A stretch of DNA of 64,000 nt from Oculina patagonica. Its lineage: Eukaryota. A program made the position numbers and the translations under genes. The stretch lies in the NCBI RefSeq assembly GCF_052425735.1, contig NC_135759.1:33170001-33234000 (forward strand), in the 5' to 3' direction. How positions within the stretch are numbered: the first letter of the stretch is position 1; each line of letters begins with the position of its first letter. The notes below the pieces were generated by a model. It worked only from the letters and a program-made list of their open reading frames with translations. It did not search any database and had not been told where the DNA came from. Shown here one piece after another: positions 1 through 64,000 of the stretch.

Positions 1-214
1 GTAAATTTCCATTTTTTGCTACACTCGCAATCCACGACCAAGCGAAGTCGCTCCATAACACAGTACGATCGAAAGTAGATTTTGTCCTGTACCAACATGC
101 CAAAGGAAATTTATCAGTTATCGATCAATTTTGAGGTCCTGAAGATCCCATTTCCACGATTTTCTTGTCTAGTTTTGTTCTGAGGATGCGTAACATTTTG
201 GGAGTAGAAATACA

Positions 215-375
215 TAACAAATGGCTGCCATTTTATCGTCTTCTTTGCAAATGAGGACACTCAAACTCAGGTGACTGTCGGCTTCACGACTTACATTACG
301 AAGGGTTGTCGAAGTTAACTAACGATCGAGAGTGCATTAGCCAATGTGTTTCCTGTGACTTAGTAACCAATCAAA
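215..375. promoter_or_regulatory. Candidate SETD3 promoter region
   Basis: Palindromic YY1-like AAATGGCTGCCATTTT near 219-234 and CCAAT boxes near 341 and 367, in a CpG-richer stretch about 450-600 bp upstream of the ATG. Confidence 0.3.
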
Positions 376-799
376 TTGCTCATTACAATAATGGGTCGAT
401 TAAATCCGCCTTGGCACATCTAGGTGTTAAATGCAGGGCCAATCTAATCGGCCCGTGGCACGTCTAGGGTTATAGCAACATCCCTGCTAGCTTACAACAT
501 ATGAACTTATCTAAAAGTACCTGGTACTAAACTGCAGGTATAATTATATAAATAAGCTATGTTTAACTTCTCTATGTACTGTATGTAATGCATTAACAAG
601 GACAACAAAGTTTATTAACATTCCCACTTACAGATGATATGATACAAAAAATCACATATATATTGGCTAAAGGTGAAAAAAATTGCTTTTAGCTCACAGC
701 TACATATATAGCAGAATGCGTGATTGATATTATATTAAAATACACAATGAAAATTGTTTATTTTCTTGTTGTATTAAGGATACAATATCACACTGAAGT

Positions 800-3700
800 A
801 TGGGAAAGAAAGGGAGAAGAAAAGCACAGCAGAGTCCTTCAGGAGCTCATGAACATGTCATTGATAAGGAGGTGCTGACTATTTGTCAAAAAATATTTGA
901 ACGTAAGTGATCTAACAACTTCAATTTGTACCTTAAATTGTATTGTACCAAGAAACAAACTAATTCAGACAATAGAAAGAGGATACTCGTTCACTAAATG
1001 CTTACATGTATGAGTTTAAAAATATATTAATACAGTGTTGTTATTTACCTACACTCAGCTGAGTGCAAATGTTTGAAAACAGTTGCAATGTAGTTGTTGT
1101 TAATTCTCTAATAACAGTATATACATAGTTTTTATAATGTGATCATCCAGGTGAAGTACAGTCGAACCTCTCCATATGGATACTTCCCTAATATGAACAG
1201 TAAAGTCAGTCCGAAAGAGATCAAACTGAATATAAACTCTACCACTGTTATACGGACACCTCTATAATACAGACACCTTTCCTTGTCCCTTAAGTGTCTG
1301 TATTAAAGTGCCTATGAAATGAAAACCAAGTTGAACTCATATGAAAGACCTTTCAAAATGGAGAAAGATGGTGTTTTCCTTTTCCTGATATCTTTTCTCG
1401 TTCCAGAGATATTCACGATTTTGTATTATGCAAATTAGATAACTGATGACGTCATAAGTTTGACAGTAATTGGTGTAAAAACACAAAATCAGTAATATCT
1501 CTGTAACTGCTAAAGCAAAGTAATTGAAACTTGGCACCAGTATTGTACCCTAAGGCCTTTCATATGAGTTCAACTTGGTTTTCATTTCATAGGCACTTTA
1601 AGGAGGTTCTGAAAAGAACTACTGATACCCGTGGGCTCAAACCATTTACTGTGTTTTCATAACAGTTACACCCTGCTGAGTGTAGTTAAAGAGGTCAAAT
1701 TAAAAGATTCTGGAGTGATGCATCCAATCGCAGTCTCTAAATAGTTTGTTTATCTGTGTCTTGCTAAAATCTAATCATTTTTTATAATTAAATAAATTAG
1801 TAGAATAGAGTGAAAAAGACACAAACTTATAAAAAAACACTTTGGACATCTTTTTATTATTGAAAGCTAGTTGAAGACAAAACTAAATTCCTTAATTTGT
1901 ATTGTTCAGGAAATTAATTATTTCCCCTTGATAATATGAAAAACGTGGACACACTGTTTTGTTTTGAATTGATGCAAGATACATTTATTGACATGAACAT
2001 TGATTTTTTTAAAAATGGTCCTCCTTCATGCTAGCTATCACTTGTTGATATACATCGACTTGAAGCTTTGCTGTATGATCAAATAAAATAAAGTAATGTC
2101 TTGTTATTGCCAGTTATATCTCTAGAAACACCTGTACTGCCAGCAAAGCAATGGGAAGAACATCTTAAGCTTCGTGAAATGGTTGAAAAGATTAGAGAAA
2201 GGCAAGCTGGTGGGTGTAATAACAAAGAAATTGTAATTCACAAATATAACTTGTAAAAAAATTATGAACCAGAACTTTGTTAACAGACTGGTTCTATTTT
2301 GTTTGTTCACTTTTCACATTATGGAATATGCACTTTGAATAATGTCATTGTGTTGCTCCAGAAAATAACCATGCATACTCCCCCATGAAGGGTTTTTGGT
2401 TTGAATCTCTCAGCCCTCTGGAAATTTCAGTTCAGCTTTGATACTTTAATTTGTTTAAAAAAAATTGTCCTTTAAGATGGTCACCCCCTCTCCCTCAGAA
2501 TTTCCAGTGACCCTTCATGGGGTGGTAAAAATATTTTCTGGAACCACAAATTGACCTATGTACAAACTTAACACAGTCTGTGCACAAAATAACATTTTTA
2601 TTTTACCATTTAACTGTCAATAAGCGAACCTTTAAATTACACCACCAATAAAAATGTTTGTTTAATTACACTCAAACCCAATATCATTATGTACAGTACT
2701 GCAGAGATGCAAACTTAAAAAAACAAACAAACCCAGGAGATCACCAATTTTGTTGCGACTCCAAAAGATGATGACCAAATGGCTGTTTTTGCCAAAGCAT
2801 AAACTGGAGTTAATGTTTAGCTCAATTAAACCTTGCTCTCCCCGTGGATGTGTTTTTCCGGCAATCTGTACCCCGCTCTTTGTACCGTAAACATGTACTT
2901 GTATCTCCCTCTATTTATACTGGCCAATGAATGATAAGCTTGCACGCATTCACAGATTGTCGGCCAATCAGATCCACACAGCCTTCCCCTGTTTACTCTT
3001 GTGATCACAGACGATCTTCACTTGCAATTCAGTTAAGCTGCTGGACTCAAGCGTTTATTTCCCCACCCACCCTCCGCATTTATCTCATAGCTCTACTGTT
3101 GCCACTCAGACAAAGCATTTCTTACAAGTAGGCTACTAGTTTACATCTGTTTCATTTGTGCTGTTATATCCAGTTTATCTATAGTTTATATATATATAAA
3201 AAAAAGCGATTTTTGTAATACCATTTTAGTTGTTGTTGTTCTTTAATAAACGGTTTGGGGGATAAGTGTTGCTGGCGACAACCCTTCAGTCCCACACTGA
3301 AGCTATGCCTGGGTTGCCTTAGCTTGGGTGAGAAACGGTGGACACATCCACTTCCCCTCGCTACCATCCCTCCAGGAGCTTGGCATAGGTACACGCCACC
3401 CTGCCTCTGTGCCCCGTGACACCCATCTCACGGTCTTATATGCCACTCGCTGACACTAGCCCCGAGTACTGGCCTCGCCCATGGCAGGCAGCTCTCGGGT
3501 CCAGGACAACACTTATTCCCCCTACCTTTCTCCCACATAAACGGTGTCCTTTCGATTGTGCGTGACATTAATAAGTTGTTATACTAATTCAACTATGAAA
3601 CACTAATTCAATCATCCAAATTTTCCCCCAAAATTGCCAAAATTAGGTGTGGAAATATGAACTTTAAGCACGTTCTTTGATTCATCTTGGTATTTGGGAG

Positions 3701-6700
3701 ATGTGACAAATTATCCAGCAGACAAGGTGATTCTGTGATTTCTGATTAGCAGCCTGCTCCCAACTCTTCTGGATCAGAAGATTAGAGTTGGCATACGTGC
3801 AGATGATTGCATTGTATTTTAAAGGGCCTACACTGTACGTAATATGTATAATAAAATCAATCTTGTTTTGCAGACCTCACATTGTTTGAAAAATCAGATC
3901 ACTCCAGAAAAGATCACATTTCAAGTTTTGTCCAGTGGTTTAACGAGAATGGTGGCAAAGCGGAGCATGTGGTAATTGATGACTTTGGTCAACAAGGTTT
4001 AGGTCTTAAAGCTGTCAGTGACATTAAGGTAATTTGTCTTTCTTTTTTATGTTCAGTGACAAGTATTACATGTCGAATTCATTTGTTTTTGCTGGGAGAC
4101 ATCAGACATTATTATTATCTTTTCAAAACACAGTCTGGTAATTCATTTTTGTGTTCTGCTGCTATTATGCCAAATAGCATAATGCCAAGCAGAACATATT
4201 GCTATCGAAGTCCTGAGGGAATGGAATGTATAAAACAATAGAAAGATGTAACAATAGGAGTCTGTAACAATAGATAGCAGATACTTTCCTATTTGTAGAC
4301 TTAGTAAAAAGGTATACCTATCATTTAAATTTGCTATCTTAACAATCAACTAGTCTACATCATAAAAATAAACAAAAATCAAAAAAATTCTCGGTTTCTG
4401 ATATAAAAAAAGTGCGTGTAAATACAAAATTTGTAACAAAAGAGCGTAACAATGGGGAGCCCAGGCTCCTGCTAAGAGCTCTCTGTCCCGCTATATTAGT
4501 ACGTGTGTGTACTACGGGTTTCAGCTGCTTTCAGAGTTGTGGTTCGTGACGTACGTAGTGGTCGCTAGCGATGACGAATACGCGATCAGCCTTTTTTTCC
4601 GTTGAGTGAAAAAAATAAACCCTCACCGCCCGTTAGCTAACGTGAAAAAAAAAATAACCAAAGATACCATCCTGTATACGTCCGAGTGAAAGCATAACGA
4701 GCTATCGACAGAAAAAAGAATATTGGATTGTTTTCAGTTTGCACGTTTGCTATTTATACGCGCTGAAACAGACCTTATTGTGGTTTGTGACGTACGCAGC
4801 GGTAGCTGGCATGTTGCTTTGCATGCACAAGGGTTACGACTTTTAAAGGTTTCAAATGTCATAATAACTTACGTGACGAATTATCTTTGTGTAAGCCGAA
4901 AAACCGAAGACAGTTATCAATGTTGATACGTTATGCCAGCAGAACACACGGACCCATTAGGGCCCTATTTTTAAAAACAAATTATCTTTCATTTGTCAGT
5001 TATAGTTCATGCTATGTAAACCAAGGTTAGTTTTTACAGCATATTGCAGGCTACGTAAAAACATTAAGTGAAGTGAATTTTATAAAATAATAAAAATAAA
5101 AATAATTATACAAATAATAATAATTTAATAGCTTCTAAGGAGCGTACTATATGACGAAATGACCCTATGCGCATTACAAGTTATTGAGAAAAACTAACTT
5201 GATCTATTTTTTTCCATTAGTCGGGAGAGCTTTTCATCACCATACCAAGAAAATTGATGCTATCAGCAGAGACTGCAAGAAATTCAGAACTAGGTAATGT
5301 TTAGATGGATGTTGATTGTTAAGCCACTGTAGTCTTGAAAGTGAGGACCCTAATTACATTTTGGGTTTATAGTATTCTTTTCTTGTGACTTACCGGTAAT
5401 TCTTTCTGAGAGCACAACCTTTAGGGGGTGATGCTACTTTCTGGTAGCTAAAACCTGTACCATATCTGGGCCAATCAATAATCTTGAATAGTATTTATTT
5501 TACCTTGCAATCCTCTGTAGGTAGCAATTAAGTATTTATGCCCCTGTTTTTCACTTTTTATTGCAGGACCTTTGATTGAAAAGGACAATATTCTGAGAGT
5601 AATGCAAAATGCCTGCCTAGTTCTTCATGTGTACTGTGAAAAACTCAAGGAGAACTCTTTTTGGAAGCCATATCTTGGTATCCTTTAGAGGATGACACTT
5701 ACTGGTAAACGTTGTTGTGGTTTACAAGTGGGTCAATTGATAAAGATATTTTTAAACTCTGGGAATAGTACTTTCCCCAGGAAATTATATTTTTAAATGC
5801 TCAACCTTGTTCCCAGGCCCTCTCTCCTTTTCATTTAAAGGGACTGTGTCACGAATTTTTGCCAAATTAGGTCATGGGAAAATGACCTTCACGTTTAGTG
5901 AAATATAAAAATAACCCCCTAAAACAGTGAAGGGACATTTCGATAGCACAGTAAATACAAAAGAAGGTACGGATGGCCAGAAATGACGAAGATTGAAACG
6001 GATTGCGATATGGGTTTTTGAAAAATGGTCCGGCGGAACAGTTTTCAAAGTTAATCTCGTTTGCTTGTAACTTTAAATTTTATCGCCCGAGAGACAAAGT
6101 TGGATATAATGAAGCTATGGTTTTGTCATTTAGATACATAGAAGTAACTCCTTTGAAACATTAGGATTCATAGCGAGTATTTGGCAAAACTAAATAAAAT
6201 AAACTTCAATCAGCCGTGACACAGTCCCTTTAAGCTCTGTGAAATATAAAATTCCCTTAACTTGTAGTTGTATTGTAGATATTCTTCCAACTTCATATTC
6301 AACTACTTTGTACTTCACTGTTGACGAGATGCAAGCACTGAAAGGATCTCCAGCATTTGGTAGGAAATTCTAAATTACAAAAGGTTCAAACCTTTGAATG
6401 CAAGTGTATGTTTTTCTCTTACCGTACATTGTATTTCATGTTCCTTTCGTCAGTATACTGTTATCCTAAATCATTACTTTGTGTTGTTGTTTATAATATT
6501 TTTACTGAGCAGGCATCCATGGACTAGCTAGCCTGTTCCAGGCATTGAGTTCACCCCTGGTTTCTCTATTCATCTTTCAATGCCTGGAACAGGCTATCCA
6601 TGTAGCAGGTACTGCCTTTTATTTTAGGGTGATTTAAGTTTTATTCTGGGATGAATTTTCATTCTGTAACAAAAATCGTGACCCGGTACAACACCTGGAG

Positions 6701-9700
6701 TGAACCTGCACCGGTGTGACTCGCTCTGGTATGACATTTTGTGCTGGTATAATTTAAACACAAGAGGGACCTGGGATAAATGTCATCCCTGTATCATGTA
6801 AAGCAGCATCTTTTGACTAGTGATTTACATACATGTACATGTTATAATAATTATTCACCAACATTCAGATTCTAAATGACTCTAAATGATCGTTTTTTAG
6901 GTGAGGCTCTCAAGTTATACCGAAATATTGCACGCCAATATGCGTATCTTTATCAACGACTTCAGCATGTAAGTCCAGCACATCAAATACTTTTTTCAAG
7001 CTTTGTTTATACAGCTCTTTTAAGCTTTGTCAAGTAAAAGTGCCACTTACTGGTAAATATTAAAGTAGCTATACGTTACCAATGGCGCATCTTAAAAAAA
7101 TTGGGCATTTTTTTTTTTCAAATTTGTCGTTTGTAATCCATCTTAATCTTCCCCAGTCATAACCATCCCTGTTTATTTTTGCTTGCTGTTACTTTTTTGT
7201 ATTCTTCTGTGTAAACACAACTTTTATACATTTGTTAACAGGTTTGTCCTGAAAAAGACAAGATCCCAATGAGCGGAAAGAATTTTACCTTTGATGACCA
7301 CAGGTAAATACTGTATAAAGTACAGTAATTATCATTGATTCCTTTCCCCTTCCTTTTAATTGGTCGAGAGCCCACCATGTGATCTTTCCTTTATAAAATT
7401 ACCTTTTTTAGCTCATTCTCCAGAATGAGTAATAGAGTGATACAGATGTTGACGGAAGTCTGCGTGTACAAAAATTGTGTGGACGGAAGTGATACAGATG
7501 TTGACGGAAGTGTGCGTGTACAAAAATTGTGTGGACGGAAGTGATACAGATGTTGACGGAAGTGTGCGTGTACAAAAACTGTGTGGACGGAAGTGATACA
7601 GATGTTGGCGGAAGTGTGCGTGTACAAAAATTGTGTGGACGGAAGTGATACAGATGTTGACGGAAGTGTGCGTGTACAAAAATTGTGTGGACGGAAGTGA
7701 TACAGATGTTGACGGAAGTCTGCGTGTACAAAAAATGTGTGGACGGAAGTTGTAGAACGGAAGTAATTTTATATGCTACCCCTGCCCCCTTAGTAACGCC
7801 AAAAATAACTCCAGTGAAGCTCAGATGCAAATGTGAAAAGAAATGAAATCATTGTATAGTGTAATAAATAAATTAACATCAAATCACATTTCGGAACTTT
7901 TAAAAAGGGAAACGTGTATCACAAAGTCGAAATGTTGACAACCTGGGGGTTTATTTTATCATGTGCTGACACACGTAATCAAGGTTCATTTTAACGTGCA
8001 CTGTTACACGCAATGAAGTTCCGCCAGGCAGCCGGAAGTAAATTTAATACGCTGCCCCTCTCCTATTGTTGAGATTCTACATCTACATTTAATTTGGTCG
8101 GTTAAAATCTAGAGATATCACGCCAAGGTTTCTTCATGGAACTTATTTTTAACTTTTACTATGGAGTTACGCTTGCCATATGACTCGTCTAAATAAACGT
8201 TTATAAAGCTCACTGATAAAAACACGACATCCGAGCAGCACGTTTTTGTTTTCTGTCACGTCATCTCATTTCCCGTGACTCACGTCATCCGTTTCAGTAC
8301 ACGACGTGTTCGTGTGCATCTTTCTCTCAAATTTCATTCGCTGCTCAATCCATGAACAATGATTGTCACTGCCCGGTAGATGCGTGCTGACAGAAAGGTT
8401 ATTCAAAACGCAATTCAGTAATTTAAAACGGTAACAAATATTCATTTCATTTCTTTTCACATGTGTATCTGAACTTCGTGGAAGATGTGAATTATTTACA
8501 CACTATCCAACCAGAAGAAAGCTCGTAACCACAATGTCCACACGTTTTAGCAGTAAAAACATGTTCTTCAAATATCGAAATTATATTTGTCAAGAAGACG
8601 AAAAGCTTTGCAGTTTAATTACACAATAGAAATACCAAACGACTGCGATCCTTCTAAGATCGATTAAAACGATGTATTGGTGAAAAATATTGTGAACAGT
8701 GTGAAAGCCCTTTCCGTGTTTAATTGTTATGTAAATATTCTAGCTTTTCTGTCTATGTTGTTGTTGACTTTGTACATTTTCCATCAATAATAGCGCTAAG
8801 AAGAGCAAACAAGACAGGATGTCTTCGGATGTCTCGTGTTTGCTGGCACAGAAGGGTAAAGTAATGTGCATGCATGCAAAAAACTTGACTGTTTCGCACT
8901 TCCTCCCCGCGTAATACTGATTCTCGACCTAGAATCTTCTCTTCTTATCATTTATAGCTTTATTATGCTTATCGTACCGCGATCCGGAAACGAAATACTA
9001 TTTCTTTTTTAAATAACTGCTTGTGGACTTTTACGTAGCGGGGAATGGGGCCATGTAAAATTACTTCCGGCTGCCTCAATGGACTTGATCGCTTGTGTCA
9101 GCGGGTGTTAAAATACGTGAAAATACGTTTAGGGTCCCTAAGGTCTAAACAGCTCGGCAACTTGATTCACGTTGCACCATTTTTAGAAGTTGTGAAATTG
9201 TGATTTCATTTCTTTTCACATGCGTAACTGATTTTGACTTTACAGGTGACTGTACTTGACTTAAGTGGACTGTACCAGTACATTTTCATTACCCACCACC
9301 ACTCCCAAACCATACCCCCCCCCCCCCCGAAAAAGGCAGAAGAATGAGCTGGCTCTAAGTGCCCTTTGATTTTAATACTGTGTGTGTGTGTTTTTTATAA
9401 CGAAATTATTAAAACCCCTTGCAAGCTTAATCATGAATTTAATATGATAATAACCGCATATGCTATGCACTGAAAAAGAAGAGCTAGGCACCGAAAGGAA
9501 AACTTTGGACTAATTTAAATACTTTATATTCTCTTTAATTAATAAAAGAGCTAAAGATAATAAATATTGTCACCAGTAAGTTGTTTTACATGTACCTAAA
9601 AAGAAACAAAAAAAAACTGTAAAATTAATAGTGCTGGCAGTAATTATTATTGAATGTACTCACTATTGAATTCGTTTTCTTTGTGTAAAAAATTTTCATT

Positions 9701-12700
9701 GTAAGTAGCGTATCGTTTATGTACTGTATGTTTTTTTTGTGTGTAAATGCATTATTTAAAAAGAAAAAAAAAAGAAAAACTAATGGTCTGATCATGTGCA
9801 TTATTGCCTGAGGTGTTTTTGTTTATTTTAAAGCTGATGTTTTAACCGTGTTAAAATAAAAATTAGCTGTTGCAGATAACATTCTGCTCATGTGTAGGTG
9901 TGTCAAGTTTAAAGGGACTATGTCACGGCTAAGTTAATCTTATGTAATTAAATTTTGCCAAATATTCGCTATGAAACTAAATGTTTGCAAAGAAATTAAT
10001 TCTTTGATACTAAATGACAAAACCATAGCTTCCTTGCAGCTAAATGTGTCTCCCGGGCGTCATAAATTAAAGTTACAAGCAGACAAGATTAACTTTCAAA
10101 AGCCCACATCGCAATCCGTTTCAATCTTCGACACTTTTGGCCATCCGTACCTTCTTTTGCATTTGGTGTGTTATTTAAATATTCCTTCACTGTTTTAAGA
10201 GGTTATTTTATACATTTAAACAAATTTGATGGTCATTTCCTATGCCTAAGTTTGGCTAAAATCTGTGACACGGTCCCTTTAAGAAAAATGGCAGCTGGTT
10301 TTCCAGAGTTTTAAAACGATTTAAAATGTTTTCTAGACAAAAAACAAGCTCAGTGATCAAACGGTACAACAGTGTTTGAACTTGTTTATAGCAACCCTGA
10401 TTTGTTAGTGTCGGGCGGTATATGCCTTTATAGCCTTCAGCTGTGGCAAATAATTGATCTGCTCACCACTGACAACTTACAATATTTTGCTCAACCTCAT
10501 CCAATAATTTTTGTTAAATATTTGCACATGTAGCCGTTTGTTTTTAATTATTTGTTTCTTTCTCCTTATGTGACTGTTGTTTACATTGCAGATGGGCAGT
10601 ATCAACTGTTATAACTCGTCAAAACAAGATTCCAAGTACCACAGGTGAACCAACCCTGGCACTTATTCCAATGTGGGACATGTGCAACCACTGTAATGGC
10701 ACGGTATGTGTATAGACTTGATAAAAACGAATGTGTTCTTTGCAGTTGTGTCTGAGAAACCAATGTTGATGCAGTTTAAACATGAAGTTCCTCCCACATT
10801 TTACACCCTTTTCACCTTTTCATAGCATCATATTGCGGTGTCAAGCTTCCTTCAAACTAAATCTCAGCAAACCAAATGGTATAATTTTTATTGACAAAAA
10901 GTATAACTTGTTAGTGTTCTAACATGACATTCTCAGCAAGAATGAAACTAGTTAATTTTTTCAGTAATTGTCGTAGAAAAAAACCCATGTTGTTTGTCAG
11001 CTGTTTACGTTTGGTGGTTGACTCACAACTGGGCATGAGCCGGAATCTCTCTTCTCCGCAGAGGTCTCTTTGGTGTTTCGTACAGGCTGGGAAATGGGGA
11101 GAGGAACGGGGAGAGGTGAAAAGTAAGCGCGCGGAGCCTGGAGAGAATCGAAACCAAAGCACGCGGGTGACACTGGGAAGGGGAAAGGAAAAGAGCGCTC
11201 CTTCGCCCTTCCCGTCTTCCCCCGGGCTCCCCCTATTTTTCATTTTTCGTGTTTTCACCTCCCTCCCCCCGTGTTTTTTCACCTTCCCCCACGAAAGAGG
11301 CCTCTGCGGAGGAGAGAGAGCCGGAATGACCACCCCCTTTTATACAGGAACTTACAGGTTGACTCTTTTTGAGAGCAGAGAGACAAAGCACCCACATGTC
11401 GACCAGACCCATTTTGAAAGGGGTACAACTTTCTACGAAAGGTGTATAAAAGGGTAACCTTTTCTGTCAAGAGTGGTATAGTTAAGGGTAAGGGTTTGGA
11501 TCTCAGGGCGGATCCTCCCTGTATGGTATTTTGTTGAGTAACCCCTCCCTGGAAGTGGCTTCAAGTTGTGTTAAGAGCAATGACTTCTAATGCAACATGA
11601 TGCAACATGACTGTACAGCATCTTCACCTATTCTTATACTAGCAACAAGGGCAACCAATGATTTTTCATCGTCCTTTTTGTACCCAGATAACGACTGGCT
11701 ATGATATGGCGGAAGACAGTTGCAAAAGCCTGTCTGTGAAGGACTTCAAGGCCGGTGAACAAGTGTGTATATTTTACGGAGAGCGCTCCAACGCGGATCT
11801 GTTGGTTCATAATGGGTTTGTCTTTGAGGACAACATACACGATAAAGTTGCCATTCAGCTGGGTGTCAGTAGGAGTGACCCACTGTTTCAGATGAAGGAA
11901 AAACTACTGGCACTTATGGGAATGACTGCGTAAGTTTTTTGGTTTCCCTTTTGCTCTGAGACTGATAGACTTGCTAATGCCGACCAATGGATTAACATTG
12001 TAGCTTAGCGTTTAAATTCTTAACTTACATTTCAATTTTAAATTAGGTTTTAACTAGTTTTAAAATTAGATTATTGTTTATAGTAGAGTTTTAACTTTTA
12101 GTACATTTAAGAGGACCACAAATTTGTTAGTTGAAAAACTATTACGTGTCACTCTCGATAAATAAAGTTTTGATTGACCTTTGGCAACGAGTCGGATCAC
12201 GAATGCGCGGCATACAAGTAACGAGGTCCCGAGCGAGTGAGCTATAAAGCACAAGAGGTCATATTGGAAAAGCAATGCTGGAAGAGATTTTTAGAAAGTC
12301 TTCTGCGTTGAGGACACCTAAAATTGTCTTGGCCGGAGCGGTGTTTCATTCACTGCAGTGAGGCTAAAATGAAATCAATCGACACAATGCAACAAACTAG
12401 CCAAGACACAAAGTGATAAGTCAAGGTTTTAAATGACAGATGTTAGCAAAAAGGGGGGGGGGGGGGGGGGGGGCTGCACTTCCCCCCTCTTAATTGGCCA
12501 TTTCCGAGTTACCCTTTGCCTCTGTTTTATATCGGGTCTACGTGCGAAACCATTCAAATGAAAATAAGTTAAAGTGTATGAAAATCGACCTGTATGTGAA
12601 ACTCATTTTCATATGAATGGTTTCACACGTAGACTCGTTTTAAAACAGAGGCAAAGGGTGACTCGGAAATGGCCTATTTGCCTATGACTAATTAGTTTGC

Positions 12701-15357
12701 TTTTAAATCAAGCAAAATAAATTGCAAACCGCGTATCTGAGGATGTTGAGGTTGTGCACTCACGTTCAAATGATGTATCTCATTTACAGGTCCAGCCATT
12801 GGTATTCGGTTCCGTGTGGTGACGATCCGATCGGCCCCGAACTGGTTACTTTCCTGAGAGTCTTTTCAATGGATGAAGGTATGACAAGTACAACAAATTA
12901 CTGTAGGGAATTAAAATGGGGTGTGACAGCGTCAAGGAAAATACCGTTAAAAATGCGATGTGTGTAAAAAAAAAAATTAAAAGAATTAAAAAGGGTTGAT
13001 ACTGGCTAAAACTATATTGTTCTGGACGTTTTGGCCACTACTGTTCCTACGCGTCTTGAAAACCCTTGAAAACCCTTGAATTTCAGGAGTTTGATTTCAA
13101 GGCCTTGAAAGTACTTGAAATTGGTTTTCGGTCCTTGAAAGTCCTTGATTTTTTTATTGAACGTCAAAAGGCTTCAAGACAATGATAAGACCGCCAAAAT
13201 AAGCAATTTTTTTAGTTCTTCAGCAAGCACATCAACGGCATATCAGACCGAAAATCGTCAATTTGGGGTAAATTTCATGAAAAAAAGTCCTTGAAATTTC
13301 CAAGAAGGGTCCTGGAAAGTCCATGAAAAGTCCTTGAATTTTTGGCCTGAAAAAGTGTACGCACCCTGTGACTTTAGCAAAGATAAAAATTGAAAATGCA
13401 ATTGTCTTACGGCGTCCTGATCACCGAGCATTTTTAACTGGGATGTGACGAATGTAGTGTATAACACAAGAAGTTGAGACGCCTCAGCAAATTTCAGGTA
13501 TCAGTATCTGATGTTCATTATTGAATTTCTTATAGTACTTCCCGGTTGGTAGAATTAGCTATCATTTTCTATGAACTATATATGGTGGTAATTTTCTTTG
13601 TAGGCGTTCATAGGTACTCAAAGTCATGGGGGCGTCGCGTGTATCAGTTTTGAAAAAGACAATATATTCTTACAAATACCAAAGGGCAATGGGTCAAGTA
13701 GCGGGCCCGTCAGTGTTGAAGAAGTTAATAGTGCATGACAACCAGTCATTACGGCCTTTTGAAGTTTGTCTCATTAAGTTTTTTTAAAAATCACGTGAAT
13801 TTATATATCGTAGATGAGTTGAAAGAGTGGCTCGAGAAAGCAAGTGAAAACATCAACGAGTTGAAGAAACTTTCGGCGGTGCTTTTCTTTGTCAAGGAGG
13901 AGACTGAAAGCAAGTGTTGGCAGTTCATAGAAACGCGACTTTCCTTGCTTCTTGGACAGTACAAAACATCGGATGCGGTGAGTCTGGGTGGGTAAAAATA
14001 CAAAACATGGGATGTGATGTGGCGTGTGACAAGGAGGAGGGGGGGGGTAGGTAAGGCCTGCTGTCGAGCCAAGTGGCTCATCAGGCCGGAGTTTAACCCG
14101 TTTTTGTAGCATTAAGCGGCTAGGAGTATTTCAACCCCCCCCCCCCTCTCCCCCCCCCCCCCGAATGGGATGCTAGTCCATCGCAGGGTTACCCCCCAGC
14201 AGTAAATTCGCCGGCACCCATTTATGCACCTGGGTGGAGAGAGGCACTATGAAAGTGAAGTGTCTTGCCTAAGAACACAACGCAGTGCCCCGGCCAGGCC
14301 GCGAACCAGGACCGCTCGATCCGGAGTCCGGCGTACTAACCACTAGGCCACCACACCTCCCACGACAAGGAGGGGTGGATGGTATGAAATTTGGAATGTA
14401 GTGAGTCTGGCGGCAGAGTTGTATGTGGATGATATACACATCACATGTTATAAGGGTAGAAACAGGGATGAGTTAATTCAATTAAAAGGGCTTTGTAATG
14501 TTGCGGATTTTCCAGGTTTTGAAACAGCTGAAATTTATACTTGTGTCGTAGGAAACCTAAAAAATAATGGTTCGGTTTTATTAATACTGGTAAAACGAGT
14601 CTTTGGCTGCGGATGACTCGTATGGAAATGGATTGCAACTTGAAAAATTAAGGCTTATCTTTTCAAGTTGTTCCGCACGTCTTCAAAAAAATCGATATTT
14701 ATAGACGTAGCTTGATTTTTATCCGCAAATTACTACCACTAATTTCAGAACAGCTTAGACCAAAAATCTGCGAAATTCCCTTGACGTAGCTCGTTTAAGC
14801 GCTCATTATGAGGAGTTCGTTTTACGGTCTTCTCGAGAAATGACAATTGATGATCGCTCGGTTAGGGCTGAAAAACGGCACTCGTTCAACCGAGTGTATT
14901 GTGACGCGTTTAGCATTAACCAATAAAGCTTAAGTCTGTCTGCGAGTAGACTCTTGTTTTTGGTTTTGTGCGTTTTGCGCGAGAGCGCGTTACGCGAGTC
15001 AGCGCGCGAATCAGTGTCATTTTGGTTTTATTGATTGTCCTGTTGTCCTTGTTGTTATAATCGCAGGAGGAATGCGAGTTACTGGAAAGTTCAGAAATAT
15101 CACATCACAAGAAGCTCTGTATTAAGTTAAAAAGAGCTGAAAGAAAGGTGCTACAAAATGCATTGAAATACGCTTCTACTGCCAGGAAGGGAAATGCAGA
15201 GCCTCGGTTAGAATCGGACGGAAGTCCTGGCATTGAGAATGATAAAAGAAACTCAAACGATCACGTTGAAAATGAAAGACTAACAAACACGAACACAAGC
15301 GATGAAATGGACCAAACAGCTTCTGCTGCGAGTCAACTTTGTATTGATGGAGAATAG
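800..15357 (+). CDS. SETD3: Actin-histidine N-methyltransferase SETD3 (SET domain plus Rubisco-LSMT-like substrate-binding domain), 13 coding exons, 548 aa
   Basis: Hand-spliced exons with GT-AG boundaries: 800-902, 2114-2209, 3874-4028, 5221-5293, 5567-5677, 6279-6359, 6901-6968, 7242-7303, 10592-10703, 11688-11929, 12790-12878, 13814-13977, 15067-15357 (1647 nt, in frame). The translation is collinear with vertebrate SETD3 as I recall it: MGKKGR..., KQWEEHLKLREMVEKIR, GLGLKAVSDIK, IPRKLM, SFWKPYL, ARQYAYLY, RWAVSTVITRQNKIP, LALIPMWDMCNH, ITTGY, DFKAGEQVCIFYGERSNADLLVHNGF, IQLGVSRSDPL, FLRVFSM. The exon 2 acceptor could alternatively be 2126 (also in frame). Confidence 0.96.
1307..1597. mobile_element. 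MITE with ~40-bp TIRs and TTAA TSD (Kolobok-like AG...CT termini), nested in a mariner-like MITE remnant starting near 1159
   Basis: TTAA|AGTGCCTATGAAATGAAAACCAAGTTGAACTCATATGAAAG ... CTTTCATATGAGTTCAACTTGGTTTTCATTTCATAGGCACT|TTAA. Confidence 0.85.
3255..3536. mobile_element. GC-rich non-autonomous element with inverted ends and a 9-bp flanking direct repeat
   Basis: GGGGATAAGTGTTG ... CAACACTTATTCCCC; ATAAACGGT at 3246-3254 and 3537-3545. Confidence 0.5.
5678..6278 (+). other. U12-type (minor spliceosome) GT-AG intron, SETD3 intron 5
   Basis: 5' splice site GTATCCTTT at 5678; branch-site motif TTCCCTTAAC at 6252-6261, 17 nt before the intron end at 6278; no typical polypyrimidine tract. 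Confidence 0.9.
5839..6229. mobile_element. Kolobok-like MITE (AGGGACTGTGTCACG TIR, TTAA TSD)
   Basis: TTAA|AGGGACTGTGTCACG ... CGTGACACAGTCCCT|TTAA; lies inside the U12 intron. Confidence 0.85.
6529..6596. mobile_element. Small hairpin MITE (TAGCCTGTTCCAGGC family)
   Basis: 20-bp perfect inverted repeat TAGCCTGTTCCAGGCATTGA / TCAATGCCTGGAACAGGCTA; related elements near 22466-22628 and 55626-55749. Confidence 0.65.
7437..7750. repeat. 52-bp minisatellite, 6 near-identical copies, in SETD3 intron 8
   Basis: Unit GTGATACAGATGTTGACGGAAGTGTGCGTGTACAAAAATTGTGTGGACGGAA starting at 7437, 7489, 7541, 7593, 7645, 7697. Confidence 0.95.
7822..9232. mobile_element. Degenerate ~1.4 kb element with long (~200 bp) imperfect terminal inverted repeats
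   Basis: ATGTGAAAAGAAATGAAATCA (~7831) vs TGATTTCATTTCTTTTCACAT (~9201); GCAGCCGGAAGTAA (~8028) vs TTACTTCCGGCTGC (~9061); GCTGACACA (~7964) vs TGTGTCAGC (~9094). Confidence 0.6.
9913..10278. mobile_element. Kolobok-like MITE, same family as 5839-6229 in the opposite orientation
   Basis: TTAA|AGGGACTATGTCACG ... GTGACACGGTCCCT|TTAA; internal GGCCATCCGTACCTTCTTTTG is the reverse complement of a segment in the 5839 copy. Confidence 0.85.
11047..11320. mobile_element. MITE with ~24-bp TIRs
   Basis: CTCTCTTCTCCGCAGAGGTCTCTT ... AAGAGGCCTCTGCGGAGGAGAGAG; explains the spurious ORFs 10911-11333 and 10924-11457. Confidence 0.7.
12492..12678. mobile_element. MITE with ~36-bp TIRs
   Basis: AATTGGCCATTTCCGAGTTACCCTTTGCCTCTGTTTT ... 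AAAACAGAGGCAAAGGGTGACTCGGAAATGGCCTATT. Confidence 0.8.
13041..13368. mobile_element. hAT-like non-autonomous element with subterminal CCTTGAAA repeats
   Basis: Multiple (A/T)CCTTGAAA units at both ends; right end GTGTACGCACCCTG (CAGGG terminus on the - strand); left end degenerate. Confidence 0.5.
14045..14361 (-). mobile_element. tRNA-derived SINE with a CORE-like central domain
   Basis: On the - strand: GGGAGGTGTGGTGGCCTAGTGGTTAG (A box) ... GGTTCGCG (B-box-like) ... TTAGGCAAGACACTTCACT ... CCACCCAGGTGCATAAATGGG; flanking direct repeat GACAAGGAGG at 14028 and 14364; homologous to 47128-47432. Confidence 0.85.
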
Positions 15358-15383
15358 AATTGCGGAGTCGCGAACGAGAATTC

Positions 15384-15785
15384 AGGGACCTTACGAAACC
15401 ACGACAGCGACGGCAACGAAAACGTCGCCAAACAAAAGGTTTAATAAGCAGCACAACAGCCCTGCACATGTGTTAGCTATGTTTGAACATTTCTTGTCGT
15501 CCTCTGCAAAAAAAAAAAAAAAAAACGTGAAATGACCAAATTCTGCGCAGTCTGGAGAAAGTTAACTATGGCGGCGAATTTTTCATGTTTCTCGTTTGAA
15601 TTTAATATTGCACTTATAATCGTGCTAGAGGTTAGTTCTGACACCTATGAACGCACTATTAAAATGAATTAGGATAACTGCGAGATTCTTAAGTAAAATA
15701 TAAATTCATTTTTCAGTCAACCGTTGACTGAAAAACACGACAACGGTTGTCGTCAGTGTCGCCGTCGTGGTTTCGTGAAGTCCTT
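15384..15785. mobile_element. MITE immediately 3' of the SETD3 stop codon
   Basis: GGACCTTACGAAACCACGACAGCGAC ... GTCGCCGTCGTGGTTTCGTGAAGTCC imperfect TIRs. Confidence 0.65.
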
Positions 15786-17798
15786 CAGTAATAATATAAT
15801 CAGAATTAGAGTGTATCAAGAGAGTATGGAGTCAAGAGACTTTTCGGCTCAGTAGCACGACAACACATAACACAGCCTCGTTATGTTTTACTCAAGACGC
15901 GTGCCTATCCACGCAGAGCACGCCATAGGGGTCACGTGCCGGCGTGTTATGGGCTAACTTTTTTTCAGAACTCCGAAGTTTAGAAGGTGTAGATAAAAAG
16001 TAGCTTGAGGGGACTTGATCACTGAAAGGTGGGTTATTCCTCTCTTGGTTTCACAATCTCTTGAGTAGAATCTTTATTAACCTCCCTCTTTGATACCCCC
16101 CCCCCCCCCGCCTCTACAAGTCAATAAGCCCCCTCTGTCTCTTCCCTTGATTGCAAATCACGACAATTTCAAAAAGGCAACTTGACGCTTTTAAAGTTAT
16201 TCATCCACATTTTATCTTGACGTTTTTGTTAAAATGTGTTACTACAGCACCAAAATATTAAGAAGTCTACTTCATTTCTTTAATATATACCCTAACTGAT
16301 ACTTGATTTAAAAACAAACAACTTCTCCCCCCCTTTCTTTTAAGTCCCCCCTCCCCTCCTCCGTCAAAAATTCTTGAAAAGAAATAACTCCCCCCACGCC
16401 GTAGTCAGCAGTGATAGAAAAAATGTCATTGTGTGACGTTAGAAAGGCGTGGCGTAATGAGCTAGTGGGAAGAGAATGCTAAATACTGTACAATAAAAGA
16501 CCTGTGGAAAACCCAAATGAGTTATTTTTAACATTTTTTGTCGCCAACTGACTTTCGCATGAATCGGAACGCGCGTCTTGTCGCCACGTCAGCTATCATT
16601 AAGCGATGACGTCAGGAAATCGCTGATTGCCATCGCCCGACCGACCCGATCTTTTTGTCCTCTTTTTGTCTGTTTCGGTCGAACAAAAATCAAGTTTAAC
16701 TTGATAACAAGAAATCGCCGCGTAGAACACAAAAGCAAAATACTCCCGTACAGTTAGAATGAAACACTACAATGTATAAACGAAAGAGACTAATTACATA
16801 TGATGGGATCTATTAGAATAAGTAGACAGAAATTTCTAACTCCTATAATAATAATAAGGGCCGCGGTGGGCAAGAGACCGTTTGACCTTTCTCGCAGCTT
16901 AAAAGCTAGCTCCCGCGTATCGTATGTCGTTCATCGGAAGTCACACCTACAATAGAACGCAGTCTACTGTTGTTCAATTGAGCAAATCTACGAAGAAAGT
17001 GTATAATTAACTTTGCATCCTTGGCCAGTGAATTTATAACTACTGTTAATTCTGTATTTATTTGAATTCCATCATATCCTATCTATGCTATTTAGACAAT
17101 AACCAGCATTGCTTCTTAGGTTTAAAAAAAGGACACTGCAATTGGATAACAGCCTTTATCACGCCCTCAATTATGTTAGACCCTTTGTGAAACGTCATCG
17201 CTTCTGCATGCACTGCATGCCGTTTATTTTAGTCACGCTGATGAGCCAGAGATATTGAAATCTTTTGAAACCTAACAGATATGTACAGGGATAAGTTTTT
17301 GTATGGTTTTAATAAGTTTATAAATAGAGGCTACAACTAGATTTAATCAATATATAGATTGAAGGAAAACCGACTTCGGAATAAAAAAAAAAAAAAAATC
17401 GTGTTTATAAAATGATGGCAGGGCTTCGTTTGGGGAATGTCATAAACACATCATTGATCAACGCATCTTTTTTTTTTTTTTTCATGCTTTTAATGGTTAT
17501 ACAAGAGAACAGCTTACAAAGGAATGAAACACGTTAGTATAATTAGTAGATTAGGAATATATACTGGCAGTTTATCGATCGATAAGCCGAGATCTTGTAC
17601 AATTTTTATAAAGATTCGAAAGCAAGTTGAACCTCAGCAAGGTGAAGATTTTCACCACAATTCTATTTCTTTTTTCTTTTCAACTTTGCATACTGCCGCA
17701 AATGGAGTAAAAGGAAACTTATTAGTAAGGGTTAGTTAATGTTAAAGCTGTCCTCTATTCGTGTCCGTATTCCGTATTTTCCATGGTTCGTTGCCTGG

Positions 17799-18010
17799 TT
17801 ACAGGTAGTCGTTCACGTTCATCGTATCACCAGTCTCTCGACTCATCTCATTGGTTATTGATGGCGCTGGCTTTTCCTGGTCAGCGGCTGTTGGTGGAGA
17901 GTCGAAGACCTGCGATGCTGTTGATGTGTCGGTGGGTGGACTGGGGTCGATTGAGTTGGAGACCTGTGGTTCATCGGCTTGAGGTATGGTAGTCTGTGCA
18001 GCGGGTTGGT
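17799..18010 (-). CDS. Terminal exon of the Arg-rich gene, encoding an acidic Pro/Thr/Ser-rich tail
   Basis: Acceptor (T)8AG at 18011-18020, phase 1, matching the donor at 18471. Translates as DQPAAQTTIPQADEPQVSNSIDPSPPTDTSTASQVFDSPPTAADQEKPAPSITNEMSRETGDTMNVNDYL*. Confidence 0.75.
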
Positions 18011-21000
18011 CTAAAAAAAATAGACGGTAATTTTAAATCAAAAGCCACTCGTAAGCCAGCGAAAGCTTTTCTTTGGAGGGAATAAATAATTGGTAGGTAA
18101 ACAAACCCTTTAATCTACAGAGCCCTAAATTTTTTAGCCTTTGCAAACTGGCGACAATTTGATTTCGAGAATTTTCTCCTGGCGTATGTCTAGTTACTCG
18201 GTAACCACACCGAAAACTGGCACTGCGGGCTCATATTAGTTGTTTAACGAAGAATAGTTTACAGTGCATGTACCACATGCATGAGAACTGCTCAAATTTC
18301 ATGTTTTGAAGACATTGAACAAGCTGCACCACACCGGAAGTACTACTTGTTGGATTTCACTTGAAAACGCGCTGTATAATTTCATCCAAAGACTCAAACG
18401 TTGTATGAGAAGCGCATTTATACTGTGGTAAGGCTTGAATGAGGAGGTAACGAAGATATATCACTACTTACCTCTAAATTTTCGGAGACGAAATTTGCCA
18501 CGACCCTTTCTGCGTATTTTTCTCCACCCCTTTCTTCCTCGCACCTTAGCCTTTCCGTACCGAAGCCGGATTCGTCGAAGACGTCCGCGTAAAACAGCGC
18601 GCAGCTTGTTGCAGCAGTTTCTCACGCGTCGCCACATTCGTCCGTAGCGTATCTGCAAGGTTCCTCCTCTGGATGGCACATACCGCCAGCGCCTTCCGAT
18701 GCGGATTCCAAATCGACGTCCTCGCAGCGTGACCCTTCTTCGCCGTTTTCGATACATTATAGTCCATCTGCCGCGCCATCTCTTGACGTATCTCCACCTG
18801 CCTCCGTACTTGAGTCGCATTTTCGCGTAGGTCTTTCTTCGTCTAAAACCCTTCCATGTCTTTTTGAGCCAGATCCTTGGTCGTCCTCCCCGGAAGCGGA
18901 TTGGTCGTCCTCTTCGCTTGTAGCGCACCATCAAGCGTCCTTTGCGGGGGTAGATCCAGCGTAGTTTACCGCGGATGAACATCTTCAAACGACGAACAAC
19001 ATGTTTAACAAGCTTCCAAGGCCGCGTGCCGTAGCGTACCCATACTCCTCTGCTTCGGATTCTGTGAGTTGAACATAAAAGACGAATTTTAAGGACTGCC
19101 ACCAGTGGCATTCTTTAACTACTTCACGTCCCGTACTGCAGTTTAAAACGCCCTCAGTAACAATTTGAACAGCGGTCCTTACATTTCAGATACTCATTGA
19201 TATTCTTCAACCCCCCACCCCCTCCCCCCCCAACCTTCCCAGAAAAGCGATTTTGTTTAATTTGAGCTCAACATCCTCCGTTTGCTATACAGTAATGGCG
19301 GGTTCAAATGAAGATATAGTTTCTTGTTGAGTCCCAAGTTCGAGGTATTGAGTTGCCTTACATTCTGCGAATTTAGCGGTACATCAAGATAATAAGTCGA
19401 TAATTGCCCCATCCTTGTCACCTTTCTAAAAATATGGCGATAATTTAAAGAAAATTTGATATCGCGTTTTTACAATCGGCCAAGTCCCATGGTTAGCTGA
19501 AGAAATATGAAATGACGTTTGCAGTGCGTCTTGTGGCAGGTACTATATAAAATTAACCAAAAGTAACTAGTAATACGTGACTCGCAGGGCCTCGCGAAGC
19601 TCTGGGTTGGGGAGGGGTGGGGGGTGTTATAAATAAGGAGTGGATTATTTGAAGTTGAACATTTATTGAATTGTACATATTCAATTTTCCACAGTAGGCA
19701 GAAAGATATATTTGTTAGAAATTTCAACGGGCATGGCCGCGACACCCTCGTTCCCAGGGTCTACTCCGCTTTGAAGATGGTGGCTTTTTCTGGTTCGTAA
19801 AGAGGTATAAAGCGTTGGGAAGCGCAGGCTATTTTCAAAATCATCGACAAATTATTGGATAGTCGCATTTTGGACATTTATTTGATGGCATTAAAAAAAA
19901 AAGAAGAAGAACGAACAGCAGGAGGATTCGAAGCCTCCGCCCGCGCGCCCCTGATGGCGATGAAAGATTTATAGCCTGAATAGGCGTTGAGGGAGTATTA
20001 TGTGGAGATCAATGTTATTTTAATCCGAAAAGAAAAACGATAAAAATGAAAGGCTCAGAATTCGAACCCACAAAAAAAAAAGAAAAAAAAAACGTACCCT
20101 AGCCGGATTCGAACCCCCGACCTCAGTTCCGAAGATCTGATTTCAAGTTCGACGCCTTACCATTAGGCCACCAGCGCGCGGCGGACGTGTGACGTCATTT
20201 CCGCCACACACCAAGCTCACAAATATATATATATATATATATAGAAATATATATGACCGTAAACTCCACACGAGATTTCATCCCGCCTGATCCCTTTGAG
20301 GGACAAAATTATACACCCCGCTACGCTCGGCCTTCGGCTCTCGCTTCGCGAGGAATAATGGTAGACCAAGTTAAATTATTTATTTTACTTTTAAATAGCA
20401 AACATAACAACGAGACCCTCCCGGGGGGTGAGGGGGCACGTTCCTTTGAAAATTTCCTTTTTCCCCAAAAGTACTTTGTCGATTTGTGTGGTCCCTGCTC
20501 CCTAAAATATCAGAATTACAGCTTTTGTCCGCGTATTCCCAGCTTATTTTCCTTTTGTTCCCTTGTTCCTGATTATTTTTGGCCATGTTCTCTTGTTACC
20601 TAAGACGCCCGGGAGGGGTTCAACAACTGTGTTAGATTTCCTTACCTAAGGCCATAGTACTTGGTACCAACACGGAACCTTAGTCGCCCTCCTCTCCTTC
20701 GCACTCTTTTGAACTTTCTACCATATCTGAAAACAATTCTGCCATTGCGCTGTCCGTATCGGCGTCGACGTCTTCGTCTTTTACGCCTGAACCTTCGCCA
20801 GTACCGTCTTAGCCTCTTTTGTCGTCTTCTTCTTCTTGCACGGCGACCACGGCGTGTCGAAGGACGTTTCCATTTTTTCTTATAAAAGAATCTTAATTTT
20901 CCATAGATGAATCGGATTGGTCTGGTCCTCCTACCGTAAACGACGCGAAGGGTCTTTCCAACTCGTCTCACGACTCTGTACCGTCCCTTGACACGAACCC

Positions 21001-24000
21001 TTACTCTGTTGACTCGGACTCGGTACCATCTTCTTCCACGGCGATAGCGGAATACGCCGCGTCGGATTCTAGTGAGAAAGAGAAAATCAGGAGGTTTTAG
21101 TCACTTGTTAGATTCTACCAGAAGTTGATAATGCTAATTTTATAGACAACTGACACTATTCGATTCGGAATCTCAAGCCGCCAATATTTTTGATGCCATT
21201 GCATTTGCTGTTAATCAGAGTTAGAGCTGTCCTGACCGACCTAAAGAAAAGTGGTTACAAAGCCAACCCGAGCAGAAACGAGCTGTCAGTGATTGTTCTG
21301 ATTGGCTGAGTTGGCACATTTCAAAAATGGCAAATCATTTTCAAACTTTATCTCGAGTTTTTTGTTGTTGCATGCTTGAGAAACATGCAATGCTTTGAGC
21401 GGAGTTTGGAGTTAAGATGAGCTTAATTAAACTTGTGTAGCCGGCTTGGCACAGCTTCAAGTAGAGGACAATTTTAAAACTCTGACACAAAAATGGCTCT
21501 TTGTTAAGTAGAGAATAACATACTGAAGTGGCTGGTTATGAAGAAGAATTCAATGACCGTTGTATCATGAGGTAGATTGCGAAAATTAAGTTCGCATTGC
21601 TTGTCATTTGCAATTTCATCTTTAGCTTTGTGTAATCTGCTTTAATCAAGGCCAATTACAAAAAGAAACACAATGACAAAAAATGCCGTGAACCAAAAAA
21701 AGCTAATTCTTACCTTAAACTACATGTCCTTCGTCCATAGCGGAAAAAGAACTTTCCACGCCTTCGGTACACTAGTCTGTAACGTCTTCCAACCCGTATA
21801 CGCATTACACCGTAACGCCTTCGCCTGGACCGTCTTCCGCGTCGCCAAGGCCGTCGCCTGGGTCTTACACGTCTGCGCCGTCTGATACGTACCCAACGCC
21901 GTCCTCTACGCGAATAGATTCCTCTTTTCGTGACGCGGATTCCTCTGTACCTCCTTCCAATACGGATCACGGGTTTTCTTCCGCGGATTGTTATCCTTCT
22001 CCATCTTTTCCTCAAGCGCGTGTAGAGGCGGTACTTCTTCGTCGGTACGCGTCGCCAAGCTCTCTTAAAATAGTAATATAACCGGCCGCGTTTGTACCTG
22101 TTGTAAGATGAAACAAAAAACATCAGAGATGAAATAAGAAACTGATAGCAAAGGTAAACAGCGTACATACTATTACTGTAGTAGCCCATGTAGCAAGCGT
22201 TCCCGTACGTCCCGTGCGAATATGCACTGAGTTTTCCCGAATGAACACTGAGTTTTCAACATTTTAGCCACGCGATTATTACTTTAATTTATATTGTTGG
22301 CGTGTAAAATAACTTTTACAAAATCTTTTCCAAAAAACAGGGTTTATCAAAAAACATTTATTAATCAGAAAAAAAAAACAGTGATAGATGTTGACGATTC
22401 ATTGCGCGAGATACGCATTAAATAACGACTAAGCCCACCCCACCACTCCCCAAATAAATTTTGGTAGCCTGTTACAGGCAATTGGTTAGTTGAGGAGCAG
22501 CGCAAAGAACGGCAAGTGAAAAAAAAGACGAGGGTTAGTCGAAGAGACGCCCCACAATACCGTCGTTCTTCGCGCTAATCGCGTTCTTTGAACTTCTCCC
22601 CAGCTAACGGAACGCCTGCAACAGACTAAATTTTGGTTTCCACAGCTACGCAAGACAGAGCTGTTTCTTTTATGTTATTTTCCTAGCTGTATATTACACT
22701 TGTGAGCATCTAATCTATATCGCCAATGTCTCATATAATAAAACGAAAATAAGCAGATTGGTCATGACTGAGGAAGTCTACGAACGACAAACGTGAAAAA
22801 AGTTGGCCGAGATGTCGCTCCTTTGGCTTAAAAAAAGTTTTCCTCGCAACATGCGAGAAAGAATGTCTGAAGAAGCATTTATTATTTTATTGTTTTTGAA
22901 GAGAATGCATTTTAACCAGTAAAGGGAACTCTGTCTTTTCTATTACCTGATTCTCCTTCGGCGACCTCCAAGGCGGAATGTTAATTTACCCTTCCACCTG
23001 AAGATTTTCCTTGTCTTTTTGCGGTAGTAGATCTTGAACGGGCTGCTGCGACGTCTGTATCGCCGTATACGTCTAATTCTGCGCCTGTTTCGTCGTTGAT
23101 AACGCCTAATACGTCGTATCTTTCGCCTGTAGCGTCGGTATTTACGTCTGCGTACGCGGCGACCTCTTCGTCCCTTGCGGCGTCTGTACACGATTCGTCT
23201 CCACTTCCTTCTGATACGATACACTGGCCTTCCGCGTATGAACCTGAATGGTCGGTATTTTCGTCCTATGCGGACTCTGATCTTGCCTCTATATCGTCGT
23301 GTAGAACACCATCGCCGTCTGATGAGGAACTGTGGTCGACGTTTGACGTAGCTCCATCGTCTTCCAACCCGGACTACGATTCTTCCTCTTCGATATCTAG
23401 AAAACACCAGGAGACATAGATTTAACATTTTTATAATCACTGAAAACAAAGGTTGTCAAGTGGTATTTGAAATTATTTGTATTTTGGACCTTTATATTGT
23501 TTTACTTTCTAGGTCCGCCCCGCTTCAGAGGTAAGAGAATGCACTTGAAAATTTGCTTGTGCTTATCTCGTGAACTCTTCTTTAATGCCAAAAATTCTGT
23601 CGTGTTTCACAAAAGCATATATAATATATCCATCAAAGCTAAACCAATCATAAGTGCAAAAGTTACAAACAAAGAAGCGTCAAAAAATTGTGATCTTAAT
23701 TTAACTCTCATGTTACGCATTTGATAACACTTCAGATTTTTTTGGTTTTGTCTCTTTGTTGTATTTTCTTTGCTCCCATGTGAACTGGGTTGCAATTCAA
23801 ACGTTTTCCTTTGGGTGATATTTCTATAGTGCATTGAGATGAAAGAGAGAAATTAACCTTACCTGATAAGTCTAAATCGACGTTTGAAACGCATCACAAA
23901 TCGCCTTCCTCTCCTGTAAATCTTTCTGAATCCTCTTCTGTACCACACACGCATCACGCATCCTCGTCTACCGCGCCTTCCTCTTCGCCTTCGTCGACGT

Positions 24001-27000
24001 CGTCGTCTGATCCTCCTCTTTCGTCGACGTGTCCTTCTTCGTCTTCGCCTTCGTCGTCTTCTTCGTATGGTCCTGCGTGTCCTTGGTCTTCTCCAACGCC
24101 CCTTGTGGTATAAACGAACTCTGCCGCCTATTATGCGCAGCCGACGCCTTCCTTTTCTAAATCGGATGCGCGGTTTGCCACGGTAATATCGCAGTAATCT
24201 CCAACGCCGACCAAAGCGGAATTTTATTGGCTTTCTTCTCAACCATCGCCATCTTCTTCCATATTGGATTCCAATCTTGCCATTGATGTACCTAATGATA
24301 AAGACGTCGTATGTCAGTGCAAGAGGCATTTGGCAAATGGAGGGGGTGCTGCTCCCCGGACTAAAATTTCTCATGCTTGGCCCCTCGACTTTAAAAGGCG
24401 AATTTGTATATGTTCCACAAATCGCTATATAAGTTTAAAAAATAAATTAAAGCTATGACTGCCTTTCTTTCGTTGAAGAACATTGATGACCTTGTAAGCT
24501 CGTTGGCTGGCTACAATTTTTAAAGATATAACTTTTAAAAGCTCTGCCAAGAGTCTTTTACGGAATCAGTTGTTTGACTGATGATTGTGTTTTTTAATTC
24601 CAATCTTAGATACTCATTTCCCAGTGTTTTCAAAAAACAAAGGACAAACTTACTATGCAAAGAATTTTTCGTAACAGATTTTTTTCCAAATTCGTCTTAA
24701 TTTTTTTGTTTTGCAAAGTCGTTCGTCTAATTATTTTTTATGCAAATTATTCTTGTTACCTGACTCTTCTCCATCTACGCTTGATTCGACATCTCAGGTA
24801 TCTACCTCGGCGGTAAACTCGGATCCATCTTCGGTAATATCTAAAACGAAGGATGTTACGTCGTGTTATACGTCGTTTGCGTCGTCGATATCTACGCCGC
24901 CGCCGTCTCACGCGTCGCCTTCGTCGTCGCCTGCGTCTACGTCTCCATATCTTCCTCCGTCTCGGTTTTCGTGGCTTTCTCCTCAATACCACCCAGCGCC
25001 TACCGTAAAGTACCCTGAGTCGTCCTCTCGTTAATCTGAATGGTCTGTATCCACGCCTGAAGCGAAGCACAAGCCTTCCGCGACGTATCCTTATAAATCT
25101 CCATCGCCTATATCCCACGCGGACCTTGAAACGTCGTGTGATTCGACGTATTATGCGTCGTCTTCCTTTGTATGTTACTCGGAAGTATCGTCCTCTATGA
25201 TATCTGGTTAAAGTTCAAGAAAATATTAAATAAGAAAGGTTAAGTCAACACCCTGATGTCCGACGAAGAAAAACAGAACTCACGAGAACTTGAATAATTG
25301 CTTTATAGGGACTATGTCATGGGTATTTGGCAGTTTTTTGGTCTTAACTGTTCTAAAATAAGTGGTAGGCAGTTTTACCAATGGAAAACAATGTCTTTGA
25401 ACATTTTACAAAAAAACAACCTTTTTGGTGGAATAGAAATCAAACTTTTTAAGGCGCGCGGAAACAACTTGAAAACGGTGGCTAACGTTTTCAAATTGCA
25501 ATCCATTTCCTTCCGAGCCATCCGCAGCCAAACGCACTTTAAAACAGTTTTAGTGCTCTAAAAAAGCAATTGTTAATAAAAATGGACCATTATTTTTAGG
25601 TTTCCTACGACACATATATAAATTTGGACTTTTCAAAAATTTGTTAACCTCCGTGACATGTTCACTTTAATTTTCCCAGAGTCAAATAATGCAAATATAA
25701 GAATGGCTTTGAACGGGCTAACATAGCTATTAAGAACATCTTTAAAGTTATGAACGATCTTTTATTCCCGTTCAACCAATTTCAACGAATTTTTTAAAGG
25801 AATTTCAGTTTGTGTTAAAGAGCATTCGACTTACTTGAACGTTATCCATCGACGACCGTAACGCATCCTATAACCACCACGCCATCTCACAATCGACCTC
25901 CAACGCCTGTGGTACTTGAAAAGAAGCACAGGGCGTCTGCGTCGGCGTATGTAGCGCCGTCTACGTCTTCGACGACGTCGCTGCAATCGCCGTCGCCAAC
26001 GTTGTCGTCTTTTGCGCCCTCTTCTTCGTCCATAACGTCCTTTTCGTCTTCTCCTTGGTTTTCTTCTTCTCCTTGGTCTTGGCCTTCGTTTTGGCTTTGG
26101 TTTAACCGTTTCGAAATGTGATGGGATAAGCATCTGCACTAGCCCTCGGCGGATAGAAATCTTCATGGTTTTACGGCCAACTCGGACAGCTAACATTCGC
26201 CTCTTTTGTGTCACCCACCTCCAGCGGCGATGGTAAAGCACTTGCACTTTACCTCTAATCCTGGGCATTCTGTACCACCTTCTTCCTCTACGGATGCTAA
26301 GAACACCACGGCGGCACCTATATAATAATAAAACATTGAATAAACGAATTGACAAGGGAGGGGAGAGTTCCGCCTTGAGTTCCAACCCTTATTCTTTGAT
26401 GTACAAAGAATAGAGAAGACGCGTTAAGAGGTAACCTTTTTTATATACCTTTCATAATAATAGATGGCAACCCTTTCACACACATACAGTTGATCAAAAC
26501 AATGCATTCATTTCCATACCATTTCCTTAAAGCACTTTGATGCTTTAGCCGTTAGATGCGTATTTTATAAGACCTGAATTTAATGACAGTTTACCTTACC
26601 CTTTTCTGTACTTAAACTGGTGAAATAGGGTACTCCTAGCTTTCGGGCAAAGCCTCCTCTTATAGTTTATCATAGGGAGTATACTTCCGGGATTCTGCGC
26701 TGTTGCACATGTCTTGCTTGATAAGTTTGGTTAACTTGGAATTTCGCCCAAAAAATAACACCAATTTAAACTTGTAGGTCGTGTATTCAGTGAAAGCAAA
26801 CAAATAAGGTTGTTTGTATGTTTCTACATATTTATTACTTTTGTTTTTGCCCCTTTTGTTTTCTTTCGCTAGGTTGTTGATTTTTAATTTCTGAAATATT
26901 TTCAATTGAAACTGTTGCGCTTACATATTATAAATTCAAATATAACTTGTAAAATTAAATTTACTTACAATTAAGATGCTAGTCAATCTTAAACTGAGCT

Positions 27001-30000
27001 AAGTGAGTGACTTTTATGTACAAAACAGCTTTTAACGGTGTAGTTTAATTTTATTATTTATGGTTTTGTGTAGAGGGAGTTCAATAATTGATGTTTCCAA
27101 GGAGATCAATGCCGAAAATCAAGAACAACGTAATAGTTGCTTTACCGAGTTCACAACACGCTGTCACAATTAGGCTGGAACAGTAAAAATTGCGTTGTTT
27201 ATATTTACCTTATTATACCGTATCGGAACCTCAGGTAGCGTCCGACTCGATAAGCCTTCATCCATCGCCCTCTGTACCGGAGTCGAAGCACGCTAATGCC
27301 TTTTCGTCTCAAGCGTATTCTTCGTCTCTTTCCATATCGTCTGCGCCTGATTCTTCTTCGTCTAAACCTTCGCATTCGCCTTCGCCTCCTGATCTTTCTT
27401 CTACGCCGTCTGCGTCTTCTTCGCTGTCGCCTCTTTCGTCGCCGGATTCGTTTGATTCTCTTTCGCCGTCTTCGCCTTCGTCGTCGCAGTCTTCTTCTTC
27501 GTCGTCTTATTCTCCTGCGTCGTGACACTCTGCGACGCCTTCGTTTCACGCGGTACCAACGTCTTCGTCGATATATCCTAATGAGTCCCTTTCTAAAGCT
27601 TATTAACCTGGATTTCCTACCATATCGCACGCGGAGTTTTCGTCTGCCCACAGTTATTCTTCGCCATTTATTTCCGTACCTTACTTGAAGGCGTTTGTTG
27701 GGGCGTCTTAGTGTAACCCATCTTCTCTTGCGGAATATCCTCACTTTTCCAAAGCCACATCTTAAAATTATCAATAACAAAAGTTACTTTTAGGGAGTTA
27801 ATATCAAATACAAGTAACATTCTTTGCTCAAGTAGAAAATAGAACTTAACATTCTGAAATCAAGCAACGCAAATTGGCTGAACTATTTAGTAGAGCTTGA
27901 CGTTCTATAATTATTCCCGAGTTGCTGAGTTACCATTTATAACTGACGATGATCTCTGCTAATCAGGTTGAGAGAGTTACATTTAAAATTTAATTATTGC
28001 GTCATAGAGCCTGCAAGGGTTTTTCCCCGAACAGCCGAGATAATCTTATAAGTGACAGATCGCCCATTTCTGAACAGGAAGTAGAAAAAGGACCAAAAGA
28101 CATGCTAAATAGTGAAATAGAAAGGTAAGGTTAGTTAGAGAGTGTCTCAAAAATCCCAAGCAGCAGAAGCCGTTGGATTATGCAGACGTACCGTCGTACC
28201 ACTGTAAATCCTTATTATTTAATTCTTTCAATTTACCTGATTATTCGAGGTCTTCGTCTAAATCGGAAGATCAACCTATTGCGTCTTCTGAAAACACGTC
28301 TCCACTTCTTTCCGAAATAGATTCTTACTACACTTCGTCGCCGTCGCTTTCGGATTCTTCGTCTGCGTCGTCGTCGTCTTCTCCTGCGTCTTCTTCTTCG
28401 CCTAACTCGTCGCCTCTTCCTCCTGTTCCTTCTTCTTGCTCGTCGTAACTTTCGTCTTCGCAATCTTATTCTTAACCTTTGTCGTCTCCTTCTCCTTCTC
28501 AGCCGTCTGAGGCGTCTCAAGCGTTTCAGTCGATTCAACCGTCGCCGTCGTGTCAGCCAAAGCCGTCTTCTTTTCCTTGTTCTCCTTAAATATCCTTTCC
28601 TTCGTCGCACTCTTATTCTTCTCCTTCTAATACGCAACCTAAATCGTCCTCGGCGGATCGACACCTTTCTGTAACGTTTTCTTATGCGTACCACAAATTT
28701 ACGGCGTCTGTAAACAACTCGTCTCCATCGTCTACCATAGCGCATCTTCATACGATTTTTACGTCGAAGTTTGAACCATCTTCGCCTGTATCCCACACTC
28801 CATCGGCCGCGACGACATCTGCAAACGAAAAAAGGGATACACACTATGAGAAGCTTAATTTAATTTGAGAGCAACGTATTAAGTTAAGTTACTCTTAACA
28901 CTTAGAATTTTTTTTCAGTTTTAAAGCTACATATTTTTTTAACTCCACAGAAAATATCCAAACATTAGTCAAGCGGTTTACATAGACTTGCAAACTGGTC
29001 AAAACACGGGCAATAGACGAATCAGGAGGTTTTAAAAGATTAATTACTTTTTTTTTTTTAGATCTTAAAATACGGTTTGAGTATCTAAAAGGTGAAGAAA
29101 ATTAGCACAGGGAAAGTGAATTCGAGGAAAAGCTGCGTTTGACATTACAGAAATCACCGAAATGTTACGAGCATTGAAGCCAGCATACAATACCTTTCAC
29201 TGTGAAGTTTGTCTTAAAATAAATGGCCTAAATTATTTGAATACATTCTTTCCACTTCCAGATGACTTTTAGAGCCTCCTTGACATTGTTGGTATACAAG
29301 GTATACAAAAAAGCATACCTTTAAAATTTATATTATAAGAGTTCTGGGCGTATTTTGTTTCAACGACGTTTTTCAGTGGGGTTATTTTCGGGGTAATGGG
29401 GTAGGGGGCACTTGTTATCGGAAGGAATTGTGCATTTAAAGTGTTTGGGTTTATATTTTGGAAGGAATGCCAATTCTCATCTTATTAGCGGAAGGATTTG
29501 GAATTATAATGGGAATTTTATGCTATTCTAGTAAAACTTCTTTTGAAATTCTTCTTTGCTTAAGAAACGTTTTAGCAAGGCTTATAGTTTTTCCAACATT
29601 GTGCGTGGGTTCACAACTTGATCAAAATTCTCTGATATAGACCTTTCACCCGGTTAATAAGAACCCAGTTAAACTATAAAAAAGATGTTCCTACCTAATC
29701 TTTCTTAGTCCTTTCCTGGTTCGGAATCGCAAGTATCCCTTGCGTCGGAAAACTCTTCTCCACTTTCGTCTATACCAGAATCGTAACCTGTATCGACGAC
29801 GTCTTCTTAGTCGTCGTCTTCTTCTTTTTCCTCCTCTCCACACCTTTCTTCTCCTGCGACGTCTCTTTATTCTGCGTCTTATTCGTCGCCTGTACTTCCT
29901 TCTTACCCTTCTTCTACGCCGTCTCCTGCGCCTAAGATATCGTCGTCGTTTTCGTTTAATTCTCCTTCGTCGCCTCCTTATTCGTCGCCGCCGCCTTCTT

Positions 30001-33000
30001 CTCCTTCGTATAATTCGCTTCCTTCGCCTTCGTCGATGTCCTCGCTTTCGCCTGACAATTCTCTTCCATCTTCGTCCGAATCTAATTCTTATTCTTCCTC
30101 GTCGGAACCTTATTCTGCATTTTCGCCTGCCATAACGCACACGGAAGACACGCTTGTACCGCACAACTGTTCTCCATCGTTTGTTGACCAGGAGTTTAAA
30201 TCGTCTGTTAGGTTTCCTCAAAGACCTCCATCTACCTCGGCGGCGCACAAATACCCTGCCTCTGGTGCACCTTAAGGATAAAATGATAACGAAAAGTCAA
30301 CTTAGATATGGCATTACAGCGGAATTATCAAACACGGAGAAACAGACGTGTTTATTAGGTTATCAAACACCAAGAAGAGTTATATCAAAGGCTCTTTTGA
30401 GCAACCTTGTGGTAATTCGATTAATTTGCACCTTAGTATTACCCCCAAATTTATGGGCAAAAGACAATGGGACACCTTTGGGGACAAAAGCAAACACAGT
30501 AGGGGAGGTGGGATAAAACGTATTTATTTTACATTTTATACATAAATTTATTAGAATGGAGTGAGCGAGCGAGTGAGTGAAATTTTGGTCCATTCGTTTA
30601 TCCCATAGCATACCATGAGCATAGCATACCCTGCATAAAAACGTTTTGAATGTTTGAATGTTTGATATAACTTCCCGTTTTGAATGTTTGAATGTTTGAT
30701 ATAACTTCCCAAACGGGCTTTACACTGAGTGAATAATAAGGAATTATAATCACCATAATATATTATTTTAGAACATTTATCAACTGAACGCCACCAGGAG
30801 CATTGTCACGATATTTTTTTATGACTACTCTCAAACTGAAGGAAACCTTAAAACACTAGAGACGTAATAAAAACCCCAATTAAATAAGGATGGTTTCGAC
30901 TTACGAAGATGAGAAACTTAAGTTTGCCAATTTTTTTTCAAGATGCGTTGTCCGTGACGTAGTTCCTTTAACATCTTTGTGTTGGTTTTCTTAACTCGTA
31001 AGCCAATCACATGTCCACACGCGCAAAGCTTTGAGATCAATACTAACTGAACGATATAAATTACTTAATTGTGTGGCAAAGGTATGGATCATTAATCTGT
31101 TAAAACACAATGAGATCACCACAAAAGGTATCAGATTTCACACCTTATTCTTCTTGGCTTCTTTCTGAATCGGAAGTATAGCTTGCGTTTCCAGCGGTAG
31201 ACACGTCTCCATCGTCTATTATACTTCAGTCGCAACACGCTGTAACGCTGTCGCCTTCGTTGACGGCGCCTTCGTCTACGTGTCCTGCGTCTCCTCCTTC
31301 GTATCTTCCTTCTGCGTCTTCGCCGTCTTCGCCTTCTTCTCCTAACCTTTCGCCTTCTCCTTCTATTTCTTCTGTACCTTCTGCGTCTTCGTCGTCGTCT
31401 TCTTCTTCTTTTGGTTCTTCTTACTTTCCTGTATCTTCTGCGACGTCGCCGATTAACTCGTCTTCCACGCCTGTACCTCCTTCTCACTCTTCGTCCCTTC
31501 CTTCGACGCCGTCTTCTCACCTTTCGTCCCCTCCATCGACGCCGCCAGCGCCTTTTAAGTGCTTTCCATTTCCTGCCGTACCACATCCTAACACGTGAGC
31601 GGATTATTCTTATTCTTGTAAATCGTCGACGGTAGCGTATGGTTAATCTTCGTTTTATTATGCGCACGCGTCTCCATTTCCTCCCTGCAAAGATCTTCAG
31701 CTTACGGCGCACTGCTCTCCATCTTCTTCTGAATTTTGCCAGGAGCCGGCCTCTGTAGTACCTGTTGAAGTTTATTATTTGTTTATTATTCGTAAATTGT
31801 AAAATGGACCATTTTACCATTTTTTCTTGTAAATAGCTCGCGCTTTCTTTGTTTGTGATGTATTAAAATAAAAGCCTTTAAGCTCCATATTTTATTGTAC
31901 GTTCAAATCTTGAGTGTATGCCCAAGTCTTGTGCTCATTTTAACAATTTATACTATGAAGAGCTGAGTCTCTAACTTAGTGTTCTATTGCACTGTTGCTT
32001 AGTGTTTCGTTTCGGAGCGTAACCGTTATTTGCAAGTTTATGAAAATTTAATCTAGATACCGTAATTTTAAGCCTCGTATTGTAAGCGAAGCAGCAGTAG
32101 TTTTCTAGGAGATTATTTAAAAACTTTTGCTGCACTGTTTTTTGGATACAAAGGAAAGTTACACTAAACCAGTAAATGTCTCATTAATACTGAAAGAGTT
32201 CTTTCTTAATGCGGGAAAGTTACTGGAATCGTAAAGGAGCACTTATTACATTTCAAGTGCCAAACTCAACATCAACATGAAAGCCATAAGTAATGTTCAT
32301 ACCTGAGCCAAACATTCCTTTTCTTGAAACGGAACGTTAGGCGCCCTCGTCGTCGGTACACCTTCCTCCATCTTCTGAAATATCTGATCTTCATAACACA
32401 GCCACGTCTTCCTCTGCGGCCTCGACGTCTTCGTCTGCGTCTATATCGCTTTATTCCTTTCCTTCTTCTTCGTATCCGTCTCCTTCTTCGTCTTCTTCTT
32501 CGCCTTCGTCTTCGCCTTCTCTTTCTCTTCCGTCTCCTCCTTAGTCTCCTTCGACGCCTTCTTTTCCTTACCCTTCTTCTCCTTCGTCTGTTCCTTCGCC
32601 TTCTTATTCTTCTTCGTCGTCGTCTTCGCCTGGACACCCTTCGACGTCGATACCTTATCCTCTTCCATCGTCGTTTGTATCTCAATCCGAGTCTTCCAGT
32701 CCTGTAGATTCTTATTCGTCTGATCTTTCTCAGGTAACGAACGCGGAATCCTCGACGAACCTTTCGCCATAGTTTTCGAAGTTTGACTTGCATGACGCGG
32801 CGCCTACCGCGGAGACGAATCAATCTTCCTTTGCGGCGGAGTGTTATTAGCCTGCGGTGGATCCTGAAATGAAATGAAAAGAAACAAATGCTCAAGTTGT
32901 AAAAAAGGTTGGCGAAAACAAATTTACATTTAAGAAACCTTTAATCGTTGGCAGGTTTAAAATATAATTGCAAAGATTTATTGGCTTTCGAATAAGACTG

Positions 33001-36000
33001 TCCCAATCGGGATTCGGGTAGGAAATGTATTTTTAATTTAATTGCACTTGATGGTAGAGTTTGGTGCCCGGGCAAATTCTTACTGCTTGATATTAGTTCC
33101 TAAATTTGCCTTTTTCTTCTATGATCTGTACCACCAGCTGGGATAATGTATGGAATTTTCAGCCAAATTTGAAAAAATTAAAGTAAAGCCTTTTAAGTCC
33201 AACTGGTTCATAGCCCTGGTTGTCATGTTAGTCCATCGCAGGGTACTGCCAAGCATTCTGCCAGGTTGCCCCATCAAATCGCCGGTGGATGCCATTTTTA
33301 ATGATCTGTGTCATTATTGTTAACCAGGATTTTCGGAACGGAATCATCATTATCATTAGCATTACTAGCTGGGTTTTCTTAATAATATCTGTAATCCCAA
33401 TCTGCACGTGCTTATCATCGTCCCAAAACACCTAAAAGTAATACCACAGTTTCTTTTACTGAACATTTATTACCTGACTCGGTAAAGCCTTCTTTTAATA
33501 CGGACTATTAGTCGCTTTCTTCTTCTGGTCACATATCGCCATTTCCTCCCGTAATAAATTCGTATCCTACAACGACGTCTGCGTCTTATTCTTCTTCGTC
33601 TTCGCCGTTTTCTCCTTCTTCTTCGCACCCGTCTTCTTCTTCGTCGTCGTCGCCTTCTTCTTCGCAGTTTACGTTTGTATCTTCTCCTTCTTCTCAACTT
33701 TCGTCGTCTGTATCTTGTTCGACGTCTTCGTACTCGTTTGCGTCTACCTCCTCGTCTCCTTCGTCGACGCCTCTTAACTCTTCTCCATCGTCTTCTGCGT
33801 TTCAGATAAACCCTTCCGCGTCGCAGTCGAAGTTTCACGTTTCGTCTTTTGAACCGTATCAACCAGCGTCGTCCGTACCTCCGTACACCTCGCCATCTTT
33901 TGTTCACTCGAATTCGCAACCGTTTGGTGAAACGACGTATCTTTCGCCAGGTTCTTCGCTTCGTCCTCACATAAATACAACCTCTGCGGAACCTGGACAC
34001 ACAAAGAATGCACTGTAAGTAATGATTACCAAAAAATGTTCCATGGGTACAAAGAATGAATAGTACATGAATACATAGCTATTTTTAGGTTGGTTCTCAT
34101 GATCGCCCCGATCGTTTCAATCGCATTGATCATATGCAAATACTGAGACAATCGTAGGTGATCGAAGCGATTGGAAGCGATCGGGGGCTTCCATATGGTA
34201 GTCCTGGTATGAACGTGGACCTACGAAAAACAATAAGTTATTGCAGTTTTACGGCGAAGAAGAGAAAAAGAAGCTAGAAGGATAGAGCACGAGCGATCGT
34301 GATCGCCTCAATCGCCGCAGACGTTAGCGATCACCTGTGTAATGTTCTCATATAATGGCCCCGATCGCAAGAAAACTTTTTGAAGTGACTAAGACGATAG
34401 AAACGATCGGGGTAATTACATGAGAACCAGCCTTTAAGCATCACGTTTGTTATCCCCGTGAACGGCAAAAGTCACACTTATATTTTCGACTGCCATTTGT
34501 TCATGAAAGTGAACGATTTCACGATTGGCGTGAAAAGGTGAATTATTCTTTACTTTTCTGACAAATTCATTTTTAAATGAACAACAGGCTAAGGTGTTAA
34601 CTATTTTCCGTTAAGATAAGTGAATGGATTGTTTCCCGCTGCGCACATTCAATTATACACCATATAATATCCCTTACAATCACTACAAAGGGACTTGTGT
34701 TATTCCACGCAGTAGCACGTGTATTAAAGAAATCCGAAAAATGATAAGAACTTGTGGATTTGTTAAATTAGCATGAGTTTCCTTTTTGAGTTGCGTCTTT
34801 GTTATTAAGTTTCATTTTAAGATTGATCTTTACGTTTCAAAATCCTCTTATACTTATCGCAAAAAGTTTTATCATTCTCTAATCGGTGATGCTAAAATCT
34901 AAAACGATCGTCAGTTGTAGATATAAAAAAGGTACCTTAATCGTCGTTGCCTTCGTTTGTAGGTGAACAGGTACTTGCGACCCCGTCGGATTACACTATA
35001 CCAGCGACGTCTCCAATAGAACCGTATTCGGCTGCGCTTTCGCCGCCGTCGTCTGCGTTTCAGTTTACGTCGATATCGTCTTCTCCTTCTAATCCTTCTT
35101 CGTCTCCTTCGCCTTTTTCTTCGTTTTCTTCGCCTGAGTATTCTTCGCCTTCTTCTTGATCGTCGCTTTCTTCCTCGTCTACCGTATCGTTTTCGTCTGC
35201 GTCGCTTTATTCGTTTCCATCGTTTTCTGTAGCGTATTCTCAGTCGCCCTCGTCTGAAGCCTATCAGTCTGAATCTCTTTCTAAAGCGGATTCTAAATCG
35301 CCCTCGATAGACTCGCACTCTCCTGTACCGTCGGCCATACCGGATCTTAATATACGGTCGTCGTACCACACGCCATCTTCTGTTTATATAGATCCTTACT
35401 GTCTTGCGTCGGATCCTGCGTGGTATTAAAGGAATGAAGTTCAATACGGATATAACAAGCGTTAAAGTTCGAGAATAAGCCTTATGCTTACTTTTGTTCA
35501 ATAAGTCTTTTTGGTGGGCGTTATCAGTTTTGGAGAGGCTTTTATTTTGGGAAAGGATCTTGTTTCTGAAAACCTTTTTAGATGTTTAAACGCATAAGGT
35601 ATAGTGCTGAAATGGTCATTACAAAAACAAGTCCAAAAGGGGCCTATAGTCTGAAAATGGCAAGCAAAACTCTCTGAACATAATAGAAGGATATAAGAAG
35701 AAGAGGAGGAAGGAGAGGGAGGATATAAGGAGGGTTAAGGGAAAGGGAGCCTAGAATATGTTTCTTTGGAAAACTGACAAACGTCACTGACTAGCTAACC
35801 TGATAATTCTCCACGTGCGGCCGTATCGGAATCTCCATACGTTTCGTGACCGGTACACGCGCCTGAATTTACCGCGGTAACGATAAATGATACGGGAACC
35901 TCTTCTCCTTATCCTTCGTCTTCGACGTCTTCGCCTTCTTACTCGTCTTCTTCGTCTTCTTCGCCTTCTTCGTCTACGCTTTCTTCGCCTTTGCCTTCGT

Positions 36001-39000
36001 CTCCTTCTTCTCCTTCGCCGGATTCTTCTGGTTCTTCTTCTTCGTCTGTATCTTCTTCGTAGTGTTACCCATCGGCGACGTCGTCGCACTTTAACTCTTC
36101 CGTAACGTATGCTTATGTTCTTGTATTTTCGTCCCAAACGGAAGTATATTCGTCGTCGGCGAACTGTGAGCCAGCGCCATTTTCTTCGGTAATACACTCT
36201 GACGCGCCTCGTGCCTCGTATGATACTCCATCGCCTTCCGTATTTTACCCTGAATGTGCCGCGGTAAATTCTGGCGATTAGAAAGGAAAAGTAGTTATGT
36301 TAGAATTGTTTACATAAGATGTGCCCTAAGCAACTTTTAAGTCAAAGAGATAACCAGTTAATGGGTTTAAGGCTCCATGAATCTTATTAAACAAGATTCT
36401 TCGGTTCTTCTTTTTTTCGGGAGAATAAAAGATCGAATGCTTTAGTATTGTCCTGCAATAGACCGTGGGTGTTGAAACGAAAATATTTACATGGTCTATT
36501 ACTTTTTTACTTCCTCAAAAACAAATTATTGGAGAAGGCTGAATTCTCGTATCATATAACAGTAAGGCTGTCAAATGTACTTTTTCGAAAAAACGCACCC
36601 TTAGACAAAGAAAAACTGCAAATGCATGATACTTCAGTAACTTTATGGTCAACACTGCAACTTATATAGACCAATTTAACAGTTCCTATCGATTTAAAGT
36701 TCTCAGACAGAATGAGAAATATAAGGTATAGAGGCTTTGAAAAAGGGAAGTCGTTTCATTTACACTGCGAACGGCTTCAGATGTTGTTAAGTTTCTTGAC
36801 TCGTTTACATCGTATCTGTCTTAAAATGAAACAGGATACAAAAAAGTAACACTAACGCGCAGTATCTGTTGAAAATTTTGTTTGCAAAAAGCTGTTTGAT
36901 ATTGTGAATACACATACTTACCGGATTGCTACTGGTCGTCGTTTAAATCGGAACCTCAAGAACTTGCCTCGCCGATACACTGATCTCCAACGTCGCCGCC
37001 ATTTTATTCGCATAACACATCGGCGACGACGCCTTCGTCTTCGCCTTCGCTTTCGTCTTTTGCGCCTGATAATCCTCCTTCGCCTTCGCCTTCTCTTTAC
37101 ACGTCGTCTTCGTCTCCTCCTTAGCCTTCCTCGCCTGCCCCTGTATCGGCGCCGTCTGCGTCTGATTATCCTCCATCGCCTTCCATAACGCCATCGTACT
37201 TTTCCGCGTCTGAATGACAATCTACGGTTCTTACGCTTGTAGCGCAGGTAGAAGCGCCGCTTATAGAATCGAACGCGATGCCACCTTTTTCGCCAGACCA
37301 TAACGTTGGGGCGACGCAAAACGACCCATCTTCGTCCTTTTCTAAACCTCAATGTACCGCGCGTGAATCTATTAAATGAAACAAAAGACATTTGTTTAGG
37401 AGCACTCAGAATCTAACACTTAGAAACTAGGTTTGCCTAAACATTTGCCTTGTTTGAACAAGACGCAAAATTATGCATTTCACCTTAGTTCGTTCCCCGT
37501 TACACCTTACTGAGTAAAAGTTTTCGATATAAAACGACAAATGATATAAGTCACTGGCTTTCTGGAAAATGTGTGAACTATGTACTTATTTACATTCTAA
37601 GAAACCGAGTGCGTGCATTAAAGCTTTATCCAAAATCAGCGCTGAGCTGTGCTAACTTGATGCCAGGAGGAAAAGACCCTGAACGATAATAAATAATGGA
37701 CACGAAAGACCGGTCTGCTCGTAATTTGCGACTTTTCGGATTTGTACCTTTTTTTTTGGACAACGTCCCTTCGGTCAGGTACACACCAAATTGAAAAAAA
37801 CGTTGACCCTGTGAAAAGCATTAATCACGAGCGATAAGACCGGACTGAATTCTGGGTAGACAGCAGGTAAGCTTAGTTATATTCCATTTTTTACAATCAA
37901 GGTATTTTCTTTCTTTAAGACCTTTAGGAGCGTGATTTATACAGCCTGCCTTATTATTATGTTCATTTTGTCACAGGCGACGATTTAAAAAAAAAACTTT
38001 TTCCCGATTTACCGGTAAACATCTAGGTCGCATCGTTTATGGTTTACGCTTTCCATGGGTCAACATTTCTTCAATCAGGTGTGTACAGCAGCTAAACGAG
38101 TTGACCAAGACTAGGTCTTGTAAAGAATACGGGTGATGGACTCGGACTGTTTCTGGGCCCTAATATCTTGTCAAATTAGCTGTTTGACTCGGTCAAATTG
38201 ATGGCCTTGACAACAAATTTGTATTCATGTGCTATACTTGGGTTTTTCTGACATCAAGTGAGGTTCCCACAATTTGCAGTTATTAAATGAAGCGTTTAGT
38301 ATACTGCTTAGGCTGCTTTTTCTACTTAATTTTAAAGATACGTTCAATTAACGAGAAACTTGATCCAAACGACCTGTTTTCTATTAATCATCACTCACCT
38401 GATATATCGTCTTTTCCTTCCTATTCGGAGCACAAAGCGACGGCGTTTTCGATACACTCGCCGCCACCGACGCCTGTATCGAATACGCATCACGCAACCA
38501 CGCTTTCGTGTTTTACGTCTACGCCGTATTACCCGTCTTCTTCGTCTCACTCGCCTTCTCCTCCTTCTTCTCCTTCGCCTTCTTCTTCTTCGCACCCTTC
38601 TCTTTCTTCTTCGTCGTCTTCTTCTCAGCTTTCGCCGCCGTCTTCGGCGCCTGTAGCGTCGGCTACGAGTGCTAATTTTTCTAAGCCTTCTGTTGTATCT
38701 CACAAGGAATCTTCCACGTCGGATTGTCACGATACGCCGTCTTCGTTTATAGACTATGGTCAACTTACGACGGTATCTACGTACCACACGCCAAACTCTT
38801 CCCACGCGGAGTTTTATGCTTGGACGTCGAATAACTCGTCGTCTTTTACCGTAGATGGTTATCATTCCTCTGTAGTATCTATTTAGAACATGACAAAAGA
38901 AATACATAACACAGTATTAAAACAAAGATTTTATATCTATTTTTTAAGGTTAAACTGAGATCGACCTCCTTATCAACCACTACTGCTGTCTGGATGGCTC

Positions 39001-42000
39001 CTTTTCGTGGGACCTGTATTTTCAAAGCTAAGAGGCCGCTACATTCCAACGCTGTCAGATAATAGTTCAGAGGTGAGCGATTACTTCTTTGCGAGCCGCG
39101 AAGCCGTATATTCCATTCTCTCTTACCCCAGTAAATTGTTGGAAAAACCTAGCAACTGTTCCACCACGGATAGTATAAAGACTGCGTTTCTTGCAAATTC
39201 AACAGCAACAGCAGCTATCAAGTCTGGGCCTGGCTAGCCACTGTATTTTCTGCCCATATACGCTGAACTATTAGTAATGCCATTCGTATCGTAATTACTG
39301 TTTCCTTTTTTTGAAAAACTTTCTCACCTGATTGTTCTATAGCCTCTTCTCCTACGAATTACCAGTCTGCGTCCAAAGCGATATACCTTCATCCATCTAC
39401 GCCCATACCGGAAGCTCATTACGCAACGGCGACGTCTTCTTCGTCGTCGTCTTCGCCTTCTGCGCCTTCTCCTGCGCCTTCGCCTTCTTCGTCGCCTTCT
39501 TCTCTTCTTTCGGCGTCTTTGTCTCCTTCTTGAGCGCCGCCTTCTCTTCCTTCTATATCTACGTCTCTTCCTTATTATTCTTCTCCTTCGCCTTCTGTTA
39601 TATCGCCGTATGCGTCGTCGACGCTTCAGTATTTTCCAGCGTCGTCTTATGCGCCATCTAATTATTCCGCGACGGATCTTAAAACGTCGATATTTCTTTC
39701 TGTATTTAATGACCAGCCTCTTTCGGCGAATCGTTATTCTTCTCCATGTTCTTCCGACACGGAATTGTATTCGTCTTTTGATATTGCGTATGGTTGTCCA
39801 TTTTCTTCCCACCTTGATACGGACCACGCGTCGTCTGATACTAGTAAAAAAAAGTAAAAGTGGAATATGATTGTTAGTGGGAGCCCTATTAAATCATTAT
39901 GCGAACTGTTGGTGATGCTTCGCTTTAATTTAAATGTTTGCAGGATAATAACCCCAACCCTGCCTCCTGTCTCCTAAAGACCTCTTCGTCCTTAGAAAAT
40001 TTCTCATAGCACCATTTTAATAGATTCAAGCCAATATTTGGCATGGGCACAGACTCCTATGTGAAGCAGGTTTTTTGGAAGGCTTAGAGACGAAAACTTT
40101 CAACAGGGAGGTAGATGTATGTTTTGCATTTTTGGTGGGGTCGAGGCATGTCCAGTGTAATCACTGGGCGGGAGATTCTTCATCAGGTTATCATTTTTGG
40201 TGTTTTTGGATTTAGTACACACATGTACAAGAGCACCCGTATAAACGCATGTATAGCCCCACTCGTGGATAAGCTATTAACAGACTGTGTTGGTGAAATG
40301 CTTCTGGAAGGAAAGTGAGCGTGCTAGTGTTTTTGGTGCTGTTTAGGAAAAGGTAATATTATGTACGCCCTTTATCTCTGGCAATAACATCTTTAACATT
40401 CATGTTCGCGTTACATTTACTATCTTACATCACAACAAGCGAGAAAAGAGCGAAGGCGCGACAATCTTAGGGTGCGTTCCTCTGAGATGGAATCAAAGTG
40501 CATCAAAGAAACCGATAACCCACTTTAGGTTTACACCATAATCCGAGTGATCTTGGATCATTGACCTGATCCGGAGCATTCCAAAAGAACGCACTCTTAA
40601 ATTACATTTTGCGAGAAAAGAATGCAAAGGGGCGACTAAAGAACAACAGGAGAAGGGCGGCTATCCGAAAAGCCAAAGTAAATGGCCAAAACTATATGAG
40701 GTGTAGGATACTGGTGAGTACCTCTTCTGATCCTCTGGTAATATTGGGAATAGTAAACTATTTTGACTGAAACTCTCTTGGTTGAAGGGTGTTTGAGACA
40801 ACCCCTTCTAAAGACATTTAAATCACTGACTTACTAGATTCTTCTGTATCCTCTTCGTGTGCGGAATCTAAGGACTCGCCCTCTGCGGTACACTTTTCGC
40901 CATCTATTTCGGTAACGGAAACGCATTACACAACGACGTCGGGATCTACGTCTTCGTCGCCTTCGTCGCCTCCTTCTGCGCCGTCGGCGTCGTCGACGTC
41001 GCCTTCGTCGTCTCTTCCTCTTTCTTCTTCGCCTCAGCGCTTTTCTTCTTCGTCGGTATCGTTTACGTTGCCGCCTTCGTACCCTTCGCAAATATCTTCT
41101 TCGTTTCCTTCTAATTCTGCGCCTTCTTCTGATTCTTCTTCGTCTTGAGGTTCTTCGTCGTCTCCTTAGCGTTTGCCATCGCTTTCTGTATCGGTACAGC
41201 ACTCTTCCTCTCCTGATTCTAGCTATTCTAATTTTCCTCATGAAGCGGAAACCGAAGCCTCGTCTGCCGTACGTCCGTAATGTACGCCACACTTTCCTTA
41301 CACGAACTTGGAATAGGCGAGTAGTCGTTCTTAGGACACGTCTTCTTCGCATGTAATAAACTATCGGTTTACGTCTATAGAATCTAAAAAAGGGTTAAAG
41401 AAGAAAACAATTTTAGCATTGAATTCGCTTGAATAAAATTCCATGTTGTTACTGCAAGATGGCTGCTATGTTCTTTAAGCACTTTTGAAATTTCTACTGG
41501 GAGAAACAGAAGCTTTACTGTGCTCGTTTTTTGAAAGTTTTATTTTTGTCGTGGCAGCTCATTGGAGAGCACATCAAGTAGTGTCTTTAGCAAGGCCGAA
41601 AGCAAAAAAATCGGCCCGATAGAAGTTAAGACAAGATGTTTACAATTGGGTTCAGCCTTCATTTCAACCATCTGCAGACATCCGTACTCCTTGAAGGGTT
41701 TCGTCGTTTGGAACCATCATTTTGAAGTTTGTATACCGTGAATAGTATGACCTAGTTCATTGAAATCGCCGGCTTATAACAAACCTCAGACCGTCTTAAG
41801 GATATTTTCATCACTTGTGCAAAAAAGATAGCGTCATAGTCTTACCTGACATATCCAACTCTTCGCCCAACGCGGAACACTAATTTGTTTCCTCTGCGAA
41901 GAAGTTTCCTCCAGCGACGATAGAATCTGAACCGTAAGACACACCTTCGGCGTCTTCTTTTCTGTATTCTTCTTCTCCTTCTTCTTCGTCTTCTTCTCAC

Positions 42001-45000
42001 CCTTCGCCGTTTTCGTCTTCTTGCCCTTCTCCTCCTCCTTCGTTTTCTTCTCCTTGTTCTTCTCCTCCTTCTTCTTCGCATTTTTCTTCGTCGCCGTCGC
42101 CTTGCCTTTCGTCCTCGGTATCGTCTCCTTCTGATAATCCTCCAGCGTTTACGCACCCGGTATCTCAGCAGGCCACGGTAGAATCTCAAAGGTCTTCTCT
42201 TTCGTCCGAAGCGGATGAAAAATCGTCGACGGTACCGTATCGCACTTCGCCATTTCTTTCCTACACGGATTCTGACTGGGTAACGTCTCTTTATCCAGCG
42301 TCGTCCATAACGGATATAAGTTATGCCTCTCGTGAATCTAAAACGAGAAAACAATAACAAACAGGAAAAATAATCACACACAGATTTTACTGAACCCTGT
42401 CAGTTTAGCTTCCTCTTGATGATTGCCAGACATACATCCCTGTTGGACTGTCAGTTGCACATTTTAAAAATCTACAGTCTCAACTCTTTATTATCAGCGC
42501 ACGATTAATCGATCTGAAAGTTCGCAAGAGTTTAGAAACCTGCTCATCAAACTTATAAAAAACACTCGTCGACTCTAGTGAACATTTTTACCAGGTTCTA
42601 GATAGTGCACGATTTGAGAGCGCATGTGAGTTAACGGTCAAATGAGGGCGAGATTTCAAACTTTAGCCTTATCCTCGTTAAATCTTAGCCAGTACCCAGT
42701 TAGAGCCTTACCTGATAATCCTCGTCACCCTTCCGAGACGTATCCTTAATACGCGTCCCCTCCTGTAGACAGGATACCAGCGGCGTCCACGGCGAACACG
42801 TATCACGCATCTGCGTAACCGTCGTCGCTTTACTCTCCTTCGTCGTCGTCGCCTTCTGTTATACCTTCTTATTCGCCTCTTTCGCCTTCTTCGTCTTCTT
42901 CTTCGTCTTCTCTTTATTCTTCGCCGTCGTCTTGCCTTTCTATTTATTCTTCTTCTGATAATTTTCCATCCTCGTTTAACGCGTACGCGCAATCTTCCTC
43001 TGTAGAATCGTATTCTTCGAATTCGCCGGCCGTATCTTATCACTAATCCACGTCCCCGTTTTCTTGGACGTATCCAGCGTCTGCCGATTCTGACCCGGAG
43101 ACGATAATTCGGTTTGCGGATTCGGATCCATCTTCTTCTCGTCCACCTGACTCTAAGTACACCACGACGATAACTGAAAAACGACAGACAATAGATATAT
43201 TGTTATTTCTCACTACATAAAAGGGTATGTTTTATCTAAAATAAATTTACTGATTAGTTTTAGGATATTCTCTTTTTAATTCTTACCATTTTTAACATGT
43301 AAAACACCTCTATGTTGCTGCATTACGAAAAACATATCTTCCTAGAGGAGTAGCCTATCCGTCATCTTAACGATTCCCGGGTGACATGTTTTGGACTAAA
43401 TAAGTTAACCCTTTTTTACTGTCTGCTTTGCTTTTTAATGATTTGGTCTAAAATTCAAATGTTGTGAAGACCAGACTAAAAAGAGAATTTTGTTATGCGT
43501 GTGCTCTTCACCTTAGCTTATTTCAGTCATATCACCACGCCTCATGTCATCCATTATCTACCATAACAAAGCTTGCTCTCCACCCTACGGTCTTTCTGGT
43601 ACGGACCTCGCTGTGCTCAATTCGTAATACCAAAGCCATAGGCCTAGATTCCTCCGGTACGGCCCACAGACTTGGTTTATAAGATATATATATATATATA
43701 TATATATCTTATTAACCAAGCGTAAGTGCGGTACTGGGAGAGTAACATCCGAGGTCTTGACAGTACGCACAAAAAAACAAGGGCTGATATTTTCTCGCTT
43801 AGTTAATAAGAGATTTATTACACGACTCAACATAGTTAGTAAATCCCACTACTAACTATGCACTGAAAAAGATTTTTAGCAGATATAGGATAAAAAGAAC
43901 AGGATTCTAGCAGGGGACCAACCGGTTATTTCTGTCGGGAAAGAATTCCATATTAATTAAAATGTTGGTTTACAAACTAATAAAAAGGTTGAGAGGGTTA
44001 TCAATTTTTCCCTTTTGTAAACCAAAAAATAGATTGTCGAAAAATGAACTGTTGGCCAAAAAGCGAAGCTTCGAGGGCAACTGTGAAATTTTGAGTACAA
44101 TCTTTCAGCCAAGGGCTGAATATCCTCCAATATACCAGCTAGCCAGAAAGGGGTTTATTTATTTTATAACCCTCCGATTAATTTCTACATCGCGCTTTAT
44201 CGCCAGTAAATTTATAGGAAAAAACCTACGTAATAAACCCGGCGTAACAGTGGTTGAAACAAATGTAAGTTGCATTGGTTTACGTGATATTTTAACTCTG
44301 TGATTTCATTAAGAGTTAGAATTGAATAAGGTGACTTCATTCGTTTTTTTTGTGCTTGCCTTCAAATTCAGGCGACGGATATCAAATCGGACGGGGTATA
44401 TTCGCTAATACCCGTCGTCCGATTTTGTACCACGTGATGCGTTTTGTCCAATGGGTGCGCGCAAAAATTAATGGGTGGGTTATAATTAGAGAATATTGGC
44501 CCGGCAATTGAGCAATCTGATTGGTTCCTTTTAGTTATTGGCCCTCTGACTTCTTTGGTCGTGTAGTAAGTCTTTAATTTGCTGTTAATCGCTTCAGGAT
44601 TTTTTTTAAGTGAGAGTAGAAGAGATTTCAACTGAACGAGAAGTCACTTTCTGGCAGTTCTAACACCGAATCAAGAAATTAAAGTAAATTATTTCTTACC
44701 TTAGATACTTGTATTTCCTTCCGAAACGGAAAACCAAACGCTTTCCTCGTTTGAACACTCTTCTCCATCTTCGCCTGAACCGGAAACGGAGCACGCAGCG
44801 GCGCCTTCTTCTTAAACGCTTTCTGCGTCGTCTGCGTAGTCGTCTTTGTCGTCTCCTTCGTCGTCTTATCTTTCTTCTGTATCGTCTTCTCTTTCTTCTC
44901 AATCTCCTCCTCCGTCTCCTTTTCCTTCCTCGTCTTCTGTAATAGACCCTCTTCCAGCGTCTTCCGATCCTCATTCTAACCCTTCTGCCAATTCTCAGCT

Positions 45001-48000
45001 TTCTGTTCACTCTTCTGTATCTCACTCGCAAGGACTTACCGACCCGTTTGACGTATCTCCACCTTTTTCCGATCCAGACACGGATCTTTCTAACCACTTT
45101 GCGCACGACTCTTCTTCCAATTCTCACCATTCCTCGTATCCACCTGGATGAAGCAACCACAGAAAACCAGGGAATAAATATCAATTTCAGTGTTATAAAT
45201 CAAAGAAATATCTGGTTTTAAATCCATCGTCTTTGCATTCTGGTACAACTATTCTACCAAAAAATTTCAAAGCCACTAAGAGTTAACCAACTGTGAGTAA
45301 TATAACCTTGAAATGGTGAATGTATTATAACGAGACATGTATGAAGTACTCTATCGTGTTTAACTTACAAACAAACTTTCTCTTGCATCAAAATCGTAAT
45401 ATAGTATCACGCTTGCCAGCTAAAGTATTACTGAATTTTTCGATGCTTTTGGTGTCATGTTAATTTAGCAAATCACTACCCTGAATAGCTACATCATTTT
45501 CTTCAACTGAAAAAAACAAGCAAACGTTCCTTACCTAAATGGCTGCCAGCGTTTTCTTACTCGAATTCTTAGTCTTCCACGTTTTCTGTACACCTTTCTC
45601 CATCTACGAAGATATCGGAATCTCAACACACATCTACCGCGCCGCCTTCGACGTCGTCGACGTCTTCTGCGACGTCTTACGCGCCGTTTTCGCCGCCTCT
45701 GTCGCCGTCGTCTTCGTCGTCTTCTTCTCTTTCTTCTTATCTGTCTTCGTCGACGCTTTCTCCGCCTTGTTCTTCGTTTTCTCAGGACACGCTTTCTATA
45801 CCTTCTTCTCCTATACTTTCGTCTTCTCCTTCGGTATATAATTCGTCTCCATCGTTTTCCTCTGTAAACTCTCACTCGTCCTCGCGTTAACCTGATGGGT
45901 CTTCCTCTTCGGCCTTTCCTGGTGTAATACAGTCTGCGACCATATCGCCGTAGTCTTCGCCAACGTCGCCCAACCAGTACACGTATGCGTCTTGTTGGTT
46001 TCTTCAGTGAGAGCCATCTACGTCTACGCCAGATATAAAGCCTTCTTCGTATGTATCTTTTGATTAAGAAAGAGATAGCAGATTTCTTACAATAACGAAA
46101 CTGTGAAAGAACTTATGTCTTTTAGTCCTAAGAGTGATAGTCTATTTAATGCCAAATCATCAGAACCCTTCCGAGTCGCCATTACACTATTTTCAAGTTC
46201 AAAATGAATAGAATAATCTTTCAGAAATAGTTTTCTAAAGATTAATAGTATTTATAGTTTACACAGTTTATTGAAATGGTGACTTGGATAAAGTGAAAAC
46301 ACAGTTTCTTTTACTCATTTTGAACTCTAAAATGGTCCCATGACGACTCCGAAACGTCGTTTAATGTAATCGCTGATTTTTACATGCTTATGTATCATTT
46401 AGCCTTTGCTGATAATCACCAGATTGTTAGGAGAAACCAAACTATCATGAAAATAAAGGAATGATGATGTTGGAATTCCCTCGAAAGAAATAATATTTTT
46501 TTTGCAATGCGCAGTGCTTTAATATATTGAGTAAAAATTTCGCTTGGGGCTTATTTCCACAAAAAAGTAAATTTACATTGACTAATAATGGAATTAGTCC
46601 CAACGTACCTTACTCTTACAAATTTCCTGCGCACACGCATCACCAGCCGACCTCGCCTTCTATACACTCGTCTCAATCGACGGCGATACCTAATACGCAG
46701 CACACATCGTGTTCGCCTTCTTCGCTTTGTTCTCCTGCGCCTTATTCTTCGTCTTCGTCTTCTTCGTCTCCTTCGTCGTCGTCTTCTTCTCCTTCTTCTT
46801 CGTCGCCTTCTTCTTCGTCGTCGTCTTTTCTTTTTCCTTCGCAGCTTTCTTCTCCTGTTGTATCTCCGTCGTCTTGTTATTCTCTTCCATGTTCGTTTAT
46901 AGCGCAACCTTATTCTCCTTCTTGTTATTCGCACCACTCTGTATTTTCTTCTGTAGCGGACCCTCAGTTTACCGCGATAAAACTTGGGCCTCTTCCATGC
47001 TAAACCAACTCGTATCTGTAGGCGTCTCTTGACTGACCGGTAGCGTCCCTTTCGTCCTATTTTCACGCGTCGTCCTCGTAATCTAACGATTCAAACCGAA
47101 TATCGTATTAGCTTGTTATTGAATAATGGGAGGCGCGGTGGCCTAATGGTTAGAGCGCCGGATTCCGGATCGAGTGGTCCGAGTTCGAGCCCCGGTCAGG
47201 GTCACTTGTGTTGTGTTCTTGGGCAAGACACTTTACTCTCATAGTGCCTCTCTCCACCCAGGTGTATAAATGGGTACCGGCGACATAATGCTGGTGGGGG
47301 GGGGAACCCTGCAATGGACTAGCATCCCATTCAGGGGGGAGTAGAAATATTCCTAGTCGCTTAATGCTACGGAAACCGGGACAAGCTCCGGCAGTGTGGG
47401 CCGCTTGGCTCGTGGCTTCTCCGTTTCCTCCTTTGTTATTGAATAAACGATTTATATTTTCCCCTGGGGGCTTAACCCTGCTTAAGTTTTTTGGCAGATT
47501 ATGATGTTATTGATTATGACTAATGTGTTATTCATTCATTCGTCTATTCGTTCGTCTTCATATTTATTTTATTCTCTGTGCTATAACTTAGGAGCTAGAT
47601 CACACTTTTAGGTACCTTCGTAACGAAAAAACTGACCTTTAAAATCAAACGAAACATCAAAAATATTTTTTCAATGAGTCAGGTAGCAGGCTTATTCTTT
47701 TTACACAATTTGTAAGATGACAAACTAACAGATAACCTGGATTTTATATAAACTAAAAAAATTAAATGGTTAGATGCAGATATACAACAAAAACAATTAT
47801 AAATTAGAATAAGTGGTAGCAGTTTTACAGCTGTAAAGGCTTTCAGCACTGATGGAATCCGCTTAAGGGTTGAGCATTACATAGATAAGGCAATCGACTT
47901 TCCTTGAATTTTTTCAGGATGGAAAATTTGTCCACAAAGTCGATGCCTTCCACATTGTATTCTCCCTTTGAGTTATTTGTAAATGTCGGGAAGTGAATAT

Positions 48001-48262
48001 CTCATATGTGGTCTTTTTTAAGCGTGCATTAACAACTGAAAAGAAAAACTGGAAAGCCTACACCTGGATACCCTATCAGTCAACTTCACTTTACTTTAGG
48101 GGGTATCTACTGATTTTCCAACGCAGTTATTTTAAAGAGAAGAAATATGTCTTAAAACCCGTAACATGAGAAGCTAGTAATTTTTGGAGGCGGAAAAACA
48201 AGTCTAGATTTGAGAGCAGACGGACGCACAATCACTTTTGGAAACTTTATCGAAACATACAT

Positions 48263-48299
<37 letters not shown>

Positions 48300-48310
48300 A
48301 CGACAGATGC

Positions 48311-48345
<35 letters not shown>

Positions 48346-51300
48346 TAGGCAGACAGATAGGCAGACACATATCTTAGCAGAATCTTAAAACTACAGCTCA
48401 AACAGTAGTGAAACTTTCCATATCCCTCACGATCGATACCTATTGTTTCCTGAAATCGACCAGCTTTTGATGAAGACACAAATGGAAATAATTTGAATAC
48501 AAAATCACCTAGCATTCTTATTACCTCCATAGTTTCCATCTCCTTCCTATTCTGATGTAAAAGCCTCGACGTCGTCTTATGACTCGTTTCCAACGACGAC
48601 CATACCGGTAACGCATCACGCAAACTGATCGCTTTCGTCGCCTTGTTATTTTTCTACGCCTTCTTCGTCTACGTCTTCGTCTTCTTCTTTTTCGTCGTCG
48701 ACGTCGTCGTTTTCGTCGTCGACGTTTTCTTCGCCTTCGTCTTCTTTTTTGTTTTCTTCTTCGTCTTCTGATTCGCCTTCTCCTTCTCGATATCCTTCGC
48801 CTTCGTCCCCGCCTAATTCTTCTCCATGTTTTTCGGATTCGCAGTCTTATTCGCCCTCTGAATATCCCTATCTTTCTGTACCGTCTGCCTCGTCGTATGC
48901 ATAATCTTCTGCGACGAACTCTTGCATTTTTCCAACGCTTTCCATACCTGATCTTCACTCTGTTTCGTAGCTTACGGATTCTACGCCATCTCTTTCCTCG
49001 CCTCTTCACGTACAAGAGACCTTTGCGATACCTGGTTTAAAATAAAAAAAGAGCGTTGGAAAACTTAAAAAGGAAGTAACATATTGTCAAGGTGATTTAT
49101 GTGTCATCAATTAAAAAAAGTAAAGAATTCTTCCAACTTTTGGTAAGCGAAAATGCTTCAATAATAGTATTTATTACGCTTATTTCGATAAGCATAGTGA
49201 ACCCCATAAGGGTCTGTAAATCAGTGAACAAGATTTGCTTGGAGAAAACATAACCAAAATGCACGTCGAATGTAGTAAATAATGTTTACTTTATTGAGAG
49301 ATTATAAACGATAATTTAACAAACGTCACGACAAACGGCAACTAGTGAGAGCTAGCGTGATTATATCTTGGCCGTATTATCAATTAACCCAGTTACAATT
49401 ATTACCTAAATCGTCTGTAAGATTTCCTGTATCGGAAGACAAGTTTTCTCCCTCTTCGGATCACTCTCCTCCAGCGACGACCATAACGGAAACGTATGAC
49501 GCAACGGCGGCGCCTTCTTCTCCTTCGTCTTCGCCGGCGCTTCCTTCTTCGTATCTTTCTCCTTCGACGTCTTCGTCGTCTTCGTCGCCTTCGTCGCCTT
49601 CTTGCTCTTCGTCTCTTGCGTCTTCTTCGCCTGGCTTTATTCCTCCTGGATCTTCTTCGCCTTCGCCTTCGTCGTTTTATCTTGATCCAGCGTCGTTTGT
49701 ATTTAATTCTGATTCGCCTTCCCAGTCTGATCACTCTGACTTTCTTCATGTACCGCAATTTCAGGTATCTGCCCGCCCTGCTCACATATCTCCATCTCCG
49801 GCCAAATCTCACCATCACTGTCCTCCTAATGGGGACCCAACGCCTACTCCTACCTACTCTTGCTCTTCCTCTTCGGAATCTGTAAAAACAGGAAAAGCCA
49901 CAGTTCTTGAGACCTAGCAAATTCAGAACTGTTGATAACTAGTCAACGCGCAAGACAAATTAATTTGGCCCAGACAAATTAATTTACGGTTTTTAAGCGG
50001 AGAGCATTATCCGAAAAAATCCGATCTTTTGAGTATCCAGCTGAAGACCTGAAGACCTTTCAAAGTGGCTTTGGCTCCCACTTTTCTTCAACAAGATGCA
50101 AAAACACCATGCACGCAGAGAAAAAATAAAGTTAATTACTGTAAATGCTACAATGCTTCAAAAAACTGAATTTTACGAATCCTATGTCGCGAATGTAAGC
50201 AACAGTTGCTGCAAAGGTATCTTTTAAAGTCAGTTAAAATCCTACTAGACTGCAAGACAGTCATATATTGTTCACGAACATGCACGCTCGGCCTTGTAGC
50301 CCACACCCCGTTGCATGCTTTTAACGCTTCAATTTATGGACAAGAGCGACTGTTATACAGACTAAAATCCTAAAAATCAAAGAGACCAGATCGTTCATCA
50401 GTGAGGCTGCTTATCTCTGGTTAATGAGCTTCTGGAAAAGAAAACTAGTAAGAGTATTGTTTTTTCCCTGAAAGGGGTACCCCCAGTATTTTGTCATGCT
50501 TGCACTAGGGCAGAGGGAGACAATGTGAAAGAAAAGTGCTTTATTCAACGACGCAACAACCTCCGTCAAGGTTCCAACATGGGCTTTATAGGCCATCACG
50601 CCTCCTATCAAACATATTATTGCAATCTTTTCCTGTGGATTCCATTTCTTATGCCACCTATTTCACTGTTTTATTGCAAATTAAATATTGAAAATTTATC
50701 ATTGGTGCATCTTATTTAATTCTGCTAATCCAATAACCGCCGGTGTTCCTTTCCGCTTCTATTGTTGTTACTCCTGTGAGTTTTGAATCTAAATAAAATA
50801 TTAAGCGTGTTTTATTTCCAGAAATCTGTTTTGCATGGAAGTTTATCCAAAAATGCTTTTAGAGCCATCGTTTTACGAGAAATTATCAAGGCCGGAGTAA
50901 GGTTTTTAGGAGCCAGCCGCTATTTCTTTAAGTGATTTTACCGGGAATAGTACATAAAATTTCCACAGTCTGCAACCTTAACAAAAGCTAAACTAGAACA
51001 CACCTCACTGATATATAACGACGCCCATAAAGGAATCTCCAGTTCCTTCCAACTCTGCGAATGGGTCTGAAGCGGCCAGCATATTTGAAACGTATCAATG
51101 AACGTCGAAGTCGCTTTCGTCGTCGTCGTAATCTTCGCCTTCGTTTGCGCATTCTACGTCGTCTTCGCCTTCGTATTCTTCGTCTTCGTCTTCGTCTTCG
51201 CCGCCGTCTTACACGTCGTTTCCTCGAAATTCGCCTTCGTCGTCCACGTCGTCCTGACATAGAAATAGTATCAGGAAATACTGTGCGATGCCGGTTATAA

Positions 51301-51891
51301 ACCCAGCCCCTCCCCCCTTCATGTGGTCCCTCCCAGTTAAGCTAAAAGACCATTTTTCTGTTAACAGTGAAAATATCTAGGTTACTAGTCCGTCCCAAAG
51401 AAAGGTTCCAAATTCTAAGTTATAAGACTACCCAAAGCCCCTTACGAAGTTGTTTTAGCCCAGGGCCTATGAAACTTCGCCAAGGGTTTATGCAAACGGC
51501 ATTTTACGGTATTATAAAACAAACATGCATGCATTTATTTATCGTGATAATCTAAAAGAAGTCACTGCGAGCATGAGAAATTCCAAAAGAGTTTTTTTGA
51601 GTTTATCTGAGAGGATTGGAAGATTCCTAAGTAAAACAAATAAAGGAATCGTCTTGGCACGTAAGGATTCCCGGTTGAGGTTCAAGTCTGTCCTGATCGC
51701 ATTTTTGTAAAATATTCCAATATTGAAAAACCACAATTGATGAGAATTTTCCTCTAAAAGTTGTAGTACTCTATTTTATGCTAAGATGTTAAAACTATTT
51801 AAAATATTGCCTGCCAGCTAAGAAATGATGCGTTTTGTGACGCAGTTTTCACTTGAGTGTCGAAAGTAAATTGCGTTTGCTTTGGTTTTGC

Positions 51892-51924
<33 letters not shown>

Positions 51925-53503
51925 GCGCCACTTTCTCAGCCAATCAGAAGTAAAACTAAAACCAATCATGACGCGCTCGCGCATGTTTTCCCGCGCTTCG
52001 TGCCGGCTACTTGTATTTGCTTCGAGTTTTGATTGGTTTACTGGATTGTCTGTGTTCTTTGTGATCGGCCAGAGTAATTACTTTGGTTTTGGTTTTACGA
52101 CACTCAAGTGAAATCTGCTCTAATAGTCACTACTTATGAATACCTATTCAATTTCTCCTTACCTCGTCTAGTTGGCCTTCTGTATCGGAGACGCCTTCCT
52201 CTACGCCACTTCCCGCGCCAACGAATTTGTCCACGTCTTCCTTTCCTCCTCACCGAAAGTCTTCGTCCCTTGTATTTTGTAAACCATGAGAATCGACGAG
52301 TTACAGGCCGGAACTTGCGCCCGATTTTCACAAAGAAACGATTTCCGCGACGCTTCACTCCCCTGAAACGTTTGCCAAGACGTACTTGGAAGGTTTTCGG
52401 GTTTCGACGGAGCTGTCTCAAACGCTTCTTGTAACGCAGATACCACCGTCGTCCTTTATGACGAACGCGACGCCATCTTCGTTTCAGATATATTTTTAAT
52501 ATCCTTCCTCGGATTCGCATTCGACGCCACTTGCCCAAGAATTTAAATCTTAGACGTCTGCCAATCTTGCGAAGCACTCGATAACGTTTCCCGACTCTCA
52601 CACGATAGCTAGGCCTTCCTCGTCTGAGTTTTAGGAATTTTCTTCTGAAGAATATTCTGGGCCGCCTTCGTCCTTATAAAAAAAGAATAAGTTTAATTGA
52701 AAAATTAATGACGTTACATCATATATCGGCCAGAGTACATATAAATGACATAAATTGGTCTTTTTCAGTTTCCTTGGTAATCCATTTTCACAAAATACCA
52801 ACAATAATACGTATGAATAAAATGTTAAAGGGACTATGTCACGGGGATTTCGCAGATTTTTGGTCTAAACTGATCTGATATAAGTGGTAGGCAACTTAAC
52901 CCATGAAAAACATCATCTTTGAACATTTAAGTGAAGATATAACCTTCATTTGGGGATAGAAATCCAACTTCAGCTTTTAAAATCGATTTTTTTAAGGCGC
53001 GTGGAAACAAAGTAGTATGTAAGTAGTATGTACAAACTTGAAAGCGTTAGGTAACGTTTTCAAATTGCAACCCATTTCCATCCGAGCCATCCGCAGCCAA
53101 ACATGCTTTTGAATAGTTTTGTGCTCTAATATAGCAATTGTTCATGAAAATAGACCATTATTTTAAAGTTGCCTCGACACAAATATAAATTTTGGCTGTT
53201 CAAAAATCTGTTAAAATCCGTGACATAGTCCCTTTAAGTTGCCTTGTTCATAAGTTGTCGTGTTATTACATCTAGGGAAGGGGCGGAGTCAATAGAGAGA
53301 GAGGGGGTATAAAACATAAATTTCATAGGGGGCCTTTAGAAGGGGGCTTAGTATATGTCACTACAAATGAAATGGAGTGATCAATTCCTTTTGCTACATT
53401 GTTTAAAAGTGAAAACTATCGACCACTTACTTCGCCTCCTTGTGTACGTTCTTCGTCGCACTGCAAACAAAGATGTAAAAGTCCTTAGTTAACCTTCGTG
53501 GAC

Positions 53504-53534
<31 letters not shown>

Positions 53535-56500
53535 CGGAGGGACGAATTAATTGATTGCACGACTGACTGACTGACTGACTGACTGACGGCTATTTTCCAC
53601 TGATGAAGGGACAGAAGTCCCGAAACGTCTGGATTTATTTACAAAAATTAGCGCATAAACGAAACTCTANNNNNNNNNNNNNNNNNNNNNNNNNNNNNNN
53701 NNNNNNNNNNNNNNNNNNNNNNNNNNNNNNNNNNNNNNNNNNNNNNNNNNNNNNNNNNNNNNNNNNNNNNNNNNNNNNNNNNNNNNNNNNNNNNNNNNNN
53801 NNNNNNNNNNNNNNNNNNNNNNNNNNNNNNNNNNNNNNNNNNNNNNNNNNNNNNNNNNNNNTACTGGCTGACTGGCTGACTGACTGACTGGCTGGCTGAC
53901 TGACTGAATGAATGACCAGGTGGTTTTTCAACCATCAATATCCAGAAAACAATCGTGCTTCGGCTTGCATGCGGTTTTGCTAAGTGTTGTGATTGCTTCA
54001 TTGCAATAACTTTTACTTTGTGATTCTTGCGTTGGATTCCTTTGTTTTCGTTTTGTTTATTGCCGTTATTGGAGAAAACGCTTTAAAGTACAGAACCACT
54101 GTATGTTTATTCTTTAAATTTAAAATCTGGAGGTGGTCTGCTCCATCATTTGCTCTTTTGCGTCAGTTATAGCCAGTCATTTTATCAACCGAGAAAAAAG
54201 CTTTGTGCTAATTTTATTAAAACGTTGTCACTTCACTCTAAAATTACACATTTTTAATCCTAGAAACGGAAACATGACTGAGTGCACGCCTATGAAAAGG
54301 AGACAGGTGGGAGGGGTCCCCGCTACATAGCTTTGACTCGGATTAAGTTTTAAGAAAACCACTTACGTCTCATTCGTTTTCGTCTTCTGTAGCGTATCCT
54401 TCGTCTGGACAATTTTCCTTTGAACCGGAATTTGAAGAACTTTCTTCTTCCACGTCGCACTCGTCTGACAGTAATACGCCTTCCTCGGTACTTGAAGTAA
54501 CGAGAACGCCTGAATGTGAATCTCACTTTACGACGTTTGTAAGTGATGTAAAACCTGCGTCCGCGTCGTGTAACCTTCCTGTAGCTACGCCTGACGCGTA
54601 TCATAAACGTCCGCGTAGTTACCCATCGTCGTCCATAGCGCACCATCCATCTCCTTCCGCGTTGGATAACGCGGCATGTTCTTCTTCCAATGCGTACCAC
54701 CCAACGGCGTCCGCGGCGTATCGGCCGATACCATCGCCTTCGGAAGTACAGCTTCACTCTTGATGTCAATCGACCGATGCGCAATGTACGGCGTCCCCAT
54801 CTGAACCTTATCACACGTCGCCCGCGTCTTATACGGCGGACTCGTTTTCTGAATCGGATCTTTCTTCTTCGGTAGCCTGATAAAGAAAAGAGACATTAGG
54901 CACTACTTATGAACTAAGTAAGAGGGCATCATAAGAAAAACATCAGGCACTTACAAACAGAGTCTGAGGGCCTTATAGAGAAAAACTTTATGTGTTTAAT
55001 ATCCCTCATCAGGCTTGCCGATTATCTACCAGGCTTATCGATATTTGTGTTATGTAAACCGTTACCTTCACATCTTAACGCTGGTAAAAAAATAAGCTGA
55101 AATACTTACGTCTTCGACGTCGCCTTCTTCGTCGTCTTCGTCGACGGCCTGCAAATCGAGACATTTTGTTAAATAAACATAATTGGCGCAGTTGTACTTA
55201 TGATATTCTACTAAAGGACTCGATCTGCCGAGGATCATTTTCAAGTTCAGGAAACCCATTGAAATATACTGTCTAGTAACAGCCAATAGGCACTAGCCCC
55301 TGGAGTCACGTGACTTACTTTAGTCGAAGATTCAAGCGAGCATTGCAACTTCCTCGAGGAAGTTTCAATTGAATTTCCTTGTATCTGGTGCAAACTGCTA
55401 GTTAATATTGGAACGTTGTGCCTTAACCAAAACTTTTCACGGGAAAGAATATCCGATTTGGTTTTTAACCCAGAAATCTCCATTCCATTTAGCGTTCCGT
55501 TCCGCCATTCTTGGTTATTTCCCATCCCCCTTCCCCCACCAAAAGAAGTACGCTTAATAAAAATGTTAACACTCTGATGTCAGGGTCGAATAACTGCTAT
55601 AAGCATGATTCTTTTACCAAATTATTGCCTGCGAACAGGCTCCCGAGTGGGGCAGGGCGAAATCAAATACTTCGCTCGCCCTTCTCGGCTCGCTTCACTC
55701 GCTGATTTATTTTACGCCCATCTCCACCTGGGAGCCTGTTCGCAGGCTAACCAATTTCGAAATTTAATGTTAAACACTTACGCCTTGCTTTTCTTCCACG
55801 TCTTCCATATCGCCCTAGAAAAATAACATTCACGTGATTGAATATAAAGTATCTTGTTGCATGGTTCAAACCATTGATAACAACCATCTTGTCACTGACT
55901 GCATTCAAGATCGACAATGAATCAAACTTATTTTGTTTTTTTACATTATTTGGTCATGTTTTTATCAAAAACTGAATTTAGTCTAGCAGTGAAATTTTCT
56001 AATGTTGTCAAAAAAGACAAGATTTAGATAAAGTTAACCGAGATATTTTCTTGTTTGAAAAATTTCCAATGTTACTAGTTTTCATGGCAATGTGCAAAAA
56101 GCTAATAACCACACAGCCATACTCTTGTTGGCCGTTGTTCGTGTTTGCCTATCGATAAGAAACTCTTCGGCGCATAACCTTCTTCATAAGCCCGGCCACT
56201 AATAATATCATGTAATAAAATAGAAAAAAAGGAGCGATAAATCCCCAAGAAAACATTTTCTCTACTTACGCCTTCGACGCCTTCGTCGCCTTCGTCGTCT
56301 TCGACCTGAGACAAAATGTAACAAGATGTTATTAGTTGGTTAATTTATGGCAACTCTTCCATATGTGTGACGATGCTCTAATTATGGGTTAGAGACTGTT
56401 GTTGACAAATACACGCACGCGCTGGCCGCACAATGAACGAGAAATGTTCAATACTGCGCGAGGCGTAGCCGAGTGCAGTATTGAAAATTTCGAGTTCATT

Positions 56501-59500
56501 GTGAGGTCAGCAAGTGCATGTATTTGTCAACAAAACACGAACGGACAGACTCTAACCCTTTTAATATACAATCTGAGTACACTGCAAGCGATCATCGACT
56601 TAACGAACCTCAAACAATAAGCTTAATGTTTAAAAATAAGAAGTGTAGTACTACATAATTACACGGGATTACATCGATAATATTAAAATCACAAATAAGC
56701 CGTACAGAAATAAAGCTGTGCATTATAGCAAAATCACGTGATCTATTTTAACCAATTGCGCGCGTGGATTTTGGACAGTGAACGAAGATTGTATATTAAG
56801 TCATTTCAAAGCGTTGGAATGGAGACAAGAAAATGTTTTTTGCCTCAGATCAGGCTTCCCGCCCACCAAGTAAAAAATGTTTCTGCAACAAATTTGATGT
56901 TGAATTATAACGATTTAGTAGTAACAAAATAGAAATATTTTGCGCGCAACTCCGTTGGTTTTTATGACGTGTTATGGTTGCCGCTGGCCGCTGTTGTTTG
57001 GAAACAGAGGGTCTTTTGTATGAAACAACCTAGCAACTGACTATTCAAATTTAAATGCCATCATTTGTTCCATTTTATATATACGATTAGATGTTATTTC
57101 TCCCTTGTCCTGTAAAAAGATAATGTGGAAGGGTGAAAACATATGCATTTCTTAATTAATATTGTCTTAGCTTTCTTAGTCAATTCACTTTATAATTTCC
57201 CCGACACTCTGTCTATGCAACAACAACAATAACAATTGATAAAATGTTAGGTATACCGCATAATTGAGTCAACTTACGTCTGAAACGGATCCTCCTCTTT
57301 TTACCATAACGACCCTTCCAGAACAATCGTACGCCTCTTCTGCCAGTCAGCTTCGCTCTTACTCGCTTTCCACGGATGCGTATGCTGCATCGAACACGGC
57401 GACGTACACGCCTCCATCGCTTCTTTCGCCTCAGGTACCAAGTCTTCCTTCGCCGCCTGATTCGTATTCTTCGTCTTCTTAATCTCAAAGTTAGTCTGAC
57501 ACGTTTTATTCTCCTCCACTTTCGTTTTCTTTTCACAAACCACTTTCGACGGATTCTTCTGAGTCTGCACCATCTTCTTTTGATACGGACTCGCCATCGC
57601 CTGCCACGACGTATGATTCTTCTGTATTTTCTCCGGAGGTAAATTCTTATTTTTCGCCTAAACCTACGGATAGGTTTCTTTCGACGTCCGAAGAAGTATC
57701 TCCTTCTTATTATTACACGCCGTCGTTTGCCTTTGATGCGGATATATCTCTTTCCTGTATTAACCAAGAATACATTTCTTAACTATAATTGTTTATCTAA
57801 AGAAAAGAGTAAAGGACATAGGTTTGGAAAAGAATAGCTTGTGCAGGATAAATTGTTAGTAAACTGTTATGAGTGTCAACAATTGATTACAGTCAACTTT
57901 CGCCTTGCGGACACCCCGCTATTGCGGACTCTCGCTATTGCGGACGACATCCAGATTCTCGGCAAAAGGGTTTGACTGGAAATGACTCCCGTTATTTCGG
58001 ATTCTCGCTATAGCGGACACTAAACATCGCGCCGAGCGCGTCCGCTATAACGAGTGTTGACCGTAATAGGGTAAAATTGATACGATAAATTTAAATTTAC
58101 CGCCATGGCCAAATCTGACAACGAGGCCTTGTGTTAAAGGAAATTCAATGCAAAGACGGTTTGGATTGATTTATACCTGAGAGAACTTGAGCATGGAATT
58201 AATTCTCCTAAGGGTACAATAAGGGCACACTTTTATCGATACAGTTTTGTTTTTGTTTTCAGGAATTGGAAAATGTATTGTTACTTACGTCTTCGTCTTC
58301 TTACTCTCCTGCCACGCCTTCCACCTGAAACCAAATAAAAACAAAATCTCATGAGCCGAAAAACTAGAAATATGCACCTACTTGGAAGAAAATAAAATAC
58401 GCAGACAAATTGAAGAAGATGTTCTGAAGCAAAGAAGATACCCACGAGAAAAAACAGCTGTAGTTACAGCTGTCTGTAAGCTGCAACGCTGCAGATCATT
58501 GTATACTTACGCCGTCTTCGTCTTCGTCGTCGTCGTCGTCTTCGCCTTCTTCGTCTTTGTTTTCGTCTTCGGCCTACAGAAAGATAAAACAAATTCGATG
58601 AGATTGTTTCTTTGTGTAAACATGCATTTCTGTACGGTTGTGCGTATAAAGGTGTGATCGATAAAAAACTCGCAGTACTAAAGAATACCAAATTTCAAGT
58701 GTACAAGAAACAACGAATAAAAGCCACTGAAAAAAATATCGCATTGTAAAGCAAAGCATGCAGCTATAAATCTAAAAAGAATTTAATAAAGTTGTCTTCA
58801 TGAAGAATTGAAACGTTCTCTACTAAAACCTTTAAAACTGCGAGCCTTTGGCTGTTCGAACTACAGCCTTCGACGGGTAAAAATATAAAATAACAATCGG
58901 TGTGCAAAAAATTTGAATATAAAAAATCTGAATGCAAATGACCAATTGTTAAAAAGGATATTACATTGTCCGGGGAGTAGATGGGAATTCTATTCCGCGT
59001 TAGGAATTGTGTGCCAAGATTCAAGGACCTTTCGTATACAAAAACTTCTTTTGTCAATAAGTTTTATTCAGAATGTTTTTTCGCCCTGGTTTTTACCCAT
59101 CAAAGTTTGTAGATCGAACAGCCGAAAGCTCGTCATTTTTAAGGTTTTAGGCACACAACGTTTTAGAATTCTTCATCATGTTTCATCTTGGTTGTTTTCG
59201 GAAACGATACCATCGCTTCACAACTTGAAGCATCTCTTCCCGATCTCACACTCCACTTCGTTTCATAGTATAGTAAGGCTTTTCGTGTGTGTTCTAGTCA
59301 GTACCTTCTAAAAAGAGAGTAAAATGGTACTGGGATGTTGATATTAAGACAAGCCTGTGTGTCTTCCATGAACATACCCTCAACATGAGACGTTACCTAA
59401 CAATCACAGAGGCAACTGAGAAACTTTAAAAGATAATATAATGCAGAAGGGCGAAAACGTATGTATGCGTATCTTAATCATTATCTTTTACGCTTTCTTA

Positions 59501-62500
59501 GTCAATTCACTTTTCCCCACAGTATGTCAATGCAACAACAATGACATTAAAAAAGACTGATAAGATGTTACGTATACTTCATATTTAAATCAACTCACGT
59601 CTGATACGGATCCTCCTCTTTTTACCATAACGACCCTTCCTGAACAATCGTACGCCTCTCCTGCCAGTCAGCTTCGCTCTTACTCGCTTTCCACGGATGC
59701 GTATGCTGCATCGAACACGGCGACGTACACGCCTCCATCGCTTCTTTCGCCTCAGGTACCAAGTCTTCCTTCGCCTCCTGATTCGTATTCTTCGTCTTCT
59801 TAATCTCAAAGTTAGTCTTACACGTTTTATTCTCCTCCACCTTCGTTTTCTTTTTACAAACCACTTTCGACGGATTCTTCTGAGTCTGCACCATCTTCTT
59901 TTGATACGGACTCGCCATCGCCTGCCACGACGTATTATTCTTCTGTATTTTCCCCGGAGGTAAATTCTTATTTTTCGCCTAAACCTACGGATAGGTTTCT
60001 TTCGACGTCCGAAGAAGTATCTCCTTCTTATTATTACACGCCGTCGTTTGCCTTTGATGCGGATATATCTCTTTCCTGTATTAACCAAGAATACATTTCT
60101 TAACTATAATTGTTTATCTAAAGAAAAGAGTAAAGGAGACAGGTTTGGAAAAGAATAGCTTGTGCAGGCTAAATTGTTAGTAAACTGTTATGCGTGTCAA
60201 CAATTGATTACAGTCAACTTTCGCCTTGCGGACACCCCGCTATTGCGGACTCTCGCTATTGCGGACGACATCCAGATCCCGGGCAAAAGAGGTTTGACTG
60301 GAAATGACTCTCGCTATTTCGGACTCTCGCTGTAGCGGACACTAAACAAAGGCCTTGTGTTAAAGGAAATTCAATGCAAAGACGGCTTGGATTGATTTAT
60401 ACCCGAGAGAACTTGAGCATGGAATTAATTCTCCTAAGGGTACAATAAGGGCACTTTTTTTTTCGATACAGTTTTGTTTTTGTTTTCAGGAATTGGAAAA
60501 TGTATTGTTACTTACGTCTTCGTCGTCTTACTCTTCTGCCACGCCTTCCACCTGAAACCAAATAAAAACAAAATCTCATGAGCCGAAAAACTAGAAATAT
60601 GCACCTACTTGGAAGAAAATAAAGTACGCAGACAAATTGAAGAAGATGTTCTGAAGCAAAGAAGATACCCACGAGAAAAAACAGCAGGTTCCGTCATTCA
60701 AACCGCATTCTTTTTATCAACTAGCTAAACGTCTGGTCATCTCGGCGACCGCTTCATTCATCAGTGTTCATACGATATTATTTTGGTGGCCCACGCATTT
60801 TGGGTATCGAAGATCCGTACGAAAATGTACTTCGCTTTGCTTTAGTTACAGCTGTCTGTAAGCTGCAACGTTGCAGATCATTGTATACTTACGCCGTCTT
60901 CGTCTTCGTCGTCGACGTCGTCGCCTTTCGTCGTCGTCGTCGTCTTCGCCTTCTTCGTCTTCGTTTTCGTCTTCGGCCTACAGAAAGATAAACCAAAATC
61001 GATGAGAATGTTTCTTTGTGTGAATAGCATCTCTGTACGGTTGTGCGTATAAAGGTGTGATCGATAGAAAACTCGCAGTACTAAAGAATACCAAATTTCA
61101 AGTGTACAAGAAACAACGAATAAAAGCCACTGAAAAAAGATATCGCACTGTAAAGCAAAGCATGCAGTTTATAAATCTAACAGGAAGTTAATAAAGTTGT
61201 CTTCATGAAGAATTGAAACATTCTCTACTAAAAACTTTAAAACTGCGAGCCTTTGGCTGTTCGAACTACAGCCTTCGAAGGGTAAAAATATAAAATAACA
61301 ATGGGTGAGAAAAAATTTAAATATAAAAATTCTGAATGGAAATGACCATTTGTTAAAAAGGATATTACATTGTCCGGGGAGTAGATGGTAATACTATTCC
61401 GCGTTAGGAATTGTGTGCCAAGATTCAAGGACCTTTCGTATACGAAAACCTCTTTTGTCAATAAGTTTTATGCAGAATGTTTTTTCGCCCTGGTTTTTAC
61501 CCATCAAAGTTTGTAGATCGAACAGCCTAAAGCTCGTCATTTTTAAGGTTTTAGGCACACAACGTTTTAGAATTCTTCATCATGTTTCATCTTGGTTGTT
61601 TTCGGAAACGATACCATCCTTCACATCTTCGCTCTACCCCTTTACTTGCAACAACAGAAACATTAACTGTTGGTTGTTATATTATGGAGCGCGCTTCGAA
61701 CACAAGGAGATGTTGTATTTTATCCTTGTTCCTGGCGGTAACGCTGAATGAAACATATATTTTAATAAAAGCTTATTTCTTACCAGAGATTGCAAATCTG
61801 CCGTCTCCTCAATTGTAAGCAAGTACTGTACAGAAAAAAAAAATAGTTGTCTCTTTACCTTTTACGCGGCGTTTCCTCCCATATCGCACACGCCTGCCTC
61901 TCGACCACTTTCGTTGGAATCTAATCTGGAACCGCCTTCCTCTTCTCCTTACTACAAGTTTTCGTCCACTATAACGCATGTAATAAAATCGTCGACGTCT
62001 TACAGAGATCCATCTCTTACCGAGCCGAATATAATTTCTCTTTCCTCGACGTTTCACGTATCTCCATTTTCGAAGGAACCGTATTTGGTACTTAGACGTT
62101 CTGCTGAAGACAGGCCACTTTCGGCCGCGATAGATGACGCGGTACACCCGACCGTACCGTCTTACGCGGAGCCACACCCGACCGTATTTCAAGTACCAAA
62201 TGCCGCGTCTACGTTTTAATGGTCTCCAACCTCTCAAGAAGTACACTCGGGATCGTCTTCCACGGCGTCGGATGCGGTAGCGTCGTTTTCTGTAACGAAC
62301 GTACCATCGCCTTCTCCCTGATCTCACGCGTCGGCGTTTACCGCGGAACAGAAGTCTGCGACCACGCCATCCTAGGGAGTTAAAACAATTTCTTGTTAAA
62401 TTTCACGTGTGCTGTGGTTCAACCTTGGATTGGACAGGCTCTTTCTTGCATAGTATATTAAATAAGAGACATCTTTATCCGCCGTAATTTTGCATTTATT

Positions 62501-64000
62501 TTCATTGTAAAGAAAACAAATCATTTGAATATCATTAAAACACGCGTTGAGATCATTTAAAATATAGATATTAAACGAAAACAATCCGATTGCAGTAACA
62601 ACAAACCCTTTACGATGATGAGATTCAAAGTTACAGGTCTTCAAAGTAACTGATGTAAAAAAGCCAAACTTTGTCTTTGAACGATTTTACGAAGAGTGTA
62701 AAAAAAACTCGAGCCAAAGTGTTCACTCTGACCAATTATAAAGGACCCAGACAGTCCAGTGAACCCAATCAAACCGGCCTTGAATCGAATACATGTAGCC
62801 GGCAGGAAGCGCGGGGAGACGTGCGTGAGCGAGTCATGATTGGTTTTGCTTTTACGTCCTATCAATTAAAAGTGATGGGAAGTTTTTCAAAAAAATAATA
62901 AGCGTAGTAGTGCAAAACCAAAGGAAACACGAATTACAATTTACATTTTACGTTCAAGTGCAAATCGCTCTATCAGACAAGAAATTACTCTGGTACTCTG
63001 GTAATAGCTCCTTTGATTCAGTAAAACCGATTTCAGAAAAAGTGTCAAAAAAGTATTTCCAAAATTCATGCAAATACTTGTTTAAGAATTGGTCCATTCA
63101 GGAAGTCAGCGTAACTTAGATATATATTTCATTAAAAACCGACTGATTGTCAATTTTGTGAAGATTGATCATTATGTCAAGAGCGCTTTTAAACACTGAG
63201 AAAGACGGGAAAATCGTGACCATTTGGTAGCCCACCGGCTGATTCTTGCCCAGTCGTCTTTTAAGAGAAAATTTTAAGAAGCATAAATAGGGGATGAGTC
63301 AGAGTCGTACCGAGCATTTTAAGTAATTACATTATTAAAAGCCGGTTTCCACTGTTTAGAGACATAAGGTACACCTACTTCTTTTGTATCGCCTTATTCG
63401 ACGTCTCCTTCTTCTACGCTTTATTCTACGCCGTCTGCGTCGTCGTCTTCGTCGTCTTCGACGCCGTCTTCTGCGTTTGCTTATTCTTCTTCCTCTCCTT
63501 CCTTTAAAAAAAAAATAACCGATTAATGCAGAAAATAAATTTTAAAAACAATTTCCTCACCCATATTATTGCATTCCATATTTAGTAGCCCGGTAATAAT
63601 CACAAAGCCGTACCTTCTCTGTTTTCTGAGCAAAGCCCATCCAAGTTATCTGAAGTACCAAGCTTTACCAAATACCGGTACCATTGTCAATGTTACATAA
63701 TGTATTGGGGAAGGGAGAACGAAATTTTCATAGAAAATAAGGGAGACCAAGAAAGAACCAGATGTATTGTTCCCGATTTAAGGTGACCATCGTAAAAGTT
63801 TAAAGGCGCTTAAAGCCTTATTCAAGAAAAATCACAGTAGACCGCTTAGTCCGAGATGTTAGCATTTGTTAGCAAGTTGGTATCAGGCGAGCGGGAAATT
63901 GAAATACGTTAGATCATTCATTAAAATGTGCTGTATATCTAAATAGGTAAAAATGAAATCGTTCTACTTACGTCTTCGTCTTCGATAGCGCCGTCGTCGT
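17799..64000 (-). CDS. Giant multi-exon arginine-rich modular protein (>5,400 aa, N-terminus outside window), function unknown
   Basis: 43 exons with canonical splice sites on the - strand, in transcription order: 63972->64000 (partial), 63379-63501, 61859-62371, 60893-60977, 60516-60551, 59599-60075, 58511-58573, 58289-58324, 57278-57754, 56270-56305, 55782-55814, 55110-55148, 54367-54876, 53431-53460, 52163-52672, 51004-51253, 49406-49879, 48525-49031, 46609-47082, 45535-46056, 44700-45143, 42712-43173, 41846-42337, 40835-41383, 39328-39840, 38399-38878, 36922-37368, 35800-36270, 34936-35415, 33474-33992, 32303-32863, 31144-31761, 29695-30270, 28237-28818, 27209-27760, 25835-26317, 24760-25203, 23863-24291, 22947-23396, 21714-22097, 20646-21068, 18472-19061, 17799-18010 (stop TAA). 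Phases match at every junction except the 85-nt exon 60893-60977. I found no in-frame stops. Confidence 0.88.
20094..20177 (-). pseudogene. tRNA-like sequence (tRNA pseudogene or SINE head) inside an intronic repeat
   Basis: On the - strand: GCGCTGGTGGCCTAATGGTAAGGCG (A box) ... GGGGGTTCGAATCC (B box); anticodon and acceptor stems pair poorly. Confidence 0.4.
20646..49879 (-). CDS. Array of 25 symmetric phase-2/phase-2 module exons (384-618 nt) of the Arg-rich gene
   Basis: Every exon length is a multiple of 3. Nearly all junctions split an Arg codon (AG|A or AG|G). Shared layout: aromatic/cationic segment, then a poly-Arg tract, then a C-V-(M/L)-R-F-R-Y-x-R-R-W-R-x-V-Y-R-R-G-like segment. 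Confidence 0.88.
25308..25670. mobile_element. Diverged copy of the MITE at 52829-53233
   Basis: AGGGACTATGTCA ... CCGTGACATGTTCACTTTAA; shared internal CCGAGCCATCCGCAGCCAAAC. Confidence 0.7.
34088..34432. mobile_element. PIF/Harbinger-like MITE
   Basis: GGTTGGTTCTCATG ... CATGAGAACCAGCC flanked by TTA, with internal CGATCG-rich subrepeats. Confidence 0.6.
47128..47432 (+). mobile_element. tRNA-derived SINE, full length with 14-bp TSD
   Basis: GGGAGGCGCGGTGGCCTAATGGTTAG (A box), GAGTTCGAGCCC (B box), TTGGGCAAGACACTTTACTC...CCACCCAGGTGTATAAATGGGTACC; TSD TTGTTATTGAATAA at 47113-47126 and 47433-47446. Confidence 0.9.
48265..48366. repeat. (GACA)n microsatellite
   Basis: Imperfect GACA/GATA tetranucleotide run. 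Confidence 0.9.
51840..52121. mobile_element. MITE (GCAGTTTTCACTTGAGTGTCG TIR); a diverged inverted relative lies near 62677-62972
   Basis: GCAGTTTTCACTTGAGTGTCG ... CGACACTCAAGTGAAATCTGC; internal AACCAATCATGACGCGCTCGCGCA matches the reverse complement near 62822-62845. Confidence 0.75.
52163..64000 (-). CDS. Phase-1 zone of the Arg-rich gene: 477-513 nt domain exons interleaved with short (30-123 nt) Arg-rich exons
   Basis: Large exons 61859-62371, 59599-60075, 57278-57754, 54367-54876, 52163-52672. Short exons 63379-63501, 60893-60977, 60516-60551, 58511-58573, 58289-58324, 56270-56305, 55782-55814, 55110-55148, 53431-53460, flanked by AG acceptors and mostly GTAAGT donors. Confidence 0.8.
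52829..53233. mobile_element. Kolobok-like MITE (AGGGACTATGTCACGG TIR, TTAA TSD)
   Basis: TTAA|AGGGACTATGTCACGG ... CCGTGACATAGTCCCT|TTAA. Confidence 0.85.
53670..53861. other. Assembly gap (192 N) flanked by (GGAT)n and (GACT)n microsatellites
   Basis: Run of N; simple repeats at ~53500-53587 and ~53864-53915. Confidence 0.99.
57125..61625. repeat. Tandem segmental duplication (~57125-59222 and ~59445-61625), each copy holding one domain exon and two short exons
   Basis: Near-identical 477-nt exons (57278-57754, 59599-60075), 36-nt micro-exons and intron sequence, with copy-specific indels. Confidence 0.92.
57890..58063. mobile_element. Tc1/mariner-like MITE (TA|CAGTCAAC...GTTGACCG|TA); truncated duplicate near 60211-60345
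   Basis: Terminal CAGTCAAC/GTTGACCG with TA flanks; internal CGCTATTGCGGAC repeats. Confidence 0.7.

Follow-up and report, generated by a model that had tools for sequence, protein, structure and literature searches.

The window, a 64,000-nucleotide stretch of the Oculina patagonica genome, is dominated by a single, very large gene on the minus strand. An ORF survey of the window found approximately 35 long and several short arginine-rich, stop-free segments on this strand between 18.4 and 63.5 kb. Nearly every long segment is closed by the sequence AG/GTAAG, in which the splice donor overlaps the stop codon. Joined at phase-matched GT-AG sites, the window portion of our model comprises 42 exons and 16,349 nt of coding sequence, close to the approximately 16.4 kb that an earlier note on this DNA had claimed. 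The exons fall into two phase classes, 2-2 (18-51 kb) and 1-1 (52-64 kb), bridged by an exon at 51004-51253. The gene overshoots the window by approximately 43 kb, as the earlier note had expected, and in the model the frame is open continuously from an ATG at approximately 106,785 (extended window coordinates) to the TAA at 17,799. The full gene spans approximately 89 kb, with 87 exons, 27.0 kb of coding sequence and 9,001 amino acids; the previously proposed size of more than 5,400 residues and at least 43 exons thus fell well short of the approximately 9,000 residues modelled here. These figures are approximate, as the model was built by dynamic programming, which left dubious micro-exons and wrong acceptors, and seven exons were then corrected by hand. 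RNA proof covers the last four junctions, and the start-exon, ILEI-exon and mid-gene junctions are based on splice-site phases and conservation.

The structure and expression of the 3' end were established directly. Spliced contigs from three RNA-like runs, representing three studies and three coral labels, contain the joints 18010>18472, 19061>20646, 21068>21714 and 22094>22944 exactly, all with GT..AG borders on the minus strand, and the RNA contigs cover exons only. The last coding exon (17799-18010; joint 18010>18472 in all three runs) encodes an acidic tail rich in Ser, Thr, Pro and Asp and ends in the stop codon TAA at 17799-17801, and frame and RNA confirm both this acidic last exon and the stop given in the earlier note; the 3' UTR extends on from this exon below 17799. 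The penultimate exon (18472-19061, joined by RNA on both sides) encodes a 196-residue beta-hairpin array without poly-Arg. Upstream of it lie three 3'-type module exons of phase 2-2, at 20646-21068 (joints 19061>20646 and 21068>21714; dN/dS 0.23 against L011), 21714-22097 (joints 21068>21714 and 22094/22097>22944/22947) and 22947-23396 (joint at 22947; dN/dS 0.13). The RNA contigs stop at 23396-23398, with loose ends that continue into the following exon. Spliced ORFs from other corals (P0016 and P0009) join the same last two exons. For the middle and 5' parts, a word-index homology search with three exons returned ORFs from genomic contigs and no spliced ones. An exon-sized share of the 5' region is present in the same RNA-like runs as the 3' end. 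Transcript presence is very uneven across the RNA-like runs, being very high in X15 and nil in X16. A highly covered intronic repeat at 19.1-20.65 kb had no Rfam match.

Between 23863 and 51253 (minus strand), canonical sites and matching phases predict a block of about 22 further exons, roughly 20 to 22 of them 3'-type modules, which lies outside the RNA-confirmed part. The predicted module exons are located at 23863-24291, 24760-25203, 25835-26317, 27209-27760, 28237-28818, 29695-30270, 31144-31761, 32303-32863, 33474-33992, 34936-35415, 35800-36270, 36922-37368, 38399-38878, 39328-39840, 40835-41383, 41846-42337, 42712-43173, 44700-45143, 45535-46056, 46609-47082, 48525-49031 and 49406-49879, with a doubtful micro-exon predicted at 40606-40635. 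Four modules of this block have dN/dS values of 0.14-0.28. The phase-changing exon (51004-51253), placed by its sites and phases, leads to the 5'-type part of the array.

The 5'-type exons, also on the minus strand, begin with a hairpin exon of phase 1-1 without poly-Arg (52163-52672; sites and phases), followed by a poly-basic micro-exon of 30 nt (53431-53460; acceptor TTTGCAG, donor GTAAGT, in phase) and a second hairpin exon (54367-54876; sites and phases), for which homologous ORFs of 56-83% identity occur in other coral assemblies. The intron between the latter two contains an assembly gap (53670-53861), located 506 nt below the donor at 54367 and 209 nt above the acceptor at 53460. A (CAGT)n microsatellite borders the gap upstream and a second (CAGT)n run lies approximately 80 nt downstream. 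The gap may hide a micro-exon, and the frame is independent of it since the flanking exons are phase-compatible. Three poly-Arg micro-exons are predicted at 55110-55196, 55782-55814 and 56270-56305 from sites and phases. The region 57278-61100 is a recent tandem duplication with a unit of approximately 2.4 kb and copies that are 87-97% identical; it includes predicted hairpin exons at 57278-57754 and 59599-60075 and micro-exons at 58289-58324, 58511-58573 and 60516-60551. A further hairpin exon (61859-62371; sites and phases; homologues P0052 and P0053) and poly-Arg micro-exons at 63379-63501 and 63972-64010 follow, the last of which crosses the window end.

The encoded protein is extremely basic. 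The whole model contains 46% Arg and 9% Lys, with a net charge of approximately +4,900, and the window part before the last exon (5,235 residues) contains 48.7% Arg, one Glu and no Asp, in agreement with the single acidic residue counted in the earlier note. A module exon (approximately 430-620 nt) encodes four hairpin units, a poly-Arg/Lys tract of 30-110 residues, one Cys and two more hairpin units; the 62 Cys residues in 9,001 correspond to approximately one per module of about 150 residues. The Arg/aromatic repeat has a period of 18 residues, and the strands are amphipathic, alternating Arg with hydrophobic residues, with Gly turns and Trp. An alignment of 22 modules showed that they are 38-52% identical among themselves, with positions conserved between species, and both this and the penultimate-exon alignment contain invariant Trp, Gly, Leu and Cys columns. 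Certain Trp, Gly and Leu residues of the penultimate-exon domain are invariant, and the domain contains an Asn-Cys-Cys motif; it occurs in only two copies in the genome and was modelled by AlphaFold2 with approximately 20 strands (pLDDT 73). AlphaFold2 models of the modules are beta-hairpin meanders (pLDDT 73-79) that continue over 100-190 residues, which suggests folded units rather than loose peptides.

No solved structure emerged as a relative of these predicted folds. All Foldseek matches had E >0.007, the best against the PDB being fascin and OspA (E 0.015), and neither a wide VIA-align search (best Z 3.5) nor an ESM Atlas feature search yielded a significant or usable match, respectively. 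Among the weak matches are choline-binding, glucan-binding YG and cell-wall-binding repeats and the OspA single-layer sheet, which are likewise built of hairpins, approximately 18-20 residues each, in which Gly and aromatic positions are conserved. These matches are insignificant, and the likeness of the predicted models to beta-hairpin solenoids is one of fold type only. Pfam was searched with five of the Arg-rich exons, with the acidic tails and with the ILEI exons of the N-terminal part; ILEI was the only family matched, and the hairpin repeats gave no hit at E up to 1.

Upstream of the window, in the N-terminal third of the protein (residues ~340-1,300), the model contains three ILEI/FAM3 domains (PF15711). 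The exon at 96223-96462 (extended coordinates) reaches 30.5 bits, above the Pfam gathering score of 27 (E = 5e-7), and covers profile positions 42-89, and the preceding exon supplies positions 13-42. The other two copies score 16.8 and 17.7 bits with the C-terminal exon alone. The earlier description of a protein of no recognisable family thus holds with regard to named homologues and has to be amended for these domains. ILEI domains are known in secreted or lumenal proteins such as FAM3 and POMGNT1. FAM3 proteins are small, single-domain and secreted, whereas the coral ILEI domains are enriched in Arg and form part of a giant polycation. We found no description of such an architecture.

The predicted 5' end points in the same direction. 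The start exon is conserved in the long gene, in a paralogue and in another species, where it reads MRVFFLL, MRFLFLL and MKSIFLL, each followed by CT/GTAAGT. All three share a second exon of 167 nt that aligns free of indels; its changes fall in excess on third codon positions, and its RVKR is invariant. Joined, the two exons give a predicted N-terminus of MRVFFLLL-YGVAIVTS, an acidic stretch and RVKR, which reads as a textbook signal peptide followed by an acidic propeptide and a convertase site. The N-terminus also has the layout of cnidarian secretory and cnidocyst pre-pro-proteins, in which a signal peptide is followed by a propeptide ending in Lys-Arg. From these predicted features, secretion of the protein is probable. 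A start-exon scan under the assumption of a phase-1 donor gave nothing convincing. A conserved 50-nt element at 105,403-105,452 was also considered as an exon and rejected on account of an in-frame stop and the lack of an ATG; it is better read as intronic or regulatory.

The gene evolves under purifying selection: in 20 exon comparisons, made with another species and with the paralogue, dN/dS ranges from 0.13 to 0.33. The paralogue lies upstream of the gene, shares its 5' exons and encodes approximately 1,200 residues. Homologues of the penultimate exon are 37-99% identical, and those of the gene as a whole are unnamed ORFs and one uncharacterised AlphaFold DB entry of 889 residues, A0A3M6UD74, which matches 180 residues of the penultimate-exon domain at 57% identity (E = 7e-17). 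This entry, which has no name or function, is of a size that suits the short paralogue, and its accession series suggests Pocillopora damicornis as a possible source. No named homologue was found. The literature searched offered no description of an Arg-rich protein from corals, cnidocytes or nematocysts, and none for SRR13272317 or SRR16156407, and the recent cnidocyte and matrisome papers examined mention neither arginine nor ILEI.

Taken with expression and splicing, the dN/dS values bear out the earlier proposal of one very large, modular, hyper-cationic coding gene that is conserved, and it is very probable that the locus is one real gene. A purine-rich repeat with accidental ORFs was ruled out by splicing, dN/dS and position-specific conservation, and a Ser/Pro-rich reading of the plus strand was rejected as the splice sites are those of the minus strand. 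That the locus instead holds two or more adjacent genes, or is truncated near 60.9 kb, in which case no giant protein of the modelled form would arise, is improbable. Such a reading would suit the facts that RNA joins five 3' exons only and that the three-exon searches gave no spliced ORFs for the rest. It could also draw on the 85-nt micro-exon at 60893-60977, the one phase exception in the earlier note. This micro-exon is real; compared with its sister copy (58573-58511) it has an insertion of 22 nt, and including it disrupts the frame and introduces a premature stop. However, skipping this one micro-exon keeps the frame, and all remaining exons are phase-compatible. The array is preceded by a single signal-peptide start exon, the second such set belonging to the separate upstream paralogue, and no internal terminal exon carrying a stop was found within it. 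The expression of the 3' exons and the purifying selection also speak against several genes or a truncated one.

We compared the protein with known basic proteins. Proteins this rich in Arg are usually tiny and nuclear. Protamines share with it a very high Arg content, poly-Arg runs and occasional Cys, and presumably the binding of polyanions by charge, but they have tens of residues (up to ~200), are nuclear and lack a signal peptide or folded repeats. The coral protein has approximately 9,000 residues (the short paralogue still ~1,200), a predicted pre-pro sequence, ILEI domains and beta-hairpin arrays, and Pfam and homology searches found no sequence relationship to protamines. An Arg-Ser repeat protein of the SR/SRRM type is not indicated by a Ser content of 1.8%. 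Eosinophil major basic protein offers another parallel. This Arg-rich granule protein is made with an acidic pro-piece (proMBP) and causes the eosin staining of its granules, which may be compared with the acidic propeptide here and with eosinophilic coral organelles. MBP, in contrast, is a C-type lectin fold of 117 residues with approximately 15% Arg, Pfam, Foldseek and VIA-align found no sequence or fold similarity to it, and the coral propeptide is far too short to neutralise the protein. The Pc proteins of the sandcastle worm and the mussel foot proteins are secreted, repetitive, strongly basic and rich in aromatic residues and Gly, and act through charge, cation-pi contacts and coacervation. 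The resemblance is a functional analogy, as these proteins use Lys, His and DOPA and are of ordinary size, whereas the coral protein, a putative adhesive, is Arg-based, far larger and not homologous.

On this basis the product of the gene is probably an exported polycation of an undescribed type and not a sperm protamine. We tentatively favour a structural or adhesive role, though we would hold it with less than even confidence. Under such a role, a pre-pro-protein would be synthesised and enter the secretory pathway, beginning with the signal peptide and a short acidic propeptide closed by RVKR. Some 9,000 residues of hairpin arrays alternating with poly-Arg/Lys would follow, with the three ILEI domains in their N-terminal third, and a small acidic tail would come last. 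The polyelectrolyte would be stored within a regulated secretory organelle. After release, its thousands of guanidinium groups and its Trp, Tyr and Phe faces would attach at many points, by charge and cation-pi contacts, to anionic surfaces or polymers, while the single cysteines and the ILEI domains could supply cross-links and glycan contacts. Both the adhesive mechanism and the cell type are inferred. Eosin binds basic protein, and histology suggests two candidate sites, the content of spirocyst tubules and acidophilic granular gland cells. Work on the scleractinian Lophelia pertusa describes a highly eosinophilic content of the spirocyst tubules, which is deposited in spiroblasts and forms microfibrillae that adhere to glass, and acidophilic granular gland cells are also present (PMC5363355). 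Sea anemones possess spirocysts as well. The spirocyst specifically is a rather speculative choice by analogy with this histology. Equally speculative is the fuller hypothesis that the gene and its short paralogue encode the eosinophilic spirocyst adhesive, a disulfide-cross-linkable poly-arginine glue of beta-hairpin ribbons.

The secretory features are also compatible with the antimicrobial polyprotein and the coacervate-forming partner that the earlier note had listed beside an adhesive. As a polyprotein of cationic antimicrobial or membrane-active peptides, the product would be cut at its poly-basic tracts by convertases and carboxypeptidases, and Arg/Trp-rich beta-hairpins would be freed from gland or epithelial cells. 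This is a live rival, albeit an unlikely one. The predicted signal peptide, acidic propeptide and RVKR are arranged as in the precursors of secreted cnidarian peptides such as damicornin and AmAMP1, the amphipathic strands, with their Trp and Gly turns, are reminiscent of Arg/Trp antimicrobial peptides, and the poly-Arg tracts are potential convertase sites. The many R-x-K/R-R motifs lead one to expect repeated furin-type cleavage in the secretory pathway, which would favour a polyprotein unless folding protects them. Multi-copy peptide precursors have tandem copies of one peptide with a conserved spacer that contains processing sites. The poly-basic tracts could act as such sites, yet module-to-module identity is only 38-52%, conservation across species runs position by position, and the modules do not look like one peptide copied with a fixed spacer. 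The predicted meanders are continuous for 100-190 residues, and cleavage is not expected to release defined peptides because dibasic sites occur inside every hairpin too. Tachyplesin, protegrin and arenicin have 17-25 residues with 2-4 bridging Cys, whereas we found approximately one Cys per module and long meanders. A polyprotein would leave the three ILEI domains and the conserved Cys of each module without a role, and we know of no antimicrobial precursor near this size.

A fairly improbable variant is that the protein is not itself adhesive and serves as a condensing counter-ion for a co-packed polyanion, in a complex coacervate or charge-neutralised store. Candidate partners are nematocyst poly-gamma-glutamate or chondroitin, sulfated mucins and acidic skeletal matrix proteins. 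The net charge of approximately +4,900, the near absence of acidic residues and the predicted secretion would fit this role, and the ILEI domains may bind glycans, judging by the POMGNT1 stem domain. However, a partner polyanion was not identified, and nematocyst discharge is driven by osmotic pressure, which would fall if poly-gamma-glutamate were neutralised. The other two suggestions of the earlier note fared worse. A nitrogen store received no specific support. A giant protamine-like sperm chromatin protein or precursor would account for the extreme Arg content and the scattered Cys, and the difference between X15 and X16 could mirror seasonal gametogenesis; the predicted pre-pro sequence with its convertase site and the three ILEI domains, though, point to the secretory pathway and not the nucleus, its size is two orders of magnitude too large, and the cnidarian sperm basic proteins described so far are, to our knowledge, H1-like and Lys-rich. 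We consider this reading very improbable.

We know of no natural protein this large with an Arg content near 46%. With such a content, the protein would have escaped both tryptic proteomics and automated gene models. Its existence raises the questions of how ribosomes, the translocon and convertase-rich compartments handle thousands of basic residues, which polyanion or surface the protein meets, and why corals keep the gene under purifying selection. As the spirocyst adhesive, the product would define a new class both of giant secreted polycations and of biological adhesives. Should it be the basic material in spirocysts or in acidophilic gland granules, a structure known from staining alone would acquire a molecular identity, and the protein could also provide a template for Arg-based underwater adhesives or coacervates.

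The window (G000:C2:33170001-33234000) was analyzed together with another 80 kb of upstream sequence, and positions beyond 64,000 carry its numbering on in the upstream direction. From 18.4 to 63.5 kb, its minus strand contains approximately 35 long stop-free segments of 30 to 54% arginine, along with several short ones. A pyrimidine tract and AG directly precede each long Arg-rich segment, and nearly all are closed by the donor AG/GTAAG, which itself forms a stop codon. Exon phases are uniform, being 2-2 for 18 to 51 kb and 1-1 for 52 to 64 kb, with exon 51253-51004 as the switch between the classes. With these splice sites and phases, the ORFs are more than a by-product of purine-rich DNA. 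The gene model in the window, with seven exon boundaries adjusted by hand, has 42 exons and 16,349 nt of coding sequence, in agreement with the approximately 16.4 kb proposed in the earlier note; the claim of a single acidic residue ahead of the terminal exon also held (one Glu and no Asp in 5,235 residues).

The one phase exception listed there is a genuine out-of-frame micro-exon (60977-60893, minus strand), in which 22 nt are inserted compared with the sister copy at 58573-58511; retaining it gives a premature stop and skipping it leaves the frame intact. It lies in one copy of a recent tandem duplication (56300-61100; unit of approximately 2.4 kb, 87 to 97% identity), where each unit holds a hairpin exon and two poly-Arg micro-exons. 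The assembly gap at 53670-53861 is intronic and the exons on either side are phase-compatible. A (CAGT)n microsatellite touches its upstream edge, a second run lies approximately 80 nt downstream, and (TGGA)n, (GACT)n and (ACTG)n flank the gap within 53499-53916; these microsatellites probably caused it. Other intronic microsatellites, of the (TGTC/CTGT) type, occur near 48.3 kb (48204-48623).

Sequencing runs labeled 'coral metagenome' are among those that contain this DNA, which marks the organism as a reef coral. Transcription was assessed using RNA-like sequencing runs. Six putative RNA runs contained 35 to 43% of the 31-mers of 17.5 to 23.5 kb, which equals the exonic share, and four of the six were aligned to this region. 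Contigs from X15, X18 and X20, representing three studies and three organism labels, were restricted to predicted exons and spanned the joints 18010>18472, 19061>20646, 21068>21714 and 22094>22944 (the last equivalent to 22097>22947 with the cut shifted by +3). All four joints show GT..AG when read on the minus strand and agree exactly with the predicted boundaries, so that the proposed splicing is borne out at these 3' junctions. In other corals, ORFs P0016 and P0009 continue from the penultimate exon (18472-19061) into the acidic tail (17799-18010) without a break and are independent support for the last junction. Over these exons, X15 had high read depth and X16 had none, indicating that expression differs between samples. 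For 94.0 to 101.3 kb, the runs contain 7 to 14% of words, about the exonic share; RNA-confirmed junctions all lie below 23.4 kb and those upstream are predicted. The intron from 19061 to 20646 contains a repeat (19500-20500) whose k-mer depth was very high in each of the four RNA-like runs (up to approximately 72,000, in X18), even in X16, where the exons of the gene are missing. The repeat had no match in Rfam; a transposable element, either highly expressed or very abundant, is the probable explanation.

As anticipated, the gene continues past 64000, reaching approximately 106.8 kb in extended coordinates. Its 5' end was found by comparing the regions upstream of this gene, of a short paralogue and of the paralogue's orthologue L012, a locus in another coral assembly, which have three conserved small exons in common. 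The start exon, preceded directly by a conserved stretch, consists of ATG and seven codons (MRVFFLL, MRFLFLL or MKSIFLL) followed by CT/GTAAGT. The second is exactly 167 nt in all three, without indels and with third-position changes in excess (for example, 14/11/22), and the third varies between 45 and 48 nt through a 3-nt indel that keeps the frame. When spliced in phase, the three encode MRVFFLLL-YGVAIVTS, an acidic Ser-rich stretch and RVKR before the first Arg-rich exon, a predicted signal peptide, acidic propeptide and convertase site. A 50-nt element in the first intron (105,403-105,452; GTTGGCTTTATTTTCG...TGCAGGTTATT) is conserved across both paralogues and in another species. Because it lacks an ATG and is interrupted by a stop in frame, a regulatory function or use as an alternative non-coding exon is probable.

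The whole model, 87 exons with 27,006 nt in total, is open from its ATG to the final TAA and encodes 9,001 aa, a length that is approximate because micro-exon number is uncertain. Arg accounts for 46.0% of residues and Lys for 9.1%; the protein has a net charge of approximately +4,900 and contains 62 Cys and 287 Trp. In the 5' two-thirds, hairpin exons of approximately 170 residues without poly-Arg alternate with separate poly-Arg micro-exons, and in the 3' third the two parts are merged in single exons, an arrangement that intron loss and then exon duplication could have produced. The suggestion that the protein belongs to no recognizable family stands for the hairpin modules, which no known family accommodates, and fails upstream, where there are three ILEI/FAM3 domains of three exons each (approximately 98.3-96.2, 95.3-94.1 and 90.0-87.7 kb, minus strand). 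The best ILEI exon scores 30.5 bits against a Pfam cut-off of 27 and its adjoining exon matches the profile positions just before; in the other two copies, a single exon gives 17 to 18 bits.

The modules repeat their hydrophobic, aromatic, Trp and Gly positions with a period of 18 residues and a sub-period of 9. An alignment of 22 3' modules revealed two nearly invariant Trp, followed by a poly-Arg/Lys tract of 30 to 110 residues, a Cys that most modules have (C-V-M/L-R) and the last hairpin pair. In the penultimate exon, Trp, Leu-Arg-Gly and Cys-Cys are invariant in homologues down to 37% identity. AlphaFold2 predicted approximately 20 short strands with two-residue turns for this exon (pLDDT 73) and, for a typical module, hairpins on either side of a long helix over the basic tract (pLDDT 79), where the poly-Arg helix is not trustworthy. 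No solved structure matched the predicted modules.

The short paralogue (112,364-124,103, G000:C2:33282364-33294103, minus strand; loci L007-L009; approximately 1,200 aa) has the same three 5' exons (signal-peptide, propeptide and third), and approximately seven Arg-rich exons that are 70 to 83% identical to the 3'-most exons of its long relative. Its acidic tail, made up of repeated Asp-Pro-Ser and Thr-Asp-Thr-Ser units, is the longer of the two, and its ORF closes. Only these two genes in the genome carry the penultimate-exon domain. Between them, a 12-nt-period satellite (108,750-109,600) translates as (FVRS)n from the minus strand and as (TNER)n from the plus strand, leaving several frames open over long stretches. 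Plus-strand ORF fragments at 3880-12000, resembling by eye a SET-domain/Rubisco-LSMT-type methyltransferase (SETD3- or SETD4-like), look like an unrelated neighboring gene.

Orthologous exons occur in the same order in other coral assemblies; locus L011 is approximately 50% identical, and L012, where the short paralogue is conserved, is approximately 80% identical to it. Nei-Gojobori dN/dS in the Arg frame, rough given composition bias, was 0.13 to 0.28 for six exons against L011 (dS was saturated in two more), 0.14 to 0.28 for six paralogue exons against L012 and 0.21 to 0.33 between the paralogues. All values are far under 1, demonstrating protein-level selection. Among 5.8 and 1.8 billion proteins searched, the only matches were unnamed ORFs of coral-like assemblies and two remoter transcripts, although these libraries are poor in eukaryotic gene models and the low match count says little on taxonomic spread. 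Two remoter homologues, L013 (SRR13272317) and L014 (SRR16156407), are 357 and 389 aa with 37 to 39% identity, and may mark the family outside reef corals. In each, a single unbroken ORF encodes the Asn-Cys-Cys hairpin domain together with a poly-Arg module and a C-terminus that is basic, not acidic. The only real AlphaFold DB match was an uncharacterized 889-residue protein (57% identical). In public data, the sequence occurs only in the form of uncharacterized or fragmentary ORFs, and our literature search found no description of such a giant Arg-rich protein; we rate the product as a new kind of protein.

The data show that a single locus encodes a modular, extraordinarily cationic protein that contains ILEI domains and is both conserved and expressed. 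From its sequence we infer, with fair confidence, that the protein enters the secretory pathway, which makes a nuclear role, and with it the earlier proposal of a giant protamine-like sperm chromatin precursor, unlikely. R-x-K/R-R motifs make up most of the protein, and furin-type cleavage is a difficulty for any secretory reading. A generic secreted structural or adhesive polycation is quite possible overall. Its huge positive charge and Trp/Tyr/Phe-rich, ordered amphipathic hairpin ribbons would bind or condense negatively charged matter, and one free Cys per module and the candidate glycan-binding ILEI domains would be further parts of a sticking or condensing material. The main rival, a polyprotein of antimicrobial peptides, fits the pre-pro layout and the Arg/Trp hairpins but fits less well with position-specific conservation, continuous meanders, ILEI domains and size, and we consider it unlikely.

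For a secreted adhesive, histology offers a candidate setting. Eosin staining is a sign of abundant basic protein, and our literature search for the identity of the eosinophilic spirocyst basic protein found no paper. In Lophelia pertusa, spirocyst tubule content is intensely eosinophilic; it is laid down in fragments within spiroblasts and, once discharged, forms microfibrillae adhering to glass; acidophilic granular gland cells are likewise present (PMC5363355). From this histology, the most interesting testable reading, though a doubtful one, is that the gene product may be the spirocyst adhesive.

Follow-up and report, generated by a model that had tools for sequence, protein, structure and literature searches.

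Arrays of symmetric duplicated exons are known from genes for repetitive structural proteins, including the 54-bp exons of fibrillar collagens, tropoelastin, the super-repeats of titin and nebulin, and mucin-type repeats. Cationic β-hairpin or Arg/Trp-rich antimicrobial peptides are represented by tachyplesin, arenicin, protegrin and lactoferricin-type motifs. The temporary-adhesion proteins of Macrostomum-type flatworms are very large, repetitive and Lys/Arg-rich, and are thought to act by charge in secreted glue. The eosinophilic content of the spirocyst thread has long been known and is molecularly uncharacterized.

The window analyzed here is a stretch of 64,000 nucleotides from Oculina patagonica. 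An earlier note had proposed that it carries 25 symmetric phase-2 exons with lengths divisible by three, most of whose junctions split after AG, and both proposals were upheld. Twenty-five consecutive exons of 384-618 nt each, summing to 12,336 nt, were delineated at 20646-49879 on the minus strand, and the outermost borders (49879 and 20646) are exactly those given in that note. All 25 have lengths that are multiples of three, phase 2/2, an AG acceptor and a GT donor, and the phases were confirmed at four introns by a spliced RNA contig. The last two exon letters are AG in 22 of the 25 and TA, CG and AA once each; the junction codons specify Arg (22 cases), Ser, Tyr and Lys (one each). Pyrimidine tracts are weak at five acceptors. 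When spliced in silico, the exons produced 4,112 codons with no stops. The array exons and the evidence for each are as follows.

49406-49879, minus strand: array exon 1, 474 nt, phase 2/2; splice borders and orthologue L017:13648-14247
48525-49031, minus strand: array exon 2, 507 nt; splice borders and orthologue
46609-47082, minus strand: array exon 3, 474 nt, acceptor with weak pyrimidine tract; splice borders and orthologue
45535-46056, minus strand: array exon 4, 522 nt; splice borders and orthologue
44700-45143, minus strand: array exon 5, 444 nt; structure model (8 strands, helix over poly-Arg, 4 strands) and orthologue
42712-43173, minus strand: array exon 6, 462 nt, AGT (Ser) as the codon split between exons 5 and 6; orthologue
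41846-42337, minus strand: array exon 7, 492 nt; donor junction in RNA contig
40835-41383, minus strand: array exon 8, 549 nt, end TA/GTAAGT, junction codon Tyr; both junctions in RNA contig
39328-39840, minus strand: array exon 9, 513 nt; both junctions in RNA contig
38399-38878, minus strand: array exon 10, 480 nt; both junctions in RNA contig
36922-37368, minus strand: array exon 11, 447 nt, end CG; acceptor junction in RNA contig
35800-36270, minus strand: array exon 12, 471 nt; splice borders and orthologue
34936-35415, minus strand: array exon 13, 480 nt; splice borders and orthologue
33474-33992, minus strand: array exon 14, 519 nt; splice borders and orthologue
32303-32863, minus strand: array exon 15, 561 nt; splice borders and orthologue
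31144-31761, minus strand: array exon 16, 618 nt, acceptor picked by motif, weak pyrimidine tract; orthologue
29695-30270, minus strand: array exon 17, 576 nt; splice borders and orthologue
28237-28818, minus strand: array exon 18, 582 nt; splice borders and orthologue
27209-27760, minus strand: array exon 19, 552 nt; splice borders and orthologue
25835-26317, minus strand: array exon 20, 483 nt, end AA; splice borders and orthologue
24760-25203, minus strand: array exon 21, 444 nt; splice borders and orthologue
23863-24291, minus strand: array exon 22, 429 nt; splice borders and orthologue
22947-23396, minus strand: array exon 23, 450 nt; splice borders and orthologue
21714-22097, minus strand: array exon 24, 384 nt; splice borders and comparison with the tandem paralogue
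20646-21068, minus strand: array exon 25, 423 nt; homologues in 11 unnamed clusters, 65-78% identical

A contig from run X1 (7,099 nt, k-mer depth 478, no mismatches) spans five array exons and joins 36922-37368, 38399-38878, 39328-39840, 40835-41383 and 41846-42339. The gaps between these blocks have GT..AG ends on the minus strand, so that five exons and four introns are confirmed, the unusual TA/GTAAGT donor of exon 8 among them. These four introns are the junctions observed in RNA, and the remaining 20 array junctions are predicted. The single transcript contig includes all five consecutive exons and contains no exon-skipping joint with GT..AG ends (contigs drop rare isoforms); the frame-preserving skipping raised in the earlier note is thus a possibility at most. 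Non-adjacent joints were considered as skipping events and rejected: because they have short sides, lack GT..AG ends and sit in poly-Arg-coding repeats, they are read as assembly joins. Ser/Pro-rich open reading frames on the plus strand also were rejected as coding, as the introns of the spliced contig are oriented on the minus strand, the minus-strand Arg frame is open in every exon, and differences between orthologues by codon position rank 3 > 1 > 2. An exon of the gene is contained in RNA-like runs from six studies under three organism labels; the RNA nature of run X1 was shown, and that of the other runs was guessed.

The predicted array product comprises 51% Arg and 8% Lys with no Asp and a single Glu, which is located in exon 20 inside a P/K-rich insert that is present in the orthologue too. 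The net charge is ~+2,390 over 4,087 array residues. Arg runs extend up to 27 residues, poly-Arg linkers are 26-92 residues long, and CGA accounts for 26% of Arg codons. Each exon encodes ~8 β strands, a poly-Arg linker and then ~4 β strands; thus, an Arg/aromatic module of ~12 strands and ~100 aa, flanked by poly-Arg, straddles every intron and is cut by it at a turn. The exon layout described previously, in which a hairpin region is followed by poly-Arg and a CV[ML]RFRY..RRW..VYRRG..L.FR segment, holds in the array translations, and the intron-straddling repeat unit proposed between linkers is in line with what AlphaFold2 modeled for exon 5, where eight strands, a helix across the poly-Arg and four strands follow one another. 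The helix may reflect a habit of the modeling. The β-meander models had pLDDT values of 73.5 and 79.1. The strands are strictly amphipathic (h-R-h-R-h), with a Val/Ile/Phe/Tyr/Trp face and an Arg face, and display an 18-residue hairpin period (periodicity z = 13). Conserved Cys residues number at most about one per ~100-aa module.

Database searches with six exons detected no Pfam family at E ≤ 1, protamine, H1 and RNA-binding domains included. There was no match in the PDB by sequence, Foldseek against the PDB yielded TM ≤ 0.18, and the best Z in a VIA-align fold search (4.6) was at noise level. The ESM Atlas was blank or gave noise by features and TM ≤ 0.35 by shape, and known β-hairpin repeat families (MORN, cell-wall/choline-binding, YD, Kelch and WD40) produced no profile or fold match. 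An exhaustive HMMER comparison with 1.84 billion representative proteins recovered 11 short ORFs, each confined to a single exon, and none of the matches was an annotated protein; a region-limited homologue search with residues 1-80 of exon 17 returned nothing at E ≤ 0.001. With prokaryote-style gene callers, the family was seen solely as isolated single-exon ORFs on coral-associated metagenome contigs. A full-text literature search found no description of such a protein. The sole fold match above noise was provided by Foldseek with A0A3M6UD74 in the AlphaFold DB, an uncharacterized protein of 889 aa (E = 2.3e-4, probability 0.96, 18% identity over 208 columns), with a TM of only 0.17. The accession block of this entry presumably belongs to a stony coral proteome, and the entry may represent an incomplete gene model from this family.

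The relatedness of the exons was assessed against 2,000 within-sequence shuffles. Ungapped alignment of the last 31 aa gave a column entropy of 1.75 compared to 2.70 ± 0.02 in the shuffles (z = -43.8), the first 40 aa gave z = -22.8, and none of the 2,000 shuffles was as low. The module alignment, for which comparison with composition-shuffled controls had been proposed as a check, therefore is far better than those controls, and chance or a composition artefact is ruled out. The introns of the array have one trivial 26-bp HSP in common, and DNA matches between exons (66-75% identity) lie mostly within the poly-Arg-coding part. In the best-conserved 31 codons the paralogues share 46% nucleotide identity and synonymous differences are saturated (pS ~0.80), so that the description of dissimilar introns and of exons strongly diverged in DNA but preserved in motif was borne out. 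A recent satellite-like repeat was rejected on the grounds of unrelated introns, synonymous saturation and the detection of only short codon-level repeats by Tandem Repeats Finder.

One-to-one positional orthologues of exons 1-23 were located in unchanged order in a second coral (L017, L018, L020 and L021). In a maximum-likelihood tree, the members of all 23 orthologue pairs were sisters with support of at least 98/95. The dN/dS ratio was 0.37 for the modules (bootstrap 0.34-0.41) and 0.16 for the linkers at dS values of 0.58-0.74, each linker differing by 0-6 residues of indel at dS ~0.7. Orthologous introns are no longer alignable. Comparison with a more distant species gave an omega of 0.17. 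The exon tree and the dN/dS analysis, both suggested in the earlier note, thus point to purifying selection with one-to-one pairing of exons 1-23, and on this basis, together with the synonymous saturation, its reading of an old array held by selection on the protein pattern stands. For gene structure and evolutionary history taken jointly, we conclude with high confidence that tandem exon duplication predates the split of at least two coral lineages and that the exons have been individually kept since by purifying selection.

The array is the 3′ half of a very large transcribed gene of ~83 kb with roughly 65 exons and perhaps 8,500 aa, a larger setting that was absent from the earlier note. 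The following features of this gene flank the array within the window.

52163-63501, minus strand: portion of the 5′ half, ~170-aa whole-module hairpin exons alternating with poly-Arg micro-exons, all phase 1
51004-51253, minus strand: transition exon just upstream of the array, with orthologues in L016 and L017
18472-19061, minus strand: exon 26, made up solely of hairpin repeats, entered in phase 2 and left in phase 1
17799-18010, minus strand: final coding exon, with the TAA stop and an acidic tail of 70 aa rich in Pro, Thr and Ser; a copy is retained in the tandem paralogue

The transition exon enters in phase 1 with poly-Arg and exits in phase 2 with the four-strand C-part, and is the switch from the phase-1 to the phase-2 layout of the gene. 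The 5′ half extends to about 101.2 kb in window numbering and contains a tandem duplicate of 2.3-2.4 kb with 93-98% identity. Neither a first exon nor a signal peptide turned up when 101.2-113.2 kb and the region upstream of the partial paralogue were scanned. In its own genome, the family is confined to the locus, a partial tandem copy that is under constraint (omega 0.30), and the small contig C1888, which duplicates array exons 22-25; the profile of one 5′ exon matched only itself in this genome.

The gene product is probably a polyanion-binding scaffold in general terms. It would constitute a beads-on-a-string polycation whose multivalent electrostatic and cation-π contacts would bind a polyanion and condense or glue it into a dense phase, and pairing or stacking of the hydrophobic faces of the modules may lend cohesion. 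The favored home would be a putatively secreted or organelle-packed structural or adhesive material, with eosinophilic (basic) spirocyst thread content, cnidocyst matrix and gland-cell glue as candidates. This whole chain, from array gene to secreted or organelle-packed polyanion-binding material, is the best overall explanation at a little short of an even chance, and the secretory or cnidocyst setting itself is more tentative. The content of the scleractinian spirocyst tubule is markedly eosinophilic (PMC5363355), and the spirocyst link combines the histology of that one paper with inference. The Pro/Thr/Ser-rich tail resembles an extracellular linker of the O-glycosylated kind, and the protein could be cross-linked through the approximately one conserved Cys in each module. 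As neither a 5′ end nor a signal peptide was found, secretion is only putative. Moreover, with proprotein-convertase sites throughout the poly-Arg, it is not evident that the polypeptide would pass through the secretory pathway uncut. The more specific proposal of an undescribed class of giant stony-coral polycation, of ~8,500 aa and ~50% Arg with β-meander beads on poly-Arg, is doubtful; such a protein would serve as the chief basic constituent of a specialized material and act by charge-driven condensation with a polyanion, either as spirocyst thread content or as a non-histone, non-protamine DNA condenser.

Secretory or cnidocyst material is preferred to a role in chromatin. It is unlikely that the product is a non-canonical sperm nuclear basic protein of giant size that takes the place of histones, with poly-Arg neutralizing DNA phosphates and Cys cross-links as in protamines. 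The Arg content, the long Arg runs and the virtual lack of acidic residues are in keeping with this role, as are the blank signal peptide scans and the strongest constraint in the linkers (omega 0.16); poly-Arg generally serves as a signal for nuclear import and would remain intact in a protein that bypasses the secretory pathway. However, protamines and protamine-like proteins are either small or derived from H1, the coral product is predicted to run to thousands of residues with β modules rich in aromatics, there was no Pfam match to protamine or H1, and the acidic P/T/S tail has no parallel in sperm nuclear basic proteins. The presence of an exon in RNA-like runs of six adult-material studies is unexpected for a seasonal male-only transcript; with the runs other than X1 as putative RNA, this distribution fits routine adult-polyp expression better than a testis-only gene.

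Still less probable is a secreted defense polyprotein in which convertases would cut the linkers to release ~45 cationic, amphipathic Arg/Trp-rich β-sheet peptides active against microbial membranes, with the acidic tail as a neutralizing pro-piece. The h-R-h-R-h strands with RRW-type motifs and the acidity of the C-terminal tail match this scheme, and poly-basic linkers are classic cleavage sites, but the linkers are strongly conserved in length and sequence, unlike disposable spacers, and RR/RxxR sites throughout the modules would cause these to be shredded too. The modules also are ~100 aa with 12 strands, compared to 17-25-aa disulfide-locked hairpins, the 70-aa tail cannot offset a charge of this magnitude, and the scans disclosed no signal peptide. 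A somatic intracellular RNA-binding, nucleolar or condensate-forming protein is quite improbable: Arg- and aromatic-rich sequences generally promote nucleic-acid binding and phase separation, and apparently broad expression with no signal peptide found would suit such a protein, but in other animals poly-Arg this extreme is toxic to somatic nuclei (cf. Arg-rich dipeptide repeats), the Pfam search revealed no RNA-binding domain, and the size and ordered β modules are unlike known RNA-binding proteins. That the locus is transcribed without productive translation, its open frame a by-product, is highly improbable, for although the array product is a predicted protein and long poly-basic runs and the frequent CGA codons can stall ribosomes (as known mainly from yeast), 4,112 codons stay open over 25 exons, dN/dS is 0.16-0.37 with codon positions ranked 3 > 1 > 2, exons are alignable while introns are not, and 23 of 23 compared exons are kept one-to-one in the other species.

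The favored reading of a polycation scaffold concerns a conserved predicted protein of thousands of residues, half of them Arg and essentially acid-free, that is absent from the annotation, Pfam and fold libraries searched. If the partner polyanion and cell type were found, it could reveal what forms the basic matrix in a cnidarian organelle or glue, or how DNA can be packed in a novel manner. The gene also is a natural test of cellular translation and handling of extreme poly-Arg and a clear natural example of a single gene in which one domain-linker pattern is distributed over exons in two ways, and its ancient exon copies with their own orthologues are useful for understanding how exon arrays grow and then freeze.

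Among known systems, the coral protein resembles protamines and protamine-like proteins in its ~50% Arg, Arg runs, near-zero acidic residues and scattered Cys and Tyr, but is ~100 times larger, has ordered aromatic-rich β modules and many exons, and has no Pfam match. Alternating hydrophobic/Arg strands, tight Gly turns and RRW-like motifs are shared with peptides of the tachyplesin, arenicin, protegrin and lactoferricin types. In contrast to disulfide-stabilized short peptides, where 2-4 Cys lock one hairpin, the coral modules have no disulfide lock (at most one Cys) and comprise 12-16 strands instead of one hairpin; they belong to a giant polyprotein whose linkers are conserved and in which no signal peptide was found. 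Like the Macrostomum-type adhesive proteins, the coral product is very large, repetitive and Lys/Arg-rich, but the two are unrelated in sequence and differ in repeat chemistry and taxon, and the coral protein is only putatively secreted. The exon array parallels those of collagen, tropoelastin, titin, nebulin and mucin-type genes in its single phase, lengths divisible by three, homologous exons and unrelated introns, and in growth by unit duplication, which is visible in the 2.3-2.4 kb copy in the 5′ half of the coral gene. Unlike in those genes, the exon unit is offset from the module, such that each module is interrupted by an intron at a turn and linkers fall within exons, and the gene has a second layout of whole-module exons with phase-1 poly-Arg micro-exons. 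Moreover, the coral exons display no concerted evolution, each of exons 1-23 having its own orthologue.

Open segments of 35-54% arginine run on the minus strand from 18.5 kb to 63.5 kb of the window. The array segments among them are bordered at the 3' end by AG/GTAAG, with 22 of 25 ending in AG, and at the 5' end by a pyrimidine tract plus AG. The first base past the acceptor AG completes an AGR codon which is followed by [FYIC]RRG. The resulting exons are 384-618 nt long, and all 25 are in phase 2 at both ends, separated by 24 introns of 374-1,526 nt. This confirms the observation in the earlier note of 25 symmetric phase-2 exons, for which the outer coordinates, 20646 and 49879, were exact. 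Spliced together, the exons form 12,336 nt (4,112 codons) without a stop. The product contains 50.8% Arg, 7.9% Lys, one Glu and no Asp, and carries a net charge of approximately +2,390 over 4,087 residues; its longest Arg run comprises 27 residues. An (ACAG)n microsatellite of ~28 copies (48255-48367) lies in the intron between exons 2 and 3. When read in the +1 frame, the Arg codons (AGA/CGA) of the poly-Arg parts of the gene specify long Glu/Asp runs, for example at 60849-60977 and 51098-51208, such that a hypothetical one-base shift would convert polycation to polyanion.

Transcription was assessed with a 7,099-nt contig from the coded sequencing run X1 (k-mer depth 478) which aligned without mismatch to five array exons:

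36922-37368, gene on minus strand, X1 contig block
38399-38878, gene on minus strand, X1 contig block
39328-39840, gene on minus strand, X1 contig block
40835-41383, gene on minus strand, X1 contig block
41846-42339, gene on minus strand, X1 contig block

On the minus strand, each gap between blocks starts with GT and finishes with AG. As the contig skips the parts bounded in this manner, X1 is RNA. Four array introns were removed exactly as predicted, including at the junction of the sole exon that ends TA/GTAAGT, where the junction codon specifies Tyr. In this one transcript contig, no joint that skips an exon had splice-site ends, contigs being prone to drop rare isoforms. Exon 54367-54876 of the gene is present in RNA-like runs that belong to six studies and carry three coded organism labels; among these runs, RNA nature is proven for X1 only. 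The intronic stretch 37780-38090 showed very high depth in several runs (to ~1,600 in run X19) from several organisms and is probably a high-copy transposon fragment.

The homology of the exons was evaluated against within-sequence shuffles. Aligned without gaps, the final 31 residues from all 25 exons averaged 1.75 bits of column entropy compared to 2.70 +/- 0.02 in shuffled controls (z = -43.8), and the first 40 residues also fell far below the shuffles (z = -22.8); the module alignment thus withstood the composition-shuffled comparison that the earlier note had proposed. In the hairpin regions, hydrophobic residues recur with a period of 18 residues (z = 13), as do Gly (z = 5) and Trp (z = 4.8), and a 9-residue sub-period is also present. 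In the C-part, the conserved end of each exon, hydrophobic or aromatic residues occupy positions 2, 4, 6 / 10, 13, 14 / 20, 22, 24 / 28, 31, with Arg at the positions between and Gly or Asn at turns, and the alternation is strict. The strands of the C-part are amphipathic.

The exons were described earlier as much diverged in DNA with the motif retained, and the introns as lacking obvious similarity. The best-conserved 31 codons of the array paralogues share 46% DNA identity with saturated synonymous change (pS ~0.80, pN 0.46), and the 24 introns have one trivial 26-bp HSP in common. Contig ena:ERZ25067546:ctg58796 from another coral, walked in four steps (L017, L018, L020 and L021), carries positional orthologues of array exons 1-23, with their order preserved. 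When the 25 window exons and 23 orthologues were placed in a maximum-likelihood tree after removal of the linkers, all 23 window/orthologue pairs grouped as sisters (support >= 98/95), and deeper nodes were unresolved. Thus, the whole array is older than that coral split and there has been no concerted evolution among its exons. Nei-Gojobori dN/dS between window and orthologue was 0.37 for modules (bootstrap 0.34-0.41) and 0.16 for linkers at dS of 0.58-0.74, and linkers differed by indels of 0-6 residues each. Differences at codon positions 1/2/3 were 0.21/0.18/0.30, and the six orthologous introns compared could no longer be aligned. A more distant contig (L016) gave an omega of 0.17 for exons 1-3 with dS saturated. 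A non-translated locus is very unlikely. Overall, the tree and the dN/dS values support the proposal that this is an old array maintained by selection on the protein pattern.

The array is the 3' half of a larger gene, the remaining parts of which are as follows:

18472-19061, minus strand, exon 26, hairpins only, phase 2 in and phase 1 out, downstream of the array
17799-18010, minus strand, last coding exon, 70-aa acidic Pro/Thr/Ser-rich tail and stop codon
51004-51253, minus strand, transition exon, phase 1 entry with poly-Arg and phase 2 exit with the C-part
50991-63541 and on to ~101.2 kb (L005-L008, beyond the window), minus strand, 5' half, similar coding sequence

In the 5' half, ~170-aa hairpin exons that hold whole modules alternate with separate poly-Arg micro-exons, all in phase 1, and the transition exon is the point at which this layout switches to phase 2. 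If one transcript is assumed, the gene is estimated at ~65 exons, ~83 kb and roughly 8,500 aa. The 5' modules matched the array modules in hhalign with a probability of 79% (E = 1.5e-5), a score which shared composition may raise. Segments 57216-59205 and 59539-61609 represent a 2.3-2.4 kb unit (hairpin exon, micro-exon and introns) that has been duplicated in tandem, with 93-98% identity between the copies. The duplication is recent, and the 5' half is still growing. In the micro-exon of the copy (60893-60977) the Arg frame shifts midway; if this micro-exon is spliced in phase 1, the reading frame would be lost; alternatively, the shift may reflect misassembly. One intron of the 5' half contains 192 consecutive N (53670-53861).

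A partial tandem paralogue is located upstream:

G000:C2:33283147-33288581 (113147-118581 in window numbering, L010), counterparts of exon 20 (3' part) through exon 26 and of the acidic tail exon

Its divergence from the array (dS 0.54, dN/dS 0.30) indicates that it is, or formerly was, constrained. Scanning of the upstream sequence did not reveal its start. A search of the 529-Mb assembly, in which the window corresponds to G000:C2:33170001-33234000, recovered the family at the gene locus, this paralogue and one small duplicate contig only. The last (G000:C1888:300-3765) contains exons 22-25 again, with scores that are the same or almost so, and is probably an uncollapsed haplotype copy. Elsewhere in the window, plus-strand ORF fragments between 3882 and 14000 (for example 11658-11933) resemble SETD3 / Rubisco-LSMT-type SET-domain methyltransferases, from motifs recognized by eye, and a 52-bp tandem repeat occupies 7436-7750 (6.1 copies, 97% identity).

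AlphaFold2 models were built from natural alignments. The 5' exon 54353-54874 was predicted as 16 strands with turns of two residues between them (pLDDT 73.5, pTM 0.54), and array exon 5 as eight strands, a helix across the poly-Arg tract and four strands (pLDDT 79.1, pTM 0.38). As pTM is low in both, the models are credible in their strand pattern and not in how the strands pack in three dimensions. Searches for fold relatives were negative in the PDB by Foldseek (TM <= 0.18), in a wide VIA-align search (best Z 4.6, under the noise level) and in the Atlas (TM <= 0.35); AlphaFold DB entry A0A3M6UD74 was the only fold match above noise (E = 2.3e-4). Six exons yielded no Pfam match at E <= 1, and there was no sequence match in the PDB. 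Word-indexed searches with exon 54353-54874 and with exon 25 each returned 11 clusters (56-83% identity), and when 1.84 billion representatives were searched exhaustively in HMMER with the profile of the former, 11 proteins only were returned. All homologues matched are short single-exon ORFs without names, taken from ENA or Logan contigs, and it seems that no annotation has ever included the family as a gene.

The composition and layout of the array point to a putative multivalent polycation. The poly-Arg linkers, which are probably not disposable spacers because they are the most constrained part, would bind a polyanion, with further charge contributed by the Arg faces of the modules. The aromatic faces, which would have to be buried through pairing, through stacking or against a partner, could supply cohesion. 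We lean towards a secreted or organelle-packed material as the setting because expression in adult material is apparently routine, judging by the RNA-like runs, the C-terminal tail is acidic and mucin-like, and there is approximately one conserved Cys per module. The content of the spirocyst thread is a concrete candidate as the tubule content of spirocysts is reported to be strongly eosinophilic in a scleractinian (PMC5363355). Against secretion, scans of 101.2-113.2 kb found neither the 5' end of the gene nor a signal peptide, and poly-Arg should be cut by convertases. Sperm chromatin condensation, a defence polyprotein and an intracellular nucleic-acid binder are live rivals to the secreted or packed material. 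Whichever applies, the protein family is undescribed and extreme in composition, and the architecture of its gene is a variation on a well-known kind.

Follow-up and report, generated by a model that had tools for sequence, protein, structure and literature searches.

Which kind of protein carries the motifs of arginine, hydrophobic residues and R-R-W that recur on the minus strand between positions 32303 and 49879 of a 64,000-nucleotide stretch of coral DNA (the window), and is it related to the beta-hairpin antimicrobial peptides with which the preliminary description compared them? We found that the motifs are part of one huge gene of Oculina patagonica that is expressed and conserved. As modelled, its product is a string of ~45 modules, each made up of a beta-hairpin meander with an arginine face and a poly-Arg linker that resembles protamines and varies in length.

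A single spliced and conserved gene

On the minus strand, positions 32303 and 49879 mark the outermost splice boundaries of a series of 15 consecutive exons. They belong to a single gene that stretches, in window-extended coordinates, from ~17.8 kb to at least 101 kb. Together the 15 exons encode 2,479 amino acids with 52.8% Arg and neither Asp nor Glu, and all six Arg codons are used. Not one stop interrupts the 2,479 codons of the coding frame, compared with 138 and 79 stops in the other two frames and ~135 in shuffles. The window has more than 30 Arg-rich exons that are flanked by AG and GT in a constant phase 2. The Arg/hydrophobic pattern reaches past the 15 exons, covering 20.6-63.5 kb in the window and continuing to 101 kb. 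Adding up the exon-like ORFs of the whole gene gives about 8,500 amino acids (8,485) with 47% Arg and a net charge of roughly +4,770; of the 22 acidic residues, 12 are in the C-terminal tail. A chain with so few acidic residues and several thousand net positive charges is unable to neutralise itself; among giant proteins, we know of none that is more arginine-rich. The linkers, about one third of the protein, consist of 77% Arg and 8.5% Lys, in Arg runs of 4-30 interrupted by single neutral residues, while Trp/Tyr-rich beta domains make up more than half. Cys is rare (0.6% of residues, 0-2 per exon of 149-188 amino acids) and has a single conserved site adjoining the linker. A truncated duplicate lies upstream. 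The features are listed from the 5' end of the 15 exons, followed by the remaining parts of the gene:

49406-49879, minus strand: exon 1 of 15; hairpin block, poly-Arg linker and C-V-I-R-F-R-Y-G-R-R-W hairpin block, contains CVIRFRYGRRWRRVIRRGRKLVFRY; in-frame ORF, (Y)nAG/ and AG/GTAATA, phase 2/2; Desmophyllum orthologue with 66% amino acid identity
48525-49031, minus strand: module exon; ORF and splice sites; Desmophyllum orthologue 74% identical
46609-47082, minus strand: module exon with a long, almost pure poly-Arg tract; donor AG/GTACGT; Desmophyllum orthologue 66%
45535-46056, minus strand: module exon; ORF and splice sites; Desmophyllum orthologue 71%
44700-45143, minus strand: module exon; ORF and splice sites; Desmophyllum counterpart split where its poly-Arg tract is frameshifted
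42712-43173, minus strand: module exon with LRVRIGRRWIRP; covered by RNA contigs; intron 42338-42711 to the next exon removed in run X1; orthologue 68%
41846-42337, minus strand: module exon with VRIRVGKKWRSAIRY, used for folding; both flanking introns removed in the X1 contig; orthologues 60-78%
40835-41383, minus strand: module exon; exact boundaries from the spliced contig; donor TA/GTAAGT, so that the split codon becomes Tyr
39328-39840, minus strand: module exon; exact boundaries from the spliced contig
38399-38878, minus strand: module exon; exact boundaries from the spliced contig
36922-37368, minus strand: module exon; ORF and splice sites; orthologue 67%
35800-36270, minus strand: module exon with the conserved Cys replaced (G-S-R-I-I-Y); donor AG/GTTAGC
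34936-35415, minus strand: module exon; splice sites; orthologue 72%
33474-33992, minus strand: module exon; ORF and splice sites; orthologue 72%
32303-32863, minus strand: module exon, last of the 15; donor AG/GTATGA
20646-31761, minus strand: ten more module exons of this kind, further downstream in the gene; ORFs, splice sites, alignment
18467-19114 (ORF limits), minus strand: penultimate exon, beta-hairpin domain without poly-Arg tract; aligns with 5'-type domains
17802-18032 (ORF limits), minus strand: last coding exon, acidic Pro/Ser/Thr-rich tail followed by the stop; 12 D+E versus 3 R+K
50991-63541, minus strand: upstream gene part in the window, beta-domain exons of ~165 amino acids without poly-Arg alternating with short poly-Arg micro-exons; ORFs, alignment; a gap of N lies at 53670-53861

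The gene is transcribed and spliced. A public contig of 7,099 nt (run X1), 100% identical to the window, spans five exons and joins 38399-38878, 39328-39840, 40835-41383, 41846-42337 and 42712 onward at the predicted GT-AG introns. All segments that it skips end in CT..AC, equivalent to GT..AG when read on the minus strand. The sequence runs are labelled only 'RNA?'; joints that lack the introns speak for RNA.

The gene is also under purifying selection, linkers included. At the Desmophyllum pertusum locus (L012) the same exons are found in the same order and, after masking of poly-Arg, 9/9 Desmophyllum exons match their positional counterpart best. Orthologous exons are 60-78% identical, paralogous ones only 41-54%. 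Between Oculina and Desmophyllum, dN/dS amounts to 0.39 as a whole; the beta parts taken separately give 0.45 and the poly-Arg parts 0.27. Of 362 hydrophobic positions, 334 are hydrophobic in both species, and 35 of 40 Trp residues are retained. The two species use a different codon at 206 of the 582 conserved Arg positions. Across 25 paralogous exons the domains align almost gap-free, whereas linker length varies about fivefold. Some Desmophyllum exons are frameshifted, always in homopolymer-like poly-Arg tracts, where assembly errors are common.

Motifs and predicted fold of the modules

All three strings quoted in the preliminary description (VRIRVGKKWRSAIRY, CVIRFRYGRRWRRVIRRGRKLVFRY and LRVRIGRRWIRP) were found in the minus-strand translations. 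Motifs were counted in the 1,583 amino acids outside poly-Arg tracts and compared with composition-preserving shuffles. G[RK][RK]W occurs 21 times versus 1.0 ± 1.0 expected (z 20), the pattern hydrophobic-basic-hydrophobic-G-basic-basic 25 times versus 1.7 (z 19) and [RK][RK]W 42 times versus 14 (z 8.5). The claimed recurrence of Arg/hydrophobic motifs with G-R/G-K and RRW is thus real, with z values of up to 20. The claimed alternation of hydrophobic residues with Arg holds in part: hydrophobic-basic-hydrophobic triplets are enriched (151 versus 111, z 4.5), but strict i/i+2 alternation is confined to stretches of 3-5 residues and the lag-2 autocorrelation is r 0.01. Hydrophobic positions are correlated at lag 18 (r 0.31), which points to a hairpin unit of 18 residues.

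The preliminary description had also proposed that the modules fold into amphipathic beta-hairpins or a beta-meander, and suggested AlphaFold on single domains. AlphaFold2 (AF2) was given paralogue/orthologue alignments, which were shallow and mostly paralogous, and predicts such structure. Exon 41846-42337 (pLDDT 83.5) is modelled with 8 strands before and 5 strands after a helix at residues 77-131 (poly-Arg); the 165-amino-acid domain of exon 54353-54889 in the 5' part of the gene (pLDDT 80.8, pTM 0.62) is modelled with 17 strands. Outside the linker both models are all-beta, in tight hairpin meanders whose two-residue turns sit exactly at G-R, G-K, R-G, R-R and R-K. Hydrophobic residues gather on one face of the predicted strands, a value equalled by shuffles in 60/2000 and 23/2000 cases. 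Since AF2 leaves out the massive like-charge repulsion, its highly confident poly-Arg helix is likely over-confident.

For the modules searched, no match to a known protein family emerged. Pfam hmmscan at E ≤ 1 returned no family for five module exons and for a sixth only Circovir_ORF3 at chance level (E 0.059, below the cut-off). In a sequence search of the PDB, profile A1 had no match at E ≤ 1 and the exon a single match at E 0.32. For the model of the 165-amino-acid domain, the best Foldseek match in the PDB had an E of 0.2, the best VIA-align wide match a Z of 4.5 (WWE domain), under the background level of 7-8, and the ESM Atlas gave TM ≤ 0.37; the sole match in AFDB clusters was an uncharacterised protein of 889 amino acids (E 1.4e-4). 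Known beta-hairpin and short-repeat families of Pfam (e.g. MORN, choline-binding, YD, Kelch) had no match among the six module exons scanned.

Possible secretion and function

Near the 5' part of the gene, two ILEI-like domains are located among Arg-rich exons and share their strand. When their C-terminal halves were scored, the copy at 96223-96462 (extended coordinates; L006:2223-2462) reached 30.5 bits against Pfam PF15711, above the cut-off of 27 (E 5e-7), and the second copy 16.8 bits (E 0.0098), below it. The outer splice phases of the ILEI exons are compatible with the flanking poly-Arg micro-exons; from strand, position and splice phase we infer that they belong to the same transcript as the Arg array. 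ILEI/GG domains are known from proteins that are secreted or lumenal, e.g. FAM3, POMGNT1 and CEMIP, and two such domains in frame suggest that the protein is secreted. Neither an N-terminus nor a signal peptide was found in the 101.2-112.4 kb examined, and a secreted product is argued from the ILEI-like domains.

We favour the reading, to which we give slightly less than an even chance, that the product is a giant multivalent scaffold condensing polyanions, and we consider this more likely than a classical precursor of antimicrobial peptides. The protein would be synthesised in the secretory pathway. As a multivalent polycation it could bind and condense polyanions, candidate partners being sulfated glycans or mucus, acidic matrix proteins, poly-gamma-glutamate and nucleic acids. 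The hairpin domains, built of 18-residue units with two-residue G-R, G-K or R-R turns and with one face of Trp, Tyr, Ile and Val and another of Arg, would fold once their charge is neutralised or screened, and the one conserved Cys per module may permit cross-linking. We infer secretion, polyanion binding, folding upon neutralisation and the biological role from the features described above. In its more far-reaching form, which is possible but on balance doubtful, our proposal is a new domain class: an arginine-faced, acid-free hairpin meander that folds only on a polyanionic template or at high salt, repeated ~45 times with protamine-like linkers, and serving the coral as a secreted condensing or coacervating scaffold (of mucus, cnidocyst matrix or calcifying matrix) or cut into diversified beta-sheet antimicrobial proteins. 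If this were true, trypsin-based proteomics would be blind to such a protein.

Abundant R-X-[KR]-R sites might let proprotein convertases shred the protein in the secretory pathway, which counts against a scaffold and would fit better with an antimicrobial polyprotein. There, convertases would cut the poly-Arg linkers, which are continuous dibasic sites, and carboxypeptidases would trim the ends, releasing dozens of cationic beta-sheet domains or hairpins into the mucus to kill through membrane or polyanion binding. The predicted amphipathic Arg/Trp hairpins are physically akin to membrane-active peptides, and every module is individually conserved yet distinct, as a diversified arsenal might be. 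However, the dibasic sites are everywhere, so no discrete processing site stands out, and conserved cleavage motifs beside individual hairpins are lacking. The linkers are under purifying selection (dN/dS 0.27), which disposable spacers would not need, the hairpins lie within fixed-length domains that AF2 folds as one unit (pTM 0.62), and no signal peptide was found. Cys pairs and acidic neutralising spacers are missing as well, and we regard this polyprotein as unlikely.

A self-assembling material seems similarly improbable. Seawater would screen the charge, and the hairpin domains would fold and stack by their hydrophobic faces into a gel, glue or thread, for instance a substrate cement or adhesive cnidocyst/spirocyst content, comparable to designed (VK)n hairpin hydrogels and to polycationic cements from marine worms and mussels. 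The one-sided hydrophobic faces of the predicted strands, the single conserved Cys per module, which could be used for cross-links, the giant modular size and the 'sticker' composition of Arg with Trp/Tyr all agree with this, but the hallmarks of adhesives (DOPA-prone Tyr-Lys repeats, phosphoserine partners) were not seen. We consider it very unlikely that the product is a giant protamine-like protein condensing DNA in the nucleus or in sperm. Its poly-Arg linkers, which would pack the DNA, do resemble concatenated protamines, with runs of 4-30 Arg and single neutral breaks, but ~8,500 amino acids compare with <100 in protamines, Trp/Tyr-rich beta domains occupy over half of the protein, the in-frame ILEI-like domains speak for the lumen of the secretory pathway and the tail is acidic and mucin-like. 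Finally, a functionless transcribed runaway exon array or untranslatable low-complexity sequence, as the extreme composition, the truncated upstream duplicate, the poly-Arg frameshifts in some Desmophyllum exons and the stalling of ribosomes on poly-basic tracts might suggest, is hardly credible given a frame of 2,479 codons free of stops, the conservation of splice sites and phases, one-to-one exon orthology between genera with a dN/dS of 0.39 and retained hydrophobic and Trp positions, and frameshifts confined to homopolymer-like tracts prone to assembly error.

Comparison with known systems

The suggested likeness to tachyplesin, polyphemusin, protegrin and arenicin does not extend to membership of their class, since the coral protein has no Cys pairs, short peptides or acidic spacers. 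Both have short antiparallel strands in which Arg alternates with bulky residues, hydrophobic or aromatic; the turn is tight and often at Gly-Arg, and the positive charge is very high. The amphipathic hairpin with its tight turn is present in the predicted structure. The peptides, however, are free chains of 17-25 residues with one or two disulfides, released from a small precursor with signal peptide and pro-piece. In the coral protein no hairpin has the Cys pair of a disulfide lock (0-2 Cys per exon), and no small precursor of free 17-25-residue peptides was seen in the 25 aligned exons, where the hairpins are contiguous, fused into domains of 120-165 residues that are repeated ~45 times in one chain of ~8,500 amino acids. 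With D+E = 0 in 2,479 amino acids, there is neither an anionic pro-piece nor an acidic spacer. Trp/Arg-rich antimicrobial peptides (lactoferricin core, indolicidin, tritrpticin, synthetic (RW)n) share R-R-W and W-R-R, with guanidinium paired with indole, but they are short and mostly non-hairpin and show no sequence homology or similar repeat architecture.

With protamines and protamine-like SNBPs the linkers share Arg clusters with single neutral spacers (77% Arg, where one Ile, Val, Tyr, Ser, Thr or Gln at a time splits the runs), like the protamines of fish and cephalopods. Unlike these small proteins, the coral protein (~8,485 amino acids) is ~100 times longer, has its linkers, about one third of it, between folded-looking beta domains, and adds ILEI-like domains and an acidic tail. 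The two in-frame ILEI-like domains, one above the gathering cut-off, are shared with the ILEI/FAM3/GG-domain proteins (PF15711), but those known are either small and cytokine-like or enzymes that process glycans, and none of them is fused to Arg-rich hairpin arrays. By analogy, designed hairpins (MAX1-type (VK)4-turn-(KV)4) share amphipathic cationic strands, which should remain unfolded at first and assemble once their charge is screened or paired with polyanions, and marine cements (sandcastle-worm Pc, mussel foot proteins) share polycation and aromatic chemistry in a marine secretion. The coral protein has no sequence relation to either and no evident DOPA or phosphoserine system, and its self-association is hypothetical.

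Exon array, splicing and transcription

The window (contig C2:33170001-33234000 of the assembly) consists of AT-rich, eukaryote-like DNA. From 20.6 kb to the window end, its minus strand holds over 30 open frames, each 150-240 codons long, with an Arg content of 35-54% and a spacing of 1-2.5 kb. Most of these frames carry a donor (...AG/GTAAG or ...AG/GTGAG) at their 3' end, and the stop that closes them is the TAA or TGA within the GTAA or GTGA of that donor. At the other end of every frame stands an acceptor, a pyrimidine tract followed by AG/N, with a codon phase that continues the preceding exon. Positions 32303 and 49879 coincide with the outermost splice sites of 15 successive minus-strand exons. 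Every intron in this part of the gene is in phase 2, and with few exceptions the split codon is one for Arg.

The 15 exons encode 2,479 residues with 52.8% Arg, 7.9% Lys and neither Asp nor Glu. Across these 2,479 codons the Arg frame has no stop, compared with 138 and 79 in the other two frames and about 135 in shuffled exons. Arg is encoded by all six of its codons (AGA 452, CGA 345, AGG 218, CGT 121, CGC 113, CGG 61). The Lys/Glu-rich, Ser-rich and Leu-rich ORFs on both strands and in other frames arise from the same DNA as frame artefacts. Two further features of this region are an intronic short tandem repeat at 48204-48623 (minus), which reads (CLSV)n in one frame and lies just downstream of exon 48525-49031, and 192 N at 53670-53861 (assembly gap or mask) in an intron-like interval between exons of the gene.

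A 7,099-nt contig from the public run X1 matches the window with 0 mismatches and joins 38399-38878, 39328-39840, 40835-41383, 41846-42337 and 42712 onward. The stretches that it skips (449, 994, 462 and 374 nt) all end in CT..AC on the plus strand, corresponding to GT..AG on the minus strand. Another contig, 4,158 nt long, spans the 5' part of exon 42712-43173, and its length implies that it also reaches into upstream exons. The runs are labelled only 'RNA?', and it is difficult to account for intron-less joints at canonical splice sites except as RNA. Joints with just 21-27 nt on one side, which lie within poly-Arg tracts, are probably assembly chimeras. In another run with a different organism code (X19), introns are retained and substitutions are numerous, so that it represents DNA of a relative.

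Module anatomy and predicted structure

Module exons were compared in an alignment of 25 paralogous exons and their orthologues, and the 5'-type unit of 165 residues was aligned separately. The first ~85 residues of a module exon form an N-terminal block, which starts R-[YFC]-x-R-G and aligns almost gap-free. It is followed by a linker with 77% Arg and a highly variable length (~20 to ~110 residues), and by a C-terminal block (~35 residues) with a conserved Cys in first position (C-V-[ML]-R-[FI]-R-Y-x-R-R-W-R-x-V). Because the exons are joined head to tail, the unit between two linkers consists of a C-block and the N-block of the next exon, about 125 residues in total. In 5'-type exons the 165-residue unit is encoded in one piece. 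The two unit types are related (hhalign probability 83%, E 9e-6, 43 columns).

The preliminary description quoted three motif strings, all of which we found in minus-strand translations. Outside the poly-Arg tracts, G-[RK]-[RK]-W occurs 21 times against 1.0 expected from composition-preserving shuffles, and the pattern hydrophobic-basic-hydrophobic-G-basic-basic 25 times against 1.7 expected. Hydrophobic positions recur with a period of 18 residues (autocorrelation 0.31), and strict alternation of hydrophobic and basic residues is short-range only, extending over 3-5 residues per strand.

AF2 models of the hairpin regions
165-residue domain, 17 paralogues: mean pLDDT 80.8 (core ~90), pTM 0.62; 17 beta strands, no helix
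Exon 41846-42337, 30 sequences: mean pLDDT 83.5, pTM 0.38; 8 strands, a 55-residue poly-Arg helix, 5 strands

The turns between predicted strands comprise two residues, G-R, G-K, R-G, R-R or R-K. Examples from the AF2 models are R-I-R-V and K-W-R-S-A-I-R-Y joined by G-K, and R-F-F-I-R-F and K-R-R-P-L-R-F-Y joined by G-R. Within predicted strands hydrophobic residues prefer one parity, which shuffles matched in 60/2000 and 23/2000 cases. AF2 tends to over-confidence on charged homopolymers, and the pLDDT of 96-98 for the predicted poly-Arg helix is to be discounted. A language-model folder working with no alignment gave a pLDDT of 72-74 for the 165-residue domain. The proposal that the modules form amphipathic hairpins or a beta-meander agrees with all of these predictions.

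The domain model has no convincing counterpart among solved or predicted folds. Foldseek against the PDB gave no convincing match for the 165-residue domain (best E 0.2), and the best hit of an exhaustive VIA-align search, to WWE half-barrels, had a Z of 4.5, which is under the usual background. Structure comparison with the ESM Atlas reached a TM of at most 0.37, and a feature search there was also without a usable match. The AlphaFold DB clusters returned a single match, an uncharacterised 889-aa protein (E 1.4e-4). Pfam contained nothing for the modules, and sequence searches of the PDB gave nothing significant, their only match having an E of 0.32.

Extent and conservation of the gene

We examined 90 kb of upstream sequence past the window. 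In extended coordinates, which continue past the window end, the gene reaches at least 101,239. Its upstream part alternates pure hairpin-domain exons of about 165 aa with poly-Arg micro-exons (trimmed coding parts of about 20-110 aa), and the introns there are in phase 1, again splitting Arg codons.

Features at the ends of the gene and upstream of it
17802-18032, minus: ORF of the last exon, an acidic Pro/Ser/Thr-rich tail with the stop
Within ORF 18467-19114, minus: beta-only exon downstream of the 15-exon array
Extended 94126-98314 (L006:126-4314), strand of the gene: ILEI-like domain exons, two domains, between Arg-rich exons at 93.2 and 98.9 kb
Extended 112367-118581 (L007:8367-8855 and L007:9147 to L008:4581), upstream of the window: incomplete tandem duplicate that covers the last eight exons and carries an acidic tail exon of its own

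Scored against Pfam PF15711, the C-terminal half of one ILEI-like domain reaches 30.5 bits (cut-off 27) and that of the other an E of 0.0098. The outer splice phases of these exons match those of the neighbouring poly-Arg micro-exons, creating Arg or Gly codons, and the domains themselves are unusually Arg-rich. We infer that they belong to the same mRNA as the Arg-rich exons. Summed over exon-like ORFs, which gives an estimate and not a verified gene model, the protein has 8,485 residues, of which 47% are Arg and 22 are acidic, the tail holding 12 of the latter; its net charge is close to +4,770. A scan for an ATG, a hydrophobic stretch and a donor found no convincing N-terminus or signal peptide at 101.2-112.4 and 118.2-132 kb; the sole candidate of compatible phase lies near 110251, and its hydrophobic core is weak. 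The first copied exon of the upstream duplicate is present as its C-terminal half only, and this copy may represent either a pseudogene or a short paralogue. Between it and the most upstream recognised exon lies a minisatellite (L007:4755-5591, extended 108755-109591) that reads (SFVR)n in several minus-strand frames.

In a search of its own genome the 165-residue domain was confined to this locus. Apparent paralogues on contig C7 were rejected as relatives, since they derive from a 27-bp minisatellite, translated as SRGRLVSVK, with several of its frames open. This simple tandem DNA (L014:6387-9963, ~21.956-21.960 Mb), with more than 800 codons open on both strands and (SRGRLVSVK)n on one, matches the hairpin-domain profile weakly (E ~1e-6). 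Inside the gene, the beta-domain exons 57216-57782 and 59588-60103 are near-identical over their first ~160 residues and each adjoin a micro-exon (58467-58694 and 60849-61080), as if an exon pair had recently been duplicated in tandem within the gene. At 3882-4241 (plus strand), an ORF fragment presumably resembles the N-terminal part of a SET-domain methyltransferase and probably belongs to a neighbouring plus-strand gene.

Queries with a single exon found ORFs of 61-78% identity in other assemblies. The sole named relative is the 'hypothetical protein' OS493_017713 of Desmophyllum pertusum, a fragmentary model that covers two exons in conserved order and then slips into a wrong frame. At the Desmophyllum locus itself (L012, MU826359.1), counterparts of all exons from 49.9 to 33.5 kb are present in the same order. 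With poly-Arg masked, 9/9 intact Desmophyllum exons matched their positional counterpart best, scoring 1.5-2 times the next best. Orthologous exons are 60-78% identical, compared with 41-54% for paralogous exons; the array is therefore older than the split between Oculina and Desmophyllum, and each module has been kept separately. The same module plan was found in a more divergent assembly (L013).

The dN/dS ratio was 0.39 overall (dS 0.53; 1,493 codons), 0.45 in the hairpin part and 0.27 in the linkers. Between the two species, 334/362 hydrophobic positions stayed hydrophobic and 35/40 Trp were kept, while 206/582 conserved Arg positions use a different codon, 89 of them swapping AGR and CGN. 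The variety of codons, the lack of stops specific to one frame, the splicing and the dN/dS ratio argue against the poly-Arg ORFs being an artefact of polypurine DNA, a reading that we reject. Four orthologous exons in Desmophyllum are frameshifted (L012 ~6445-6941, 11396-11963, 12604-13168 and 14006-14559), in three cases inside the poly-Arg tract. In the public annotation the gene is split into models of 790, 254, 66 and 2,554 aa, one gene model ending in a Lys/Glu-rich wrong frame. Such frameshifts and split models probably stem from errors made in assembling or annotating homopolymer-like DNA.

A profile search of 1.84 billion representatives yielded 84 matches, all short single-exon ORF fragments except a 2,943-aa bacterial repeat protein (P0081), which was a spurious match. 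Relatives of the gene in protein databases are unnamed single-exon fragments and one 'hypothetical protein' only. No description of such a protein was found in literature on Arg-rich or polyarginine coral proteins, protamine-like cnidarian proteins, the Oculina cell atlas, polycationic mucus or nematocyst poly-gamma-glutamate. Trypsin, as used in standard proteomics, would leave very short peptides of this protein, which are difficult to identify, and the gene is fragmented by gene predictors; both may explain why the protein is unnamed.

Possible function and likeness to antimicrobial peptides

We infer that so Arg-rich a chain must stay paired with anions at all times, and the ILEI-like domains suggest a secretory lumen. 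We tentatively favour a multivalent scaffold that would bind and condense polyanions, its hairpin domains folding when their charge is neutralised. An antimicrobial polyprotein processed by convertases seems unlikely: the Arg/Trp hairpin motifs would suit it, and the hairpins are not free peptides. We give the same low weight to a self-assembling gel or cement triggered by salt. The poly-Arg linkers recall protamines, and the ILEI-like domains point towards the secretory route; a protamine-like condenser of DNA appears improbable. A functionless array is very improbable, the modules being individually conserved.

An expressed protein of about 8,500 residues, nearly half of them Arg, with individually conserved modules challenges assumptions on translation, folding and trafficking. 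If the domains fold as predicted, they would represent a new beta-repeat fold with a stability dependent on counter-ions, which would be relevant to protein physics, coacervate biology and biomaterials. In coral biology, the gene suggests that secretions or matrices have a polycationic component that has gone unrecognised. The natural Arg/Trp hairpin sequences also offer a concrete set for antimicrobial or nucleic-acid-condensing assays.

The likeness to beta-hairpin antimicrobial peptides such as tachyplesin, polyphemusin, protegrin and arenicin, which the preliminary description had drawn, does not hold at the level of the family. The hairpins described here are without disulfides and without acidic pro-pieces, and they sit in domains of fixed length that, like the linkers, are under purifying selection.
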